From NCBI GenBank assembly GCA_965649265.1, contig CBFGKC010000001.1:13119-77118 (forward strand): a stretch of 64,000 bases of DNA, read 5' to 3'. This document shows positions 1 through 64,000 of this stretch, piece after piece. This DNA is from a candidate division WOR-3 bacterium (lineage in GTDB: Bacteria > Hydrothermota > Tepidihabitantia > B3-TA06). Each line of letters opens with the position of its first letter. Position 1 is the first letter of the stretch. The notes under the pieces were generated by a model. It did not search any database. It was not told the DNA's origin and saw only the letters and a list, made by a program, of their open reading frames with translations. Made by a program: the position numbers and the translations under genes.

Positions 1-12
1 AAATACGTCGGC

Positions 13-1074
13 TTGTTCGACTCGCAAATAAAAGCACTCTTCAAGGACGCACTGAAGATAAATCTCAGGGATCCCGGAAAGACGCTCTTTTTCTGGCGCA
101 CCCTCAACAACCAGCGCAAGGCCGTCAGGACGCGCGAGGAATGGGCCCTGAAGAACGTTCACGTGCCTCCTCTCATGATAATCTCCGTCACAAACCAGTG
201 CAACCTGAACTGTGCCGGCTGCTATGCTAAAGCGCTGCGGAAATCACCCGACGCGGAGATGAGTACGGATTTACTCGTTAGCATCGTGCGCGAGGCTTCG
301 GAGCTCGGCGTCTCCATCATCATGCTAGCAGGCGGGGAGCCGCTGTTGCGAGGAGACCTTTTGGACATAGCCCGGGACAATCCGCAGGTGATATTTCCCG
401 TTTTCACGAACGGCCTTCTTTTAGACGACGAGATGCTCGAGCGCATCCGCACGCTGCGAAACGTAATACCGGTGATCAGCCTCGAGGGCCACGAGGAGGC
501 GACGGACGAGCGGCGCGGTCAGGGCATATTCGACTACGTCGAGGATCTGATCGAACGCATCAACGCAAAGGAAATATTCACCGGAATCTCGTTCACGGTC
601 ACGAGGTTCAATCTTCCGATAGTCACGGATAAGAGTTTCTTATCAACCCTCATCTCGCGCGGATCGAAACTCTTCTTCTTCGTAGAGTACGTGCCGGTCA
701 AGGAGGGAACCGGAGGGTGGATACTTTCCCAGGAGCAAAGAGCACAGCTTTTGAACTCGCTCGATAACTTGCGTTCCTCCCTTCCCGGGCTCTTCATCTG
801 CTTCCCGGGAGACGAGGAGCAGTTCGGCGGTTGCCTCTCCTCGGGCCGCGGATTCGTGCACGTGAGCGCCGAGGGAAGGCTCGAGCCATGTCCTTTCGCA
901 CCGTTCTCGGACACTTCACTCGCAGACATTCCTCTCAGGGAAGCTCTGAAATCCGAGTTTCTGGCAAAGATACGTGCCAACCACGACGAGTTGAAGGAGA
1001 CGTCGGGCGGGTGCGCGCTCTGGGCAAAGCGGGAGTGGGTGGCGTCCTTGATTACTACCAGGGATAATTCCTGA
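13..1074 (+). CDS. Radical SAM protein with C-terminal SPASM/twitch-like region
   Basis: CNLNCAGC (CxxxCxxC), GGEP, C-terminal GGC..GRG..H...G.LEPCPF. True start may differ at the window edge. Confidence 0.9.
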   Translation: MFDSQIKALFKDALKINLRDPGKTLFFWRTLNNQRKAVRTREEWALKNVHVPPLMIISVTNQCNLNCAGCYAKALRKSPDAEMSTDLLVSIVREASELGVSIIMLAGGEPLLRGDLLDIARDNPQVIFPVFTNGLLLDDEMLERIRTLRNVIPVISLEGHEEATDERRGQGIFDYVEDLIERINAKEIFTGISFTVTRFNLPIVTDKSFLSTLISRGSKLFFFVEYVPVKEGTGGWILSQEQRAQLLNSLDNLRSSLPGLFICFPGDEEQFGGCLSSGRGFVHVSAEGRLEPCPFAPFSDTSLADIPLREALKSEFLAKIRANHDELKETSGGCALWAKREWVASLITTRDNS

Positions 1075-1651
1075 TGCGCCTCGTTCCCTTCTCATCCTCT
1101 TCGCAGCAAGTGTAACGCAGACCGAAGAAGAGTCCATCCTCAAGTTTGCGATGTAGAACAGTGATTCTACGTTTCCTGACAAGACAATCTTGTGGCTCGT
1201 TGCGCTAATTGCCCTCGCATGCTTCGGTGCAGGGTTTCCCCTCCGTGCTCCGTATCGTGAGTACGGTGCTGGTGACCTTTCAGCAGTAAACGATATGTAC
1301 CCTCCCTCCAGCCTGGAGAAAATGTCCTTTTTCAATTCAACGAAAAAAGGCTTGTGCTCTTCAAAAAATGTTGATTGCCGCGACTTAATCTTCCTCGAGT
1401 CGACTGAGGTCCGAGCCTGCTTGAGGTAAGGGCTGAGATTCCGCATATCCTTACCGAATTACCGGGCAAGCGCTTTTGATGTCACAGGCTGCAGCCATAT
1501 CGGGCCGACCAGGGGGGACTGCAGAGTATCGCTTTCGCGGTGAGGGGTATTGTTTTTTGTAGCATCTGTCCGACTGCCTCCTGCCTCTTGACAACTTCTT
1601 TTTTTGGCCTAAATTTAATATAATAAGCCCCGTGAGAGGAGGTGGTTTATT

Positions 1652-2365
1652 ATAAAAAAAGGTCTGATTCTGTTTTTGGGAGCGGCGATATTATCCGCGG
1701 GTGCGTTTGCGTCAGGAACCGTGTCATCCGAAGTAAAGAACAATGTCGCTTACGTATATCACAAGGATGCTTACTGGAATTGCTGCCCTGATACGCTCTT
1801 TGAGATTATTCCGAACCCTGATTCCGCATTCATCATAGATATTTACGAGCACGATCGCGGTACTCATCCGTGCAAATGTGAGTGCTATTTTGATTTCACT
1901 CACACGCTCGAAGGCCTGGCTCCGGGAACTTATACCGCAAGGGTTTGGGAAGCATTCTTTGATCTTGAACCCGTAGTGGCAGGAACAACCGTCTTTGTGA
2001 TACCCAGCCGGACAGGTCTTCTTGATCTTTCATCGTCAATGAGCAATTGTCACGAGGAACCGGGCGTCAATGAGAGCGACCCCCTCCCCCTCGCGGCTTC
2101 TTTGGAGACCTCCTCCCCTGTAACCGCCCGGTCGGTGGGAATAGCTTATACCCTGGAGCGGGCGACGGGGTTCTCCATCTCAATCTACAACTCGGCAGGA
2201 ATAAAGGTTCGCAGTCTGGAGAGAGGTGTACAAAGTTCCGGAACGCATGCCGCAAGATGGAACGCGTGTGACGATTCCGGAAATAAAGTCCCAAGAGGTA
2301 CTTATTTCGTGCTTCTTGAGACTCGATATGGAGTTCAGAGCCTGCCCTTGATTGTTTTAAGGTAG
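1652..2365 (+). CDS. Secreted Cys-rich protein with FlgD-Ig/T9SS-like CTD (array A, paralog 1)
   Basis: NCCP and CKCEC motifs, GLAPGTYTA, CTD ending GTYFV..SLPLIVLR. Signal peptide IKKGLILFLGAA begins at ATA 1652 after SD AGGAGGT; first canonical start is TTG 1676. Confidence 0.8.
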   Translation: MKKGLILFLGAAILSAGAFASGTVSSEVKNNVAYVYHKDAYWNCCPDTLFEIIPNPDSAFIIDIYEHDRGTHPCKCECYFDFTHTLEGLAPGTYTARVWEAFFDLEPVVAGTTVFVIPSRTGLLDLSSSMSNCHEEPGVNESDPLPLAASLETSSPVTARSVGIAYTLERATGFSISIYNSAGIKVRSLERGVQSSGTHAARWNACDDSGNKVPRGTYFVLLETRYGVQSLPLIVLR

Positions 2366-2397
2366 CGGGCGAAAATAACCGTTCGGATGGAGGAAAA

Positions 2398-3105
2398 ATG
2401 AAAATCCCTCGGTTTTTGATCGCCGGTCTCTTTCTTGCAGGAGCGGCTTCGTCGTTATACTCCTCTGGCACCGTCTGGTCAGAGGTCGCAGATAACGTGG
2501 CATACGTGCATCATGACAAGGCCGATTTCAACTGCTGTCCGGCCATGGCCTTTGAACGAAACCAGGACGGCACGTCCATAGATATCTATGAACTGGACCA
2601 GTGCACGAATCCGTGCCTGTGTGACTGCGTGTTCGACTTCACGCACAAGTTCAAGGGTCTTTTGCCGGGAACCTACACGGCAAGGGTGTGGGAGTCAAGC
2701 CGGTGCGACGACAAATACAGCCTTGCCGGGATCACGACCTTCAAGATAGTACTTGAGGATAATGAACCGGAGAACCAGAGCGCCATGAGCGAGTGCGGCG
2801 GGTGGAGCGGTTCGAGTGAAAAACCTTTTCCGGAGATACCGCGTCTTTACTCCGAAAGACAGGCAGTAGGCGAGATAGAGATTCACTACGTGCTCCCCAG
2901 GACATCCTCGCCCGTAATCATGATTTACAATGCTACTGGCGAGCGGGTCAGGACTTTCATTCCGGGCAGCCAGCCGGCAGGCGACAACTCCCTGACCTGG
3001 GACACGCGCACGGACGGTGGTCTTGCCCTGCCCAGGGGAATCTACTTTGTGCGACTCGAGGTTTTGGGCTTTGGCAGAAGCCTGCCCGTTGTCGTACTGA
3101 GGTAA
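2398..3105 (+). CDS. Secreted Cys-rich protein with FlgD-Ig/T9SS-like CTD (array A, paralog 2)
   Basis: Signal peptide, NCCP/CLCDC motifs, CTD LTWD..GIYFVRL..SLPVVVLR, SD GGAGG. Confidence 0.85.
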   Translation: MKIPRFLIAGLFLAGAASSLYSSGTVWSEVADNVAYVHHDKADFNCCPAMAFERNQDGTSIDIYELDQCTNPCLCDCVFDFTHKFKGLLPGTYTARVWESSRCDDKYSLAGITTFKIVLEDNEPENQSAMSECGGWSGSSEKPFPEIPRLYSERQAVGEIEIHYVLPRTSSPVIMIYNATGERVRTFIPGSQPAGDNSLTWDTRTDGGLALPRGIYFVRLEVLGFGRSLPVVVLR

Positions 3106-3134
3106 ATCCACAAGAGATAAGTTAAGGAGTGAAA

Positions 3135-3836
3135 ATGAAAAAAGGGTTCGTTTTAATCGGGGTGGCGGCGATAGCTTCGGCTGCCGGTACGCTCTTCGCA
3201 TCGGGCACCGTATGGTCGGAGGTCAAGGATAATGTAGCATACGTCCATCACGACGACGCATACTTCAACTGCTGTCCGGAATTCGTGACCTGGTCAGAGC
3301 ATGATTCCAGCGACTACTATGTAATTAACATCTTCGAACAAGATACTGTGCATGACTGCGACTGTATGTGTTATTTCGACTTTGAACATGTCTTAAAAGG
3401 GCTTGATCCTGGGACCTACACCGCATTAGTCTGGGAGGCTCCCTGGATGACATTCTCCCTTGCAGGCACGACCGAGTTCGTCATCCCTGTCCAGATGGGT
3501 TCGGTCAGCACCAGCGGTTCAGTAAGCGATTGCCATGAGGAACCCGGTCTTATAGAATCACCCTTGGCAGAAGGAACTGGATTTGCAACAGCCACGGTTA
3601 CAACGTTTGAAATTCGCTACTCTCTAATGGAGACATCAAGAGTGACGATCGCGATCTTCGACGCCGCAGGCAGAAAGGTCCGCACTTTCGATGAGGGGAT
3701 GATGGGACGAGGCGAGCACTCCATTACGTGGAACTGCCGGGATGACAGGAATGTCACCCTGTCGAGAGGGATATATTTTGTGAGACTCGCGACTCGGGAA
3801 TCGGTAAGGAGCCTGCCCCTGATTGTCTTGAAGTAG
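3135..3836 (+). CDS. Secreted Cys-rich protein with FlgD-Ig/T9SS-like CTD (array A, paralog 3)
   Basis: MKKGFVLIG signal peptide, NCCP/CDCMC motifs, CTD ending SLPLIVLK. Confidence 0.85.
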   Translation: MKKGFVLIGVAAIASAAGTLFASGTVWSEVKDNVAYVHHDDAYFNCCPEFVTWSEHDSSDYYVINIFEQDTVHDCDCMCYFDFEHVLKGLDPGTYTALVWEAPWMTFSLAGTTEFVIPVQMGSVSTSGSVSDCHEEPGLIESPLAEGTGFATATVTTFEIRYSLMETSRVTIAIFDAAGRKVRTFDEGMMGRGEHSITWNCRDDRNVTLSRGIYFVRLATRESVRSLPLIVLK

Positions 3837-3879
3837 CTCTCTGCACCTCCACATGGGATAAGACTTGCGATCTGAGGGG

Positions 3880-3888
3880 TGTGGATAA
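3880..3888. promoter_or_regulatory. DnaA-box consensus upstream of lexA
   Basis: TGTGGATAA is the reverse complement of TTATCCACA; single copy. Confidence 0.35.
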
Positions 3889-3925
3889 CTAATTAATATC
3901 TTCGTGCAATTCGAGGCTTACCCTC

Positions 3926-3970
3926 TTGACAAACCCATAAATTATGTTTACAATATGTTGGTAAACATAA
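3926..3970 (+). promoter_or_regulatory. lexA sigma70 promoter with overlapping palindromic operator (putative SOS box)
   Basis: TTGACA(3926)-17-TACAAT(3949); perfect inverted repeat TTATGTTTAC-N9-GTAAACATAA at 3942-3970. Confidence 0.8.
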
Positions 3971-3980
3971 GGAGTTGCGA

Positions 3981-4544
3981 ATGAGATTGCCTAATCCCAA
4001 GATGAAAATATTCGAGTTCATACAGGACTTTGCGGCTGAGAGAGGCTATCCTCCATCCATACGCGATATAGCCAAGGGTCTGGGCTATCAAAGCACGAAG
4101 GCCATAAAGATTCACCTTGACGACCTGGCCAAGGAAGGCGTCATCAAGCGGCAGCCCGGAAGGGCGCGCGCCATCCAGGTGGAGCCCTGGGGTATACCGA
4201 TAGTCGGTCGTGTTCCGGCAGGCACTCCGAATCTTGCGGTCCAGGACGTGGAAGAGATATTTTCTGCGTCGCGTTGGAGACGTTCGTTCATGCTCAGGGT
4301 AAAGGGCGACTCAATGATAAATGCAGGAATTATCGAGGGCGATCTGGTTGTTGTTGATCCCCGCCAGCAAGGAAAACCCGGGGATATAGTTGTTGCAAGA
4401 CTCTACGATGAGGCGACAGTTAAAAGGTTGATCATGCACGAGGATGCGTATGCCCTAAAGCCCGAAAATCCTGCTTATGAAATCATCAAGGACCCGTTCG
4501 AAGTAGTAGGAAAAGTCGTCGGCGTTATCCGGGAATACGTCTAG
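3981..4544 (+). CDS. lexA: SOS repressor LexA
   Basis: GYPPSIRDIA wHTH, RARAI, VPAG cleavage site, VKGDSM catalytic Ser, EATVKR catalytic Lys; SD AAGGAG before ATG 3981. Confidence 0.93.
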   Translation: MRLPNPKMKIFEFIQDFAAERGYPPSIRDIAKGLGYQSTKAIKIHLDDLAKEGVIKRQPGRARAIQVEPWGIPIVGRVPAGTPNLAVQDVEEIFSASRWRRSFMLRVKGDSMINAGIIEGDLVVVDPRQQGKPGDIVVARLYDEATVKRLIMHEDAYALKPENPAYEIIKDPFEVVGKVVGVIREYV

Positions 4545-4630
4545 AGAGCTTACTCAATAGGTTTTTTGAGGAGATGCACTACGGAGCGAGGGAGAAAGGG
4601 GCGCAGTGGATAGGGTTGTTACCTCTTAAG

Positions 4631-4671
4631 GACAAGAGAAAGGACCGCCCCTGGCGGTCCTTTCTCTTGTC
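4631..4671. terminator. Bidirectional hairpin terminator between convergent genes
   Basis: Perfect 19-bp stem GACAAGAGAAAGGACCGCC-CCT-GGCGGTCCTTTCTCTTGTC. Confidence 0.75.
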
Positions 4672-4832
4672 GTGCGATTGACCGGTCATTATGGTTCGTA
4701 ATTGACTTCATACGTAAGAAAGATCTGCCGTCCTCACAATCCGATGAAAGCATGAGTGGGAGGGGGGGAAAAGGACACGCCGACACTCGGGATCGAGCGT
4801 CGGCGCAGTCCATGGAGAGTAGGTGTTAGGTA

Positions 4833-5906
4833 TTACTTCAGACGAATGGTCTTCTCAGCGGCCTGGATACCGTCGGCTGTCAGACGGCAGACGTAGAGGC
4901 CCGCGGGGACCTTTGTGCCGTTATCGGCGGTGCCGTCCCAGCGAAGAGTGTACGCACCGGCGGCCTTGCGCTCGTTGACAAGGGTCGCCACTTTCTCGCC
5001 GGTCACCGAATAGACGGTAACGGTCGCGACGGTGGATTTTGGAAGCTGGTAGCGGATCTCCGAATACTCTGAATAAGAGTTCACGTCGATGAATTTGACG
5101 TCCGGTAGAAGGCCCGCATCCTTGATGCTCATTGATTGGCCGGGCTTGGTCTGATCCTCATGGATCTGGACGCCCTCGGCCACGAGCTGCTCGCCTTCTG
5201 TCAGTATCCCGGGCAGGTACAGGTTATACCTTGTGTAGAAGTAGAGCCTGGGTTCCATTTCTTTCAGGGGGATGATGTACTTGGATCCGGGCTCAACCAC
5301 GAAGTCGGGTTCCTTGTCTGTCCAACCATCCCAATCGAAAAGCCTCTCGGCGTCAATAAGCTCCTTTTGGTTGCGAGCATAACGGAAGTCTCTGATTATG
5401 AAAGGCTTATCGCTTGTGTTGCGGAAGATGTAGGTGGAGTTGCCGGCTTCGTCAATATAATCCACTTCAAAACCGTGGCCGGGCACGTCCGATTTGATGG
5501 TATCGACTGGATCGGTGGGATCATCGGGGTTTTCGTCGCGTGTCCAGAGGATGCTGTCAATGATGACCTTATTGTAGTCGGTTAATTCCAGATCGACACT
5601 GATGGTTACCCATGTGCAGTAGGGTATTACGGTGCCCCAGCAGTCAACGTGTACACAGTGGGGATCGCCGTCGCCGATTGGATAATCATCAAGCCAGCCT
5701 GTGATAAAGGGAAACGGGGGGGTTGTGGTGACCTTCCAATCCTTTATGTATATACCGGGCTCAGACTGATGGGCTATGAAGTGAAGGTCGGTTGCACCCT
5801 CATCGAACTTGTCCTGGTGTATTTTTATGGTTTCGTTTACGAGCACACCATAAGCCGATCCGACAAGCATTAGGGTTGCGAAGAGTACGGCGATGAGTTT
5901 TCGCAT
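4833..5906 (-). CDS. Secreted protein with FlgD-Ig/T9SS-like CTD (array B, paralog 1)
   Basis: MRKLIAVLF signal peptide after SD; KIHQ..DLHF and PYC.W motifs; CTD IRYQLP..WDG..GLYVCRL..EKTIRLK. Confidence 0.85.
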   Translation of the reverse strand: MRKLIAVLFATLMLVGSAYGVLVNETIKIHQDKFDEGATDLHFIAHQSEPGIYIKDWKVTTTPPFPFITGWLDDYPIGDGDPHCVHVDCWGTVIPYCTWVTISVDLELTDYNKVIIDSILWTRDENPDDPTDPVDTIKSDVPGHGFEVDYIDEAGNSTYIFRNTSDKPFIIRDFRYARNQKELIDAERLFDWDGWTDKEPDFVVEPGSKYIIPLKEMEPRLYFYTRYNLYLPGILTEGEQLVAEGVQIHEDQTKPGQSMSIKDAGLLPDVKFIDVNSYSEYSEIRYQLPKSTVATVTVYSVTGEKVATLVNERKAAGAYTLRWDGTADNGTKVPAGLYVCRLTADGIQAAEKTIRLK

Positions 5907-6320
5907 CGTTCCTCCTTGGCTCTGCGAGCCGTCGATTGGTTCTGTTTGGGTTTTCCTCCTCGCTCCTGCGGGCTTCAAATAAGGTTTCACCCGTTTGAAC
6001 GCTTTGTTATAAAAAAGTGAATATAGTGTTTTTTTACTCAAAGTGAACGAATATTATGCATTTATTCGTATTTGTCAATACCAGGCTTAAAAGATTTATT
6101 TTTTGGATTAGCCGGGGTATTTTTTCAATGTTTATGTTTTATACGCATATCTTTTTATTCGCGGACGATCACTTTCCTTCTGCGTATCTTGCCTTATATT
6201 AAGGAAGACGGCCTTCCTTTTTGAGGAAGACCGTCCTTTTACGGATGATGCCAGGTTGGGATTGTTCTCTTATGTCATGCAGAGCATGTAATCTCCCGCT
6301 AATGAAGACGATGTGCAGAA

Positions 6321-7376
6321 TTACTTGATGCGAACCAACTTTTCGGCGGCATCCTGACCGTCCGCTGAGATGCGGCAGATGTAGATACCGGCAGGAAGCC
6401 CCGCGCCGTCCCAGACGACCATGTGGCCGCCTGCGGGCTGGAGTTCGTTCACGATGGTGGCTACCCGCTCGCCGTTCGTCGAGTATACGGAGAGATTTAC
6501 GACCGTCGCCTTGGGCAGCTGATAGCGTATCGTGGTGCTTCCGAAATCGGCGGATACGTCAAGGAATTTGACCTCACCGAGAAGTCCTTGTTCCTTGATG
6601 CCTATGTTCTTGCCCGGCTCGGTCTGGTCTTCGTGCAGATCGGCTACCGCGCCGATGTAGCTTGTGGCGTTGAGAGCGGTCCCGACCTCATAGAGCTCGT
6701 AACGAACGAAGAGAAATTTTTCGGGCTCCATTTCCTTAAGAGGGATGGCGAAGGATTTTTGCGGTTCGACCTCAAAGTCGCCGATGTAGTCCGTCCACTC
6801 CTGGAAGTCATTGAGTATTTTCACGGGTGACATGGATTCCTTTTGGTTTCTTGCGAATTTGAAATCCTTGACCAGCAGGGCTTTTTTGGACTCGTTATGC
6901 AGCCAGTACGTCGAGTAACCGCTAGCGGAAGACAGCGCGGTGGGTGTTATGAAATCTACGCTGAATCCCTTGCTGGGAAAGCCCGCACCTACGGGCTCGC
7001 CGTCAAGGGTCCAGTAGATGTCGTCTATGATTATCGAGTTCCACGACGAAAGCTTCATTATCACCTCGAGCTCGATCCATTCGCAGTAGGGAATAGGATC
7101 AGCGAAGGTTACGTCAAACACAAGCCAGTGGAGCTGACAGTCGGAGTTGTAAAAGCTGTCCACTGTATAGGTGTAGGGGGGTGTGCCGTAAAGATTCATT
7201 GTCCAGTCGAGAATGTAGATCCAAGGTTCCTTGGGGTGAGCCCTGAAGTGCAAATCGTTCACCTTGATATCCGAATCCTGGTGAAGCTTCATCGAGGTCC
7301 CTACTTCAACCTGGCCGAATGCGGCGCCGGCCAGAAAGAGCACGGATAACATTACTACGATCCATTTGCGGGTCAT
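6321..7376 (-). CDS. Secreted protein with T9SS-like CTD (array B, paralog 2)
   Basis: MTRKWIVV signal peptide, KLHQ..NDLHF, PYCEW, CTD ending EKLVRIK. Confidence 0.85.
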   Translation of the reverse strand: MTRKWIVVMLSVLFLAGAAFGQVEVGTSMKLHQDSDIKVNDLHFRAHPKEPWIYILDWTMNLYGTPPYTYTVDSFYNSDCQLHWLVFDVTFADPIPYCEWIELEVIMKLSSWNSIIIDDIYWTLDGEPVGAGFPSKGFSVDFITPTALSSASGYSTYWLHNESKKALLVKDFKFARNQKESMSPVKILNDFQEWTDYIGDFEVEPQKSFAIPLKEMEPEKFLFVRYELYEVGTALNATSYIGAVADLHEDQTEPGKNIGIKEQGLLGEVKFLDVSADFGSTTIRYQLPKATVVNLSVYSTNGERVATIVNELQPAGGHMVVWDGAGLPAGIYICRISADGQDAAEKLVRIK

Positions 7377-7568
7377 GTGACTCCTCCTTATACTTTTTGG
7401 ATCATTGCGACCCATTTGGTTTGTTTCACACTCCTTAGCTCCTGTTTCTCTAGCCGAATCCGCTGAGGTCGCGAAACCGTGCCATGGCGGCGACCATTTT
7501 CACCCTTCTTGAGGAGTGGGAAGACCGCCGCCATGGTCTTTAGTCTCGAGATTCAGCGCGATAAAAGT

Positions 7569-8621
7569 TTAGTTAAGGCGAACCATTTTTTCGGAAGCCT
7601 GTATGCCGTCCGCCGAGAGTTTGCAGATATAAAGCCCGGCAGGCAGGTTCTGCGGCTTCCAGACGAAGGTGTGTCCGCCCGCAGCCTGGAGTTCTTCCAC
7701 AAGCGTCGCCACCCGCTCGCCCGTAAGCGAGTAAACGACCAGCGAAACCACGCTTGCCTTAGGAAGCTGGTAGCGAATCTCGGTGTATCCGGGATAAGCG
7801 GCCACATTGAGGAACTTGACTTCATCGAGAAGCCCTTGCTCCTCAATACCGATCTTCAGGCTGGGATCATCCTGATCCTGGTGGACATCCGCCACGGGAC
7901 CGACGTAGATGTCGGCGTTGTACGAGTTACCGTTCTCATAGAGTGCGTATCTGGCGAAGAGAAACTTGCCGAGTTCAGCACCCTCAACCGGAATGGCATA
8001 GGATTCGCCCGGGCCGATGGTGAAATCGCCGATAAAATCGGTCCAGCCCTGGAAGTCAAGAACCTCTGCAGGATCAATGTATTCCGGCTGGTTCTTAGCA
8101 AACTTGAAATCCTTGATGTTGAGTATGCTCTCCGACGGGTTGTGTAACCAATAGGTTGTAAGCCCCGTTTCGGCCGTCAACGCGGAAAGTCTTATGAAAT
8201 CCACACTGAATCCGCGTCCGGGAGATCCTTTGCCGACAGGGTTTCCGTTATAAGTCCAGTAAACCTTGTCAATGTTTATAGCATTCCAGGTTGTCAGCTT
8301 TAGATTGACGCTGACGGTAACCCATTTGCAGTAAGGCAGAACGGTCGGCCACTTCACCGTCACGTCGAGCCAGTGAATCTGTCCGGTTGAATCTGGCACC
8401 GGAGTGACGCTTATCGGCAGTGTAGGGGTCGGGGTCACTTTTATATTCCAGCCAAGAATATACACCCAGGGTTCGTTGGGATAAACCCTGAAATGAAGGT
8501 CATTGACCGGCGTGTTAAGATTTTGGTGGATTTTGAAAGATGTTCCGGTCAGAACCTGGGCGCCAACCGCGCCAGCCAGCATGAGCGAAGCAAGAAAGAT
8601 GACAAAAAGTTTCTTAGTCAT
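7569..8621 (-). CDS. Secreted protein with T9SS-like CTD (array B, paralog 3)
   Basis: MTKKLFV signal peptide, KIHQ..NDLHF, PYCKW, CTD ending EKMVRLN. Confidence 0.85.
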   Translation of the reverse strand: MTKKLFVIFLASLMLAGAVGAQVLTGTSFKIHQNLNTPVNDLHFRVYPNEPWVYILGWNIKVTPTPTLPISVTPVPDSTGQIHWLDVTVKWPTVLPYCKWVTVSVNLKLTTWNAINIDKVYWTYNGNPVGKGSPGRGFSVDFIRLSALTAETGLTTYWLHNPSESILNIKDFKFAKNQPEYIDPAEVLDFQGWTDFIGDFTIGPGESYAIPVEGAELGKFLFARYALYENGNSYNADIYVGPVADVHQDQDDPSLKIGIEEQGLLDEVKFLNVAAYPGYTEIRYQLPKASVVSLVVYSLTGERVATLVEELQAAGGHTFVWKPQNLPAGLYICKLSADGIQASEKMVRLN

Positions 8622-8844
8622 TTTTTTCTCCTTAGACCCAAGGTCTTGTGATTAGAGATTGATGGTGCCCTCATGCTCCTGTGAGCTCAGGTGTTTTTCG
8701 CTCCTCCTTTGTTGGATTTATAGCTTTTTTGACCCAAGTGACCCGAGATGCCGCAAAGCGATTTCGAATCGTTTATCTAAAAACAAGAAATATTATGCTT
8801 TTTTTTAAGATTGTCAATAGAGAGAAGTAAAAAGGCAAATTTTT

Positions 8845-9993
8845 CTATAAGCGGTTCTTTTTTCTTTCTGCAGGGTCTTCGGGGGGTGGGAGGGGGGCGT
8901 GAAAAAGGGGCTCTTCTGCAAAAGAGCCCCTTTTAGATCTACTGCCGGGTATTATTTTACATTTGCTCGTGGCGTGAACACCGTCGGCAGAGACGCGACA
9001 GATATAGACTCCTGATGGTACATCAGTCGTGTTCCAGCGCACAGTATGCTCGCCTGGAGTGGTGAATTCACTCACAAGGGAAGCAATTTTTTCACCGTTG
9101 ACAGAGTAGATGGAGACTGAAACGTTAGTGGCCTTTGCCAATGTGTAGTTGATATCCGAATAACCGGGAAAAGAAGTAACGCTCAGGAGTTTTGAAGATT
9201 CGGGAGTCCCTTGATCTTCCATTCCGAGTTGATCTGCACCGACGACTTCAAACTCTGCCCAATCGCGTGCTTGGGTGGCATCCGAGCCGCCAACGCCTTC
9301 AGCCATATTTTCCCAGCGAATGATAATGTACTGACCCGCTGTCGCTTGAACGGGAAGAGTTATTGCCAATTCTTCACCCGTGCCTACCACAACTTCCGGA
9401 AGCAGAACTTGCATATCTGCATTGAGCGTTTCGTTGGCTGCGTTAAGATCTTCAAGCTCCACACGTGTATCCTGCACTATAAAACTGAAATTTCCTATTT
9501 GGATGGGCCTTGGGGTACGCCACTCCTCCTCGTCAAGAATTATATCGCCGAGGTCAATCCTGTTAACAAGGCAGATAACCGGGAAACCGCTTTCATATCT
9601 TACCCTGGCGGTGGCGTTCCAGACAACGCTCCTGGGGATTCGTACGCCCCATTGGTTTGTCCAGTACATATCGATTATTTCCAGATTGCCGGTGCTTCCG
9701 GACGCACCAATGTGAACCATATCGCCGACAGGAATCGGACCGTTAGGGTTTGTCCAGTGCAGACACATGTAGGGTCCCACGGGGTAGGCTGCGAAGTTGT
9801 TGAAGTAATGCCCAGTTGTATAACCGTCAAAGTGCCAATCCACGGGAGACCTGCCGTCCATGATAACGGCTAGATCGTAGGCTTCCTGAGTGCTCCAGTT
9901 GTAGAGATCTTTGTTCCAGCCCCACCACTGCGCAGGGGCTATCGAAAAGGAGACCAGCAAGCATGCAATCACGATCAAGGTTAATCTTTTCAT
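8845..9993 (-). CDS. Secreted protein with T9SS-like CTD (array B, divergent member 4); C-terminus appears extended
   Basis: MKRLTLIV signal peptide after SD; CTD INYTL..WN..SGVYICRV; ORF runs through the downstream hairpin. Confidence 0.8.
   Translation of the reverse strand: MKRLTLIVIACLLVSFSIAPAQWWGWNKDLYNWSTQEAYDLAVIMDGRSPVDWHFDGYTTGHYFNNFAAYPVGPYMCLHWTNPNGPIPVGDMVHIGASGSTGNLEIIDMYWTNQWGVRIPRSVVWNATARVRYESGFPVICLVNRIDLGDIILDEEEWRTPRPIQIGNFSFIVQDTRVELEDLNAANETLNADMQVLLPEVVVGTGEELAITLPVQATAGQYIIIRWENMAEGVGGSDATQARDWAEFEVVGADQLGMEDQGTPESSKLLSVTSFPGYSDINYTLAKATNVSVSIYSVNGEKIASLVSEFTTPGEHTVRWNTTDVPSGVYICRVSADGVHATSKCKIIPGSRSKRGSFAEEPLFHAPLPPPEDPAERKKNRL
8903..8934 (-). terminator. Rho-independent terminator
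   Basis: Inverted repeat AAAAGGGGCTCTT...AAGAGCCCCTTTT. Confidence 0.7.
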
Positions 9994-10438
9994 TGTTTCT
10001 CCTCGGCCTTTCGGCCAGGTTTTGGATTTTTTAGCCTCCTTGCTCCTGTGGGATTTGTTCTTAGCTTCTCCTCCTTTTTTATCGTATTGCATAATAAATT
10101 AAACTATAGGTCATTTTTTTTATTTGTCAAGAGTCTCTGTTTAAATTGTGAGTTTTTTGATACTATGGCTCAGGGTCGATCAGAAAGCGCCTTTTGCGAG
10201 AGGACCGGCAGGGAAGGTGAGATGCTTGACAGAAAATCCCTTTTGCCTACACTTTCCGTATGGAGCAGATGATGGCAGGGACCCGTAACACCCGTCCCCT
10301 ACGGGGATTCTTATATGCATCTTTATCAAAAGGAAATAACACCCTCCTCGCCCCCCTCGCGGAACGAAGTTCCGCCAGTGCGGCTTCCAGTCGCTACCTC
10401 GCTCTCCTTGACTCGAAAATCTTGGTTGGATTGGAGGA

Positions 10439-11689
10439 ATGATGTTTAATTTTGTGATGTTCGCACTGGCGTTCCTTTCAGGCTTCCCGAAACCCGATCT
10501 CGTATCCGTCGATATCGGGAGCGTACAAGCAGGAGCAGGTTTTATTTTCCAATACAATAACAACCCTCTTTTGTTCCCCGATGCAGGAATCTCCCTGGGA
10601 CAGGCCAGGTTGTACTGGGGTAAAACCCTTGCGGTAATGAGTGGACTAGAGCTCTTGCATGCAACCGTATCCACAACCGATCGTCCGAGTTTGTTTGTAA
10701 CATCGGCGTTCCTTAAACCTCAGTTAGGCGTTTCATTCCTGTTCCGGCCCGAACGGCAATTCAGGTCAGGCAAAGAGTTTCTGGGAAGCAAGGGCTATAT
10801 ACCCCGGCTGGATATCGTCCTAGGCTTCACCCCATTGAATCTCGTTCTGTGGGATTCCTCACCCGTATATTGGGGCCTCTCGCCTACATTGACGACGGAA
10901 GCCAGCTTCTACCTCACTCACACGATGCGGATATCATTTGAGAATCAAAACATGGTCGAGTATGACACCGCCATGAGCAGCTGGCTTGCCGGCGGGACGC
11001 CCTACCATACATATCGCCTTGCCCTTAGTTACGCGTTCGGTGCCGATTACACCGACTCAACCAAGGTGTCACAACGTTCTTCAACAGGCTTCCCGGAACC
11101 GGACCTTTTTTCATTTGATGTCGGGACCTTCCAGATTGGCGCTGGAATCGCACCCGACTGGCCAGGAAGTCTGCTTCTACCCGACATTGGTGTATCTCTG
11201 GGACAGGCAAGACTGCACTGGGGGAAAAGTAAGGCTTTTGTGGCCGGATTTGAACTGCTTCGTTTTGAGCTTGCAGGATCACCTGAAACTGGATTATTCG
11301 GTACATCTGAATGCTTTATGCCTGAAATAGGGTTGTCAAAATTGTTAAAATCCGAGCGTCCGGTGAAATCGAAAGCATGTATAGGCCTCTTCAAGAGCGA
11401 AAGTTTTGTTCCGAGAACGGACCTTGTATGCGGTTTCAGTGCAATCAATCCGGTATTATCATTCATAAAAGGTAACCCTGTAAACTTTTCCCCAACCCTT
11501 AGATTTGAGGCAAGAATATTTCTTAATCGAACGATACAAATAATATTTGAAAACAGGAACATATGGTGTTATGACGAGTCATATGAGTATCTAAACACCT
11601 ATAACACATTCCACCTTTCTCTGTGCTTCGCCATGGGTGCGGATTACCCCGCAAACAAAAGCCCCGAGCCGGAACGCGAGGGCGAATAG
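10439..11689 (+). CDS. Putative outer-membrane protein with two tandem ~200-aa beta-barrel-like repeats
   Basis: Repeated GFP(K/E)PDL.S.D.G..Q.GAG...PD.G.SLGQARL.WGK ... F(A/S).GADY; amphipathic beta-strand pattern. Confidence 0.65.
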   Translation: MMFNFVMFALAFLSGFPKPDLVSVDIGSVQAGAGFIFQYNNNPLLFPDAGISLGQARLYWGKTLAVMSGLELLHATVSTTDRPSLFVTSAFLKPQLGVSFLFRPERQFRSGKEFLGSKGYIPRLDIVLGFTPLNLVLWDSSPVYWGLSPTLTTEASFYLTHTMRISFENQNMVEYDTAMSSWLAGGTPYHTYRLALSYAFGADYTDSTKVSQRSSTGFPEPDLFSFDVGTFQIGAGIAPDWPGSLLLPDIGVSLGQARLHWGKSKAFVAGFELLRFELAGSPETGLFGTSECFMPEIGLSKLLKSERPVKSKACIGLFKSESFVPRTDLVCGFSAINPVLSFIKGNPVNFSPTLRFEARIFLNRTIQIIFENRNIWCYDESYEYLNTYNTFHLSLCFAMGADYPANKSPEPEREGE

Positions 11690-11927
11690 TCAGGGGGAGG
11701 GGGGGATCTCTTCGATGACGCTCCTCATTCTACGGTTGACAAAACCCCTCGTTCGCACTGGTCCTTGTGAGGTGAGATGTTATCCGACATAAGGAATGCT
11801 TGTGAGAAGGAAAAAGGTTGGGGTTTTGCAACTTGCATTATCCATTTACAACGAAAGGTTGACAAATTCCCCCGACCGGATAAGCTCTCCGAAAACGAAT
11901 CTGAATCCCTGACCTGAAAGGAGCGGT

Positions 11928-13448
11928 ATGGCTGTAGTTATATCAGGAAAAAATTTAAAGGTTGAAGATGTCGAGCGCGTCGCGCGCAAGTTCGAAAAGG
12001 TAGAGATCGCCGCAGACGCGTGGGAACGCATCAAACGCTGCCGCGCGATGTGCGAGGAGAAGATAGAGAAGCGCGAAATCATGTACGGCGTCACCACCGG
12101 CATCGGCGAGTTCTCCGAGGTCGTGCTCACACCCGAGCAGACCCAGGCGTACCAGAAGTACTTGATTTATTCCCATGCCGCCGGCATAGGCGAGCCGTTC
12201 CCTGAGGAGGTCGTGCGCGCGGCCATCCTCACCCGCATCAACGTCCTCTCGAACGGCCTTTCGGGCTGCCGGCCCGTGATCGTCGAGACACTCGTCGCCA
12301 TGCTGAACGCGGGTGTGCATCCCGTAATGTGCAAGCGCGGCTCGGTGGGCGCGTGCGGCGACCTTTCGCCGATGGGCCAGATGGCTCTCGTTTTAATGGG
12401 CGAGGGCGAGGCCTTCTACAAGGGCGAGCGGCTGCCGGGCGGCGAGGCAATGAAGCGCGCAAAGGTTCCGACTATAAAGTACGAAGCGCGTGACGGGCTT
12501 GCGACCATCAACGGCTCCAACGTCATCAACGGCTGGGGTTGTTTGATGATCCCCGAGACCATGCGCTGGCTCAAGATGCACGATATCTCGTCCGCCATGA
12601 CCATGGAAGCCTTGAATATCAACACCAAGTGTCTGGATGAGCGCCTGCACAAGGCGCGCGGCTACCCTGGCGCCATTACGGTCGCGGCCAACCTGCGCAA
12701 GCTCATGCAGGGTTCGAAGCTTCTGGAACGCAAGGGAAAGCGCGTGCAGGACGCATACAGTCTTCGCTCGACCCCACAGGTCGCGGGCGCGGCAAGAGAC
12801 TCGTGGAAGTTTGCCAGGGAGATGTACGAGATCGAGCTCAACGGCGTCGGCGACAATCCTCTGTTCTTTCCCGACGACAAAGAGGTCATCACGGGAGCCA
12901 ACTTCCAGGGAACGCCTCTTGCGTTTGCGCTCGAGGCGCTGGGTCTGGCTGTTTCGACGGTCTGCGTGCTATCGGAGCGCCGCCTGAACCGCCTCATGAA
13001 CCCCGCACTCTCCGCGGGACTGCCCGGCTTCCTCACACGCGGCGGCGGCATGTTCTCTGGCCTCATGCTCTCGCAGTACACCGCCTGCCAGCTCGTCAAC
13101 GAGCAGCGCATTCTCTCACATCCGGCGGCGAACGGCTCCATTCCTGCAGCCGCTGACCAGGAGGACTTCGTCTCCATGGGAATGACAACTGCCCTGAAGA
13201 CTCGCCAGATAGTCGATAACGCTTACGGCGTGCTGGGCATCGAGCTCATCGCGGCCGCGCAGGCGTTCGACTTCCGCGACGCCGAACCCGGACCCGCGTC
13301 CAAGGCCGCCTACGACGTGATTCGCAAACACGTGGCCCATCTGGACGAGGACAGACCGCTGTTCGACGACAACAACGCGATGGCCGAGGTCGTGCGCTCC
13401 GGCGAGATTCTCGAAGCGGTCGAGAAGGCTATCGGCAAACTGGATTAA
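11928..13448 (+). CDS. hutH: Aromatic amino acid ammonia-lyase (histidine ammonia-lyase family)
   Basis: YGVTTGIG, GSVGACGDL (MIO site), QDAYSLR, DNPL, GANF, QEDFVSMG motifs; substrate not certain. Confidence 0.85.
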   Translation: MAVVISGKNLKVEDVERVARKFEKVEIAADAWERIKRCRAMCEEKIEKREIMYGVTTGIGEFSEVVLTPEQTQAYQKYLIYSHAAGIGEPFPEEVVRAAILTRINVLSNGLSGCRPVIVETLVAMLNAGVHPVMCKRGSVGACGDLSPMGQMALVLMGEGEAFYKGERLPGGEAMKRAKVPTIKYEARDGLATINGSNVINGWGCLMIPETMRWLKMHDISSAMTMEALNINTKCLDERLHKARGYPGAITVAANLRKLMQGSKLLERKGKRVQDAYSLRSTPQVAGAARDSWKFAREMYEIELNGVGDNPLFFPDDKEVITGANFQGTPLAFALEALGLAVSTVCVLSERRLNRLMNPALSAGLPGFLTRGGGMFSGLMLSQYTACQLVNEQRILSHPAANGSIPAAADQEDFVSMGMTTALKTRQIVDNAYGVLGIELIAAAQAFDFRDAEPGPASKAAYDVIRKHVAHLDEDRPLFDDNNAMAEVVRSGEILEAVEKAIGKLD

Positions 13449-13469
13449 TCACCTGCAAGAAATTAACGA

Positions 13470-13502
13470 AAGAGGCCGTCAGCCGACGGCCTCTTCTTTT
13501 TT
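13470..13502 (+). terminator. Rho-independent terminator
   Basis: AAGAGGCCGTC-agcc-GACGGCCTCTT followed by a T-run. Confidence 0.8.
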
Positions 13503-13545
13503 AAGATTTCAACAGTGATCTCGATATTACTCCGTAGAACAAAAA

Positions 13546-14592
13546 CTACAGTTCAGTGACAGCTAGTCCGAAACGACATTTCTCAAAACATTCCCTGCCT
13601 TGATTAATGGAATCAGCCTTTATTCTACACACCCCGTCATCCTTCATTATATGCTTATAGCTTGAAGCCAGGATATTGCCCACGGGTTTCCTTTGAGGAC
13701 ATATTGCCAGATCACCGTTCGGACTTATGAAGCGAAAGAACCAGGGATAGGCACACCTGTCCATCGGCGAATTCTTTGTAGAAGCGCCCTTGCCCGTAAA
13801 CTCACCGTGCCCGAGTAATTTTATGCCGTACTCTAAAGCCTTTCGCGCTGCCGATGCCAGAAGTTTATTCAACTCTTTCTCCTCTTTTTCATCCAACTGG
13901 TTCCCGATGGACCATTGATTGTTAGCGAAAGGAGTCAGCGGTCTGTATTGAATCGAATCGGCACCATACTGGAATGCAAGATCTGTGAATTTATCCACCT
14001 CGAACCAGTTGGTTTTGGAAATCGTAAAGTTCAATCTCACCTCCGGCTTTTTGCAGTGTGACGCGGCTTTAATGTTCCTTATCATGGAAAGATTTTCAAG
14101 CAGTCTGGAAAAACTTGCGCCTCCGCGAACCGATTCAAAAGTTTTGGCGCCGGCTCCGTCCGCTGAAATGACTATCTGAGATACACCGCTTTCTATGCTC
14201 GCATTGATAATTTCAGGTGCAAGCTTCATGCCGTTGGTTATAAACGCAAAAAAAGGAACCTTGTATGCCCCTGCCGCTCTGATGTATTCCTCAAATCGCG
14301 GAGTCAACAGGGGTTCCGCCGTACATGACAGGTAAAGCATGTGGGCTTTGCGAAAAATCATTTCGGCGATGTTCTTAAAGTCTTCAAGCGGCATTATCAC
14401 GGGTTTAAAGTTTTTGGATTGTCGCACTGACACTTCAGGACACATTTCGCATCTCAAATCGCATAAATTGTTTGTGTCCATCCTGACCAGCAAATGCCTG
14501 ATGCCAATCAGTTCTGCGGATTTAAGAAGGGCTATACGGATTCTTCTGCTGTTTAATTTGCTGTAAATATTTTGGAGTCTCCATTCCTTCAC
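13546..14592 (-). CDS. Radical SAM/SPASM-domain protein
   Basis: CDLRCEMC, EPLL, TNG, C-terminal CAYPW..ISPNG..C..GN..CxxC; AT-richer than its neighbours. Confidence 0.88.
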   Translation of the reverse strand: MKEWRLQNIYSKLNSRRIRIALLKSAELIGIRHLLVRMDTNNLCDLRCEMCPEVSVRQSKNFKPVIMPLEDFKNIAEMIFRKAHMLYLSCTAEPLLTPRFEEYIRAAGAYKVPFFAFITNGMKLAPEIINASIESGVSQIVISADGAGAKTFESVRGGASFSRLLENLSMIRNIKAASHCKKPEVRLNFTISKTNWFEVDKFTDLAFQYGADSIQYRPLTPFANNQWSIGNQLDEKEEKELNKLLASAARKALEYGIKLLGHGEFTGKGASTKNSPMDRCAYPWFFRFISPNGDLAICPQRKPVGNILASSYKHIMKDDGVCRIKADSINQGRECFEKCRFGLAVTEL

Positions 14593-14730
14593 CTTGTACC
14601 TCTCTTCCTTTTTTATATTTCCCTACTGTTAATTATATTGCAAAAAAACAGATTGTCAACAAAAAGGCCGCCTTGGCGGCCTTCACTTTTAGCCCCCTCC
14701 CCCTAGACGGGAAAGGTTGGTGGAATTATG

Positions 14731-15387
14731 CTAATCGACTTTTACGATTTTAACGACCGTCCGATCCTTGTCTTTCGCGTAGTAAGTCCCTGCGGGAAGG
14801 TTGGAGATACTCACCCTACCCTCAGTCAGGACATTCTCCATCACCCGACCCGATGCATCGACCACCATGCTCGCGCCCGGTGCTGAAACGTATGGACCTC
14901 TCGCTATGACTGCACTCGCCACCGGACTCGCCTGCCCGGGCTCAGGCTGCTCGGCAACACCCGAAGCGCTGTCCGGCAAAAAGATGAGCGCCTGAAGGTA
15001 GGCGTTCTGACAGACCGCAGGCCAACCATCTGTCTCGTATGGTGTAAACACAAGGGAGAGATTGTGGTTCCCAGATGTAAGTAAATAGGAATAAGATATT
15101 GAAAACCCGTCGCGGTATGCCGGTGCAATATTCGATTGCGCTATAACCGGCAATGGTTCTCCATCTAATTCTAACCACAATGTGGAAAGACTATTCAATC
15201 CTCCTGCCGTGAATTGTACATACGCTGTTGTATCCGTCGAAAAGGACACCCCCACAGCTGTAACAGTATCTTGTATGTTAGGTTTAATACTAACGGGATC
15301 TTTCTGGTAGCTCTCAAACAACAGAGGAGAACCACTTAAGCCCATTGCTGCTCCTAGAAACACCAATGAAAACAATATTTTTTTCAT
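14731..15387 (-). CDS. Secreted protein with short T9SS-like CTD
   Basis: MKKILFSL signal peptide; D.SGR..LPAGTY..KIVKVD end. Confidence 0.75.
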   Translation of the reverse strand: MKKILFSLVFLGAAMGLSGSPLLFESYQKDPVSIKPNIQDTVTAVGVSFSTDTTAYVQFTAGGLNSLSTLWLELDGEPLPVIAQSNIAPAYRDGFSISYSYLLTSGNHNLSLVFTPYETDGWPAVCQNAYLQALIFLPDSASGVAEQPEPGQASPVASAVIARGPYVSAPGASMVVDASGRVMENVLTEGRVSISNLPAGTYYAKDKDRTVVKIVKVD

Positions 15388-15433
15388 GCAAATCCTCCAA
15401 GAGTTATATTATTGATAAATAAATAAGGTTGTC

Positions 15434-15470
15434 AATCCCCCCTCCTCTCTTAATAGAGGGAGGGGGGATT
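15434..15470. terminator. Hairpin downstream of the tail-tip gene
   Basis: AATCCCCCCTCC...GGAGGGGGGATT inverted repeat. Confidence 0.5.
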
Positions 15471-15513
15471 TATTAAGCGTTTTAAGGGTTGTATTCAATA
15501 AGTTCTTAATGAA

Positions 15514-16725
15514 TCACCATCCTGTACTTCCTAGGCTGCCTTTGGATTTGCCTTCTACCCTACCGTTTTTGATAAGGTTTGCATATTCAGTTATCTCTGA
15601 TGCGTACAGCTCCCGGTTGAGGTGTCGAATTTCATCAAAGCCATCCCTTTCGTATCCAGCGAGTGTAACAATACTACCCAAAGGAAGAATGGAACTTAAC
15701 TCAAAGAAACCTCCAGGGTCTACATTAAGCTCTATTGCTCCACCAAGGTAAACGGCCATCTTAATGTTATATTTATATGCCCTATCTAAGGAATTCCACA
15801 TTTCCAACATCTGCGTGTTTATCTGGATCAGATACCAGGTGTCGGACTGGATCGCGGTGGTGCCGTAGACCGGTGAGACGGACACACCCGCAAGTGAACC
15901 CTTGAGGTAGCCGCCCTCGAGCGAGAGCGTGTATATGCCGCCGGTACTGCTTCCGTAGCCGAATATCTGGGAATTGACCGTCGAGACGCAGCAGTACCAC
16001 AGGAACTGGAAGCTGCGCATGCCGCGGGGGTCAACGCCCAGGAACAAGAGCGAGGAGCCTGATGATTCCCTCATTAACGCGGGTCGTGCAAAGAAGCCCG
16101 AATTGTACCAGCCCCAGCCCGAGGGCAGGGTGGCTTGCTGGCCGGAAACGCCGGGAAAGCTTGTCACCGTTGTGCCCTTGCCCTCGTCGCACGGGAAGTA
16201 AAAGAAAAGCCCGGGCGTGCCAGCCGCGCGCTCGCCGTTGAAGTGGTCGGAGTAGCCGCCTCCTGCGAGCCGCCACTGCAGCACCTCGACGAATTTTCGG
16301 TCCGTGGGCAGCACGAGCGTGCCGTTGCTGTCGGTGTTCAAGGAGCCCAGGTACGCGCCCGATATCTGGTCATAGACCTCCACATTGACGGCGGCAAGCC
16401 TTTTGCCCTTGATGATCGCGTAAAGCTCCTCGACCGCGGCCGCGGTCTCGAGCGCGGCCGCCGCCGCCTGCAGGGGATCGCGCACAATCTCGGTCCGGGC
16501 CTGCGCAATTGTCTTCCCCTGCCAGTCCTTCTGCTCGGGATAGTAAGTCTTCGTTCCGCATTTGCACGCCTCGGCCAGGGCCTTGGCCTTCACGAGGCTT
16601 TGGAGATTGTCGCTTTCGTAAAGGCTTGAAAGATCGCGCAGGCGCACAATCTGCTTGCCAGGGTAGTCGCGCTCGAAACCTATCGAGCCGACGCGAATTA
16701 CTTCAACCGTGCGGGTGTTGGCCAT
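15514..16725 (-). CDS. Tail-tip/receptor-binding protein with C-terminal LamG/concanavalin-like domain
   Basis: YFPCDEGKGTT...DTWY....GFDEIRHLNREL pattern typical of LamG; last gene of the tail block. Confidence 0.6.
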   Translation of the reverse strand: MANTRTVEVIRVGSIGFERDYPGKQIVRLRDLSSLYESDNLQSLVKAKALAEACKCGTKTYYPEQKDWQGKTIAQARTEIVRDPLQAAAAALETAAAVEELYAIIKGKRLAAVNVEVYDQISGAYLGSLNTDSNGTLVLPTDRKFVEVLQWRLAGGGYSDHFNGERAAGTPGLFFYFPCDEGKGTTVTSFPGVSGQQATLPSGWGWYNSGFFARPALMRESSGSSLLFLGVDPRGMRSFQFLWYCCVSTVNSQIFGYGSSTGGIYTLSLEGGYLKGSLAGVSVSPVYGTTAIQSDTWYLIQINTQMLEMWNSLDRAYKYNIKMAVYLGGAIELNVDPGGFFELSSILPLGSIVTLAGYERDGFDEIRHLNRELYASEITEYANLIKNGRVEGKSKGSLGSTGW

Positions 16726-16733
16726 CTCGGCTC

Positions 16734-18764
16734 CTATATGATCTTCGAGCCCGCATCCTCGCGGTACTGCAGGGTGTAGCGAAGATCGAACGTTTGCGAT
16801 GAAGAACCGATGTTCTTTATTAGGAGCTTGAGTCCGGGGTCAGTTATCTTGAAATCGGCGAAATCCTTCTCGACGCTGCCGCCGTCTGCAGGAACGTTGC
16901 TGGCGTCGCCGCCCGTGCCTATCATGATCTTGCGCCCGGCGTCGTAAGTCTGGTTCGAACCGTAAACGTAAACTTCAAAGTCCTGCTCGGCCGCTGCGGT
17001 CAGATTGACGAGCATTATGGCTTCGGGCCATACTGCGTTGGGGATTTTTTGAATATCGACGACCTTGGTTGAGCTTGCGGCGAGCGATGAAGCGGAGATA
17101 GGATTGGTGAAGTATTTGCGGTTTCGCAGGTTGGCTACACCGCCCGCGACGACGTATGTGTCGGAAGGAGAAAGCACCTTGACGACGCCCGAGCATTTCA
17201 TGGCCATGCGCGATCTTATGGCTCGGCATTTGACCTTGACCTTCTGGCCGGGCGGCACGTCGAGCTTGACGACGCGCTCCTTGGGTCTGATGGTCGGGTG
17301 CGCCGAATTGTTGAAATCGGGGTCGGCAGGGCTGTCACCGTAGGTGTAGACGAGTTCGTATGCCTCGGGCTCTATGCTGCCCGTGCTGTGCGTGGGAATA
17401 GTTATCTCCACACCGCCGTCAACGGCCACAACGTTAAGGTTCGGCGACTCAGGTTCCCAGCAGACAAGGAGGTCGGATCCCACAATGAAATCGGCCTCGG
17501 CCCACTTGGTGTAGTTTTCCCCGGAGATTTCGGACGCAGTCTTTATGCGATACAAACCGCCAAGGTTGAGATCCTTTATGAGCACAACAGGAGCAACTGG
17601 CGATTGGACCCGGTTGTAGTTGCGGACGGTGTAGGGATGGGTAAGAGATGGCGTCTCAGTACCCAATTCCTCCTTGTAGGGAAAGGATTGCGCGCGGTAC
17701 TTGTCGGCATAGGGACAGATGTAGTAGGTTGCGGAGTAGGCGTCGGGAAGATCCTCTTCGCAGATGACGCTGCTGGAGCTCGAATCGGTAATCTTTGAGA
17801 ACCAGCTCTCGTCGCTCTTTACAAGGTAGTAATAACCCGGACCGTCGACTTCCTTGCCGTGATCGATATCGGTTACCCATAACTTTTCGATCCAGGCCGA
17901 GACACCCGACATGGTCGGCATCGTGAAGTTGCATTTCTTTGCATTTCCCGAGTCGCGCTGTCCTGTGCCCCAGTCCCCTATCCAGACTTTTACGTCGGCC
18001 AGTGGCGTGCCCGATTTGAGATTGACGCGTTCGAGCGTTACGGCCGCCTGAGCGGTTGCCGTGCGGCCCAGTTCCTCGGGCATCACGGTCTCTATGCCGT
18101 CCCATGAGGCTCCGTTGCGGGTTCCCGAAAGAATGACGGGCATCGGGATCTTGCGTCCCTTGGGCAAGTCGTGAAGTTCAGGTTGATTGCCGGGAAGCGC
18201 CGGCTCGGCTCCCGTTCCGGTTCCCTCTTCAACGGCGACTTCGGGAATCGAGGATTGTGGAATTAGCTTGCACGTGCGCTGTATGCGGTCGGTCAAAGAA
18301 ATGGACATGGGGTCTGTTTCATCCTGACGGACTGACGCGAGCACGATGTCGGACACACCCGGTGCATCGGTTGAAACCGTAATGACGTAGGAGTCTTTTT
18401 TTCGAGTGTTATATGAGACCGCCGTTCGATGCGCCGGTCTCGCTGTGTCGGTCGTCGAAACGTAGGATATCTTTACGTAATTTGTCGTGTTGTCCCAGGC
18501 CGTGAGTAAGGCTTCCTGCGCGGACTCCACCGTGATCCGGCGGCCGTCCTTGTCATAGGCCCATCCGGCAGAGATTTGGATAGTGTGTGAGACCGCTTCT
18601 TTTTCCGTGACTTCGAGACCTTCACCAAGGCAAGGCAGACAGCCGAAGTCCTTAGCCAATTGAAGCAGGTCGGCATCCTGACCGTTCTGGTCCGTTATGA
18701 AATCATCCGGGAAAAGACGGTCGTCCGGCACGTGTGTGTCGTTTCGGTTAAATCTTGTACTCAA
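16734..18764 (-). CDS. Tail fiber/baseplate-attached protein
   Basis: N-terminal GLEV...ISAGWAYDKDGRRI fiber-attachment motif, FN3-like beta-rich C-terminus; TTG start after SD AAAGGAGG. Confidence 0.65.
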   Translation of the reverse strand: MSTRFNRNDTHVPDDRLFPDDFITDQNGQDADLLQLAKDFGCLPCLGEGLEVTEKEAVSHTIQISAGWAYDKDGRRITVESAQEALLTAWDNTTNYVKISYVSTTDTARPAHRTAVSYNTRKKDSYVITVSTDAPGVSDIVLASVRQDETDPMSISLTDRIQRTCKLIPQSSIPEVAVEEGTGTGAEPALPGNQPELHDLPKGRKIPMPVILSGTRNGASWDGIETVMPEELGRTATAQAAVTLERVNLKSGTPLADVKVWIGDWGTGQRDSGNAKKCNFTMPTMSGVSAWIEKLWVTDIDHGKEVDGPGYYYLVKSDESWFSKITDSSSSSVICEEDLPDAYSATYYICPYADKYRAQSFPYKEELGTETPSLTHPYTVRNYNRVQSPVAPVVLIKDLNLGGLYRIKTASEISGENYTKWAEADFIVGSDLLVCWEPESPNLNVVAVDGGVEITIPTHSTGSIEPEAYELVYTYGDSPADPDFNNSAHPTIRPKERVVKLDVPPGQKVKVKCRAIRSRMAMKCSGVVKVLSPSDTYVVAGGVANLRNRKYFTNPISASSLAASSTKVVDIQKIPNAVWPEAIMLVNLTAAAEQDFEVYVYGSNQTYDAGRKIMIGTGGDASNVPADGGSVEKDFADFKITDPGLKLLIKNIGSSSQTFDLRYTLQYREDAGSKII

Positions 18765-19212
18765 CTGAGCCTCCTTTCCGGTTCCCCCAAAAAAGCTTCT
18801 CAAGCGAGAGGCTGATTGGAGGAATGACGGATTTGCATTTTTTTAATATAGAACATATGATAATCATCCATTCTACCGATCGATGATAAAGGGTCCTGGT
18901 CCCTCCATTGGTCACGCGTGAATCGAATCTCTGCGAAGAAGATCCCTCTTTTCCCCTAAGCAACCGCTTGATCATTTTTCCTCCTTAAAAAACAAATCTC
19001 GCTAGCTTGAAATACGGTCGAGTAGGGTTTCATATTCTCTTTGTTAATACTACGAGGATTTAAGCCCTTTTTTGTCACAAGACGCCCGGCCGGTAAATCG
19101 CGAGCGGAAATCGTTTGCAAAGTCTTAATTTTCAATACGTTATTCGATTTGTTGTTGTTCGGAGAAGAACGAAAATCAAATGCATGAATGCTGCATAGTT
19201 TGCGAATAACGC

Positions 19213-19279
19213 TTGACATGCGGTGGTTTTGAATTAAAATTTTAATGTATTTAATGATAGGATGTAGGATACTACATCC
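19213..19279 (+). promoter_or_regulatory. Promoter and palindromic operator of a small DNA-binding gene
   Basis: TTGACA(19213)-16-TAAAAT; GGATGTAG-GATA-CTACATCC at 19260-19279. Confidence 0.6.
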
Positions 19280-19295
19280 AGAAAGGAGAGCTCTT

Positions 19296-19484
19296 ATGGC
19301 TAGACCAAGATCTGGTGAACCCCGTAACAAGCTCCTCGCGATACGTGTAACCGATGAGTTATGGGAGACCCTTGACCGGACCTGGCACGCTATCTGTGCC
19401 AACGGTGAAAGGATCACTAAGGAGGAATTTCTCTCCCGCCTTTTGAAGGCTGGGCTCGAGAACCAGAAATCCTCCGGCGCATAA
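19296..19484 (+). CDS. Small ribbon-helix-helix-like DNA-binding protein (62 aa)
   Basis: MARP..RNKLLAIRVTDELWETL..ITKEEFLSRLL: beta-strand then two helices; SD AAAGGAG. Confidence 0.65.
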   Translation: MARPRSGEPRNKLLAIRVTDELWETLDRTWHAICANGERITKEEFLSRLLKAGLENQKSSGA

Positions 19485-19545
19485 TTTTCCATAAAGAGCA
19501 CGTACGGGAGCGTTTCTGAGACGGCAAGAGAATGAGCGGGCATTC

Positions 19546-20442
19546 TTAACCTACCTCTTTCAGCAAACTGTAAACGCCTGATACCGGACCGGTTACGATG
19601 AGTGACCGGCCCGGTGCGAATTTTATATCCGATACGGCCTGAGCAATCTGGTTGACTTGAACATCGCTAAGACCAGAAGGGACGACGAGGAGAAAATCGA
19701 CGAGTTCCCCCCAGGGCGCCCATGTAGTCCAGGGAGTCGATACCTCATCCCACTCCAGGGGCCAGTCGGGTGCAAGCTCCCAGAAAGGGATGATGGAGGG
19801 ATTCAGGCCGATTATTGCGATAACCCTGTCTTTAAAAGCCTTAACCGTCAGCGAAGCCGTAAAATCCCTCAGTTCATCCAGAAGACGCTCCCTGTAGTCT
19901 TCGTCCGACTCGCCTGCCGATCTGGAAAACTCAAGGGTCTGACCCCAGTTATCGAGCGCGTCGCCCGAGGCGTGCTGTATGAAGCGCGCGTCGTATACCT
20001 CGTTCAACCCGTCCGAAGTAAACTCCTGTGTCGAGTAGAAACCGACGTAGTCGGCAAAGACCTCTGCTCCCTCCTTCGGCGCAGTATAGAAAGTAACGTC
20101 GAAGTAACCTGTAGAGTACACTATCGTACCTGAACCACCCTCGGTGGAGCTGAGAGTGCCGTCGCCCTGGTCCTCGAGCGTCTCGGTCGTGTCACCCACG
20201 ACTAAGGCGTGTATCTCGAGTGTTCCCGGCTTTACACCCTTGTGAGAGAGATAGCCGGTGAAATGCTTCTGGAGTGAGGAGGTCCCCTCTCCTATCTGCT
20301 CGTCGGCAATGGTCTCTTCCTGACGTTTCCCTAGCTCGTCCCGCACGGTCGCAAGAAGCTTGCGCAGCGGTGAATCTTCCCTGAGGTCGCGGAAGGTCTT
20401 ACGACTCGTGAGAACGTCGAACTTGTAACTGAATCTTCCCAT
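19546..20442 (-). CDS. Baseplate wedge protein (gpI/gp48-like) with inserted beta-domain
   Basis: A.G..LD.WG....R..GESDEDYRERL motif; position after baseplate J. Confidence 0.7.
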   Translation of the reverse strand: MGRFSYKFDVLTSRKTFRDLREDSPLRKLLATVRDELGKRQEETIADEQIGEGTSSLQKHFTGYLSHKGVKPGTLEIHALVVGDTTETLEDQGDGTLSSTEGGSGTIVYSTGYFDVTFYTAPKEGAEVFADYVGFYSTQEFTSDGLNEVYDARFIQHASGDALDNWGQTLEFSRSAGESDEDYRERLLDELRDFTASLTVKAFKDRVIAIIGLNPSIIPFWELAPDWPLEWDEVSTPWTTWAPWGELVDFLLVVPSGLSDVQVNQIAQAVSDIKFAPGRSLIVTGPVSGVYSLLKEVG

Positions 20443-20463
20443 GTATACCTCCTTTGAGAAATT

Positions 20464-20994
20464 CTAGACGGAACTTACCTTTACCTCGGCACCCACGACG
20501 TTGTTTTCGTCCTGATCGAAGAAATCCTGTATCTCGGTAACCATATCTTCGTAGACCGGCCCGCCGTTATATGAGACGGTCACGTCGACGGTATTGGGCC
20601 CGCGCTCGCGCATGGCCACGGTGGCGTCGGTCACGAAGTCCTTGTAGTTTGCGAGGATCACTGACCGGTACCAGGCCTTCGTTCCCTTGCCCTTCTGGCG
20701 GTACATGGCAAGAACGTTCTGACGCGCGACTTCTGTATCCAGCGAATCGCTCCACGTAAGACCCCAAAGTTCGTAGTACCGGCGCAGGGTGGTGCGGTCG
20801 GAGTACTGCGCCCAGAGATCGAGGTAAAGTATCTTTAACCTGTCCCAGAGCATTGATATGGCCGCTGCGACGACCGTAAGGATCGAGCGAACGACCCCGC
20901 GGGTCCTCCAGTTCGTTAACTGCGGCGCTTCGGCCGCAAGCTGTGACTTCATGTCGTTAAATACTTCATTAGCGGTCTTAAAGTGCAAACTCAT
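20464..20994 (-). CDS. Short baseplate J/gp47-like protein
   Basis: FKT.NEV..DM, LTNW..GVVRSIL, GT..WY, RGPNTVDV motifs; only 176 aa. Confidence 0.75.
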   Translation of the reverse strand: MSLHFKTANEVFNDMKSQLAAEAPQLTNWRTRGVVRSILTVVAAAISMLWDRLKILYLDLWAQYSDRTTLRRYYELWGLTWSDSLDTEVARQNVLAMYRQKGKGTKAWYRSVILANYKDFVTDATVAMRERGPNTVDVTVSYNGGPVYEDMVTEIQDFFDQDENNVVGAEVKVSSV

Positions 20995-21006
20995 CGTGGC
21001 CTCCTT

Positions 21007-21122
21007 TTATGCTCGTCCCACACATTTATAATACTCCGTAACTCGCTTCGCTCGACGGAGTCTAATGTCATTGAAGACTTCGTTAGCCGTTTTGAAATGC
21101 AAGCTCATTGTGGCCTCCTTTG
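21007..21122 (-). pseudogene. Duplicate 5' fragment (SD plus 14 codons) of the baseplate J gene, forming a 33-aa mini-ORF
   Basis: MSLHFKTANEVFND identical to 20994-20953 at protein level, with 9 synonymous differences. Confidence 0.8.
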
Positions 21123-21132
21123 GATGTTGGAC

Positions 21133-21215
21133 CGGGGTCCCCGCGGCGTTGTGAAACAACGGCGTGGGGTATTTGTACGGGGTCCCCGCACGATTGCGAA
21201 GCAATCGGGTGGGGT
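21133..21215. repeat. Two tandem REP-like elements CGGGGTCCCCGC-hairpin-GTGGGGT
   Basis: Copies at 21133-21170 and 21178-21215; related copies at 38352-38389 and 49392-49430. Confidence 0.7.
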
Positions 21216-21221
21216 GTAATT

Positions 21222-21608
21222 TTACCTCTTTATGACCAGGGATATCTCCCTTGGCCTTACCCTTGAGAGCGGAAACACGCCGCATGTGAATCCTTCCTCC
21301 GTTAGATTGATGGTGTATCGACCTTCCACGAGCCGGTCCTCGCGTTCCAACGGTTCGCGAATCGCGTTGTAGAGATCTGAGATCACGATCCCGGCCATGG
21401 GCATATTCACGAACTCCGGCAGCCTTGAGCCGACCGTGAACGCGAGCGCCCAGTCGTAATACTGGCACCAGAGCTCGTTCAAAAGATCCTGCCTGAGCGA
21501 ATCCTCGCCTTCAAGAAGCGCGAAGTCGCCGTCCTCGATTTCTACGTCGGTGATTCTGCCGTCGGTATAATCTACCGTGAGTTTGACGTCACGGCCTAAA
21601 TCAGCCAT
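21222..21608 (-). CDS. Baseplate sheath initiator (gp25/gp46-like)
   Basis: DGDFALLEG.DSLRQDL...GSRL...LERED.RL motif. Confidence 0.75.
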   Translation of the reverse strand: MADLGRDVKLTVDYTDGRITDVEIEDGDFALLEGEDSLRQDLLNELWCQYYDWALAFTVGSRLPEFVNMPMAGIVISDLYNAIREPLEREDRLVEGRYTINLTEEGFTCGVFPLSRVRPREISLVIKR

Positions 21609-21699
21609 TCGAATCCTCCTTTCTCTGCGAAGAGAATGGGATGTTTGAGCGCTGTGCCAAGGAGGCGACGATTGTTGTCTTTGACTTCATTCAAAACTC

Positions 21700-22311
21700 C
21701 TAATCCGTGAACACGACCTTGGAGAGGAGCGCGGGCAGCGCGGGTGCCTGAAGAGGGGGAGGGCTTGAACCGTGCGTGTGCGTCGAAAGCCAGGAAACGA
21801 GCGAGTCGCCCCAGATTACGGGATGCGGTGCTGTTTTGCCGAGCTTGATGAGGGGCGACTTGACTTGCTTGAAGATGTCAATCTCCTCTGTGACGGTCTT
21901 TGCGACCTTTATTTCGACCGCGCCCGCGGTCTTCACGAATATGTCGTCGTTCGCCTTTACCTCGAGCCAGAAGTTATCACCCTTCTTTAAAATCATGCGC
22001 GTCCATTCCTGGCATGCGGTGATGGTCGGCCGGCCGTCAACCCATTCGATAAGGACCGTTGTGTCGACCTTCGGCACAAAAATCACTCCGATGTCATCGT
22101 CGGTGTTGAGAACGCGCATCGCGACGGGGACGTTTTGAAGAAGGCTCTCGGACTCCTTCTCGGGGTCAACGTCGCACCAGAAACCCGCAAGTCTTTCGGG
22201 CATTTTCCAGCCTGCAGGGGTAAGCTCCTGACAGCATTTGACCCTGCCCATTACCGCGTCATCCAGCCCCTTATCGGCAAGGTTTTGTATGATTTTCCTG
22301 AGTTCACTCAT
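21700..22311 (-). CDS. Baseplate central spike (gpV/gp45-like)
   Basis: OB-fold-like N-terminus with PKVD..V, beta-helix, C-terminal THTH metal-binding apex. Confidence 0.75.
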   Translation of the reverse strand: MSELRKIIQNLADKGLDDAVMGRVKCCQELTPAGWKMPERLAGFWCDVDPEKESESLLQNVPVAMRVLNTDDDIGVIFVPKVDTTVLIEWVDGRPTITACQEWTRMILKKGDNFWLEVKANDDIFVKTAGAVEIKVAKTVTEEIDIFKQVKSPLIKLGKTAPHPVIWGDSLVSWLSTHTHGSSPPPLQAPALPALLSKVVFTD

Positions 22312-23451
22312 CTACAACTCCTCTTTGTTTTTTACCATCGGCGGCTTTGACAGGTAAACCTGCATTCTAAAACCTTCCCCAGGTGAAAAAGACAATATAA
22401 CCCTTTTTGCATCGTAGAACCCGTTATTCTTCGACAGCTCCATATCCCCCCTCCATGCCATACCTATTTCGTGAGAGTGGGAGACGTCGGGATTCCCGAA
22501 AGTGACGAATGACCCGCCAAGCTCCTGCGAGTTGACATAAGCGAGATGTTCCTCCGCGCACTGCAGCGCATACTTCTCTGCCGAAGCCTTCGCGGAGGCC
22601 TCATCGGCTCCATCGAAGGAATAGGGCAATTTTATCTTGAGCGACCCGTCGCCCGTCTCGCCTTCGGCTGACGCTTTCTTTGATACGGAAAGGAACCTCT
22701 GCTTGGTGTCGAAAAGCTGGCAGGTGACTTCCTTGTACGGCTTCTCCCTCAAGTACTCGAGACCGACGGAAGAGATTACGTTGCCCTTGTCCCAGGGGTC
22801 GGATGAACCCTCCTTCCCGACGACAAAAACGTAGGGCTCCGGACTCTGCTCCAGATAATTTCTGTGATACGGCCACCGCGGACCGAAGTACACCTGGTCT
22901 TCCGTGCCCGGGATGAAGAAGTGAGTCCACTGGGTGCGTTCGGAAAGCATCGCCATCGCCTCCGCAACAGTCTTGTTGTGGAATTCGACGGAGTGCTGCT
23001 TTTGCCCAGGGCCGTTATCGGCCTCGGACGGAATCACGGCGCAGAGACCGACCCTGGACAGAAGATCACGCGCTATGTCGGTATAATAGAGGGGGGAGGA
23101 ATCGGTCCCGTACGTTTCTGTGATTCGCTGCTTCTTTGCCCGGTAGAACGGATCCTGAGCGGTAATGGTGAGGGGGTGGTGAGTTGTAACCGCGGATATT
23201 TCACCTGTGAACACTCTTTTTAAGCCGGGAACCTTATCGCCGTTCTTGTAACCGAGACTTATCTCAACCTTGTCGCCTTCCTTGAATAATTGAAGGGACT
23301 CCTTCTCCTTTGTAGGAATTTCGATTGTTGCCAGGTCTGAGGGAACGTCGGAGGCCAACTCAACCGCCAGACTGGATAACGTGATTACGTAGAGCGCTTC
23401 ACCACCGGCAGGGGTTATTTTAACCTCAAAATACGGATATAATGCCGACAT
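22312..23451 (-). CDS. Baseplate hub (gpD/gp44-like)
   Basis: GDKVEISLGY...VFTGEI...ITAQD and GSFVTFGNP motifs. Confidence 0.8.
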   Translation of the reverse strand: MSALYPYFEVKITPAGGEALYVITLSSLAVELASDVPSDLATIEIPTKEKESLQLFKEGDKVEISLGYKNGDKVPGLKRVFTGEISAVTTHHPLTITAQDPFYRAKKQRITETYGTDSSPLYYTDIARDLLSRVGLCAVIPSEADNGPGQKQHSVEFHNKTVAEAMAMLSERTQWTHFFIPGTEDQVYFGPRWPYHRNYLEQSPEPYVFVVGKEGSSDPWDKGNVISSVGLEYLREKPYKEVTCQLFDTKQRFLSVSKKASAEGETGDGSLKIKLPYSFDGADEASAKASAEKYALQCAEEHLAYVNSQELGGSFVTFGNPDVSHSHEIGMAWRGDMELSKNNGFYDAKRVILSFSPGEGFRMQVYLSKPPMVKNKEEL

Positions 23452-23454
23452 GTC

Positions 23455-23898
23455 TCAACTCCTGTAAAAAAAACTTCTCCATTTAGTTGCCTTGCTCAAA
23501 CTCGCGGCGCTTGCCCGGGCGAGGTATTTAATCTCACCACCGGAAACAGGCACATCATCCGGCTCCCACCCGTTGTGTTCGTAAACGTCAAAAAAAATAT
23601 AAGGATCGTTATACCGATCTATAGAGAGCGCAATCACCGGGTCAAGAGAAGGCTCATTCGCATATAAAAGTACGAAGTCCGGGACCTTTGTTTTTACTTC
23701 CCTCGTTTCAACGTAGGGTATGAAAACCTGCATTCCGGCATCGCAGCGCTCCGGGTCGTCACCAAAAAGCTCCAGATTCGCATGGTATATTATCCACCAC
23801 AGCGACGCATCGCCGTAGTAAAGCTCCGCTAAAAGCCACACATCCTCGCCTTGCTTCAGGGAGTGAACGAATCCTTTTTCTATTGATTGATCCATCAT
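23455..23898 (-). CDS. LysM/tail protein X-like baseplate protein
   Basis: GEDVWLLAELYYGDASLWWIIYHAN motif. Confidence 0.75.
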   Translation of the reverse strand: MMDQSIEKGFVHSLKQGEDVWLLAELYYGDASLWWIIYHANLELFGDDPERCDAGMQVFIPYVETREVKTKVPDFVLLYANEPSLDPVIALSIDRYNDPYIFFDVYEHNGWEPDDVPVSGGEIKYLARASAASLSKATKWRSFFYRS

Positions 23899-24560
23899 CC
23901 ACCACCCCTCTTGGCTTTAAGGATTTTATACTCCTCGAGGGTCATAAAAAGCTTAGTTTCACCCTCGACACTGACTCCGCTCATGCTGACTTGATACCGG
24001 TGGTTGGCCACCGGATTTATGGAAATGCTCTGGATTACCACATTGCGGATTTCAAGTTCGCGTAAAAGCGAAGGCTTTTGTTCGAACATCGGTAGCTGCC
24101 CGAAGAACTTCTGCCTGATTTGCGGCACTTCTTTTACGGTTGAACCCTGGATTATCTCGATCGTCGAATCGCCGTCCTGTTTGCGTATGAGATTCACGAG
24201 TTCCTTTATGATTCGATTGGCCCGTATTACCCCGCCCTCGTTGTACTTGGACTGCACGTCATAAAGAGGTACCCGGAAGTCGCCGGCCTCGAAAGAGATC
24301 GTGAACGTGTAGCAGTTGAATCCTGTGATCATCACAGGGTTGTTATCCGTGCCGCTCGTCGCCTTCGTACTCTCACTGTTGATGCTGCCCGAGATGCTTA
24401 TGTTACAGGGATAAGGAATGGGGACTTCATCTTGACCTCTCTTGACGACAAGGAACTCCATGTAGGTGTACATGGTTCCCGAGCGGTGGGTAGTGAAGAT
24501 GAGGTCCTCGGCTACCTGTCCCATCTGCTTCAAGGGATCAAGGATATCGTCTATTATCAT
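23895..24560 (-). CDS. Tail tube initiator (gpU-like)
   Basis: Position between the tape-measure slot and the LysM gene; beta-rich fold pattern. Confidence 0.55.
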   Translation of the reverse strand: MIIDDILDPLKQMGQVAEDLIFTTHRSGTMYTYMEFLVVKRGQDEVPIPYPCNISISGSINSESTKATSGTDNNPVMITGFNCYTFTISFEAGDFRVPLYDVQSKYNEGGVIRANRIIKELVNLIRKQDGDSTIEIIQGSTVKEVPQIRQKFFGQLPMFEQKPSLLRELEIRNVVIQSISINPVANHRYQVSMSGVSVEGETKLFMTLEEYKILKAKRGGG

Positions 24561-24581
24561 AAAATTCCTCCTTTAAAAAAT

Positions 24582-26996
24582 TCATGCGACGGATGTATCT
24601 TCTTGCATGAGCATCGCGACAAACTCCTCCTTCGTGAAGGATGTTTTTACCGTGCCGGCGTGATTGTTGTTAATTATCACCTGCTGCCCTTTGGCCTCCG
24701 GCTGCCGGGATGTCCTCGCGATTTGCGGTCCGGCTGCCGATGAAGGGATGCTTACTCTGGGAGTACCCAAGGCGAAAGACCCGGCGTCCGTTTTGGGCAT
24801 GCTTGTATTTGCAGCGTTCCTGAGACCCGTCGGCGTTATCGTGCTCGCGGACGACGGTGCGGCAAACGCGAACGCGCCTCGATTCGCGGCTGCTCTGGGC
24901 ATCGGGATCGTCGGGATTCCGGATGAAGGCATTCTCGCCATACCCCCTCCCCCCCGGGTTGAACCGGACGACGACGCGCTGATAAAAGGACTTGGCGTAA
25001 ACGAAAATCCCGTGTAAGGGAGCGCTGCCCCCTCTCCTCCCGAAGCACTTGTTCCAGCACCGGAGGACTGATTTGTTCCCATCCCCTGAAAGCCTCCGAA
25101 ATCCGCCGATGTCGAACCCTGTGAGAAATCGGCATACAGCTCCTGCGAGCCGCCGCCGGAACCCTTGTTGAAACCAAGTCCTGTTTGGGTAAAGTCCTGG
25201 CTAATTAATGAGTAATCCGAGATTTCTTTCGAGAAATCATCACTCGTCTGGAAGAAAGATGAAAGTTGTTTCGCACTACCTCTGTCCGATATATAGGATA
25301 CGTTTTGGCCTTCAGATCCAAACTCCCCCTTGTAATTATAGATTTCTTCCGGTGTAATACGGAATGGATTTTCGATGCTTTCCTTTTCTCTAGTTTTCTT
25401 TAGTGCTTTAGCGTTGGTAACTATACTGTTGATGTAAGGTTGAAGAATCTGAGCAGAAAAATCATATCCCTGCCTTGTAGGCTTGTCCCCGCTTGTCTGA
25501 GGAGGCAATTCCTCGTATCTGTTTGCTCTTAGAAGTAATTGGTTTATGGTTAAAGTAGAAGTAAAACTATCGTCAGGCATCAAATTAAAATAATATTGTT
25601 TGATTGCGGATTCTTCAGTTTTCGATATACCGGCACCAAGGTTAGCTGTCCAATTATCTATCACGCTCTTGTATTTATCCCAAGCCTTACCTTCAAATTC
25701 GACATCCCTCCACAGAGCCCAACCAAGATCCGGAGGTATTTTCTTCCCCGCCGTCTCCTCATATTGAGCTTTTCTTTCAAGCTCTGATTTTATGGCATTC
25801 TTTATTGTATAACCTACGTAATTGATATACCAAGCCAAAGCAGGATCACTTACCTCGTACACGGACGTAGTTATCTTTAGTTCTCCAGGTAAATCAGCCT
25901 CTAGCTGTCTTAATTCTCCTGCCGACATGAATGAGAGTGGTCTGGCTCCGGATGTGAACGCTATGTTTGTATCGAAAAAAAGAGACCCGTTCCTGCGCAG
26001 ATCTAACCATCCGCTTAAGATTGACATGTCATATGAGAAGCCCGAATAAGATATCTTCCCTGATTGCTCAGGCACCCAGACGTGTCCTGCCTTATTAATA
26101 ATCCAATCAACCCCAAGGAGCTTAATATAGGTCTTGTACGATGGGTCCGTACCGGCAACAGCAATCTCAAGTAATTCAGTAAATGGTTTTTGGGATTTGA
26201 CAAGCTCGGTTAAAGCCTCAGCATCCATCATCGATTGGGATGCAGGTATTCGTCTGCGCAAAATTGGTACGCCTGGCTTCCCTTCTTGCGGTATGAGTCT
26301 CTTCATGCCCCTCTCCAGAATATCCTCGATACCACGTGGCTCCGAATAAGTTTTCGTCACCTTAGATTCTTCTATGTTGATTTCGTACCCTTTAAGGAAT
26401 TTTACAATGCTTGGAACAGTACGCCCCTGGGGATCTTTGCCTTCCCTTGTCAGATAAGCATCAACGTATTTATCATTGTAGTAAATCTGCCAGTCCGTTG
26501 TGGACCTTTCATCTTGAGTACTTAAGTACCTCGTGTCGTATTCCGAACCAAATTCCTGTTCCGGATTCTCAACAGCTTCTCGAATATAGCCTTTACTAAA
26601 TAGATCATTAAATATTTCCTCATCCTTCAGGTTCTTTTTCTGCTCCCTTCTAGCGCTTTCCGATTGTTTCCCTAACTTTTCAAACATACTTCCTACGGCA
26701 CGTTCCCAATTACTAATCATAATATCGAGTGACAGTTGATCCCCCCCTATACCTGAAATTGGGTACATTGGCGGAATCGAAATTGTCATATCGGGGTCTA
26801 GGTAACCTCCGGCGGATGCATCCACTTGAAGTTTTTTTCTCTCTTCTCTTTTTCTCTTGTATTCTTGCGGCAATCCAAGAGGTGATTGAACCGCGTTTTC
26901 CACTAATTCATAAACAGACCCACCTTCATTCCCAATCTTCTTCCATGTTGAACCTGCCTTGTCCATCTTGACCTGATATATCCATTTTTCGCTCAT
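24582..26996 (-). CDS. Protein in the tape-measure position (atypical sequence)
   Basis: 804 aa following the chaperone genes; G/S/A-rich C-terminus with QQVIINNN; AT-rich 5' region. Confidence 0.55.
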   Translation of the reverse strand: MSEKWIYQVKMDKAGSTWKKIGNEGGSVYELVENAVQSPLGLPQEYKRKREERKKLQVDASAGGYLDPDMTISIPPMYPISGIGGDQLSLDIMISNWERAVGSMFEKLGKQSESARREQKKNLKDEEIFNDLFSKGYIREAVENPEQEFGSEYDTRYLSTQDERSTTDWQIYYNDKYVDAYLTREGKDPQGRTVPSIVKFLKGYEINIEESKVTKTYSEPRGIEDILERGMKRLIPQEGKPGVPILRRRIPASQSMMDAEALTELVKSQKPFTELLEIAVAGTDPSYKTYIKLLGVDWIINKAGHVWVPEQSGKISYSGFSYDMSILSGWLDLRRNGSLFFDTNIAFTSGARPLSFMSAGELRQLEADLPGELKITTSVYEVSDPALAWYINYVGYTIKNAIKSELERKAQYEETAGKKIPPDLGWALWRDVEFEGKAWDKYKSVIDNWTANLGAGISKTEESAIKQYYFNLMPDDSFTSTLTINQLLLRANRYEELPPQTSGDKPTRQGYDFSAQILQPYINSIVTNAKALKKTREKESIENPFRITPEEIYNYKGEFGSEGQNVSYISDRGSAKQLSSFFQTSDDFSKEISDYSLISQDFTQTGLGFNKGSGGGSQELYADFSQGSTSADFGGFQGMGTNQSSGAGTSASGGEGAALPYTGFSFTPSPFISASSSGSTRGGGGMARMPSSGIPTIPMPRAAANRGAFAFAAPSSASTITPTGLRNAANTSMPKTDAGSFALGTPRVSIPSSAAGPQIARTSRQPEAKGQQVIINNNHAGTVKTSFTKEEFVAMLMQEDTSVA

Positions 26997-27193
26997 TATC
27001 CACCTCCTAACAATTTGGCGATAGCGTGCGCGAGGCGCTTTGCTTCGCGCTCTTCGAGCCAGAGCGCCTCGCCGTATCTTAGCCAGAACTCCCGCTCGTC
27101 CTCGGGGGAGTTTCCAAAGTAGTGTCTCACCATAGCCTGGGCCGCCAGGACGACATTAGAATCTAGTTGCCGCCGGCGGGCCTGGGAAAATTT
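26996..27193 (-). CDS. -1 frameshift extension (gpGT-type) of the tail assembly chaperone
   Basis: Slippery A AAT TTT at 27193-27187; -1 frame is open (..MVRHYFG..EALWLEER..) to a TAA overlapping the next ATG. Confidence 0.75.
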   Translation of the reverse strand, partial: KFSQARRRQLDSNVVLAAQAMVRHYFGNSPEDEREFWLRYGEALWLEEREAKRLAHAIAKLLGGG

Positions 27194-27462
27194 TCAAGCT
27201 TCACCTCGACGCCCGTTCCGGCCACGCGCAGAAGGTTTACCGCAATCTGCGGCACCAGCGCGGGCTTTGAATTGAGAATCGCCTGGACGGACTGCTTGTC
27301 GAGCGCGCAGGAAAGGATGAGGTTGCGCGACGCCTCGTAGAGCGAGTCCGCCCCGGTGTCGTAGTAAAACTTTATCTCGGTGTGCCCCGGCACCTTGAAA
27401 CCGTATAATTCCTCGGCTACCCGGATCGTTACCGGCGCCGCCGCCTGCTCCTTTGGATTCAT
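27163..27462 (-). CDS. Tail assembly chaperone (gpG-type)
   Basis: 99 aa between the tube and tape-measure genes, with a slippery site at its 3' end. Confidence 0.75.
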   Translation of the reverse strand: MNPKEQAAAPVTIRVAEELYGFKVPGHTEIKFYYDTGADSLYEASRNLILSCALDKQSVQAILNSKPALVPQIAVNLLRVAGTGVEVKLENFPRPAGGN

Positions 27463-27522
27463 TTTTGCTCCTTTCAGAGGTTTATGGGAGGAGGACCCCC
27501 CGGGTCCCCCTCCGCAAAGCGT

Positions 27523-27990
27523 TTATAATTTTGAAACTATTTTTCCGACAACGGCGGAGTACTTGCGCACGATTCGCTTAGTGCTCTCGTCGAGCGATAC
27601 GCTTATGTCGGTCACATCAACGTCCATGAGCTGGGTGGAGTGCAACACACCCCATTTCGGCTCAAGTATCCCGTTGGACAGAACCTCCTTATCAGCGTAG
27701 GCTATTGTGATAAGAAACGGCGCGTAATCCAAGGCATCCTTTCCATCGGCCGCGTTGGCTATTGCTTCGAACTTTTCGGCGTTTTCGAATGTCATCGTGA
27801 AATCGGCGGTATATGAACGGTGCCCGTAACCGATGCCCAGCGGCGCGGAACCCTGCGCGTACTGCAGAGCCTTTTCCTTTTTTGCCGACCAGTTAATCGA
27901 GGTGATGCCTGTGAATTCCTGACCCATGATGTGCACTTTTACGTCGGTCCAGTCGTGGACCTTGCCGTTAATGAGAATTCCTTCTGCCAT
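27523..27990 (-). CDS. Tail tube protein
   Basis: INGKVHDW.DV...GITSI.W....YA.G..P.G.G.G motif; follows the sheath gene. Confidence 0.85.
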   Translation of the reverse strand: MAEGILINGKVHDWTDVKVHIMGQEFTGITSINWSAKKEKALQYAQGSAPLGIGYGHRSYTADFTMTFENAEKFEAIANAADGKDALDYAPFLITIAYADKEVLSNGILEPKWGVLHSTQLMDVDVTDISVSLDESTKRIVRKYSAVVGKIVSKL

Positions 27991-28001
27991 GATTTACCTC
28001 C

Positions 28002-29804
28002 TCAGCCCTTATCGACATTCGTCTTGAGCTGGAATGTGGCTTCGAGTTTCTTCTTTGTAGGAGTGGGCACTATCTCCACCTTGCAATGCACTATGCCGTT
28101 GGACCAGATGTTCGCATCGGGAGTGAGAGTCAGCTTGTAGTTGATGATAGGCTTATCGGTATCTTCTTCGGTGATCTTCATCGCTTCGAGAGGACGTGAT
28201 AAGTCGGCCTTGTATGCGGCCATGTCCTTCTCGGAGATGCCCGGTGAGTTGACGTACGGCACGTTGGCGATTCCGACCATGCGTACGGCTTCGTCAATGA
28301 TGCGGCGGTTGCGGATGCAGAAGTAGTCGGATGTGGGTGGAGCCATCATCCAGTCGTCGGTGGGCACCCTTCCGTAGCCTATCCAGGGGCGCAGAGTGAT
28401 GAAACGCCCGTCGTTGAGGAGCGCGAGGTTGCCCTTGTCCATCTCGTCGTTGGTTACGTAAGTATAGGTTGCGGTGCAAGCCACCGTCGGTTTTGTAATC
28501 AGCGTGTATGCCCCGGAATCGTAGTCGATGGTTCCCTTTTCATCACCGGCGGCGTTGTAAAGTACTCCGTCTCCACCGTCTTTCAGTGGAACTGAATCCG
28601 CCGTGATGGTTATCGACCAAGGAACCAGAGGCCTATCGGCAAATCTTCCCGAAATCGCAAGTCCCGAGTCTGTGTATGTGCCGGTCATCAAGGGTTTATA
28701 CGGGTATACAGCAATTGAGTTTGGTATGGCCATCTCCCTTACCCAGCCGATGGAGTGATGAAGCTTTGCCTTCGAAACGAGGCCGGCCGCCGAGCCTGCG
28801 ATAGAGCGAACGTGCTGTTCGCCGCGGGAATCTACCTGCATGGAGAAACCGCCTACCACGCAAAGCCTGCGGTTACGGTAGTCCGCGGAACAGGAATTGA
28901 GGAGGCTTATCCATGTTGCGGTCGTTTCGTATGTGCCGGAGAAATCCTGCGACATGGGCGGAGCCTCGCAGATGAACCATATGGGTCTGTATTCCTGGCT
29001 CCAGGTCTCCTCGGCTATAGTGGCCAGGGCAGCCCAGAAAGCGGTTACGTTATCTTTCGTGCGGCTGCTCCAGACGGTCGCGGGAAGGCCGGCGACGAGA
29101 ACGTATTCAAGGCCGTAGCCCGTGTTCGGATCCTTCCAGGCCGCCGCGCGTTCGCACGCGGCTATAATCTCGTCGAGGCTGCTCGTCGGCTCCTTAGTCT
29201 CCCAGCGATACTCGTCTCCGGCTGCGAAAGACTCCGACTTTGTGGTATGTTCCGTAAACTCTATCGAAGTTCCGTTACCCATGTCGAGAAGCGCCTTGCG
29301 CGGAGCCGTATCATCCGTTACGCGGAACTTGTTTTCCGCTCCCCACGTTTTTCCTCCGTTTAGAGAAAGCTTGTACGTGGCTTCGTCAAATGAACCACTC
29401 TTGACTATGAGAATCCGGAATCTCCTGGTGCTGCCAGGTGCCGTATAGGGAGAGACATATCCGGGCGCAGCCGTGGCCTTTCCACCTATGCAATCTTCTC
29501 CTGCCGGCGGCCCGTAAATCAGATGTTCAATGCTTGACGACATTGACCCTGCAGTATCTGCAACCGCCCTGACTATGCCCAGCTGGCTTGCGCCCGAGGC
29601 AAAAGCATCCAGGGTGCGCTCGACAAGAGTTCCGAATCCGTACTCTTCTTCAACGTCGTCTGGATCGACTGCGAAAAGAATTTCAGTGGACCCGGATATT
29701 GAGTTTCCAACCACGCCGAAAAGACCGGCGAGAGAGGGTGGCAGGACTCCTAGGCCGCCGTCCTTTATTTCGGGATAATATCCCGGTAGATCTTTTAAGG
29801 GCAT
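28002..29804 (-). CDS. Contractile tail sheath protein (DUF2586-like) with inserted domains
   Basis: LPG.Y.EIKDGGLG N-terminus, SIGWV, LND.RFITLR, SDYF.I.N.R.IDEA.R, C-terminal IVP. Confidence 0.85.
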   Translation of the reverse strand: MPLKDLPGYYPEIKDGGLGVLPPSLAGLFGVVGNSISGSTEILFAVDPDDVEEEYGFGTLVERTLDAFASGASQLGIVRAVADTAGSMSSSIEHLIYGPPAGEDCIGGKATAAPGYVSPYTAPGSTRRFRILIVKSGSFDEATYKLSLNGGKTWGAENKFRVTDDTAPRKALLDMGNGTSIEFTEHTTKSESFAAGDEYRWETKEPTSSLDEIIAACERAAAWKDPNTGYGLEYVLVAGLPATVWSSRTKDNVTAFWAALATIAEETWSQEYRPIWFICEAPPMSQDFSGTYETTATWISLLNSCSADYRNRRLCVVGGFSMQVDSRGEQHVRSIAGSAAGLVSKAKLHHSIGWVREMAIPNSIAVYPYKPLMTGTYTDSGLAISGRFADRPLVPWSITITADSVPLKDGGDGVLYNAAGDEKGTIDYDSGAYTLITKPTVACTATYTYVTNDEMDKGNLALLNDGRFITLRPWIGYGRVPTDDWMMAPPTSDYFCIRNRRIIDEAVRMVGIANVPYVNSPGISEKDMAAYKADLSRPLEAMKITEEDTDKPIINYKLTLTPDANIWSNGIVHCKVEIVPTPTKKKLEATFQLKTNVDKG

Positions 29805-29805
29805 G

Positions 29806-30165
29806 CTAGACCTCACCTTTCAGATGTTTTTTTATTGCGGCATCGAGCTCGGCCGCGGTGATTTTTGTCGTCTCGTCCCACTTGCAAAGGCGCTTGAGAA
29901 CCACCTGGCGTGCCGGTGTCAGCTTGCGCTCCCTGGCAAGCAGCGCGAAAGACATCCTTCCCGGCTCCTCCGGTACGGCCTTCGCTCTTTCTGCTTTTTC
30001 CTTTTCAATCACCTTTACCTCCTTTTGAGGCATTAAGGAAACCCCTACCTTGCTTTCACTTGTCGTGATTTTGAAAGCTTCAGGCTCAACCTGAACGGTG
30101 CGGCTTCCCTTGTCCTTGTTTATATTCATTCTTTCCTTCCTTTCACAGGTGCTATCAATCCTCAT
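29806..30165 (-). CDS. Small phage structural/hypothetical protein
   Basis: Coupled to both neighbours in the operon; start uncertain. Confidence 0.55.
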   Translation of the reverse strand: MRIDSTCERKERMNINKDKGSRTVQVEPEAFKITTSESKVGVSLMPQKEVKVIEKEKAERAKAVPEEPGRMSFALLARERKLTPARQVVLKRLCKWDETTKITAAELDAAIKKHLKGEV

Positions 30166-31054
30166 CCGGATCGAGTATCTCAGGGTCTTCTGTCGTCACG
30201 AGGGTTATCAAGGGCGAGACCTCAGCCAAGAACACCTTGCCTTGATAAACGAGCGAAAGACCGATTCTGTAGGTGGTTGTTTCACCTGCGACTTCCTTCG
30301 TGAACGTCATCGTGTTCAACTCCTCTGTGACTTCTTCTGAGTGATCCGTGTAAAGCTCTTCGGCAAATCGCTTGTGAGAGAACATGAGCATCAGCTGATC
30401 GAGATACCCCCCTTCACCGATTACTTCTTCCTCGTTCTCGGCGTATATCGACACGGTGAAGTTCGCCCAGGCCTCACGAATCTGGCGGTTCGTCACCCTG
30501 TAGCTCTCCGTCTCCCACGCGTAGGTGTCATTTTCTACGACGCTTCCGCCCACGGTTAAGCTGATAGTTGACCCGTCTCCCACGGCGATCTTGCCGTCCA
30601 GGGGGATCGCCCCTGACGATACGACCGCAGGAATACCCCACCCGGAGCCGGTCCAAGGGGTTTTCGTGAGTGTGTACGAACCGCTCGTTCCGACCTCGCC
30701 TGATTCCGTGATCGTCAGCAGGAATGTATTGTTTCCGGAATGCCTGCCCGAAAGGGTGGCGAGAGCGGTTCCGGTCCCGGTGTGGGTTATTGTACCGAAC
30801 TTGTATATTATCTCGGGTTCGCCGTAGGTTGACGTGTTTCCCATCTTGATCTGCCCGACGTTTATGACTGCCGTCGGACCCTGGCTTAGCGTTACCGCCC
30901 GTTTGTCGAGGCTCTCGCGAGCGAGAACCCTCGTGTTCCTGGCAAGTATGAGAGCGCCGGACGGATTAGTGAGAGATTCCAGTCCCTCTTCGACTTTTCC
31001 ATAGCACCAGGAAATGGAGAGACCTCTCATTATGGGGGCGTAAGGAAGAGCCAT
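30155..31054 (-). CDS. Tail terminator/completion protein with inserted beta-domain
   Basis: Position after gp36; G/T-rich insert resembling a sheath insert. Confidence 0.55.
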   Translation of the reverse strand: MALPYAPIMRGLSISWCYGKVEEGLESLTNPSGALILARNTRVLARESLDKRAVTLSQGPTAVINVGQIKMGNTSTYGEPEIIYKFGTITHTGTGTALATLSGRHSGNNTFLLTITESGEVGTSGSYTLTKTPWTGSGWGIPAVVSSGAIPLDGKIAVGDGSTISLTVGGSVVENDTYAWETESYRVTNRQIREAWANFTVSIYAENEEEVIGEGGYLDQLMLMFSHKRFAEELYTDHSEEVTEELNTMTFTKEVAGETTTYRIGLSLVYQGKVFLAEVSPLITLVTTEDPEILDPDED

Positions 31055-31055
31055 C

Positions 31056-31502
31056 TCAACCTTCCTCTTCCCTGTTCACCGAGAAGCGAGCTTTCGGCGC
31101 TTTGTAGAAGATGCGGTTGCGCGCCCGTTCTTCCGCGCCCGGAAGCTCCATTTTCCCGGATGAAAGATCTGCAAGAGTCCGGTCGGCAAGCTCGCGCTTG
31201 TCCTTTGCTACCTGTTCCTGCTCGACGCGGGCGTAGAGGCGGTACACGGTCATCTGAAGCGTCGCTTCCTTCACGAGATCGCGTCCACCGTCGGATTCAA
31301 TCGCCGCAAGATCGAGAGGGACAACGTATCGCTTGACAAGCTGGGCGTCCACGTATGCCTCCGCCCAGAGTATGGCCGCCTCGATCTTATCGTCATCTAC
31401 GACCTTCTGGGTTATGGAATGCGTGGGATCGTCGTCAGTGAGCCGCGCCAGGACGTCCGCCGGTGCGTTCGCTTTTACTTCGTTAACGGTTAGATACCGC
31501 AC
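31056..31502 (-). CDS. Head-tail adaptor, Mu gp36 (DUF1320)-like
   Basis: Y.T...V...L.RLTDD...AI..A...VD..L..RY.VPL...YRLY.R; GTG start after SD. Confidence 0.85.
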   Translation of the reverse strand: MRYLTVNEVKANAPADVLARLTDDDPTHSITQKVVDDDKIEAAILWAEAYVDAQLVKRYVVPLDLAAIESDGGRDLVKEATLQMTVYRLYARVEQEQVAKDKRELADRTLADLSSGKMELPGAEERARNRIFYKAPKARFSVNREEEG

Positions 31503-31713
31503 TGGAGCCTCCCTTGACAGTCTTTCGAGTGTTCCTTGGTTTTGATTCGAGCCTCTCAATCAAGCCCGCCTTTTCCAGATCGCGCGATACGTCGAGGCCG
31601 ATGATCGAGACCTCGCCTGCATCGTACCAGCGCCCTCCCGATTTCACCTGTCTCAGAAATCGTACTCTCACATTTCCTGGATCAGGGGCGGGCCTGGAAG
31701 CTTTTCTGGGCAT
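31483..31713 (-). CDS. Small head-associated protein
   Basis: VRFLRQVK.GG.WY.AGE....A..L...G.IE motif, common after capsid genes. Confidence 0.65.
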   Translation of the reverse strand: MPRKASRPAPDPGNVRVRFLRQVKSGGRWYDAGEVSIIGLDVSRDLEKAGLIERLESKPRNTRKTVKGGSSAVSNR

Positions 31714-31722
31714 GTCGATTCA

Positions 31723-32742
31723 CTACGTTCCGGAGACGACCGTCGCGTAGATCACGCACTCGGGCCAGTGGGGCACGGGAAGGGGCCGCGATTCAGCCAG
31801 AATCCAGAGCATCGAAGGGTCCTTCTCGGCCCACGCCTTGGAGAAGAACGGCTGAGCAACCGCAATCTGATTCTCGATGTCGAAAACGAGCGCGTGATGC
31901 ATGCGGAAAGGACCTTCCGATGCGAGCATGATGAATGCTTCGTCGGGTATGAAATTGTGGGATGTTCCTGTCGAATCCACATAGGTCGCGTCGTACTCGT
32001 AGATGTCGACGCCTACCAGCCTGCCTATATAGTTGGAACGGCCTACCGAGATTTCGCCCACATTGAAATTGCGGTAGTTGAGCATCTCGCGAACCTTGGT
32101 GTGCGAAAGAAGCGCATCCACTGCGTCTTTTCCTGCTATGGCGATGTCTGCCTGGAAACCCGTGTCGGTCGAGATGTGGCGTTTCCAGGTCAGGATGTCT
32201 GCTATGGGATCGGAGTTAGTCGTGTCCGTCCAGATGTCGGTGCCCGTCAGTACCGGATTGTGACCTACCGGCAGGTGATAGTTGATAGAGAACTCGATGT
32301 TCTCCTGACTTACCGTCAACGAACCCTGAAGCGACTGCGCGGCCATCCACTCCGTCGTGCGCATGATCATGTTTTTGAGATCGGCGAGCTCCAGCGCGAT
32401 TCGCTGGTTCTTATAATCCTCTATACCCCCCTCCCCCAGGTAAAGCGAAGAGCCGGGGGCTCGTACCGAAAGCAGATCGTTAGCCGCGACAACCTTCTTG
32501 GGCCTTATCCGCGGGGCTCGCACCGACTGCATCATGCGGCCGAGTTCTGCGACCACGACGCCGCCTTCAATCGGTGACACGAATGGTGCCAGCCGCTTTC
32601 CGCCGACCACGACATCGACGTCTATCTCCTCGGCCAGAGCCTGCACTCTTGTCTTGAATACTTTGTCCATGAGAAATGACGGTGCGCTGGGAATCTCGTT
32701 TATCGCCGTCGTCAGCGTGCGCCACTTGAACATATCATCCAT
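31723..32742 (-). CDS. Major capsid protein (lambda gpE family)
   Basis: LT.AIN......FL...F, RLAPFVSP, R..EWMAAQ.L.G, W....SDPI.DI, ESRPLPVP. Confidence 0.92.
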   Translation of the reverse strand: MDDMFKWRTLTTAINEIPSAPSFLMDKVFKTRVQALAEEIDVDVVVGGKRLAPFVSPIEGGVVVAELGRMMQSVRAPRIRPKKVVAANDLLSVRAPGSSLYLGEGGIEDYKNQRIALELADLKNMIMRTTEWMAAQSLQGSLTVSQENIEFSINYHLPVGHNPVLTGTDIWTDTTNSDPIADILTWKRHISTDTGFQADIAIAGKDAVDALLSHTKVREMLNYRNFNVGEISVGRSNYIGRLVGVDIYEYDATYVDSTGTSHNFIPDEAFIMLASEGPFRMHHALVFDIENQIAVAQPFFSKAWAEKDPSMLWILAESRPLPVPHWPECVIYATVVSGT

Positions 32743-32751
32743 TTAAACCTC

Positions 32752-33129
32752 CTATCCTATCTTTTTGACGAATATTCCGAAACCCTGGAGCGTGCGCTTT
32801 GCCGTCGCGATTTGAGGGTCGGTCGCCGAGTTCCAGTCTAGCTTGCCCTGGTTGAACTCGCCGTGGACGTAAGCCACCGTCGCGGCATCCGCAGATGTTG
32901 CGTCGGTGTCACGAGCAAGAATCGCGCGTGGAGTCTCGGTACCGTCCGATGCTGTTGCCGAGAACTTGTAATACTTCGAGTCCGCGGTCTGTCGACCCAG
33001 AACCTGCCCTGCGTCGAGATCTCCTGCGCCGGATCCCAGGATTATCGGATAAAGCACGACCGGGTGGCCGCCGGCAAGAAGACTCTGGTCCACGAGAGTG
33101 GTTTCGGTGATTCCGTAACTTTCAGCCAT
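32752..33129 (-). CDS. Head decoration protein (lambda gpD/HDPD-like)
   Basis: GQVLG......Y.....DG.E.P.AIL..D.DA......YVHGEFN...L. Confidence 0.88.
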   Translation of the reverse strand: MAESYGITETTLVDQSLLAGGHPVVLYPIILGSGAGDLDAGQVLGRQTADSKYYKFSATASDGTETPRAILARDTDATSADAATVAYVHGEFNQGKLDWNSATDPQIATAKRTLQGFGIFVKKIG

Positions 33130-33209
33130 TGTTACCTCCTTTACTCCCCCGCATTGAAGCAGGGAATTTTTTTGTTAGTACGCTCATACTGTCCCCTATT
33201 TCGGACATA

Positions 33210-33980
33210 TCACGCGCTACGGCCTGTCGAGCGATTGAGAGCGGAAGCTATCTTGCGACCCAGGGACTCCATCGAGTCGTCCTTTTTAGCGGCCGGTTTC
33301 GCAAACTCATCCATCGGAACGAGCGTGGGAAGGGATTCCAGAAGCCTTACGAAGAAATCGTAAGGGGAGATTGGCTCCGAGTTGTTATCGGGAATAGACG
33401 GTTCCGCAGAGAGTCCGGCAATGAAGCTCTTTAGCGCGTCGACTCCCCAGGCTGCAAGGATCTTTCCCTCGCTCCTCATTTTTGCGACAAGATTTTCGGC
33501 CCTCATCAGGTCCGACGCGGCAGGTTGCGCCCCTTGAACGCCTTTTATTCGAGGCAGTACGACGTTCGGCTGATCATCTCTCAGTTCTTCCCTGTCCCTC
33601 TCTTTTTCCCGTTCACGAGCGCTTTCGGGTGACTCTGCCTTGTTTGAAGTCGACCTTGATTCGAGTTCTTCCACCCTTTCGAGGACAAAGTTTCTTTCCT
33701 CCTCATCCTCCAGGGCGAGAGCCTTTCGCCCGGCCGATTCGAGCGCGCGCGGCACGATCAACGGTTCGCCGTCTATAAGATCGACGACGAGCATAGGGTA
33801 TGCTTCTTGTGATCCGGGGTCCTTCAACGTGTCGACCCGGATTGAGTATGCGGCAAGCGAACCGAAACCGAAAGAGTTCTTGAGTCGCTCGAACGCCCCG
33901 GCTTCATCCCACGGGTAACCCGCAGGCGCGAAGGAAAGCTCCTCGAGCGTCCCGGGAACAATATCATTCTTCGGGGTCAT
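33210..33980 (-). CDS. Scaffold/degenerate protease I-like protein
   Basis: Position before the decoration gene; EGKILAAW and FF..LLESLP..V.M.E resemble the Mu gpI/Z scaffold C-terminus; protease motifs not evident. Confidence 0.55.
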   Translation of the reverse strand: MTPKNDIVPGTLEELSFAPAGYPWDEAGAFERLKNSFGFGSLAAYSIRVDTLKDPGSQEAYPMLVVDLIDGEPLIVPRALESAGRKALALEDEEERNFVLERVEELESRSTSNKAESPESAREREKERDREELRDDQPNVVLPRIKGVQGAQPAASDLMRAENLVAKMRSEGKILAAWGVDALKSFIAGLSAEPSIPDNNSEPISPYDFFVRLLESLPTLVPMDEFAKPAAKKDDSMESLGRKIASALNRSTGRSA

Positions 33981-34187
33981 AAATTGACCTCCTTTCCATT
34001 TTCACCATGGCCGTATTCTCTCCGGATTTCTGACGCGTACAATAGAATCCTGACCTGCTTTTATTTGACTTTTTTTTAACATCTTTACCTCGATTCCCTC
34101 TCCGAAGCCCTTGACTTCCCTGAAAATCGAGTTTAAAATGTTGCAGGAAATATGATTTCCTCGGCAACCGTGGAGAATGGAGGTTTC

Positions 34188-35843
34188 ATGTTAGTTTTGA
34201 TAATCCAGATTTTTTTGAACCCTGTGGTTGATTCCATAATTGATTCGACTCAAGTGATGCAAGCCCGGATTAAGGTCTGGAAATCCCTGAAGGTAATGGG
34301 TATCGGGTTCGACGTTGCCACGGGCAGCCTGGCGGAACACACCTATCCTTTATCGCCCTCGCACGATTTCGTGGCTATCGGAATAGGCCTAACACCAAAG
34401 TACGGCGGCATTGGAGCATGGCTGAAGTTATCCCAAGACGTTTTTTCGGGAGGCGAAAGTAATGCCTTGCCGTCATTGCGGCTGACTTACACGCCTTATT
34501 ACAGATGGAAAACCCTAGGTGACACGACTTTTAAGCATCTGAGATTCGATATCTTCGCTGAGGGTGGTTTCCACGAATTCTATCTGGAGAGCGGCTACCT
34601 GCGCTTTGGCGCCAGCGGGTCATGGAATTGGAACAAGTATGTTGCTCCGCTCGATTTAGAGTTAGGATGGGGGATAGTTTCGGGACGCTGGTATTCGGCC
34701 GTGTCAGGGCTTTATGCAAGGATCGGCACTTCGTTATATGAACAGGAAATACCCGTTACAAACCCCGAATCCCTGGTCGTGAAAAGTGTGCTCACGACGA
34801 CCGCATTTCCTAATGCATGGCTGGGATACAGGGCGTTTACATATTCATTGATTTTACCTTCAGACGGTTTCGCATCGAGAGAGTTCGACTTGCTGATGCT
34901 GGGAATCGGTTTAACCCCTCCCCTCGGAATAGGCTTATGGCTCAAAGTCATACCCTATTACGAGTCGGACTATAGTGTGAGTGGTGATTATGCCGCTCTC
35001 AGGCTCACTTACTCTCCGTACTTCTCGTGGGACAAGCACCGTTATGGCCTCTATCGCAAGCTAAGACTCGATTGTTTTCTCGAATCTTCTTTTTCCACGC
35101 TCCACTCCGAGCCGTTATTGAGAGGAGGGGTGTCAGGATCGTTCTCGCTTTTTCCCAGGGCCGTGCCTTTTGATGCCGAGCTGGGATGGGCATATTCAGC
35201 ATATGATTACGGGCCCGCGACCGTCAGGTACTCAGGACCGTACTTCCTGATCTCGGCGAGCGCGTTAGGCATGGATGTCGTCATTGGAGAGGGCCGCCCG
35301 GGGCATGCAGTAAGCTTTTTGAATTCACTTAAGGATTCCAGGACCTGGGTATCCTACGAGATACTTGCAGGGAGCGGGGGGATATGTTACCGGCACATCC
35401 CCGTACTTTCCGAAGAGGAACTTGTTACCACATACGAAGTAACCTTTTTGCGTCTGGGCGCAGGATTCTCCCCTCCTTTTGGATTAGGTTTAAGCGCAAG
35501 GCTTTGGATAGGAACCGGCTCCTGGGAGGGGCCTGCGGCATCGTTGAGGTTGAGCTATTCCCCTTTTGCTTCGTATAAGGACGCAGGAAACATAACCTTC
35601 CGACGCTTACGTGTTGATCTTTTTGTCGAGCCCGGCATCGGGTACTGGAGAGGCGGTGAGCAGTGCTTCAGGACCGGAGTAGAAGGGTCATTCTCCTGGC
35701 TCCCATCCATGCCTTGCCTGCACCTGGAGGCCGGTTGGATCTCGTGGGAACAATGGGATTATCAGCGCAGGGGGCCGTATCTCGAGCTATCCGTGGGTCT
35801 TCTCGGCGGTGAGTTCATTGTCGGTAAGAACGGCAAGAACTGA
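34188..35843 (+). CDS. Putative outer-membrane protein with three tandem beta-barrel-like repeats
   Basis: Three ~175-aa repeats: G.G.(T/S)P..G.G...(K/R), LRL(T/S)Y(T/S)P, LR.D.F.E, R.G..GS, E.GW, G.Y. Confidence 0.7.
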   Translation: MLVLIIQIFLNPVVDSIIDSTQVMQARIKVWKSLKVMGIGFDVATGSLAEHTYPLSPSHDFVAIGIGLTPKYGGIGAWLKLSQDVFSGGESNALPSLRLTYTPYYRWKTLGDTTFKHLRFDIFAEGGFHEFYLESGYLRFGASGSWNWNKYVAPLDLELGWGIVSGRWYSAVSGLYARIGTSLYEQEIPVTNPESLVVKSVLTTTAFPNAWLGYRAFTYSLILPSDGFASREFDLLMLGIGLTPPLGIGLWLKVIPYYESDYSVSGDYAALRLTYSPYFSWDKHRYGLYRKLRLDCFLESSFSTLHSEPLLRGGVSGSFSLFPRAVPFDAELGWAYSAYDYGPATVRYSGPYFLISASALGMDVVIGEGRPGHAVSFLNSLKDSRTWVSYEILAGSGGICYRHIPVLSEEELVTTYEVTFLRLGAGFSPPFGLGLSARLWIGTGSWEGPAASLRLSYSPFASYKDAGNITFRRLRVDLFVEPGIGYWRGGEQCFRTGVEGSFSWLPSMPCLHLEAGWISWEQWDYQRRGPYLELSVGLLGGEFIVGKNGKN

Positions 35844-35881
35844 CGCTTGACGCAGCCGCTCCCGGGAGTATTCTTACGGTC

Positions 35882-36430
35882 ATGAGATCCAGATTGACGC
35901 GAATCTTGTTATTGATTTGTTTTGTCACGGGAACGTGCATCTTTCCGGGATGCGCCAAAAAGGATTCCGACGGCGCGAAGAAGTTCATCGGGGACTACTG
36001 GTCTGCGGTTTTCAAGGGCGACGCGCGCAAGGCATATTCCATGCTTACAAGCGAGAGTAAGAAAACCATCTCCTTCGAAAAGTATGCCTACAACATTTCT
36101 TACGGAACCAAACCCACCCCGTTGACGGATAGTTTCTTTAGTGTCTATGCCCCGGCCTGCAACATGAGCCCGGGACCTGTCATGATAGAGGGTGACACGG
36201 CAAAAGTGGAATTGCTTTTGACCATTCCAGACCTGCCTTATATGAACCGCACCCGTCTCCTTGCTGAGGCCGATTCGCTCTTCGCAGGTAAGGATACGCT
36301 GCTGCGCAACGAATGGCTCATTCGCCAACGCACGATTGCCGTCCGCGAAAAACACTACAGGCCCCTTATCCTGCATCTTTCCCTGAGGCTTGCATGGAAA
36401 TGGGGTTCCTGGCATCTTATTTATGATTGA
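35882..36430 (+). CDS. Lipoprotein, NTF2-like (paralog 1)
   Basis: Lipobox-like FPGC; YW.AV.KGD...AY.ML..ES, TIPD, C-terminal W.L. Confidence 0.7.
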   Translation: MRSRLTRILLLICFVTGTCIFPGCAKKDSDGAKKFIGDYWSAVFKGDARKAYSMLTSESKKTISFEKYAYNISYGTKPTPLTDSFFSVYAPACNMSPGPVMIEGDTAKVELLLTIPDLPYMNRTRLLAEADSLFAGKDTLLRNEWLIRQRTIAVREKHYRPLILHLSLRLAWKWGSWHLIYD

Positions 36431-36441
36431 GAGGTAAAGAG

Positions 36442-36981
36442 ATGATTCGAAGGTTAGCAGCGTTTTTAGGGCCATGGCTCGTTTTATTACTCGGCGCCTG
36501 CCCGGGAAAAGACGAATCTCCTCTCGTGAAGGACACGGCCGCCGGCTACTGGAATCACTTGTTTAAGGGCGAGATACGAGCTGCGTTCAATATGCTCGAT
36601 AAAGGGTCGAGGCAGTTTATGAACTACTCTCAGTTCGCGAACAAGGTTGGATTCGGCTCCAGCGGGGTTACCGAGGTCAAAGAGTACTGGAAGGCATACT
36701 TCCCACTCACCGATGTGGATGTAAAATCAGTAACGGTTCGCAAGGATGCGGCTTCGGTCTCTCTTATCCTTACGATTCCTGACCCCAAGTGGTTTCCTGA
36801 CGAGGCACAGATGGAGGCGGAAAGGCTTGGCCTCGTGGATCAGGAATATGCACTGTTCATGATCAGGGCCCAGACCGATGCCCTCAAACAAGGCAAGATT
36901 CCCACGGTCAGGATTTCAGAAGTGACGAATCTAGTCAAGGAGGAGGGCTCATGGAAGGTTGTTTTCAAGGACGAAGGATGA
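36442..36981 (+). CDS. Lipoprotein, NTF2-like (paralog 2)
   Basis: LGAC lipobox; YW..L.KGE...AF.ML..GS, TIPD, LVKEEGSWKV. Confidence 0.7.
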   Translation: MIRRLAAFLGPWLVLLLGACPGKDESPLVKDTAAGYWNHLFKGEIRAAFNMLDKGSRQFMNYSQFANKVGFGSSGVTEVKEYWKAYFPLTDVDVKSVTVRKDAASVSLILTIPDPKWFPDEAQMEAERLGLVDQEYALFMIRAQTDALKQGKIPTVRISEVTNLVKEEGSWKVVFKDEG

Positions 36982-37027
36982 ATGAAACGGGGTGACTGGA
37001 CAAGGTGTGAGAAAAAAAGGAGGACGA

Positions 37028-37582
37028 ATGCGCGGAGTTGTCTTTAAAACAGTCTTTATTTTTTGCCTGTGTGCATTATTCGTTCCGGCCTGCACGAACG
37101 AGGAGGATGAAGTCCGCGGCGCCGCCTCGCGTTTTTGGAAGTCGGTACTCGAGGGCAACTTCGACTCGGCCTATAAAATGCTTTCCCGCCAGTCACGGAT
37201 ACTCACGCCGCGTTCGGAATTCGAGAGTCAATTCAGCTTCGGTACTTACAAATCGTGGAACTCGAGGGCTCTAGAGAAAGCATGGTTAGCGGCGTGCAAG
37301 TTCACGATTGAGGACGTTGAGCAGCGCAGCGATCAGGGAAGGGTTGCGATAACCTTCCGCGTCCCCGACATGGAAGCGCTCTCAAGACGCATTTCCGCCG
37401 AGGCCGAGCGTGAGGGCATGATTCGCAAATTCGCGGGCGACGAGCAGAAACTAGAGAGCTGGTTCGCCAAACGCATGACTGAGGAGCTTAAAAATAACCG
37501 CTTCACGAGAATGAGGATAGATAATGAGACGTATCTCGTGCGTGAGGCGGGCGAGTGGAAAATATTTTACCAACCGGAGTGA
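37028..37582 (+). CDS. Lipoprotein, NTF2-like (paralog 3)
   Basis: VPAC lipobox; FW..V.EGN...AY.ML..QS, RVPD, LVREAGEWKI. Confidence 0.7.
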   Translation: MRGVVFKTVFIFCLCALFVPACTNEEDEVRGAASRFWKSVLEGNFDSAYKMLSRQSRILTPRSEFESQFSFGTYKSWNSRALEKAWLAACKFTIEDVEQRSDQGRVAITFRVPDMEALSRRISAEAEREGMIRKFAGDEQKLESWFAKRMTEELKNNRFTRMRIDNETYLVREAGEWKIFYQPE

Positions 37583-37586
37583 TGAT

Positions 37587-38123
37587 TTGAAAGGAAAGAA
37601 ATACCTGCAGTGGACGGCCGGACTGGTGATGCCCGGCCTGATATTAGCCCTGGCAAGCTGCGCCAAGGCCGACTCGGTCGCCAACTATGAGCCGGTGGAC
37701 AGGTCGAATCTCGTGCAGATGGGCACGTGGGGAACGAGCGGAAAACTCATGTTCCGTGTCATGAAGGTCGAGGAGGCAAAGGCGTTTAAGAAGGGGGAGG
37801 AGGGCCAGGAGAAAGCCCCGCAGGGCATGAGATTCGTGATAATCACACTGGACGTGATGCCTTACGACCAGGGCAAAGGAACTGTGGATGTGCCGCGCTC
37901 GGTGAGTCTGGTTGACGCTTCCGGCCTTGCCTACAGGCCCAACTCCGAACGATTCACGAGACTCAACGGCGGGTACGCCGAGATCAAGATCGACGCCGGC
38001 AAGTTTGCCGAGCGCATCGTGGCCTTCCTTGTTCCCAGGGATTTCAAACCCCTGGCTCTGAGATGCGCCGGCGCGGACGACGCCAAACCATGCCTTCTTG
38101 CGCTGAGGGTGGAAGAAAAATAG
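37587..38123 (+). CDS. Lipoprotein, DUF4352-like
   Basis: LASC lipobox; AP.G.RFVII.L.V...LVDASG..Y...VAF.VP; start approximate. Confidence 0.65.
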   Translation: MKGKKYLQWTAGLVMPGLILALASCAKADSVANYEPVDRSNLVQMGTWGTSGKLMFRVMKVEEAKAFKKGEEGQEKAPQGMRFVIITLDVMPYDQGKGTVDVPRSVSLVDASGLAYRPNSERFTRLNGGYAEIKIDAGKFAERIVAFLVPRDFKPLALRCAGADDAKPCLLALRVEEK

Positions 38124-38351
38124 CCCCTCGTCAGAGATCGGCTGTATCCTGATTCCGGGAAAATCGTTTTGCTAAGAGGAGGATTCTTTTCTTCGAAGCG
38201 GGATGGATTGGCCGCATTATCGCTCGAGGTTTAGACTATCGACAGCATTTTCAAACTCACACAAAACTTGACTTTCATTGCTGGAGAAGAAGAACCCTTT
38301 CTACCCTTTTGGAGATTTTTTCGACAAATCATCCACGATATATTCTTAATT

Positions 38352-38389
38352 CGGGGTCCCCGGGAAATCATTTCGTGATTTCATGGGGT
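38352..38389. repeat. REP-like CGGGGTCCCCG-hairpin-TGGGGT element
   Basis: Internal GAAATCA/TGATTTC hairpin; flanked by TATTCTTA direct repeats at 38341 and 38389. Confidence 0.65.
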
Positions 38390-38393
38390 ATTC

Positions 38394-39047
38394 TTATTCC
38401 AGCATCTTCTGCACGGCGACGACCCGGCCTATGATACGGTCGCCGGAGCCGAGTACCAGCGGCTCGTATTCCGGATTCGCGGGTACGAGTATGTGAACGT
38501 CTTTCTTCCCCTGCTTCGTTATCTTGAGTTCCTTTATCGTGGTTTCGCCGTCGAGAAGTGCCACGACTATGGCCCTGTTGGGGGGGGAGGGGTCGGGACA
38601 GACTATTACCCTGTCGCCGTCCGAGAGACGCGGTTCCATCGAGTTACCGTGGACTATAAGGCCGAAAGTCTGGGGATGGCGTGCGGTGGAGGAAGGGACA
38701 GGGAGGTACTCGAGAACGACCTCGCTCGTGTACCTCGGGAAACCGGCGGGCACCTCGCCCAGCACGGCCACCCACCTCACGGGCAGCCTCTCCGATTCCG
38801 GGATATCAGGCAGCGAATCCATGTCACCCTCGCCCGTAACGAGCCAGTGGAGGGAAATTCTCAGCTCGGACGCCATGCGAACAAGAAGTTCCACATCCAC
38901 GCTGCGCTCGCCGCGTTCGTAGCGAACGAGCGAGTTGCGATGTATCCTTAATCGCTCGCTGAGCTCTACCTGGTTCATCCCTTTCTTGCGTCTTGCCTCC
39001 CTTATGCGCTGGCCGACAAGCTTGTCAGAACTCTGATCCGTGATCAT
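38394..39047 (-). CDS. CI-like repressor (XRE HTH plus S24 peptidase)
   Basis: IREARRKKGMNQ.ELS..YERGER HTH; VPAG, GNSM, TTIK. Confidence 0.9.
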   Translation of the reverse strand: MITDQSSDKLVGQRIREARRKKGMNQVELSERLRIHRNSLVRYERGERSVDVELLVRMASELRISLHWLVTGEGDMDSLPDIPESERLPVRWVAVLGEVPAGFPRYTSEVVLEYLPVPSSTARHPQTFGLIVHGNSMEPRLSDGDRVIVCPDPSPPNRAIVVALLDGETTIKELKITKQGKKDVHILVPANPEYEPLVLGSGDRIIGRVVAVQKMLE

Positions 39048-39092
39048 CCCGTTCTCCTTGGAGACGATTGCGTGTCTCCGAGACTGAAGTTT

Positions 39093-39218
39093 TTGTCCAC
39101 AAACGGGTGTGGATAATCGTATAAATCACCCAAAAATGTGCTATTTGCCAATATGGCTCTTGACAAATCACCCTTTTGGGTTATAATCCATTCGATGACT
39201 GAATCCGTTTGGGTGATT
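39093..39218. promoter_or_regulatory. Divergent switch region: strong promoter, three AATCACCC sites, DnaA-box pair
   Basis: TTGACA(39160)-16-TATAAT; AATCACCC at 39124 and 39166, inverted TTTGGGTGATT at 39208; TTGTCCACA at 39093 and TGTGGATAA at 39108. Confidence 0.7.
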
Positions 39219-39253
39219 ATAAGCATGGAAACTCTAGTTGTCAAGGGGTGAAC

Positions 39254-39724
39254 ATGAATAAACGCAGGACAAGTGAAGTGCAGACGTGGGGGGATGTGCA
39301 AAGGGCGCTCGTGGAGCTTGGACGTTTTGAGGCAAGGCTCGAGCGCAAGAACGAGAACGCGGGACGCAAAATCCAGTCCGTAGAAGAGAGGCTGGGGGAA
39401 GAAAGCGCCGTGCTCCTGGCGGAGATAGACCGTCTTCGTCAGGAGCTGGAGCGCTTCTTTAAAAGAAACTCCCGCGGCGCAAGAACAAAAACTCTTCCCG
39501 AGGGCAGCCTTGGGATAAGAGTCCGTTCTCATTTACTGATTCCGAAGCCCGGCCTGACCTCAAGAAAACTCATGGAAAGGGGCCTGGGCGACTGCCTTCG
39601 GCTCAAGGAAAGCATTGATCGTCAGGCACTCTCAAGACTCGATGACGACACGCTCTCGAGTGTTGGCGCAAGAAGGGTGGTAAGGGAGGTCTTTTATGCC
39701 AGAGCGAGGAGGAAAGGAAGATGA
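39254..39724 (+). CDS. gam: Mu Gam-like host-nuclease inhibitor
   Basis: V.TW.DV..AL.EL, KTL.EG.LG.R, LR.KESID.QAL, L..VG.......F motifs. Confidence 0.8.
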   Translation: MNKRRTSEVQTWGDVQRALVELGRFEARLERKNENAGRKIQSVEERLGEESAVLLAEIDRLRQELERFFKRNSRGARTKTLPEGSLGIRVRSHLLIPKPGLTSRKLMERGLGDCLRLKESIDRQALSRLDDDTLSSVGARRVVREVFYARARRKGR

Positions 39725-40308
39725 AGGAACGCAGCCTCTCAGAGGTGAAAGCGGCCCTCGCCGCAGAGCGAAGGGAGCTTGACAAGGCGATAGCAAACCA
39801 GAGCTTCTTTTGTTCGAGCAAGAAGCGAGTCGTCTCGCCGGCCCAGTGTCATGACTGCTTCGCGGTGATTCCGTATTTCGAAAAACTCTCTCGCTGGAAG
39901 GAAGACCGAATGCTTTGCATCAAGGAACACGGCCAGGCTCTGCGCAAGCCCGCAGCATCCGTGGAGGAGGGGGTGACAGGGACCGGATCGACGCAAAGGT
40001 CCGGGGGAAGGAGGGAGCAAAGGCACGATCCTGGTGGATTTTCGATTGAGGAGTATGTCTCAAGAAGTATTCTCGAGTATTATCTGGAGCTCGATTCCCT
40101 CGCCGAGAAATTCGAAACCTGGTGGATGGCTCTTGCCCCCGAGGCACGCTCGAGGATTCACAAAAGCACCGATCTTCTTGAGGCTCTTATGTGGTTTGGT
40201 GAACGACTCCGGGAGTTCCAGTGTGCAGTGGTGAGAGTCGCACGCTGCCCGGATAACGAAGATAAAAACAACAACACGAAGGAGGAATCATGTGGGGTGA
40301 AGAACTGA
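39721..40308 (+). CDS. Hypothetical protein with Cys cluster
   Basis: Translationally coupled to gam; FC...QCHDC...C. Confidence 0.55.
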   Translation: MKERSLSEVKAALAAERRELDKAIANQSFFCSSKKRVVSPAQCHDCFAVIPYFEKLSRWKEDRMLCIKEHGQALRKPAASVEEGVTGTGSTQRSGGRREQRHDPGGFSIEEYVSRSILEYYLELDSLAEKFETWWMALAPEARSRIHKSTDLLEALMWFGERLREFQCAVVRVARCPDNEDKNNNTKEESCGVKN

Positions 40309-40595
40309 CCCTTAATCTCTTCGGGGCGACCATCCTGGGCTCCGTTATCGTCGCCGCCATCGTCGAGAAACTGAAAACGTGGCTCAAGACCGAAGGATGG
40401 CTGACCACGCTCATGGCCCTTGTGGTGGGTACGGCGCTTGGTGGGCTCCTTTATCTCGTGGAACTCGGCGCCGTAAAGCTCGGTATGCCCGGTCAGGTTA
40501 TCCCGCTTGCCGTCGCGCTTCTTGACGGTTTCTTTTCCGGCGGGGTTGCCGCAGGGTTGTGGAAGGCCGCCCGAAACCTGGGAAGAAAGGGATGA
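40290..40595 (+). CDS. Putative holin (3 TM)
   Basis: Three hydrophobic segments, IVEKLK motif, basic C-terminus. Confidence 0.65.
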   Translation: MWGEELTLNLFGATILGSVIVAAIVEKLKTWLKTEGWLTTLMALVVGTALGGLLYLVELGAVKLGMPGQVIPLAVALLDGFFSGGVAAGLWKAARNLGRKG

Positions 40596-40945
40596 GAAAG
40601 GGGGTGAATAAGGGCCGCGGACGCTTCGTACGGTTATCCGTGATCCTGTCCGCGGCCCTGGTGGCCGCCGCTTCGGCGCTTGCCGCATTCGTATCGGGTT
40701 ACGCTCTGGCATTCTCGCGCGTCTCCGGAGTGTGGGAAGAAACCACGCTTCTCAAGGCTAGAGCATCGGAACTCGAGGCTCAGATTCTGCGCTTGAAGAA
40801 CTACGCCGTTTTGATTGACGCCATCGCCGCTAATGGCCGCGCTTCCGAAGAGCTCTTTGAACTGGGCGAAAGGGTCGTCGTTGCCGGCAGGGACAGCTTT
40901 AATTGCGACGGCCAAAACCCTGACAAGGGTATCAGGCGCCAATGA
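40592..40945 (+). CDS. Single-TM coiled-coil protein (spanin-like or peptidase N-terminal remnant)
   Basis: N-terminal TM followed by heptad repeats; follows the holin. Confidence 0.45.
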   Translation: MRKGVNKGRGRFVRLSVILSAALVAAASALAAFVSGYALAFSRVSGVWEETTLLKARASELEAQILRLKNYAVLIDAIAANGRASEELFELGERVVVAGRDSFNCDGQNPDKGIRRQ

Positions 40946-41274
40946 ATCTTTTAAAAATAAGCGAAGCCGCATCGCTTCTGGGCTGCCATCCCTACTCCCT
41001 GTACGCGGCAATTTACGAGGGAAGGGTAAAGGCCTCAAAGCTCAGGGGTACCGTGAGAATAAGCGGGGATGAGGTGGAGAGGCTCCTTGGGAAAAAAGAA
41101 TTCCTCTCGGGCAACCTGTCGGTGAGGGAGGTTTCGAAGATTCTTTCATGTTCCACCTCGAGCGTACTGAGGATCATTCGCTCCCGCAAGCTCAGAGCGG
41201 AGCTCGTCGGTAAAAGATACCGCATCTCCGCCCAGGATCTCGAAAGATTCGTGCAGTCGCTGCCCAGGCTGTGA
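40942..41274 (+). CDS. Tandem excisionase-type (HTH_17) DNA-binding protein
   Basis: Two repeats of L...E.A..L......I..G...A.......RIS. Confidence 0.8.
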   Translation: MNLLKISEAASLLGCHPYSLYAAIYEGRVKASKLRGTVRISGDEVERLLGKKEFLSGNLSVREVSKILSCSTSSVLRIIRSRKLRAELVGKRYRISAQDLERFVQSLPRL

Positions 41275-41354
41275 ACCCTTGCGCGATATGGACAGGCGTC
41301 AGAACCGAAAGAAAGTTTTTAACGCTGGGTTAAAGGAAAAACCCGGAGGTGCAA

Positions 41355-42515
41355 ATGAAAAAGTTGAAACCTGTTGAAAAGGAACTGGCCGTGTCGGGCG
41401 CTGCCTCGACCTGGTTCGGTAACATTCTGACAAGTATGCCGGTCTCCTCCACCTCGTTTCTAGAAAGACACGAAGGAAGGGACATCTGGCAGGTTTTTGA
41501 GGAGATGATGGAGGATTCCCATATCCAGAGCGCCTTTGCCTCGAGACGGGCGGGTGTTTCGGGCAGGCGATGGGATGTGACGCCCTTCGACGAATCGGCG
41601 CGCTCGAGGAAGGTGGCCGATTTCGTGCGCAAGACGCTCGCAAGGATTCCGAATTTCGAGCACGCCCTCGGGCATCTGCTCAAAGCGGTGCCCTACGGAC
41701 ACTCGGTTCTCGAGATCATGTGGCGCATAGACCCCGACGCAGTCAGGGTTGACGCATTAAGGACTCGCAGGCCGGAGCGCTTCACGCTTCTGGAAAACTC
41801 CGGCCTCAAGCTGGTAGACGATTCACAGGGCGGCGAACGCTCGCTCCCCGCGCGCAAGTTCGTCTGCCACAGGCACGAGCCGCAGGACGATATCCCATTC
41901 GCGAAGCCGCTCCTCTTGTCGCTTTACTGGCCGTGGTACTTCAAAAAGAACGGGCAGGCCTTCTGGATGGTTCTCGCCGAGAAGTTCGGCATCCCGTCCG
42001 TGATCGGCCGCTACCCCTCTCATTTTACCGATGCGGACGTGAAGAACCTCGCGAGCGCTCTCATAAACCTGCAGCAGGACTCGGTCGCCGCGGTGCCACA
42101 GGAGACGCAGGTGGAAGTCGAAAGCATCCAGGTGGGCGAGAAGGGTTCCTTCTTCAGGGAGCTTTTGGATTTCATGAACGCGGAGGTATCCAAGACGGTA
42201 CTCGGAGGAACCTTGACCCAGGAGGTGGGCAACGTCGGCTCTTACGCAGCTGCGAAAACCCACCAGGAGGTTCGGCAGGAGATAATCGCGGCGGACGCCA
42301 GGCTCCTTCAGACGACCGTCAACTCGACGCTCGTGCGCTGGCTCGTGGATTTCAACTACGGGCCGGACGTCGAGGCCCCCTCGTTCGTCGTCGACTACCT
42401 CCCCCCTCGCGGCACGCCCGAGTTCGCGCAAGTGCTGAAGACGCTTTCAGATATGGGATACAAGGTTCCCGAGCGCTTCATCGCCGAAACCTTCGGCCTG
42501 CCCGAGAGCGAATAA
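41355..42515 (+). CDS. Portal protein, Mu gp29 (DUF935)-like
   Basis: EM.EDSHI.S....R, AVPYG.SV.EI.W, W....EKFG.P..IGRYP, ELLDFMN.EVSK.VLGGTLT, GSYAAAK.H.EVR. Confidence 0.92.
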   Translation: MKKLKPVEKELAVSGAASTWFGNILTSMPVSSTSFLERHEGRDIWQVFEEMMEDSHIQSAFASRRAGVSGRRWDVTPFDESARSRKVADFVRKTLARIPNFEHALGHLLKAVPYGHSVLEIMWRIDPDAVRVDALRTRRPERFTLLENSGLKLVDDSQGGERSLPARKFVCHRHEPQDDIPFAKPLLLSLYWPWYFKKNGQAFWMVLAEKFGIPSVIGRYPSHFTDADVKNLASALINLQQDSVAAVPQETQVEVESIQVGEKGSFFRELLDFMNAEVSKTVLGGTLTQEVGNVGSYAAAKTHQEVRQEIIAADARLLQTTVNSTLVRWLVDFNYGPDVEAPSFVVDYLPPRGTPEFAQVLKTLSDMGYKVPERFIAETFGLPESE

Positions 42516-42538
42516 ATTACCCTATTGACTAGGTATGA

Positions 42539-44041
42539 ATGTCACTGTATCATTTATCCATAGTGGATAGTATCGAGGACAAACAGATTGCATATAAGTG
42601 GCAAACCATTGAGGACCTCCCTAAGGACTGGGGGGTCCTCGCAGCCCCGGATCTCCCTTCTCTTTCAGAGATATGGAAAGAACAGTCAGACAGGTTAAGG
42701 CAAAGACCTGAATGGCAAACTTTCCTTGATCGTCTTAAGAGAAAATGGTCAATTGAAACAGGAATAATTGAACATATATACGACATCGATCGTGGCATTA
42801 CCGAAATTCTTATAGAACAGGGCATCAAGGAAAGTCTTATTCCTCACGGTACAAGTGATAAATCACCCCAAGAAATCATACCTATAATTGAGGATCACGA
42901 AGAGGTGATTGATGGCCTTTTTGATTTTGTCAAAAACCAAAGAGCTTTGACAACATCTTATATTAAAGAATTGCACTATGTATTAACACGCCATCAATTA
43001 ACAACCGTCGGTATAAATGGAATGGGCAGGAAAGCCGATATAAAACTCTTACGGGGTGATTGGAAAAAATGGCCTAACAACCCCACTAGACCTGATGGCA
43101 AGACTCATGAATATTGTCCACCAGAACAAGTAGCGTCTGAAATAGAAAATTTGGTAAAAATGCATCTGGAACATGATAACGCTAAAGTCCCTCCAGAAGT
43201 TGAGGCTGCTTGGTTCCATCATCGCTTTACACAGATACACCCTTTTATGGATGGTAATGGCAGGGTAGCGCGGGCTTTGGCTTCTTTAATCTTCATAAGA
43301 GCCGGATGGTTTCCACTTGTAGTAACACGGGATGACAGAGTGGCATATTTGGATTCCCTTGAGATTGCTGATCGTGGTGACTTAGGGCCTTTGGTTAATC
43401 AATTTGTTTCTATCCAAAAAAGAGCATTTGTAAAGGCACTCAGCATCAGTGAAGATGTTCTTACAGATTCAAAGAAAAAAGTCCTTGATTCGGTAGCTCA
43501 AAGGCTTCGGGCAAGAAAAGAGGAATTCAGTGTTCAAAGAAAAGGCTTGGAGGATAGAGCTCTTCTATTAAAGAAATTATTAGGCATTGAGCTAGATAAC
43601 ATTTCTCATGACGTTGAGAAAACTCTCAAAGATGCCGACCCCCGCTATTACGTAAAAATTTATAAGAGTATGCCTGAACAATGGCACTGGTATAAGTGGC
43701 AAATTGTTCAAATTGCAAAGGAATTTGAGAATTATTTTGCTAACATCGGATTACTTCATTGTTGGGTACGATTGGTAATCCATGAATCCCAAGAAGTCAA
43801 TTTTGTCGTCTCAATTCACGCTCTAGGAACAGAGTTTCGAGGCGTTGGAGCTTGTTCCGCTTTTGTTTTTTTCAAAGAATTCAGACAGGATGAGGAAGAG
43901 ATCGCCGATTTAAAACCTGCCTGCCGTGAGGTATTTCAGTTCACGTACAAAGAAGATAAAGACAAATTAAAGAAACGGTTTGAAAATTGGCTTGCGGACA
44001 GCATTACTATAGGTCTTGATATCTGGCGCAAGTCTCTTTAG
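42539..44041 (+). CDS. Fic family protein
   Basis: HPFMDGNGRVAR catalytic motif; AT-rich. Confidence 0.92.
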   Translation: MSLYHLSIVDSIEDKQIAYKWQTIEDLPKDWGVLAAPDLPSLSEIWKEQSDRLRQRPEWQTFLDRLKRKWSIETGIIEHIYDIDRGITEILIEQGIKESLIPHGTSDKSPQEIIPIIEDHEEVIDGLFDFVKNQRALTTSYIKELHYVLTRHQLTTVGINGMGRKADIKLLRGDWKKWPNNPTRPDGKTHEYCPPEQVASEIENLVKMHLEHDNAKVPPEVEAAWFHHRFTQIHPFMDGNGRVARALASLIFIRAGWFPLVVTRDDRVAYLDSLEIADRGDLGPLVNQFVSIQKRAFVKALSISEDVLTDSKKKVLDSVAQRLRARKEEFSVQRKGLEDRALLLKKLLGIELDNISHDVEKTLKDADPRYYVKIYKSMPEQWHWYKWQIVQIAKEFENYFANIGLLHCWVRLVIHESQEVNFVVSIHALGTEFRGVGACSAFVFFKEFRQDEEEIADLKPACREVFQFTYKEDKDKLKKRFENWLADSITIGLDIWRKSL

Positions 44042-44122
44042 TCTATTTCTTAACATCCTTTTTTCTACTTGACAATCTCCCGCGTCTGCTTATATTATTA
44101 AAAAACAAACTCGGAGGCGCGT

Positions 44123-45079
44123 ATGAAGCGAGTTGCGCTGCTAATTGCTTTCGTATCGACTGCTTTGTTTTTCGCAGGTTGCGAAAAAAAGTTGCCTGAT
44201 AATCTCAAGGGAGAGATTGCGTTCGTGAGCTCCATGGAGAACGACGGCGCGCACGACATATACGTAATCAGTCTTCCATCCAAGGAAGTTCGCCAGCTGA
44301 CCAAGACTGCGGGTACCGATGTCGAGAACATGTACATAGACTGGTGCCCGGCGGGGCCGATCGCGTTCGCGAGCACCCGCGACAGACACTACGAACTTTA
44401 CACCATCAACCCCGACGGCACCGGAGAAACCCGCCTGACGAAGGGCGAAAACGACAATCTCTACCCGGCGATGCGCTGGGACGGCAAGCTGATTGCGTTT
44501 TCGGCCACGGTTCTGACACCAAAGGGTTTGCCGGAGAAAGACATATTCGTCATGGATATGACGTCAAGAAAACCCGAACGTCTGACAAACACGCCCGAGG
44601 ACGAGGTCTCCCTGCGCTGGTCGCCCGACGGAAAGAGCCTTGCCTACTCCCGCTACGTGATGGGCCAGTCGGAGATCTTCGTCTACGATTTCGCCACAAA
44701 GAAATCCACCCAGCTCACCGATAATCCCGCTGAGGACGTCAATCCCTCGTGGACGCCCGATTCAAAATACATCGTCTTCTCCTCGACAAGGGCGGACACC
44801 GTGAACACCGGCGAGGACAAGCTTTACGCGATATACGCGATGAACGCCGTGGACGGCTCGAGCGTGACCGAACTCTTAAACGAGGTCAAGGACGGCTACT
44901 CGGTGGGCAATCCATCAATCTCTCAGGACGGCCTCTGGCTTGCCTACCAGTACAGACACAAAAACTGGGATTACATGTACCTCGCAGTAAGAAGCGTGGA
45001 CGGCAAGCAGGACTACGACATCGTGAAGAACATCTATTTCAACCGCAACCCGGTCTGGTGCCCGTTGCCGCCTAAATAA
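44123..45079 (+). CDS. TolB-like PD40 beta-propeller lipoprotein
   Basis: FAGC lipobox; repeated WSPDG..IAF.S, IY.(M/I)..DG....LT. Confidence 0.85.
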   Translation: MKRVALLIAFVSTALFFAGCEKKLPDNLKGEIAFVSSMENDGAHDIYVISLPSKEVRQLTKTAGTDVENMYIDWCPAGPIAFASTRDRHYELYTINPDGTGETRLTKGENDNLYPAMRWDGKLIAFSATVLTPKGLPEKDIFVMDMTSRKPERLTNTPEDEVSLRWSPDGKSLAYSRYVMGQSEIFVYDFATKKSTQLTDNPAEDVNPSWTPDSKYIVFSSTRADTVNTGEDKLYAIYAMNAVDGSSVTELLNEVKDGYSVGNPSISQDGLWLAYQYRHKNWDYMYLAVRSVDGKQDYDIVKNIYFNRNPVWCPLPPK

Positions 45080-45113
45080 GATTCCAATCGAACGCCCTGG
45101 AGGGGTTGCGTTC

Positions 45114-45147
45114 AACTAAAAAGCAGGCTCCGGCCTGCTTTTTAGTT
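45114..45147. terminator. Bidirectional rho-independent terminator
   Basis: AACTAAAAAGCAGGC-TCCG-GCCTGCTTTTTAGTT between convergent genes. Confidence 0.85.
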
Positions 45148-45186
45148 ACGTACTACTTTTTGGCTCCGCAAAAATGATCAGGGAAT

Positions 45187-47262
45187 TCAAGGGTTGTTTG
45201 ATTCGACGATTATTTTCGAGAAATCGGCCACCTTGAGAAATTCCTCGCGAATGGCTGCGAGCATTCCGAGCCGGTTTGCGCGCACCTTTTCGTCCTCGAC
45301 CATGACGAAGACGTCGTCGAAAAACTTGTCGATGGCCGGGCGGATGGAAAGGAGCAATTCGAGTGCTTTCTCGTAGTTTTTCGATTCGCAGGCACTCTCG
45401 ATAAGAGGCCTTGCTCGTTCAGCCTCGGCCCAGAGAGTACGCTCCGAGGGCTCGGAGAAGAGACCGGGGGACGGGGGGGGCGGGGGGGCAATAGACCTGG
45501 TGATGTTTGCCAGGCGTTTCTGACCCACGGCCACTTGCTTGAACTCTTCGCCTTTGTTCAATTCCCTGAACGCCTGGAGGCGAATGAAACAATCATAAGG
45601 AGCGCTTGAAGCGACGGCGAGAACGGCGTCTACCCAGTCGTAGGCGAATCCCTTATCGATGAGAAAGAGCCTCTGCCTGTCGGCGAGAAATTCGGAGATC
45701 TCGCTGGATTTGGCTTGCTCTTTGCCCATTAAATCCAGGACCTTTTTGACGGCACTTGCGAGGTCGATCGAGAGCCTGCCCTCGACGCAAATCCGCGCGA
45801 TCGCCGTCGCCTGTCTGCGCAGCGCAAAGGGGTCCGACGAACCCTTGGGCGGTTTGCCGAGGACGAAGGTGGCCGCGATGTTGAGAAGCCTGTCTGCGAT
45901 TGCGAGCACGGCCGATTCGGGCGAGGAGGGTGAGGAGGGCGAGGAGGGCGTATCGGAGTATTGCTCACGGATCGCGGTCGAGACGGCCAGCGGCTCTCCA
46001 AGTTTCTCCGCGTAGATACCGCCAGCGATCCCCTGCAGGGAGGTGAACTCCTTCTCGCGCACGAGGTTCGAGAGGAGATCGGCTTTCGCAAGGTGTGCGG
46101 CCCGCTCGTAAGTAACGCGGTCGAAACCCGGGATCATCTCCCCGATAAACAAGCCGAGCGTGGAGAGCCAGGCGGTCTTTTGCGCCAGCGTGCCTATTCC
46201 CTTTATCCACTCTACGCGTGATTCCTCTGCGACGAGAGGTTCGAGGCCTTTTTCGAGGTCTTCTTTTATGAAGAACTCGGCATCCTCAAGCCGCGAAACG
46301 GACATGCGCTCGAACCAGGGCCGCACGAGCGCGGGGTCGAGCATGGGCGCGTTTGTCACGACGAGGAAGTGGGGGAGGAGTTTTGATTTCTTTTCGATTA
46401 CAAAAGCGCGCTGGTGCTTTGCGAGAGCGGTCTCCAAAACCTCGCGCGGGAGGTCGGCGAAAGTCCCGAGGTTGCAGTCAAGCGCCACGGGGTATTCGAC
46501 GAGATCGGTTACCTCCTCGACGAGTTCTTCGTTGGGAACGAGCGCGCCGCCGAGTTCTTTAGCTTTGTCCGACAGCTCTTTTATCACCTGGGTTTTCCGC
46601 TCATCGCGGTCGACGAGAACGTAAGCGTCGCGGAGCTTTGGAACATATTCATCAGGATTGTTAATAGTGACCGGTTCGGGATGAGCGAAGCGGTGGCCGC
46701 GGGTCGTGCTGGAGGATGAGAGTCCGGCGAACTCGAACTTCACGACCTCTTCCCCGAAAAGACAGCAAATCCAGCGAGCAGGTCTTGCGTAAGTATCGTT
46801 ACCCGCCTGAGGCCAACGCATGTTCTTTGGGAAAGGGATTTTTTTGATAACTTCCGGGAGGATTCTTTGAAGAATTGCCGATGTTTGCTCACCGCCTACA
46901 GACCGTTTTACGCAAACGTAATTTCCCTTTTCGGACTCCTTGATGAAGAGTGCGGATTCCGTGACACTGAGACTTTCCGCGAATTTCTTTGCCGCAACGG
47001 TCCAGTTCCCGTCCTGGTCTTTGGCGACCTTGGCGGGCGGTCCCTGGCGCTCCTCGGATTTTTCGGGACTTGAGACGGACAGGGAGGCAAGAAGGGAGAG
47101 CCTGCGTGGAGACCAGATGGGTTTTAATAACTCGACGACTATGCCTTCCCTTTCGAGGGATAATTTGAGATTTTCTGAGAGCGCGGCGGCTGCGGGCTCA
47201 AGATAGGAAGCGGGAATTTCCTCGGTGCCTGTCTCGAGGAGGAATTGACGCATATCACTCAT
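45187..47262 (-). CDS. glyS: Glycine-tRNA ligase beta subunit
   Basis: [57 protein letters not shown]. Confidence 0.95.
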
Positions 47263-48145
47263 CCTTGCCCCCTTTCGATTCCTCTGGACCGAAGCGGTAG
47301 AGCTTTGCAACGGCCATAGCGAGCTTGCGCACACGCAGGATCGTTGCCGCGCGCTCGGTCACACTGATGGCGCCGCGAGCGTCGAGCAGGTTGAAGTAGT
47401 GCGAACACTTTATGACCGTGTCGTAGGCGGGCATCACGAGGTTTTTTGAGACGAGCCGGTGGCACTCGGCCTCGTAGTGATCGAAGGCCTTGCGGAGATA
47501 ATCGGTATCTGCTTCTTTGAGGGAGTAGGCGGAGAAGTCTTTTTCATTTTGACCGAACACCTCACCCCAGGTCATCATCTTGCCGTCCACCTCGCCCCAT
47601 GCGATGTCGAAGATGGATTCGACACCCTGAAGGAACATGGCAATGCGCTCGAGTCCGTAGGTGTATTCGACCGGGATCATGGGGAGTTCGAGGCCGCCCA
47701 CCTGCTGGAAGTAAGTGTACTGGGTGACCTCGATGCCGTCGAGGTCCACCTGCCATCCGAGCCCCCATGCGCCGAGCGTGGGGGATTCCCAGTCGTCCTC
47801 GGTGAAACGCAGATCGTGGCGCTCGAGGGGAATGCCGAGGGTTCGCAGGCTCTCGAGGTAGAGTTCCTGGGCGTTCTCAGGCGCGGGCTTGAGAATCGCC
47901 TGCAGCTGCCAGTGCTGGTAAACCCGAAGGGGGTTCTCGGCGTAACGGCCGTCGCGCGGCCGCTTTGACGGCTCGACGTACACGCAGCGCCAGGGACGGT
48001 CGTCGAGCACGCGAAGGAACGTGGCTGGGTTGAATGTTCCGGCGCCCACCTCGGACGAGTAGGGCTGCATCAGGATGCAGCCGCGTTCAATCCAGTAGCC
48101 CTGCAGCCTGCGGATTATCTCCTGAAACGTCAATTTTTCACTCAT
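47255..48145 (-). CDS. glyQ: Glycine-tRNA ligase alpha subunit
   Basis: [63 protein letters not shown]. Confidence 0.97.
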
Positions 48146-48150
48146 CAATA

Positions 48151-48786
48151 TCACTCCATTACGTAGAAAAATAATGGCGTCGAGCTCTGCAGATATAGTA
48201 TCCCCTTCAGAACAAGCTCGTCCGCCGTGACACCTCTCTTCTGCGCCTGCTTCGCGAGATACTCCGCGACGCTCGTGGACGCTGCGGGGGCTGCGAGGTT
48301 GAAGGTGCCCGAAGCGCTGCGGAAGGCGGCATTGGAGCCGCAGTAAAGGTCGCCATAGACCGCCGATGGACCACCGGGAACGAGGGAATCTCTTATCGGA
48401 ACGGTGTTGACCTGCGCGAGCCTCGCGAGCAGGTTTTCCATCTTTCCCCACGGACCCTTGTACTTCCCGATCGCATAGCCTTGGGAGCCTATGTAGTAGG
48501 TCGTGCCCGCGACGTACTCGTCCGACTCCTCTGGTTCGACTTCGGCCCCTTTCGCGAAGTCGTCGATTGCCTGCTGATCGCCAAGGCGAATGGACCCCAG
48601 GCCGAGCGTCCAGCTCGTCGTCGTGTTGCGTTCGATTACGACGACGTCTGCGTAAATCCACTGTGAGACGCTCGAGGACGCGCCTTCCGTCGTGATGCCC
48701 AGCCTTGCCGTATCGAGAACGAGCGAGTCGCGGCCCCACGAGAGCAAAGGAGCGGAGAGGAAAAGCAGGCTAAAGACCAAGCTCAC
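48151..48786 (-). CDS. Hypothetical exported protein
   Basis: Hydrophobic N-terminus; operonic between the HD gene and glyQ. Confidence 0.6.
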
Positions 48787-49321
48787 AGCGGATTCCGCGT
48801 ATCGCTTCGAGGCAAGTGGTGACGAACTCTTCCAATTCCATGCCGAATTCCGAGCAGGTTCTTATCTGGTCGCGGTCGGCGCCTGCCGCGAAGCGCTTGT
48901 CCTTGAAGCGCTTGAGGACACTTTGAGCCTCGAGCCCGCCGAGTCTTTCAGGGTGCATTAGTGCGGCGGCCGTAATGAGACCGGTCAGCGGATCGACGGC
49001 GTAGAGAACCTTGTCCAGCGCCGATTCGCGCTCGATACCGCCCGCATGCGCACGGATGGCGTGGACGGCCTCGTCAGACAGGCCCCCCTCCCCTGCGAGT
49101 GCGGCCCCCCACTCGGCGTGAAGCATCATGTCGCCGGCCTTCTCGGCGTCCTCGTATGACACGTCGTGCAGTAGTCCGGCAAGGCCCCATATCGCGGGGT
49201 CCCCGCCGAATCTGGGGGCAAGCGCCGCAAGGCAAGCCTCGGTGCACCACATGTGCTTGCGAAGGTTGACGCTTGCGACCTTCTCCTCGACAAGTTTCAT
49301 GGCTTCATCTCTCGTAATCAT
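48770..49321 (-). CDS. HD/HDIG-domain phosphohydrolase
   Basis: LRKH...EA, GLLHD, AIRAH, D.LTGLI.A.AL, KRFKDK.FAAG..R. Confidence 0.88.
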   Translation of the reverse strand: MITRDEAMKLVEEKVASVNLRKHMWCTEACLAALAPRFGGDPAIWGLAGLLHDVSYEDAEKAGDMMLHAEWGAALAGEGGLSDEAVHAIRAHAGGIERESALDKVLYAVDPLTGLITAAALMHPERLGGLEAQSVLKRFKDKRFAAGADRDQIRTCSEFGMELEEFVTTCLEAIRGIRCELGL

Positions 49322-49434
49322 GGGCTAAGAATAAGGAAAAACGCATGGAAGTCAATTGATACTCGGAAAATACGAATCATCTCAGACCCCCCGGGGGGCC
49401 CCTTGAAAATACGCGGTAATTTCATGGGGTACAA

Positions 49435-49506
49435 AGCCGACGAGTGGATTCGAACCACCGACCTACGCTTTACGAAAGCGTTGCTCTACCACTGAGCTAC
49501 GTCGGC
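49435..49506 (-). tRNA. tRNA-Thr(CGT)
   Basis: GCCGACGTAGCTCAGTGGTAGAGCAACGCTTTCGTAAAGCGTAGGTCGGTGGTTCGAATCCACTCGTCGGCT; cloverleaf; CCA not encoded. Confidence 0.95.
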
Positions 49507-49519
49507 AAATTTCATAATT

Positions 49520-50563
49520 TCATAGCTTGTTAGATTCAAAGACAGTTGAATTCTCTTGTTGTGCCATATTTGTGCCAACTTTATTTACCGCGTCAAGAAG
49601 GTGAGGGCGTGAGAGGTGAGAATAGCGAAGAGTCATCTTGATGTCCTTGTGGCCCAATAATTCCTGAACCGTGCGAATGTCAACGCCCGCCATCACGAGA
49701 TACGAGGCAAAGGTATGTCTCAGGTCGTGAAAGCGAAAATCAACGACTCCAGCACGGTTACAAGCGGTTTCAAAGGCTTTTCTCCAGTTGCCGTAGGGTC
49801 TGCCGTCAGGCTTGCGAAAGACGGTCTGCCCTTTGCGTTCTATGTTCAGCCTTTCGAGCACGGGGAGAAGCTTGTCGCTTATCGGAATCATCCTTTGTTC
49901 GTTATTCTTGGTTCGCATAAGCAGAATAGATCGTCTTTCAAAGTTGATGTCTTTCCATGTAAGCCCCATAAGCTCACCACGACGCATGCCTGTTTCAAGC
50001 GCAGCAAAGACTACCGCCCACAGCATCGGGTTTGCAGAGCACTCAAGAAGCAGCCTGTCTCGCTCCTCACACGAAAGAAACCTGGTAGGAGGGGGAGGGG
50101 TTCTAAGGCGTTTAATCTGACGTGCAGGATTAGCTTTGACGTAGTTCCAGTCAACGGCCTTGTTCATCATGTGTTTGATGGTTTCCATGTCGCGGTTTAC
50201 CGTGGCAGGTGCAACCTTCAGTGAACGTTGAGTCTGAAATTGCTCAATATCCCTTGTCGTTATTTCTGAAAGCTTCATATCGCCAAAGGCAGGTAGAATC
50301 TGATTGAGCGATGTTTCGTCTCTTTTGAATGAGGATATTTTTTTATGGGCTTTCGAGTATTCCAAGTATTCATCGGCATACGCCGCAAACGTTCGTGGTG
50401 CATCTGCCGGAATGCCTTGAGCCGTCTCGCTCTCGATGCGTCTTTGAATCTCTCCAAGTTTTGAAAGAGCAACCCGCTTGGTCCGTCCTGCGACCTTGCG
50501 GTACCTTTTCCCGCTATATGAGAAGTCGACATACCAGCGTTTATCACGCTCGTATATTCTCAT
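49520..50563 (-). CDS. int: Tyrosine integrase
   Basis: TGMRRGEL, K, FHDLRHTFAS, LLGH, RYSH catalytic residues; N-terminal arm-binding domain. Confidence 0.95.
   Translation of the reverse strand: MRIYERDKRWYVDFSYSGKRYRKVAGRTKRVALSKLGEIQRRIESETAQGIPADAPRTFAAYADEYLEYSKAHKKISSFKRDETSLNQILPAFGDMKLSEITTRDIEQFQTQRSLKVAPATVNRDMETIKHMMNKAVDWNYVKANPARQIKRLRTPPPPTRFLSCEERDRLLLECSANPMLWAVVFAALETGMRRGELMGLTWKDINFERRSILLMRTKNNEQRMIPISDKLLPVLERLNIERKGQTVFRKPDGRPYGNWRKAFETACNRAGVVDFRFHDLRHTFASYLVMAGVDIRTVQELLGHKDIKMTLRYSHLSRPHLLDAVNKVGTNMAQQENSTVFESNKL
49560..49581. repeat. Putative arm-type integrase site (tandem TGTGCCA); matching copy at 62934-62955
   Basis: TGTGCCATATTTGTGCCAACTT versus TGTGCCAATTTTGTGCCAACTT, one near each att end. 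Confidence 0.7.
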
Positions 50564-50826
50564 AGCTTGGTTTCCATTATATTAGGCTTAAGAATCTTGT
50601 CAACGTCACGCTCGAATTCAACGTTGTTTGCAGTCATATCAGGCGGTTCGAAGTGCTGCACGGTAAGCCAGTGTTCGATTTCCGGTTGACTGAACCTCAA
50701 GGTTTTTCCTAAGCGAAAACAAGGTATTCGATCCTCTTCGACCCAACGGTACACGAGCGAACGAGACACGGCCAAATATCTCGCAATCTCGTTCACCGTC
50801 ATTAAAGGCTTTGTGAAATCATCCAT
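50560..50826 (-). CDS. Excisionase (HTH_17)
   Basis: LMTVNEIARYL.VS...VYRW....IP..RLG..LRF; overlaps the int start. Confidence 0.85.
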   Translation of the reverse strand: MDDFTKPLMTVNEIARYLAVSRSLVYRWVEEDRIPCFRLGKTLRFSQPEIEHWLTVQHFEPPDMTANNVEFERDVDKILKPNIMETKL

Positions 50827-50827
50827 C

Positions 50828-51286
50828 TTAATCTTGTCCGTCTTGTGTTATATTTTTAGGCATTGAAATAATCGGGAAATAATCATCCGTGATAGATTTA
50901 GAGACATATATTGCAGCACCTTCATTTGAAACAATCGGGCCAACGTCCATTGATTTTTCCGTGCACCATCCTTTCAAGGCTTTTTTCCAAAGTTTCTTGT
51001 AGACTTCAGGCGTAAGATTGGGGTTCTTTTCCTGAAGCAAGTGGATATGCGGTCTTCCGTGTTTTGCTTCAATAACCATTATGGTTGTAAGCTCCTTTCC
51101 GTGCTCCCTGTATCTTCTGCCAAAGGCCGCTTCATTAGTCAAACGTCTGAATCTCAAAGCCTTTCCACGTGCAGAATTGAAGCTGTGCGGTTTTGGAAAG
51201 TTAAACGTTCCAAAAGTATGCAGTCGGTTCGAAAGAGCTATGAACCATTTTGCATACTCCCTTTTCATATCGAAGATCTTTTTCAT
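50828..51286 (-). CDS. Rolling-circle Rep-like HUH endonuclease
   Basis: FGTFNF (motif I), RPHIHLL (HUH), IYVSK (catalytic Tyr). Confidence 0.7.
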   Translation of the reverse strand: MKKIFDMKREYAKWFIALSNRLHTFGTFNFPKPHSFNSARGKALRFRRLTNEAAFGRRYREHGKELTTIMVIEAKHGRPHIHLLQEKNPNLTPEVYKKLWKKALKGWCTEKSMDVGPIVSNEGAAIYVSKSITDDYFPIISMPKNITQDGQD

Positions 51287-52295
51287 AGATCTCCTTTCCC
51301 TACTTTATCAGTAGGCTATAGAGTTAGACCTCTGGTGAACGATGGGGCTTTCATCGTTTAATCAACAGAGCATTTTACCGCAAGTAGCTTTCTCTCAGGA
51401 AAAGCCTTGATGCAAAGCTCCTTGCATTTATTTTATGGTGAATTTCTTTGGTGTGTTCGTAACACTTTTGAAATTCACCTCCCAGTCGAGCCAGTCATTC
51501 AACTAGTCGGCCGACCTGGTATCCAGTTCTCACACATCCTTGGTTTGCACTAAAGTTATTCAGTTGTCAATCAATATTGTAGATTGATAGCAACTATAGG
51601 AAATATACACTTTTTCCATTGTTTGTCAAGTATTTTGTATGTAATTAGCATCAATATCTATAAATCATATATTATGTATATGTTATCTCGTGTCCGTAAG
51701 TGTCCAGGATTAGGTGTCAGATTGGTATAATTCGAAAAAAGGCCGATTTTCAAACCTACCCAAATTTGTGAGCAGGCCTAATTAATGGTATCCCCCCTTA
51801 GTAGAGGGATATTTCCCTTGAGGCCCTACCTGTATAGGTCAGGCTAACTTTTTTGCGAGGTCTTTCGTGTGCAGCACGTTTTGTTGAAGAATTAACCCCG
51901 TATTGTTTAAAAATTCACAATATTTTTGAATGTTTGAAACCTTGTAAAGCACTCCTTTCTTTAAGTTATCTAATTAAAGAGTGTCGAAATTAGAAGTTCA
52001 ATTTTGTTAAAGGATTCTAGTAAAATCCTTGAATAATTGCTCATTTTTGAGCGAAATCGGGGCAGGTTTACGTAATAAACGTTGGGTGTAATTGTATAAT
52101 GCGCTATTAATAGTTAGATAATGCTTGATACTCTCCCCTTGATCATGTCCTAGACTAAACCCTTATATATCTGATACATACAGAATAATTTCCACAGGTG
52201 TATATACCCCTATACCCTCCCGGGGTCCCGTATACCCCAAGGCAAAAAAGTCACGCTCTCGCGGGTGAAAGGCTTTTTATTCTAGTCGAACCCTT

Positions 52296-53222
52296 TTAGG
52301 GTACTGTTACTTGAGTTGAAGCCGAATCCACACCAGTAAGGCTTTTTACAATTACACTCACGCTGTAGGTTCCGCTCTCGGGATAACGCACAATAACACT
52401 AGTATCACCGCTAGTTTTCAGTAATGTAGCATCTGGGTATTGCCATTGACATTCAGGTTCGTCTTCTTCAATTCCTTCGTACCATGCCCACAAAGCAATA
52501 TCTCGGTTCGTAACACTTATGTAATTAGGTTTAATTAACGTATCAGCACCGTCAGCATTTGATACAATCAGAGTAACCGTGTACTGCCCCTCAGTCGAAT
52601 ATATATGGGTTGGGTGGTGAGCCGTTGATGTCTCCATGTCACCAAAGTCCCAAAACCAAATATCAGGACTTCCATTTGAAAGATCAGTAAACATGACGTG
52701 CAAGGGAGCCGAGCCGGATGTTGGTGTTGCTGAGAATTCTGCTTGAGGCTTTACAGGTGTCAGGAAAGCATTGAATGACCTTGCATTTGTTTTTCTTAAG
52801 CTTTGTTCAGGGCTGTATACAGACCATTTTATCTCTAAGTTCATAATACCGTTACTGGAACCTCCACACCAGATCGTATCAGAATACAACGCAGGCTTAT
52901 CATTAATACTGACGATCACCCAGAAGTGTCCAGCTAGTTTTACAGAATCACTTTGTTCTTTGTAGATTGTTGAGGTATATGTACTGTCTCCGTTAATATC
53001 AATAGGTTGAGTATCAAGTAATTTTTCCTCACCGAATGCACTACGATACCAATCAATCTGAATAGGTCCCTCTCCTGATGCAATAATTTCAGCGACAAGA
53101 GAATCTTGCGGTGTCTTTATTGGATCGCCAAGACTGACATTTTTAACTTCGGCTTTCTTGAATAGCTGACAACCCAGACTAAGAACAATAAAGCTTATCG
53201 CAAAGGTAAAGACCTTTTTCAC
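52296..53222 (-). CDS. Lipoprotein with PKD domain
   Basis: LGC lipobox; AEFSATPTSGSAPL.V.FTD.S....W.WDFGD...P.H.Y...G.YTVTL. Confidence 0.85.
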   Translation of the reverse strand: MKKVFTFAISFIVLSLGCQLFKKAEVKNVSLGDPIKTPQDSLVAEIIASGEGPIQIDWYRSAFGEEKLLDTQPIDINGDSTYTSTIYKEQSDSVKLAGHFWVIVSINDKPALYSDTIWCGGSSNGIMNLEIKWSVYSPEQSLRKTNARSFNAFLTPVKPQAEFSATPTSGSAPLHVMFTDLSNGSPDIWFWDFGDMETSTAHHPTHIYSTEGQYTVTLIVSNADGADTLIKPNYISVTNRDIALWAWYEGIEEDEPECQWQYPDATLLKTSGDTSVIVRYPESGTYSVSVIVKSLTGVDSASTQVTVP

Positions 53223-53834
53223 GTCTCCTCCTAATCTTTTGTTTACTTGATACTAAACCTTTATTTCGAGTTGTCAAGCCTGCTAATAGCCAACATTGAC
53301 TTGACCAATCCTTTTACTTTTCTTACCGTGCTGCGAAGAATACCTAGAAGAATTGTAGAATTTGTGGCAGGCAAGCTGCCTAAAGAAAAGAAGAGCGGCC
53401 GCAAGTGGTAGGCTTTTCGCTGACGCTCAAGCACAGCCGCCCGCTACCGCCTTACGCTCCGTCTACGCTTCGCTACGGCGGCCATCCCCACCCTGCCACC
53501 CTTATTGTATAGGCAGCTCTCCCTGGGCTGTCCTCGGGCTCGCAGAAAGCCTCGCCCGCAAGGGTGCTGCCAACGTCATCACTCACTGCCCCCGCAACCC
53601 TCCCATTCAACGTCTACCCACTAACCTCACACCAACCAACCAAGACTCAGGGTTTTGTCTCTAAAACCCTTTGACCATTGCCGCCAAAACTCCTGAAGAT
53701 GCGGGCGTCGGCTCCTCGAACTGCGTCGCCCTGCGGCAGCCACACGGCGAGCGTGTAGGGCGTTGTGGCGAGTGAGGGGTATACTACGGGTAAGGGGTTG
53801 ACAAACCTTATATTTCGAGATATATTATATTCTT

Positions 53835-56198
53835 ATGGAGGGTATTTTTCAAAAGCCCATAGTTTTATTTTTACTTTGCCTTACGACTCTTAATGCAGAG
53901 ACTCAAGATAAATGGTCCGTGGTCTACCCAGACAGTGTTTCATCTAAAAGGATAGTTTCGTTGTACAGGTCAGGATCTACGATTTTCGTTGGCACTAGCC
54001 AAGGTATTGATTTGTTTGAAAAAGAAAAACCCTTTGAGTACTCCCCTCCGTTTATTTCAAAACTTGGTGAGGTAGTGGCCATAACTAAAGATATGAACGA
54101 TCGTCTATGGTGTATTATTGCAGGGAGACTTTACGTTAATTTTTCAGACAAATGGATTAGGTGCACTTTAATTGGACTTGATTCTTTGGGAGAAGTCAAA
54201 TCATTTGCTGTAGGTCCGAGAGATTTGACAATTGGTACAAACAGAGGGTCAATATATTCGTTAAACGTAAAAGCCCCAATTAAACTTGATACCCTTGAAG
54301 TAATTGGCACATTATTGCTTGATTCTCTTCTAACGAGTGGTGATTCTTTGGTTCTTGATTCTCTATTAGAAAATGCACTGACAGTAGAAGTGCATGAATT
54401 ACCTCTTACGTGGAAAACCGATGTCATTTCTGACATTCAGTATTGGCGTGGAGGGTTTTATTTTCTCGCTACACCAAAAGGGTTCTTATTATTTAACAGT
54501 GAAAAACCTGGTCAAAAACCTAAAGAAATCGGCAGAGAAGTTACGGCTGATTTGCAGATAGGTATATGCGCAGCTAAAGAGTCGGATTCTTCGATATGGT
54601 TAGCAGGTACTGGTTGTGTTGGTCGAATCAATCCTTTAGAACCCAAACAAAAACCTGAAATCCTCGAAATTCCAAGCGTAAAAGCTATAACAATAGATTC
54701 ATCTAGTCATAGATGGTTGATATGTTCAGAGGCTTTATTTGAGGTGTATCCTGAAACTTTGGTTTTCTTAAAACATTCTCTTCCAGAAAATTTAATGGAA
54801 TGGAAACTCAATACCGTCCTACCTCTATCCGGCGATAGCATCCTATTAGGGACAGATAAGGGTATACTTTTATTTCAGCCTGCAAGACCTCAACTTTCAC
54901 TAGAGAATATCAAGATTGAACCAAAAAGGGATTCAAAAGACAATGTGATATTGAATTTTGAGATCATCAACGCGGATGCTTATCCATACATAGAATGTCA
55001 ATGGTTTGGCGAAGGAATTACCAGATCTGACATAACGCTTAAACCCTTGAAAACACAACGAATAAATTTGGGAAACTTAGAACCTGGGAAAAATCAGATA
55101 ACGATCTTGATTCGAAGGCCTTTCGACAATGAAAAACCTACAGAAGATTCATTATCTGTATTGGTTCCAAGACGTCATCATAAAACACCTCCTTCATTAT
55201 GGGTAATTCTAATCTTAGTATTCACGATAGTCATACTTTCTTTTGTTATTTTTTTTGTATACCAGAAAAAGAAAAGAGAGGTTAAGGAACTACGTCACGC
55301 TAAATCTCTTCTCCGGGGGAATCCCTATATAGCCGGGGCTCCCATAAGAGATGCCAAAAATTTCTTCGGGCGGAAACAAATCCTAGAAGAGGTACTGGCA
55401 GGAATTCATAGTAATAGTTTTCTGATACATGGAGAAAGACGGATAGGTAAAACAAGCTTACTTTACCAAATCAGGAATCGTATCAGAGCATCTGCAGACG
55501 ATGAATATGAGATAATTCCCGTTATGGTTAGCTTAGAGAAATTTGAATCGGAAATCAAATCAAGTAAAACCCATAAGCCGTATTTACGATTATCCACGAG
55601 GTTCTATACTAACCTCGCTCATGTCATCGCTCCTAAAGTCTATAAGAAAAAAGAATACTCCAAGATGCTAAAGAGAACCTATCCTTACAGTAAATTTGAG
55701 GAATTTAGCGAATCTCTATTCAAATATCTACAGGATAAACATAAAGGAAAGACAGTTAGGGTCATTCTTCTAATAGATGAAGGCGATGAGATGAACAATT
55801 ATGGTTCGGATTTCCACAAGCAATTCCGCGGTTTGTTCCAAAGTTCTTACGCAGAAGTTTTTAACATTGTCCTAACTCTGAAGGAATTCAGTCCAGAGTG
55901 GCGACATGTAACAAGTCCTTGGTATAATTTCTTCAATGCAATTCCCTTGCCTCACATGACCGAAGAAGAAACATACATCCTTATCCAGGAATATGTTCAA
56001 GGTGGAGTGAAGTATAGACGCAAGGCTTTGAATCTTATATGGGAAATAACACATGGTCATCCGTATGAAATCCAACGCTTGTGTTCAAAAATTTTCAACT
56101 TACTTGGTGATAAAGTCTACGTCAACAGAAAAGATGTTGTCCATGCCGCAAATGAATTATATAACAAGCATGGAGCACTTGATGAGAAATCCATATAA
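53835..56198 (+). CDS. Signal peptide, beta-propeller/Ig sensor-like region, TM, then STAND-like AAA ATPase
   Basis: GT..G/LW propeller repeats; TM LWVILILVFTIVILSFVIFFVY; NPY..G.P....FFGR, GERRIGKTS, LLIDE, T.GHPY..Q. Confidence 0.85.
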   Translation: MEGIFQKPIVLFLLCLTTLNAETQDKWSVVYPDSVSSKRIVSLYRSGSTIFVGTSQGIDLFEKEKPFEYSPPFISKLGEVVAITKDMNDRLWCIIAGRLYVNFSDKWIRCTLIGLDSLGEVKSFAVGPRDLTIGTNRGSIYSLNVKAPIKLDTLEVIGTLLLDSLLTSGDSLVLDSLLENALTVEVHELPLTWKTDVISDIQYWRGGFYFLATPKGFLLFNSEKPGQKPKEIGREVTADLQIGICAAKESDSSIWLAGTGCVGRINPLEPKQKPEILEIPSVKAITIDSSSHRWLICSEALFEVYPETLVFLKHSLPENLMEWKLNTVLPLSGDSILLGTDKGILLFQPARPQLSLENIKIEPKRDSKDNVILNFEIINADAYPYIECQWFGEGITRSDITLKPLKTQRINLGNLEPGKNQITILIRRPFDNEKPTEDSLSVLVPRRHHKTPPSLWVILILVFTIVILSFVIFFVYQKKKREVKELRHAKSLLRGNPYIAGAPIRDAKNFFGRKQILEEVLAGIHSNSFLIHGERRIGKTSLLYQIRNRIRASADDEYEIIPVMVSLEKFESEIKSSKTHKPYLRLSTRFYTNLAHVIAPKVYKKKEYSKMLKRTYPYSKFEEFSESLFKYLQDKHKGKTVRVILLIDEGDEMNNYGSDFHKQFRGLFQSSYAEVFNIVLTLKEFSPEWRHVTSPWYNFFNAIPLPHMTEEETYILIQEYVQGGVKYRRKALNLIWEITHGHPYEIQRLCSKIFNLLGDKVYVNRKDVVHAANELYNKHGALDEKSI

Positions 56199-57681
56199 AT
56201 ATCTCAAACATGTCTCTGCGGATGATTTTTACAATAGGGATGAAGTCATTACTCAGGTATTAGATTCTAATAACAAAGAAAACATAGCTATAATTGGGAT
56301 TAGAAGAATAGGCAAGAGTTCAGTGTTGAGGCATATAGAACACCTTACTCGGAATGATCCAAAATATTCAGGTATCTATATACCAATCTACATTGATTTC
56401 GAAACCCTCTCGAAAAGTGCTGATGATGCAATTCAAAGAATCAAAAGTATAGCATTGAGAGAGCCATTACTGAATGACAGGTATGGGGCAAAGATTTCGC
56501 TTCGGGAGACTAGCTTGGAAAGTTTCTTTTTCAAAATCTCTAGAATCGCACAAAGTGAAAATAGAGACATCCTTTTTCTTTGTGATGAGGCTCAGCATAT
56601 TGAGGAAATGGATGAAAGCGCTAAAAGCATTTGCGATGCGATGAAGGTGGTATCTGAAGCTGAACCGAATTTCATCGTGGTTGTTGCATCATCTCCTCTT
56701 TTTCATAGAATACGACTTCTAATCCAATTAATTAGTTCTTCAGAGCAAATTGTTTCCTTGGGCAGGTTCGAAAACGGTTTTCCGATCGAGCTCGCTTCTT
56801 TATCCAAAAAGGGCAAACCTCCTCCTCTATCACAAAGAGTTATTAATAAGATTGTCAAGCTTTCAGGCGGTCATCCGTATTTCCTCCAAAAACTCGGAAG
56901 TAAGTGTTGGCCTGATTTCAATCTATCTCAGGAATTTTCTGAAACGCGGCTAAGTAAAAGTGAAAAGAGTATCACTAAGGTTATCTGGAATTTATTAAGG
57001 ATTAAGAAAGACTCTGAGATGAAGGAAAGTGGACGAATTATTCGTCTCTTCAGGTCAATTTTCTTAAACCTCCTAAGACATAAGAAAATAACTGAAGCTG
57101 CAAAGGAAATAAGCAAAGGGAGTATCGAATCGGATCAATTCCAGGATGATATTGAAAGTCTAAAGGATCACGAGAAGGAAATCTTACGTGCCCTTGCTGA
57201 ATGTAGATCAAAAGTAACATTGAGAAGACTCTCAACATTAACAAGAATTGAATTAAACCATGCCGAGTCATGCTTGTCCTGCCTTTCTGATTTAGGTCTA
57301 GTGACTAAAAATGGAAAGCGCTATGAAATAACGAATAAATTTTTCCAAGACTGGCTTTACTGTCGCCCTAGTGAAGATACTGTAAAACGATTGAGGCTAA
57401 ATTGTTTCATCGCATGGTTTTTATTTGGTATTTTAGTTCCCTTGCTCTCTGGTCTATTCGTAAGCAAAATAGTCCCTTTGGCTACCCCAATATTCGCCAT
57501 AAACCTTATTGCGACATGCCTTTTTTTAGCCTTAGCAATCGTAGGTTTCAGTTATCTCAACATTGTTCCCCAAAAGAGATGGAAATTAGCAAAAGATTTT
57601 TCAATGGGGTTCTTTTTTGCCTTCTTAACAACCTTATTGGCCCTATTGTATCAGATTTGTGGTCTATTTACTTCTCAATAG
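56182..57681 (+). CDS. STAND-like AAA ATPase with wHTH and three C-terminal TM helices
   Basis: NPY...FYNR, GIRRIGKSS, LCDEAQ, SGGHPYFLQ, L.DLGLV, hydrophobic C-terminus; overlaps the upstream stop. Confidence 0.85.
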   Translation: MRNPYKYLKHVSADDFYNRDEVITQVLDSNNKENIAIIGIRRIGKSSVLRHIEHLTRNDPKYSGIYIPIYIDFETLSKSADDAIQRIKSIALREPLLNDRYGAKISLRETSLESFFFKISRIAQSENRDILFLCDEAQHIEEMDESAKSICDAMKVVSEAEPNFIVVVASSPLFHRIRLLIQLISSSEQIVSLGRFENGFPIELASLSKKGKPPPLSQRVINKIVKLSGGHPYFLQKLGSKCWPDFNLSQEFSETRLSKSEKSITKVIWNLLRIKKDSEMKESGRIIRLFRSIFLNLLRHKKITEAAKEISKGSIESDQFQDDIESLKDHEKEILRALAECRSKVTLRRLSTLTRIELNHAESCLSCLSDLGLVTKNGKRYEITNKFFQDWLYCRPSEDTVKRLRLNCFIAWFLFGILVPLLSGLFVSKIVPLATPIFAINLIATCLFLALAIVGFSYLNIVPQKRWKLAKDFSMGFFFAFLTTLLALLYQICGLFTSQ

Positions 57682-57874
57682 AACTCATCAATGCCAATGC
57701 ATAAGCAATCAGTTTTTTGTTGCTTCAACAACCTACCAAGCAAGTCTTTCAACCTAATCTTGCCCTAAATATCCGATATAGAGAACTACATAAAGTCAGG
57801 TTTATATGGACTACGTCAAATTTCAATATACAATCTCAACATGAAATAATAAACAGAGGGAAAAAGGAGGCCAT

Positions 57875-58129
57875 GTGAGAATCCCTTTAATTGAAAGTAA
57901 CACTAAGACAATCCACATCAAGAAAGAACAACATGAAGAGAGGTCCGAGAGAAAAGGCAAATACTACTGGTCAACTCATCCGGGCAGTAGACATGTCTAT
58001 CATACATGCCGAAAATGTACTGAAGGCAACAACATCGAAAAGAGTAATTTTGAATCAGGCAATAATCCTCCTTCAGATTATCGGAAGTGTGAGAAGTGTG
58101 ATTTGTTGAAAAAGGCAGGGCGTTGCTAA
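57875..58129 (+). CDS. Small Cys/His zinc-binding protein (start uncertain)
   Basis: VYH.C..C.EGNNIE..N...G.......C..C motif. Confidence 0.5.
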   Translation: MRIPLIESNTKTIHIKKEQHEERSERKGKYYWSTHPGSRHVYHTCRKCTEGNNIEKSNFESGNNPPSDYRKCEKCDLLKKAGRC

Positions 58130-58204
58130 ACTAGGGGTCCTATAGGGTGATTCTGAATAGGAAAATACTGACAGTATGAACTAGCCTTAGATAGCCCGAT
58201 TTGA

Positions 58205-58238
58205 AAAAGAGGCTCAGATTTATGCCTGAGCCTCTTTT
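58205..58238. terminator. Bidirectional terminator
   Basis: AAAAGAGGCTCAG-N8-CTGAGCCTCTTTT. Confidence 0.75.
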
Positions 58239-58259
58239 CATTTGTCTGAATTCTTTTTG

Positions 58260-61200
58260 TTACCTCACGAGCACGACCTTTGAGGTTGCTACTTTGCCGT
58301 CCTTGGGTACTGCCCGTACGAAGTAGACGCCCTTGGCCCATCCGTCGCAGTCAACGGGTGTCTCAATCCTTGCAAGCTTCTGGACGCCCTTAAGCTCTTG
58401 ACGTACTACCTGACGGCCCGAAACGTCGTATACCGTTATCATGCAGTCGCCGCCCGTCGTGAAGATGCTCAGTTTTGAACCTACAAGGATGTTATCCGGT
58501 ATTGACATCTTGAATACTGAAGGCGGTATGAACACTACAGGCTTGCCGTCGCTCTCCTGGTTGCCGCCTGAGCCGTTGTAGATTGCCCACTTGGGGCCGG
58601 TGAACGTTCCATGCTGGTACAGTTCCGCCGCTCCTGAGCCGTACTTGGTTACGTGTGCAAAATAGCTCTTGCCGTCGTATGCTGCGTCGAACCTCGTTGT
58701 CGTCCCGCCTGGCAATGTGCGTTTGTAGACGTTTCCCGAATCGGCGGTTACGTAACAAGTCCAAGTAACCTCGTTACCCCCTACTTGCGGGTAACGGTTA
58801 CGGCCTGAAACATTCGAAACCTGAGTAGCCGTCGAGAAAAGGTTGTCATTCGAGCGGGGTTTAGAGACAACGTATACCTTGTCGTTCGCGTTGAAAACAG
58901 CCAAGACTTCGGTAGTGTTGCTTTCAATGTCAAGGAAGGGAACTAAGGGTTCGCCTAAAGTATCGCTCTTGCTTGAGGCAAATTTGTACGGGCCATTCCA
59001 ACCTGAAGAGTTCTTCATAAAGTAGTAACAAGCTGAGGTATCGCCTTTCCTGCATCCGTAGGCTATGTAAATCCTGTTATACTGACTGTCAACCTCTATT
59101 GATGCACCAAGTATGCGGGTATCCTCAGTAAAGTCGGTGTCAAGGATTTCTTCGGCAAGATTCTCAGGTTTGGTTTTGAAAAACCGAGCGTAACAAAGTT
59201 TATCCTGCCCATTATCACGTGTAATGTAGGCAAGGTGAACGGTTCCTGGACCGTCAGTACCGCTGCCGGGGGGAACGGTTCCATCTATTCCGCCAGGATT
59301 TACGGTGCTGCCGTATGTTCCGTAGCCGTAGTCTATGGCAACAGGGCCGGGTATGCCGGAAAGATCGAGGGTGTCAAGAGGATATTTCCATGTAGTGTCT
59401 GGCCTTGGTTGTAAAATTCCGGCCACAACCGCCGAATCTATCGTTTCTTCTCTGTAACTGTAAAGGACTTTCGAACAAGAAGTGTCGAAAAACACAGCCA
59501 TAGGAGAATTGTTATTGTCAAGAGCAAGAGCAGGCCAGATGCCATAACCGATGCTATCGTAGTACAATGGTTGTGGTCCGACCATTTCAGCTTTGAACCA
59601 TATAAGCGAAGGATCATAGGTTTTAGTGTAGTAAATATGGCCTTTCAACGGGTAGATGAAATGGAAGGTGTCGTCCGAGTCGCAGATAAACTTACGTTGA
59701 GTGGTTCTATCCATTGCCACCTCTTCATCCGTCCAGATGCGACTGCGCCTTATACAAAGCTGAATTACGCCGGGGCTGGAATAATGTATGCCTTCAAGGC
59801 TCACGTGCGTTGGTAGATTTTGGAGGTGAAATCTCTCTACACTATTATCAGGATAAGTAAAATTGTATGTGTAAGTATACGGTGTTCTGTTATTATAGCC
59901 ATCTGAAGAGGGATTCATCAACGTATGAAACGCGGTCTTGTAAGCAGGATTGAAAAAATCTGAGGAGTCGCACATAGAGGCTTTGTTATTACTTGCCCAC
60001 CATCGTGTTTGAGAGGAGTCTGACCACCATGACCAACGGTCTATTCGATCCCAGCCCGCTTCGGTACCGAATGGTGATGGGCCGTTGCCGTAAAGGTTCT
60101 TTAGTCCTTCGGCGCATTCAAGGTCTTCGTACTTCGCTAATTCGTTGTTCATGTTGTCTGAGCACCAGAACCGGTCGTTTACGTGCCATACAAGAAGGCC
60201 ATCAGCTCCAGGTTTTGCGCCAAGCTCAAGCTCCTCAGGGAAACAACGGCCAAGCTCATCAAGCCAGTGGTCATCAGGCTGGTAGTTGGCAATAAGAAAA
60301 TACTCACGGAGAAGATTAGGCCAGGTGCATTCAACAGGTGGGTATCTTGTTATGCTGTCCACAGGTATCAAATAAGCCCTTCGCGTTTCGTCTGTAGTAG
60401 CTAAATTGAAATCACCAAGCGTCACGTTCTGCGAGTTCGTGTTTATCTCCATTGGTTTGAACCAGCCCAAGACCATGCGCTCCCAAGGGGTGTAAAGCTG
60501 GGCGTGTTTTATCCAGCAACCTAATTGCATTGCTGTATACTTCCCTGCTCCTCCCGAGCCATGATACGTTCCATAGTCGTACCTGTCGGGCAAAGCGTGT
60601 TCATAATCACCGTTAGATTGTTTAAGTGGATAATTAACTGTTTGTGAATTAAAATAATGACCTAGCTCGTGCAAACATCCGGCGCAAGTAACAAGAAGAT
60701 TTATACGATCTCCTGGGTCAAGGTCGTAATACGACATCGCTGAACCAATATTGACACGCTGAGTTACTGTTACGTATTTCGTGGTATCCTTATCCCATTT
60801 GTCATTCGTCTCAAAATATTCTTTATCCCCACTGCAATTCCTTACAAAGCCTTGGTTTGACGAATCTCTGTGAAAAACACCTAGTGAATCCTTGAATCCA
60901 AACCGTGCCGCTGGATTAAGCGGATCGATAAAAAAAAGGAAGTCAACTAATTTATCGTCCGTGGTGTCATAGTCGTTGAAATCAACGTAAGGGTCTATGG
61001 CATTGATTATATCCTTTTCAAATGTAAAAAGACGATCAGTTTTACAGGTATCAAGATACCATTCAAATGAATGCGGTGCCGTAATATATCTGCCGCCCAT
61101 CCCTGGATTGACTTCCCCAATCATCTTGAGGTTACCCCACGATGCGGTGTAAAGATAGTTTGAGATTGACCACTTATATTTGGGATTGTTAAGTAATTCC

Positions 61201-61430
61201 CAAGTGCATGGAGCAAGAAGGGAATCGTAAAATGGAGGATAATAAGTCGCAGTATCCTCAGGGAACTTTGAAATTAGTACGAGTACCTTTTGTGCCCCGG
61301 TATGTATTGAGCAATAAGAACTGGTATCTTGTCCTGGTTGTTGGTCAGGCTCCATCCACCATTCGTAGTTGGTTGCATGCAAAGACGAAAAGATGAGAAC
61401 GACGGCAAAAAACAGGGATTGTTTAATCAT
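58260..61430 (-). CDS. Secreted M6 (immune inhibitor A)-like metalloprotease with T9SS-like CTD
   Basis: Signal peptide; KVLVL...FP, HELGH...LPD.YD, M..G.W, WER..LGW, EYFLI.N, GLLVWHV; CTD GVYFV..KVVLVR. Confidence 0.88.
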   Translation of the reverse strand: MIKQSLFFAVVLIFSSLHATNYEWWMEPDQQPGQDTSSYCSIHTGAQKVLVLISKFPEDTATYYPPFYDSLLAPCTWELLNNPKYKWSISNYLYTASWGNLKMIGEVNPGMGGRYITAPHSFEWYLDTCKTDRLFTFEKDIINAIDPYVDFNDYDTTDDKLVDFLFFIDPLNPAARFGFKDSLGVFHRDSSNQGFVRNCSGDKEYFETNDKWDKDTTKYVTVTQRVNIGSAMSYYDLDPGDRINLLVTCAGCLHELGHYFNSQTVNYPLKQSNGDYEHALPDRYDYGTYHGSGGAGKYTAMQLGCWIKHAQLYTPWERMVLGWFKPMEINTNSQNVTLGDFNLATTDETRRAYLIPVDSITRYPPVECTWPNLLREYFLIANYQPDDHWLDELGRCFPEELELGAKPGADGLLVWHVNDRFWCSDNMNNELAKYEDLECAEGLKNLYGNGPSPFGTEAGWDRIDRWSWWSDSSQTRWWASNNKASMCDSSDFFNPAYKTAFHTLMNPSSDGYNNRTPYTYTYNFTYPDNSVERFHLQNLPTHVSLEGIHYSSPGVIQLCIRRSRIWTDEEVAMDRTTQRKFICDSDDTFHFIYPLKGHIYYTKTYDPSLIWFKAEMVGPQPLYYDSIGYGIWPALALDNNNSPMAVFFDTSCSKVLYSYREETIDSAVVAGILQPRPDTTWKYPLDTLDLSGIPGPVAIDYGYGTYGSTVNPGGIDGTVPPGSGTDGPGTVHLAYITRDNGQDKLCYARFFKTKPENLAEEILDTDFTEDTRILGASIEVDSQYNRIYIAYGCRKGDTSACYYFMKNSSGWNGPYKFASSKSDTLGEPLVPFLDIESNTTEVLAVFNANDKVYVVSKPRSNDNLFSTATQVSNVSGRNRYPQVGGNEVTWTCYVTADSGNVYKRTLPGGTTTRFDAAYDGKSYFAHVTKYGSGAAELYQHGTFTGPKWAIYNGSGGNQESDGKPVVFIPPSVFKMSIPDNILVGSKLSIFTTGGDCMITVYDVSGRQVVRQELKGVQKLARIETPVDCDGWAKGVYFVRAVPKDGKVATSKVVLVR

Positions 61431-61550
61431 CCACTCCTCCTTGAGAAAAGGTTGTTTATATTGGATGGATATTATGTAAAACTTAAAATTTGTCAAGAGG
61501 GTGAACTTTTTATGAGTTGACATGGAGCTTTCAAAGATTATACTTTTGTG

Positions 61551-62852
61551 ATGAGTCGTCTTTTTTGGTTTTCGCTTTGTGTGATGTTTACGAGCATTAA
61601 AGCTGATGGATGGATTCGAACTTATGGTCAGGGGTATGGCGACGGAGGTTATGCTGTAACCTGCTCGAACGACGGAGGATTCGTAATCGGGGGGCAGCAG
61701 GATTCCACTGGTGAATATTGCAATCTCTGGCTTATAAAAGCTGATTCTATGGGCGACACCTTATGGACGAGGATTTTTGACAGCGGTGGTGAAGATAGAG
61801 CCAGTTGCGTAATACAAACCAAAGAAGGAGACTACGTTGTAACCGGACACCTCGGGGTTGAGCCTTGCTTGATAAGAGTAAAACCCTACGGCGATACCGC
61901 ATGGATACATACTTATGGTTACGGCGGAGCCAACTGGGTAGAGCAAACCTCAGACGGAGGGTTTATCTTGACGGGCAGGATTGAAGACGCTTACCTTTGG
62001 ATTTTGAAAACCGATAACAACGGTGATACGTTGTGGAGCAAGTGGTATCAGTGGGGTACTTTCTCTGAAAACGGCAATTGCATTCGACAGACATTCGACG
62101 GGGGCTATATAGTAGCAACGAACATGGGGTTGTTGAAAACGGATGACAAAGGTGACAGCGTATGGATGCAGCCCTGGATAAGCAAGTGTGTTGAGCAGAC
62201 AACGGATTCCGGCTACATTCTTGCAACACAACACAATGGAGATATATGGCTAATCAAGACTGACTGGAAGGGTGATACGCTCTGGACAAAGACGTATGGA
62301 GGTAAGAAAGGGGAAACCGCCTATGCTGTTCACCAAACTAAAGATGGCGGTTACATTATTATTGGTAATACTGAATCATTCATGGATACTATTTATTCTG
62401 ATGTTTGGCTTGTAAAAACCGATGTAAATGGCGATACTCTTTGGACAAGAGCGATTGGAGGCAGCCGTTTCGATGAAGTCTATTCAGGCCAACAGACGAT
62501 GGATGGAGGTTTTATAATGACTGGCTGGGGTGCTTCTTATGGAGGAGGTGTTCTTCTAATCAAAACCGACTCGCTTGGCTATGTGGGTGTTGAGGAACCA
62601 GTAACAAAACCTGCCCAAACTGCCTGGCAGGTGGTTTCAGCAATCGGCTCGACCGTAACCTTGAGATATACAAACCTGCCCAAGGGGTTCCACGCCCTTG
62701 TGTTCGACGCTTCGGGCCGAAGGGTTGACGAAATACAGGCTCAGGGAGAATCGGGAACAATCACCTGGGGTCAAGGGAAAAACCCAGGAGTATATTTCAT
62801 TAAGACTAATTCCCCAAATTCTTTGACTGAAAAGGTCGTGTTGCTAAAATAA
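61551..62852 (+). CDS. Secreted repeat/beta-propeller protein with T9SS-like CTD
   Basis: Repeats QT.DGG(Y/F)I..G....WLIKTD..GDTLW...YG; CTD GVYFI..KVVLLK. Confidence 0.85.
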   Translation: MSRLFWFSLCVMFTSIKADGWIRTYGQGYGDGGYAVTCSNDGGFVIGGQQDSTGEYCNLWLIKADSMGDTLWTRIFDSGGEDRASCVIQTKEGDYVVTGHLGVEPCLIRVKPYGDTAWIHTYGYGGANWVEQTSDGGFILTGRIEDAYLWILKTDNNGDTLWSKWYQWGTFSENGNCIRQTFDGGYIVATNMGLLKTDDKGDSVWMQPWISKCVEQTTDSGYILATQHNGDIWLIKTDWKGDTLWTKTYGGKKGETAYAVHQTKDGGYIIIGNTESFMDTIYSDVWLVKTDVNGDTLWTRAIGGSRFDEVYSGQQTMDGGFIMTGWGASYGGGVLLIKTDSLGYVGVEEPVTKPAQTAWQVVSAIGSTVTLRYTNLPKGFHALVFDASGRRVDEIQAQGESGTITWGQGKNPGVYFIKTNSPNSLTEKVVLLK

Positions 62853-63103
62853 TCTAAAACACCAAAACCTCTGCAAACCTCTTAATTCCTGATACAAAAA
62901 ATTTCCCTTAAGTATGCAGCACGACCAAAAAACTGTGCCAATTTTGTGCCAACTTCTTGTACGAATCGTTGGAAAATCTAGAAAATCTGTGCATCATAGA
63001 CAAGGCGTAGTTATCCTGCAAGTCCAATAAAACACGCTGGTTACAACTTATGTCGACTACTGTCTACACTTACGGGAAAAGCGCTAAAAACGGCCTGAAA
63101 GAA

Positions 63104-63142
63104 TTACGAAAGCGTTGCTCTACCACTGAGCTACGTCGGCAA
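63104..63142 (-). repeat. att site: 5' half of tRNA-Thr
   Basis: Identical to 49470-49508. Confidence 0.92.
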
Positions 63143-63149
63143 GCGAGTG

Positions 63150-63177
63150 ATTTTATGTGCCTGGGGGTAATTGTCAA
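63150..63177 (-). promoter_or_regulatory. Likely native tRNA-Thr promoter, now facing the half-tRNA
   Basis: TTGACA-16-TAAAAT on the minus strand, 9 nt upstream of the GCCGAC tRNA 5' end. Confidence 0.7.
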
Positions 63178-63392
63178 CCAGTCCTGGTTCTTCGACTTTG
63201 ACGTGCAATTCAGATTGGTTGCCTTGTCTTGATCTTCAGCAAGGTCGGGGTTCATTAGGAGATTGACTCTATGCAATTCAACTGTTACGACCTCGCGAAG
63301 GAGACTCCTGATGGAACGGGTTGCGATTTCAAGGGAAACGCGTGCCTGGATCAACCGAAAACGCAGCGATGAGCTGAGTTTCAAGCTTTCGT

Positions 63393-64000
63393 TCACTTGT
63401 TAAAGCTTACGAGCTCGGTCTCGGTCCGTGTGGTTGTTATTGTATGATAAGAGCCCATAGTAAAATCAGAAATGTGGATGCTCCAACCGTAAACATAACC
63501 CACATCCAAGGCCCAACATTCGTATCCCTCCGTTTTACTCGATGATTTACCAATCTGGTTTTGATTCTTGAAGATGACCTTGAGACAGTTGGAATAACCA
63601 TTAACGTTCATTTTTTCGGGAGCGTTTTTTCTTGTGCTGTCATAGGGATTGAAACCAGTCAGTAACACATTCTGTGGAACAGGAGCAACAAGACAAGAAT
63701 CCATGATAATCGTATCCACAATTGACCATCCTAAGGAATCGTATAACTTTTTACGAGCCAAGTACGAAGACTGCTCAGAAGGCTTGAGAGCGGCAAACAG
63801 ATAGTCGCCGTCCATTCGAAGGTGTAATTGACCAAACCCGCCAGGATTTTCAGTGTCATCTGAACTGTAAGTAACAAACACCGTCCAGTAATCGCGACCT
63901 TTAATCTGGATTTTCCCGGTTATCTTCGCGTTGAATTCCGCTGTCGTAACCGTCGTATCCACCGTTCCTTCTATGCAGTCTTTTTCATTCTCCGTTCTTG
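63393..64000 (-). CDS. Hypothetical protein, 5' end probably outside the window
   Basis: Open frame reaching toward the window edge; E.WA.DVG.V beta-rich motif. Confidence 0.55.
   Translation of the reverse strand, partial: RTENEKDCIEGTVDTTVTTAEFNAKITGKIQIKGRDYWTVFVTYSSDDTENPGGFGQLHLRMDGDYLFAALKPSEQSSYLARKKLYDSLGWSIVDTIIMDSCLVAPVPQNVLLTGFNPYDSTRKNAPEKMNVNGYSNCLKVIFKNQNQIGKSSSKTEGYECWALDVGYVYGWSIHISDFTMGSYHTITTTRTETELVSFNK

Follow-up and report, generated by a model that had tools for sequence, protein, structure and literature searches.

The phage genes described here belong to an element that is present throughout one family of Ca. Stahlbacteria (WOR-3), is spread over several chromosomal loci and, judging from its gene content, probably encodes a DNA-packaging particle of the gene transfer agent (GTA) or PBSX type that is under SOS-type regulation and descends from a transposable myovirus. 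It is very likely that the element has been domesticated, i.e., inherited vertically under selection, while a role of its particle in packaging DNA, as predicted from the genes, is favoured with more reserve. That it represents a new GTA lineage, being the first to descend from a transposable (Mu-like) phage, to possess a contractile tail and to occur in WOR-3, fixed in the family ancestor, controlled by an SOS-type repressor switch and taking up random host DNA through a small terminase (TerS) without helix-turn-helix (HTH) domain, is a tentative reading that we place somewhat below an even chance. The analysis covers 11 species genomes of the family, in which four genera carry the element; all 11 are metagenome-assembled and several are fragmented, with 81-96% completeness. 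The element was mapped whole in G001, G002 and G003 and by gene pairs in G006; G000 is the genome of the window, i.e., of the whole 64,000-nucleotide stretch of DNA that was analysed.

Locus A, positions 14731-42515 of the window, holds some 30 intact genes for head, neck, contractile tail, lysis and repressor according to family scans of the window ORFs (Table 1). It lies on a 371 kb contig with housekeeping genes on both sides, flanked in G000 by hutH...Fic-PD40-glyQS, so that a caudovirus-derived structural set is resident in the chromosome of a cellular genome. The GC content is 0.44-0.58 in the element and 0.46-0.60 in the flanks. The scans agree with the original prediction on the capsid, decoration, gp36 adaptor, portal, sheath, tube, baseplate, fiber, repressor and holin ORFs, and also on what is missing, as none of about 40 window ORFs matched a transposase, MuB, terminase, gpF or endolysin. 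A profile search with PF02914 gave no match, and the control for this profile was likewise without any match. The left edge, formerly set at 15514, has to be moved to 14731 or lower, because the gene at this position corresponds, with 50% identity, to the terminal right-arm gene of a full phage (G273; 229 aa) and to a 211-aa counterpart in the same position in G001; Pfam and PHROG gave no match for the protein. Several known types of element are ruled out by these gene contents. An R-type tailocin or eCIS is incompatible with the capsid, decoration, scaffold, portal and large terminase (TerL) genes, which are retained and the most constrained. A functional Mu-like transposable prophage is excluded as family scans of 14731-42515 found no DDE transposase, gpF, protease domain or TerL, and a phage satellite (P4, PICI or capsid-forming PICI) as the window ORFs scanned matched no integrase or replication gene family and include a full head and tail set.

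Table 1. Features of locus A in window positions, with the family matches or other grounds for each assignment.
Feature	Position	Strand	Match or remark
Secreted protein (218 aa)	14731..15387	-	Final gene of tail-fiber arm; true left edge of element
Two tail-fiber genes (403 aa; 689 aa)	15514-16725; 16734-18803	-	phrog_9370, 7.5e-5 (689-aa protein)
195-aa gene	18956..19543	-	Between fiber and baseplate genes; reduced elements only
Baseplate module	19546..23898	-	phrog_1160, phrog_6, phrog_4930 (8.2e-19), phrog_7145 (2.5e-10); PF04865 and PF04717 weak
Intergenic insertion	20951..21224	.	57-bp direct duplication and two REP-like dispersed palindromic repeats
221-aa protein and tape-measure protein (804 aa)	23895..26996	-	Assigned by position and size
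Tail assembly chaperone (99 aa) with -1 frameshift extension	26997..27462 (ORF 27163-27462)	-	PF20941; phrog_20303
Tail tube (155 aa)	27523-27990	-	phrog_4579, 8.9e-12
Contractile sheath (604 aa)	28002-29816	-	PF10758, 2.1e-32; phrog_907, 1e-23
Neck / head-completion genes (119 aa, 299 aa, adaptor, 76-aa ORF)	29806..31713	-	
Mu gp36-type adaptor (167 aa)	31056-31559	-	PF07030, 1.5e-16; phrog_195
Lambda E-like major capsid protein (339 aa)	31723-32742	-	PF03864, 2e-69
D-like decoration protein (125 aa)	32752-33129	-	PF02924, 4.8e-20
Scaffold-only protein (256 aa)	33210..33980	-	Protease domain lost
563-aa protein with three internal repeats	34152..35843	+	G000-specific; not core part
Lipoprotein cassette (three paralogous lipoproteins of about 180 aa, one DUF4352-like)	35882..38123	+	
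CI/LexA-like repressor (HTH_3 and S24 peptidase domains)	38394..39047	-	PF00717, 1.9e-23; phrog_4, 9.6e-40
Face-to-face predicted promoters	39160..39244	+ (39160-39187); - (39244-39216)	TTGACA/TATAAT, each 12/12 positions
Two retained early genes (171 aa; 195-aa Cys4-motif protein)	39209..40308	+	
Holin (101 aa)	40290-40595	+	phrog_1299, 2.4e-5
Membrane-anchored coiled-coil protein (128 aa), putative spanin-like	Follows holin, region 40290..40945	+	
Double HTH_17 protein (110 aa)	40942..41274	+	PF12728, 2.8e-21, two stretches; directly upstream of portal gene
Mu-type portal protein (388 aa)	41349..42515	+	PF06074, 1.7e-101; right edge of locus A

Complete relatives of the element were found in the same genome, where contig C3 holds a separate, paralogous prophage (about 76.4-121.7 kb), and in three IMG/VR contigs (L023-L025), G273 among them. 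They carry a transposase (phrog_310, 1.1e-20), TerL (phrog_2, 5.8e-25), gpF (phrog_220, 2.2e-48), an endolysin-like protein and a protease (phrog_976, 5.6e-35). The two divergent arms of locus A recur in these full transposable phages, as do homologues of its structural, holin, HTH_17 and portal genes (25-82% identity). The phages differ from it in having a transposase of the rve type, an early protein of 435-481 aa, gpF, an endolysin, the protease domain, a full-length TerS-like protein, TerL within the locus and, in C3 only, a DNA methyltransferase. The head-tail block of locus A had been described as inverted; the orientation is correct but not anomalous, since the layout is shared by the complete relatives and thus native to the phage lineage. 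A whole-genome search for terminase, transposase and gpF, as had been proposed, located a cognate TerL away from locus A, and the transposase and gpF solely in the C3 prophage. As C3 has a complete structural set of its own, 44-60% identical to that of the window, the missing genes are not the rest of an ordinary prophage to which locus A belongs. Within the family the C3-type transposase is found in one of 11 genomes (inside the C3 phage only), gpF also in one and a full-phage-type TerL in two, including G001, and none of these markers was found in the other nine.

In the tail arm, the two fiber genes are 49-63% identical to those of C3 and the IMG/VR contigs, and the neighbouring 195-aa gene is matched by homologues in G001 (60%) and G002 (52%) but is missing from C3 and G273. 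The baseplate module, consisting of a wedge (298 aa), a J-like protein (176 aa), a 128-aa protein, a spike-like protein (203 aa), a hub (379 aa) and a LysM-like protein (147 aa), has intact orthologues in G001, G002 and G003. The duplication in the intergenic insertion copies the ribosome-binding site and start of gene 20464-20994, and the corresponding gap in G001 is 62 bp. No family matches were obtained for the 221-aa protein and the tape measure, and BLASTP found no match for the latter even in G001, which belongs to the same genus. The chaperone had been predicted to be frameshifted, and the end of its ORF indeed overlaps a canonical -1 slippery heptamer, A_AAT_TTT, with the -1 frame open to the tape-measure gene. 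The sheath frame is without internal stop in all three loci that were retranslated (G005, 602 aa; G002, 617 aa; G004, partial at a contig end). Among 50,697 phage records the best match to the sheath reached just 24-28% identity, i.e., there is no close cultured phage, and in the sheath phylogeny the full phages are nested among the reduced elements, with 91 and 84% identity to G273 for G007 and G003, respectively. As shown by this nesting and by the unrelated tape measures within one genus, the tail genes are not strictly vertical, and their intactness could therefore partly result from recombination with live phages.

Losses are seen among the head genes. The homologue of the scaffold protein in G273 is a protease-scaffold protein of 469 aa; the alignment covers its residues 168-226 and 376-467, and its conserved N-terminal domain (about 140-165 aa) has no equivalent in the scaffold protein; in the C3 counterpart the phrog_976 match covers residues 16-359, nearly the whole protein. 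BLASTP at 1e-4 found no homologues of two small head-completion genes (C3 97089-97529 and 98011-98619). Together with the loss of gpF, these deletions might leave heads that are not DNA-tight or not tail-competent. The portal ORF is 384-406 aa in 9/9 complete reduced copies versus 428-460 aa in 3/3 full phages.

Between the two arms, the ORF at 34152-35843 had been taken for an outer membrane protein; it has no family match and is found in G000 only, being absent from the elements of G001, G002 and G003. The four lipoprotein genes, by contrast, were correctly recognised, each with a lipobox (FPGC, LGAC, VPAC and LASC). Their cassette is present in the elements of G001, G002, G003 and G006, where it evolves at a dN/dS of 0.21-0.37 (G003 vs G006), and is absent from the full phages C3 and G273; Pfam matches to NTF2-like families are sub-threshold, each in one of 11 members. 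The repressor keeps its Ala-Gly site, GDSM serine and lysine in the four reduced elements aligned and has a dN/dS of 0.14 (G003 vs G006). The plus-strand promoter heads the early arm and, with its flanking CACCC...GGGT motifs, is invariant in four of four genomes from three genera, and the minus-strand promoter faces the repressor gene. Both retained early genes (dN/dS 0.23-0.27) have full-phage homologues, the 171-aa protein in one of 150-153 aa and the Cys4 protein (39721-40308) in the N-terminus of the 435-481-aa early protein; the latter gene had been called gam, a name to which no family match corresponds. Orthologues of the holin and the 128-aa protein occur in all elements mapped. The double-HTH gene reported before this analysis has its two HTH_17 stretches and takes the same position in C3 and G273.

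Further genes of the element are found elsewhere in G000, which brings it to at least three loci, with distances of 190 kb and 295 kb; a single headful would probably not hold all of them. Locus B (C1:263112-265640) contains an 87-aa gene, a small membrane protein, the TerS-like gene without HTH and TerL; in genera g2 and g3 it also contains an endolysin, none being found for genus g1. Locus C (C1:349633-350256) encodes a 207-aa membrane-anchored protein. The orphan TerL (C1:263946-265640), 190 kb from locus A, has intact Walker A, Walker B and nuclease motifs and a dN/dS of 0.05-0.12, and it is present in 10 of the 11 family genomes with 69-77% identity, TerL and the 207-aa gene not being found in G004 (93% complete, 80 contigs). 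This fits the earlier suggestion of a GTA using an unlinked terminase. In G000, TerL has an in-frame insertion of about 75 aa with a dispersed repeat in the linker between ATPase and nuclease, which could impair the enzyme. The adjacent TerS-like protein aligns with the full-phage protein (187-193 aa) at the C-terminus of the latter only (hhalign 95%, E 3.6e-8). In AlphaFold models, residues 16-63 of the full-phage protein form an N-terminal three-helix bundle (residues 11-70 have a block-mean pLDDT of about 81-93), and the reduced protein begins with a long helix. The N-terminal HTH domain present in the full-phage homologue is thus gone from the reduced TerS-like protein. The latter was tentatively identified as TerS by position and size, together with sub-threshold Pfam matches (Terminase_5, E 0.046; HTH, 0.007) and a Foldseek search in which the top four hits are small terminases at non-significant E values (0.16-0.52).

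The retention of TerL and the TerS-like protein under strong purifying selection is hard to explain without DNA packaging, and it bears directly on the idea that the element is a capsid-bearing injection device or killer particle to which DNA is irrelevant, the head having protein cargo or a structural role only and contraction-driven killing or effector delivery being the selected trait. Such a device would account for the complete contractile tail and baseplate, the lipoprotein cassette could serve as self-protection, and the portal is followed by a gene with a Fic domain in genus g1. It does not account for a TerL with intact catalytic motifs and a TerS-like partner. The Fic gene moreover has this position only in g1 (2/2) and is absent beside the portal in G002 and G003 (0/2), which leaves the protein cargo formerly considered unsupported, and family scans of the window ORFs showed no genes of the kind that load effectors in known injection systems. 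We consider this alternative unlikely, and a DNA-packaging particle the better explanation.

The distribution of the element points to descent with its hosts. The same reduced gene set is present in single copy in 11/11 family genomes and, at comparable similarity, in 0/261 other WOR-3 genomes. A portal search of all 272 genomes found the reduced type as a single copy in each of the 11 (73-78% identity), the second portal of G000 (58% identity) being that of the C3 phage, and only remote matches (23-33% identity) in 3/261 others. The capsid gene is intact in 11/11 (75-80% identity), and the sheath is also present in 11/11. With respect to the proposed synteny between hutH and glyQS, the element of G001 has the same chromosomal place as that of the window (hutH...Fic-PD40-glyQS); the place is common to genus g1 only, and for G002 and G003 element and glyQS are on different contigs. 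Portal, capsid and TerL of the reduced elements are each placed in a clade of their own apart from the full phages (SH-aLRT 99-100). The phylogeny was expected to be host-congruent, and a tree of capsid, portal and TerL shares 7/8 splits with a tree of host GlyQ and GlyS, a number that 0/20,000 label permutations reached.

The element is under purifying selection. Between the window and G001, where synonymous sites are saturated as in host genes, pN (0.08-0.41) is below pS (0.56-0.89) in 30/30 element gene pairs. In close species pairs dN/dS is 0-0.37, i.e., below 1 as anticipated. Between G003 and G006 the values are 0.019 (capsid), 0 (adaptor, with dN = 0), 0.14 (portal) and 0.18 (sheath). 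For this pair dS is 0.05-0.73 in the element and 0.05-0.53 in host genes; element dS is equal to host dS. Constraint is strongest on head, portal, adaptor and TerL (dN/dS 0-0.14), and these genes show no exchange with full phages, their clades being clean and host-congruent.

These data can be set against three further explanations. According to the first, the element is a helper-dependent defective prophage or satellite, a deletion derivative that depends on full phages of the C3 or IMG/VR type for complementation, and perhaps for mobilisation, with these phages supplying transposase, gpF and protease. A full relative does reside in the same genome, G001 also holds a full-phage-type TerL, and sheath genes have been exchanged with full phages; however, the potential helper genes are rare in a family in which 11/11 genomes have the element, and the separate TerL clade, the host-following tree and the host-like dS argue against horizontal spread, so that this explanation is slightly less likely still than an injection device. 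According to the second, the element is kept for lysogenic conversion or defence only, through repressor immunity and lipoprotein exclusion, with structural genes refreshed by incoming phages. The conserved repressor and lipoprotein cassette and the exchange of tail genes with live phages would agree with this, but the genes under the strongest constraint are those of head, portal, adaptor and TerL, for which no such refreshment is seen, and we regard it as very unlikely. Finally, neutral decay of an ordinary cryptic prophage with structural genes merely not yet disrupted, to which the many missing phage genes, the REP-like repeats and small duplication and the TerL insertion of G000 might point, is hardly credible given that the same deletions are common to four genera with saturated synonymous sites while about 30 ORFs remain open, nonsynonymous change is below synonymous change in 30/30 pairs, dN/dS is 0-0.37 in close pairs and the element is present in 11/11 genomes.

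We therefore return to a domesticated DNA-packaging particle, for which the following history and working can be proposed. A temperate transposable myovirus whose portal and adaptor were of Mu type, whose head was of lambda E/D type and whose sheath belonged to DUF2586 may have been captured by the common ancestor of the family. It would then have been stripped of the transposase and neighbouring early genes, of gpF, of the protease domain of the protease-scaffold gene and of the two small head-completion genes, while the remaining genes are retained under purifying selection in every descendant examined. It is conceivable that self-cleavage of the S24 repressor, stimulated by RecA, opens the conserved early-arm promoter. 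Proheads would be built from scaffold, capsid, decoration protein and portal, and the unlinked TerL with the HTH-less TerS would fill them with any chromosomal DNA at hand. The filled heads would be joined to contractile tails through the adaptor and neck proteins and released by holin, spanin-like protein and, where present, endolysin. Such a particle would be unable to propagate its own genes. It would be GTA-like if the DNA is delivered and recombined, and PBSX-like if it mainly kills or marks competitors. What the genomes themselves show is the gene content, its conservation across the family, divergence in step with the host, purifying selection and an unlinked TerL whose motifs are intact; we infer expression, assembly, random packaging, delivery and a benefit to the host.

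Only a handful of independent domestications of phages into DNA-carrying particles are known. In the main texts of the literature on Stahlbacteria, GTAs, Mu-like domestication, viriforms and contractile tails no report of such an element was found, and the text of the WOR-3 genomics paper mentions neither phage nor GTA. If the interpretation is correct, a second route has led to the same end state, in which self-propagation genes are lost, genes are scattered over several loci and the small terminase has no DNA-binding domain; the starting point here is a transposable myovirus in a candidate phylum with almost no cultured members. The GTA solution would then be convergent and predictable, its genomic signature could be used to find further such elements in metagenomes, and WOR-3 bacteria would have a possible mechanism of gene exchange. 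It is tempting to speculate that random packaging of host DNA through loss of the DNA-reading domain of TerS would itself be convergent with RcGTA.

The element can also be compared with known systems. When compared with the gene order of Mu and BcepMu, it shares with these phages the portal family PF06074 and the gp36 adaptor family PF07030, and its full relatives only also share gpF and DDE-type transposition. It differs in its lambda E-like capsid with a D-like decoration protein, and in the placement of portal, gpF and TerL, which in this lineage belong to the arm read in the early direction and diverge from the head-tail arm. PBSX-like prophages of Bacillus are chromosomal, species-wide and non-propagating, have a head and a contractile tail and, when DNA damage induces them by way of a repressor, package host DNA; the present element is likewise a chromosomal, non-propagating head and contractile-tail element with a repressor, as predicted from its genes. 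PBSX has its terminase inside the cluster and is derived from a non-transposable phage, and we know of no detectable sequence relation between the two. The tail of RcGTA is non-contractile, and its production is controlled by host regulators. The Stahlbacteria element resembles RcGTA-type GTAs (Rhodogtaviriformidae, Alphaproteobacteria) in having a head-tail set without replication or integration genes, several loci, vertical inheritance, purifying selection and partly unlinked lysis genes. The GTA features used for comparison are those given in the available parts of the sources (PMC9662315, PMC6854486, PMC5026251); as far as described there, the tails of BaGTA and BhGTA are non-contractile or missing (PMC9662315) and TerS of RcGTA is without a DNA-binding domain at its N-terminus (PMC6854486). 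Such a domain is also missing from the putative TerS of the Stahlbacteria element. Unlike RcGTA, the Stahlbacteria element has TerL rather than accessory genes as its unlinked part, retains a phage-type S24 repressor and is of independent origin, with a transposable-phage ancestor, a Mu-type portal and adaptor, a contractile tail and a WOR-3 host.

The sequence data point to the reduced element, the phage-derived head and contractile-tail gene set at window positions 14731-42515, having been domesticated in the ancestor of its family of Candidatus Stahlbacteria (WOR-3), since its deletions are common to four genera, since it is universally present as a single copy that has co-diverged with the host, and since head, portal, adaptor and terminase genes are the most strongly constrained. 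Of the two original readings, that of a domesticated GTA-like element with an unlinked terminase gains support from these shared deletions, from host co-divergence and constraint, and from an orphan TerL. The genome under study (G000) is 2.74 Mb in 27 contigs and 96% complete, the window is positions 13119-77118 of its contig C1, and its relatives with names are MAGs bearing the label Candidatus Stahlbacteria. The late genes form one uninterrupted run on the minus strand, from 33980 to 14731. Family scans of the window ORFs gave no match to transposase, MuB, terminase, gpF, protease or endolysin families. The ORF at 39044-39532 appears to be non-coding, the conserved gene at this place being 39209-39724 on the opposite strand. 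Pfam searches on 11 of the lipoproteins returned scattered sub-threshold NTF2-like matches, each in one of the 11, and no function could be assigned from them. For window 27500-33980 a look-up of sequencing runs listed none of RNA, and three DNA runs of one study contain only 0.08-0.16 of its words.

Features of the window, of the related C3 prophage and of the scattered late genes; late-run genes are listed in order
Replicon	Position	Strand	Feature
Window	1676-3836; 4833-8621		two tandem paralogous families: three genes of ~230 aa, three of ~350-400 aa
Window	13546-14592		radical SAM/SPASM-domain gene between hutH and left end of element
Window	late run, from 33980	-	scaffold-like protein
Window	after scaffold	-	lambda D-like decoration protein, then E-like capsid protein
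Window	after capsid	-	76-aa ORF, Mu gp36-type adaptor
Window	after adaptor	-	299-aa and 119-aa proteins
Window	after 119-aa gene	-	DUF2586 sheath, tail tube
Window	after tube	-	chaperone with -1 frameshift site, tape-measure protein
Window	after tape measure	-	six baseplate proteins
Window	20951-21224		direct duplication (57 bp) covering the ribosome-binding site and initial codons of a baseplate gene, then two GGGGTCCCCGC-type palindromic repeats with copies on several contigs
Window	end of late run, to 14731	-	195-aa gene, two fiber genes, secreted 218-aa protein
Window	34152-38123	+	563-aa repeat protein, four lipoproteins
Window	38394-39047	-	S24 repressor
Window	39160-39187	+	promoter
Window	39244-39216	-	promoter
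Window	39209-42515	+	two early genes, holin, membrane-anchored coiled-coil protein, double HTH_17 protein, Mu-type portal
Window	42539-45079		500-aa Fic-domain protein (PF02661, 4.1e-17) and PD40 beta-propeller protein, directly 3' of portal
Window	50000-58000		region of low GC; large ORFs 53835-56198, 56053-57681
C1	263946-265640		orphan TerL, 564 aa
C1	264833-265119		~75-aa in-frame insertion in orphan TerL
C1	349633-350256		207-aa membrane-anchored protein
C3	~76400-121740		prophage (L007, L008, L010)
C3	leftward arm		early genes, 435-aa protein, 540-aa rve-type transposase, holin, HTH_17 protein, portal, gpF
C3	leftward arm, after gpF		221-aa protein, endolysin-like protein, small genes, 193-aa protein, TerL, DNA methyltransferase
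C3	rightward arm		repressor, protease-scaffold gene, D, E, neck and tail genes, fibers

The second Mu-type portal of the genome is located on contig C3, in a transposable prophage that looks complete and belongs to the lineage of the window element (65-77% identity in DNA patches, 27-80% in protein). This prophage has two divergent arms, as in the window, and three IMG/VR contigs (36-42 kb) have the same gene order. Because all four share this order, the "inverted" head-tail block and the HTH gene before the portal, originally regarded as an oddity and as an occupant of the terminase place, respectively, are native to the lineage, in which TerL never lies upstream of the portal. A single inversion of ~34000-42520 is thereby dismissed as the cause of the layout, the same divergent arms being present in the C3 prophage and the three IMG/VR contigs. 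The proposal that the missing genes are the rest of an ordinary prophage does not hold for the C3 prophage either, as this carries a complete structural set of its own, 27-80% identical to that of the window. Close cultured phages were not found, the sheath being matched by 4 of 50,697 phage records at 24-28% identity, and a sequence search of PDB with the C3 TerL gave marginal matches alone (E 0.016 or worse).

Scored against the C3 prophage and the IMG/VR record G273, the window copy lacks the transposase and five adjoining early genes, gpF and two small head-completion genes. A 435-481-aa protein has lost its C-terminal 350 aa, and its retained Cys4 N-domain is joined to a different conserved C-terminus. 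Similarly, the N-terminal protease domain is gone from the 256-aa window protein, which aligns to residues 168-226 and 376-467 alone of the 469-aa G273 protein, and the portal lacks the last ~30-70 residues found in full phages. Gained are the lipoprotein cassette and the 195-aa gene.

The postulated unlinked terminase was located by a search of the whole genome. The orphan TerL shares 64% identity with that of C3, and the small genes 5' of it are homologues of those preceding TerL in the full phages. Orthologues (69-77% identity) were found in nine of the ten other family genomes, the search being negative in G004. Walker A and B and the nuclease motifs are intact. The insertion, which separates the ATPase from the nuclease domain, occurs in just one of the seven reduced-type TerL sequences aligned, that of G000, and holds a ~60-bp dispersed repeat of which the genome has over 20 copies. 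In G002, G003, G005, G006 and G010 the first gene of the TerL locus encodes a homologue of the full-phage endolysin (34-44% identity); the locus starts without it in G000 and G001, which make up genus g1; a 524-aa ORF (C1:296925-298499) was not accepted as the g1 endolysin, its match being partial and at 27-28% identity. The 207-aa protein is a homologue of the full-phage gene after gpF and was found in all but one of the 11 genomes; G006 and G008 have retained its gene near the portal, 2-3 kb on the downstream side.

The protein just 5' of the orphan TerL is tentatively assigned as TerS by gene order, sub-threshold Pfam matches (Terminase_5, E 0.046; HTH, E 0.007) and Foldseek ranks, small terminases occupying ranks 1-4 for the full-phage protein (E 0.16-0.52; nothing at E <= 0.001). 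A homologue search with the full-phage protein found five sequences, none with a named function. The reduced form, ~105-116 aa from a conserved Met, aligns only to the C-terminal portion of its positional counterpart in full phages, a protein of 187-193 aa (hhalign 92%, E 7e-7; in a second run 95%, E 3.6e-8, residues 141-188). AlphaFold predicts for the full-phage protein (mean pLDDT 76; block means about 81-93 over residues 11-70) an N-terminal three-helix bundle (16-63) followed by long helices; the model of the reduced protein (mean pLDDT 78.5) has long helices from its very start.

Of 41 genomes sampled from relatives, 11 had a sheath match, namely G000 and all ten other family members, and none of the 30 outside the family did. 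Internal stops flagged in the sheaths of G002, G004 and G005 were dismissed after retranslation, which gave terminal stops alone in G002 and G005 and no stop in the G004 fragment, which is truncated where its contig ends. The portal (73-78% identity) and an intact capsid gene (75-80%) are present in 11/11 family genomes, compared with a housekeeping scale of 80-89% for GlyQ and 59-65% for GlyS; phylum-wide, the portal is matched in 14 genomes out of 272, three of them outside the family and just 23-33% identical. Mapped gene by gene, the elements of G001, G002 and G003 share this reduced content, including the lipoprotein cassette. The proposed synteny between hutH and glyQS holds for G001, where the element occupies the same chromosomal place, with a rearranged hutH neighbourhood on one side and Fic, PD40, glyS and glyQ on the other, but not for G002 and G003, which have no Fic gene after the portal and carry glyQS on other contigs than the element. 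For flank synteny among genus g3 genomes the stretch of 9.4 kb that follows the G003 portal was compared; it is crowded with short repeats and genes in multiple copies, and its matches elsewhere fall at contig ends.

As to the surroundings, the Fic and PD40 genes are 84% and 80% identical in G001 and are not at this place in G002 or G003, and GC falls to 0.46 over them. The radical SAM gene is not at this place in G001. Members of both tandem families sit inside the G003 lipoprotein cassette and flank the G001 element. GC is 0.37-0.45 at window 50000-58000, compared with ~0.52 elsewhere, and this region may be another island.

Between the window and G001, 41 reciprocal-best ORF pairs remained after removal of shadow ORFs. 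In all 30 element pairs pN (0.079-0.410) was below pS (0.562-0.892); the 11 flanking host pairs had pN 0.034-0.242 and pS 0.544-0.773. Because pS is similarly high in both groups, synonymous sites are saturated in element and host genes alike. G001 had no partner for the tape-measure gene, the genes of 119 and 563 aa or the third lipoprotein. For G003 and G006 element dS is 0.05-0.73; dN is 0 for the adaptor, and dN/dS is 0.019 for capsid, 0.14 for portal and repressor, 0.18 for sheath, 0.19 for tube, 0.28 for scaffold, 0.20-0.27 for early genes and 0.21-0.37 for lipoproteins, values near or above 1 belonging to antisense shadow ORFs (e.g., 8377-9144). For this pair, host genes around glyQS have dS 0.05-0.53 and dN/dS 0.05-0.31, and the G007-G008 pair gives the same picture. 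The expectation of dN/dS below 1 thus agrees with 0-0.37 for element genes of G003/G006 and 0.05-0.12 for TerL.

Among the regulatory features, the repressor has kept its Ala-Gly site, the GDSM serine and the lysine, and the two promoters lie face to face, each matching the consensus at 12/12 positions. The plus-strand promoter and the adjoining CACCC/GGGT motifs are invariant in four of four genomes from three genera, and this region is unchanged despite saturated neutral sites between those genomes.

Quick phylogenies set the reduced portal, capsid and TerL each apart from full phages with support of 99-100. Trees built with more care from host GlyQ+GlyS (1012 columns) and from element capsid+portal+TerL (1218 columns), in which sparsely filled rows were retained (G004 28%, G009 25% and G005 47% filled), have 7/8 internal splits in common, in line with the host-congruent phylogeny that was predicted. 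The sole conflict is the order within G007/G008/G009 (support 71/74 in the element tree), and none of 20,000 label permutations gave seven shared splits, the maximum being six, reached twice. In the sheath tree, on the other hand, full phages are nested among reduced-element sheaths, and the tape-measure genes of G000 and G001 have no BLASTP match to each other, which together argue that the tail module recombines with live phages. Sheath identity to G273 (L131) is 91% for G007 (L016) and 84% for G003 (L014), compared with 54% between G000 and G001 of the same genus. The 91% identity is, judged by sequence, evidently the product of a recent tail-gene exchange between a putatively domesticated element and a live phage. 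Such tail-module recombination counts against a strict reading of domestication.

It is plausible that a particle is still made. An active-looking TerL kept together with a TerS-like protein without HTH points to a putative particle that would package non-specific DNA. That protease, gpF and neck genes have been lost, that TerL was not found in G004 and that the G000 TerL carries an insertion all count against a functional particle. No description of the element was found in the main texts of the literature on Stahlbacteria/WOR-3 genomics, Mu-like GTAs, viriforms or contractile tails. Non-specific DNA packaging is a hallmark of GTAs and PBSX-like particles. According to Sherlock et al. (PMC6854486), the TerS of RcGTA starts with a coiled coil and has no DNA-binding domain, and the missing domain is proposed as a mark of GTA-type terminases.
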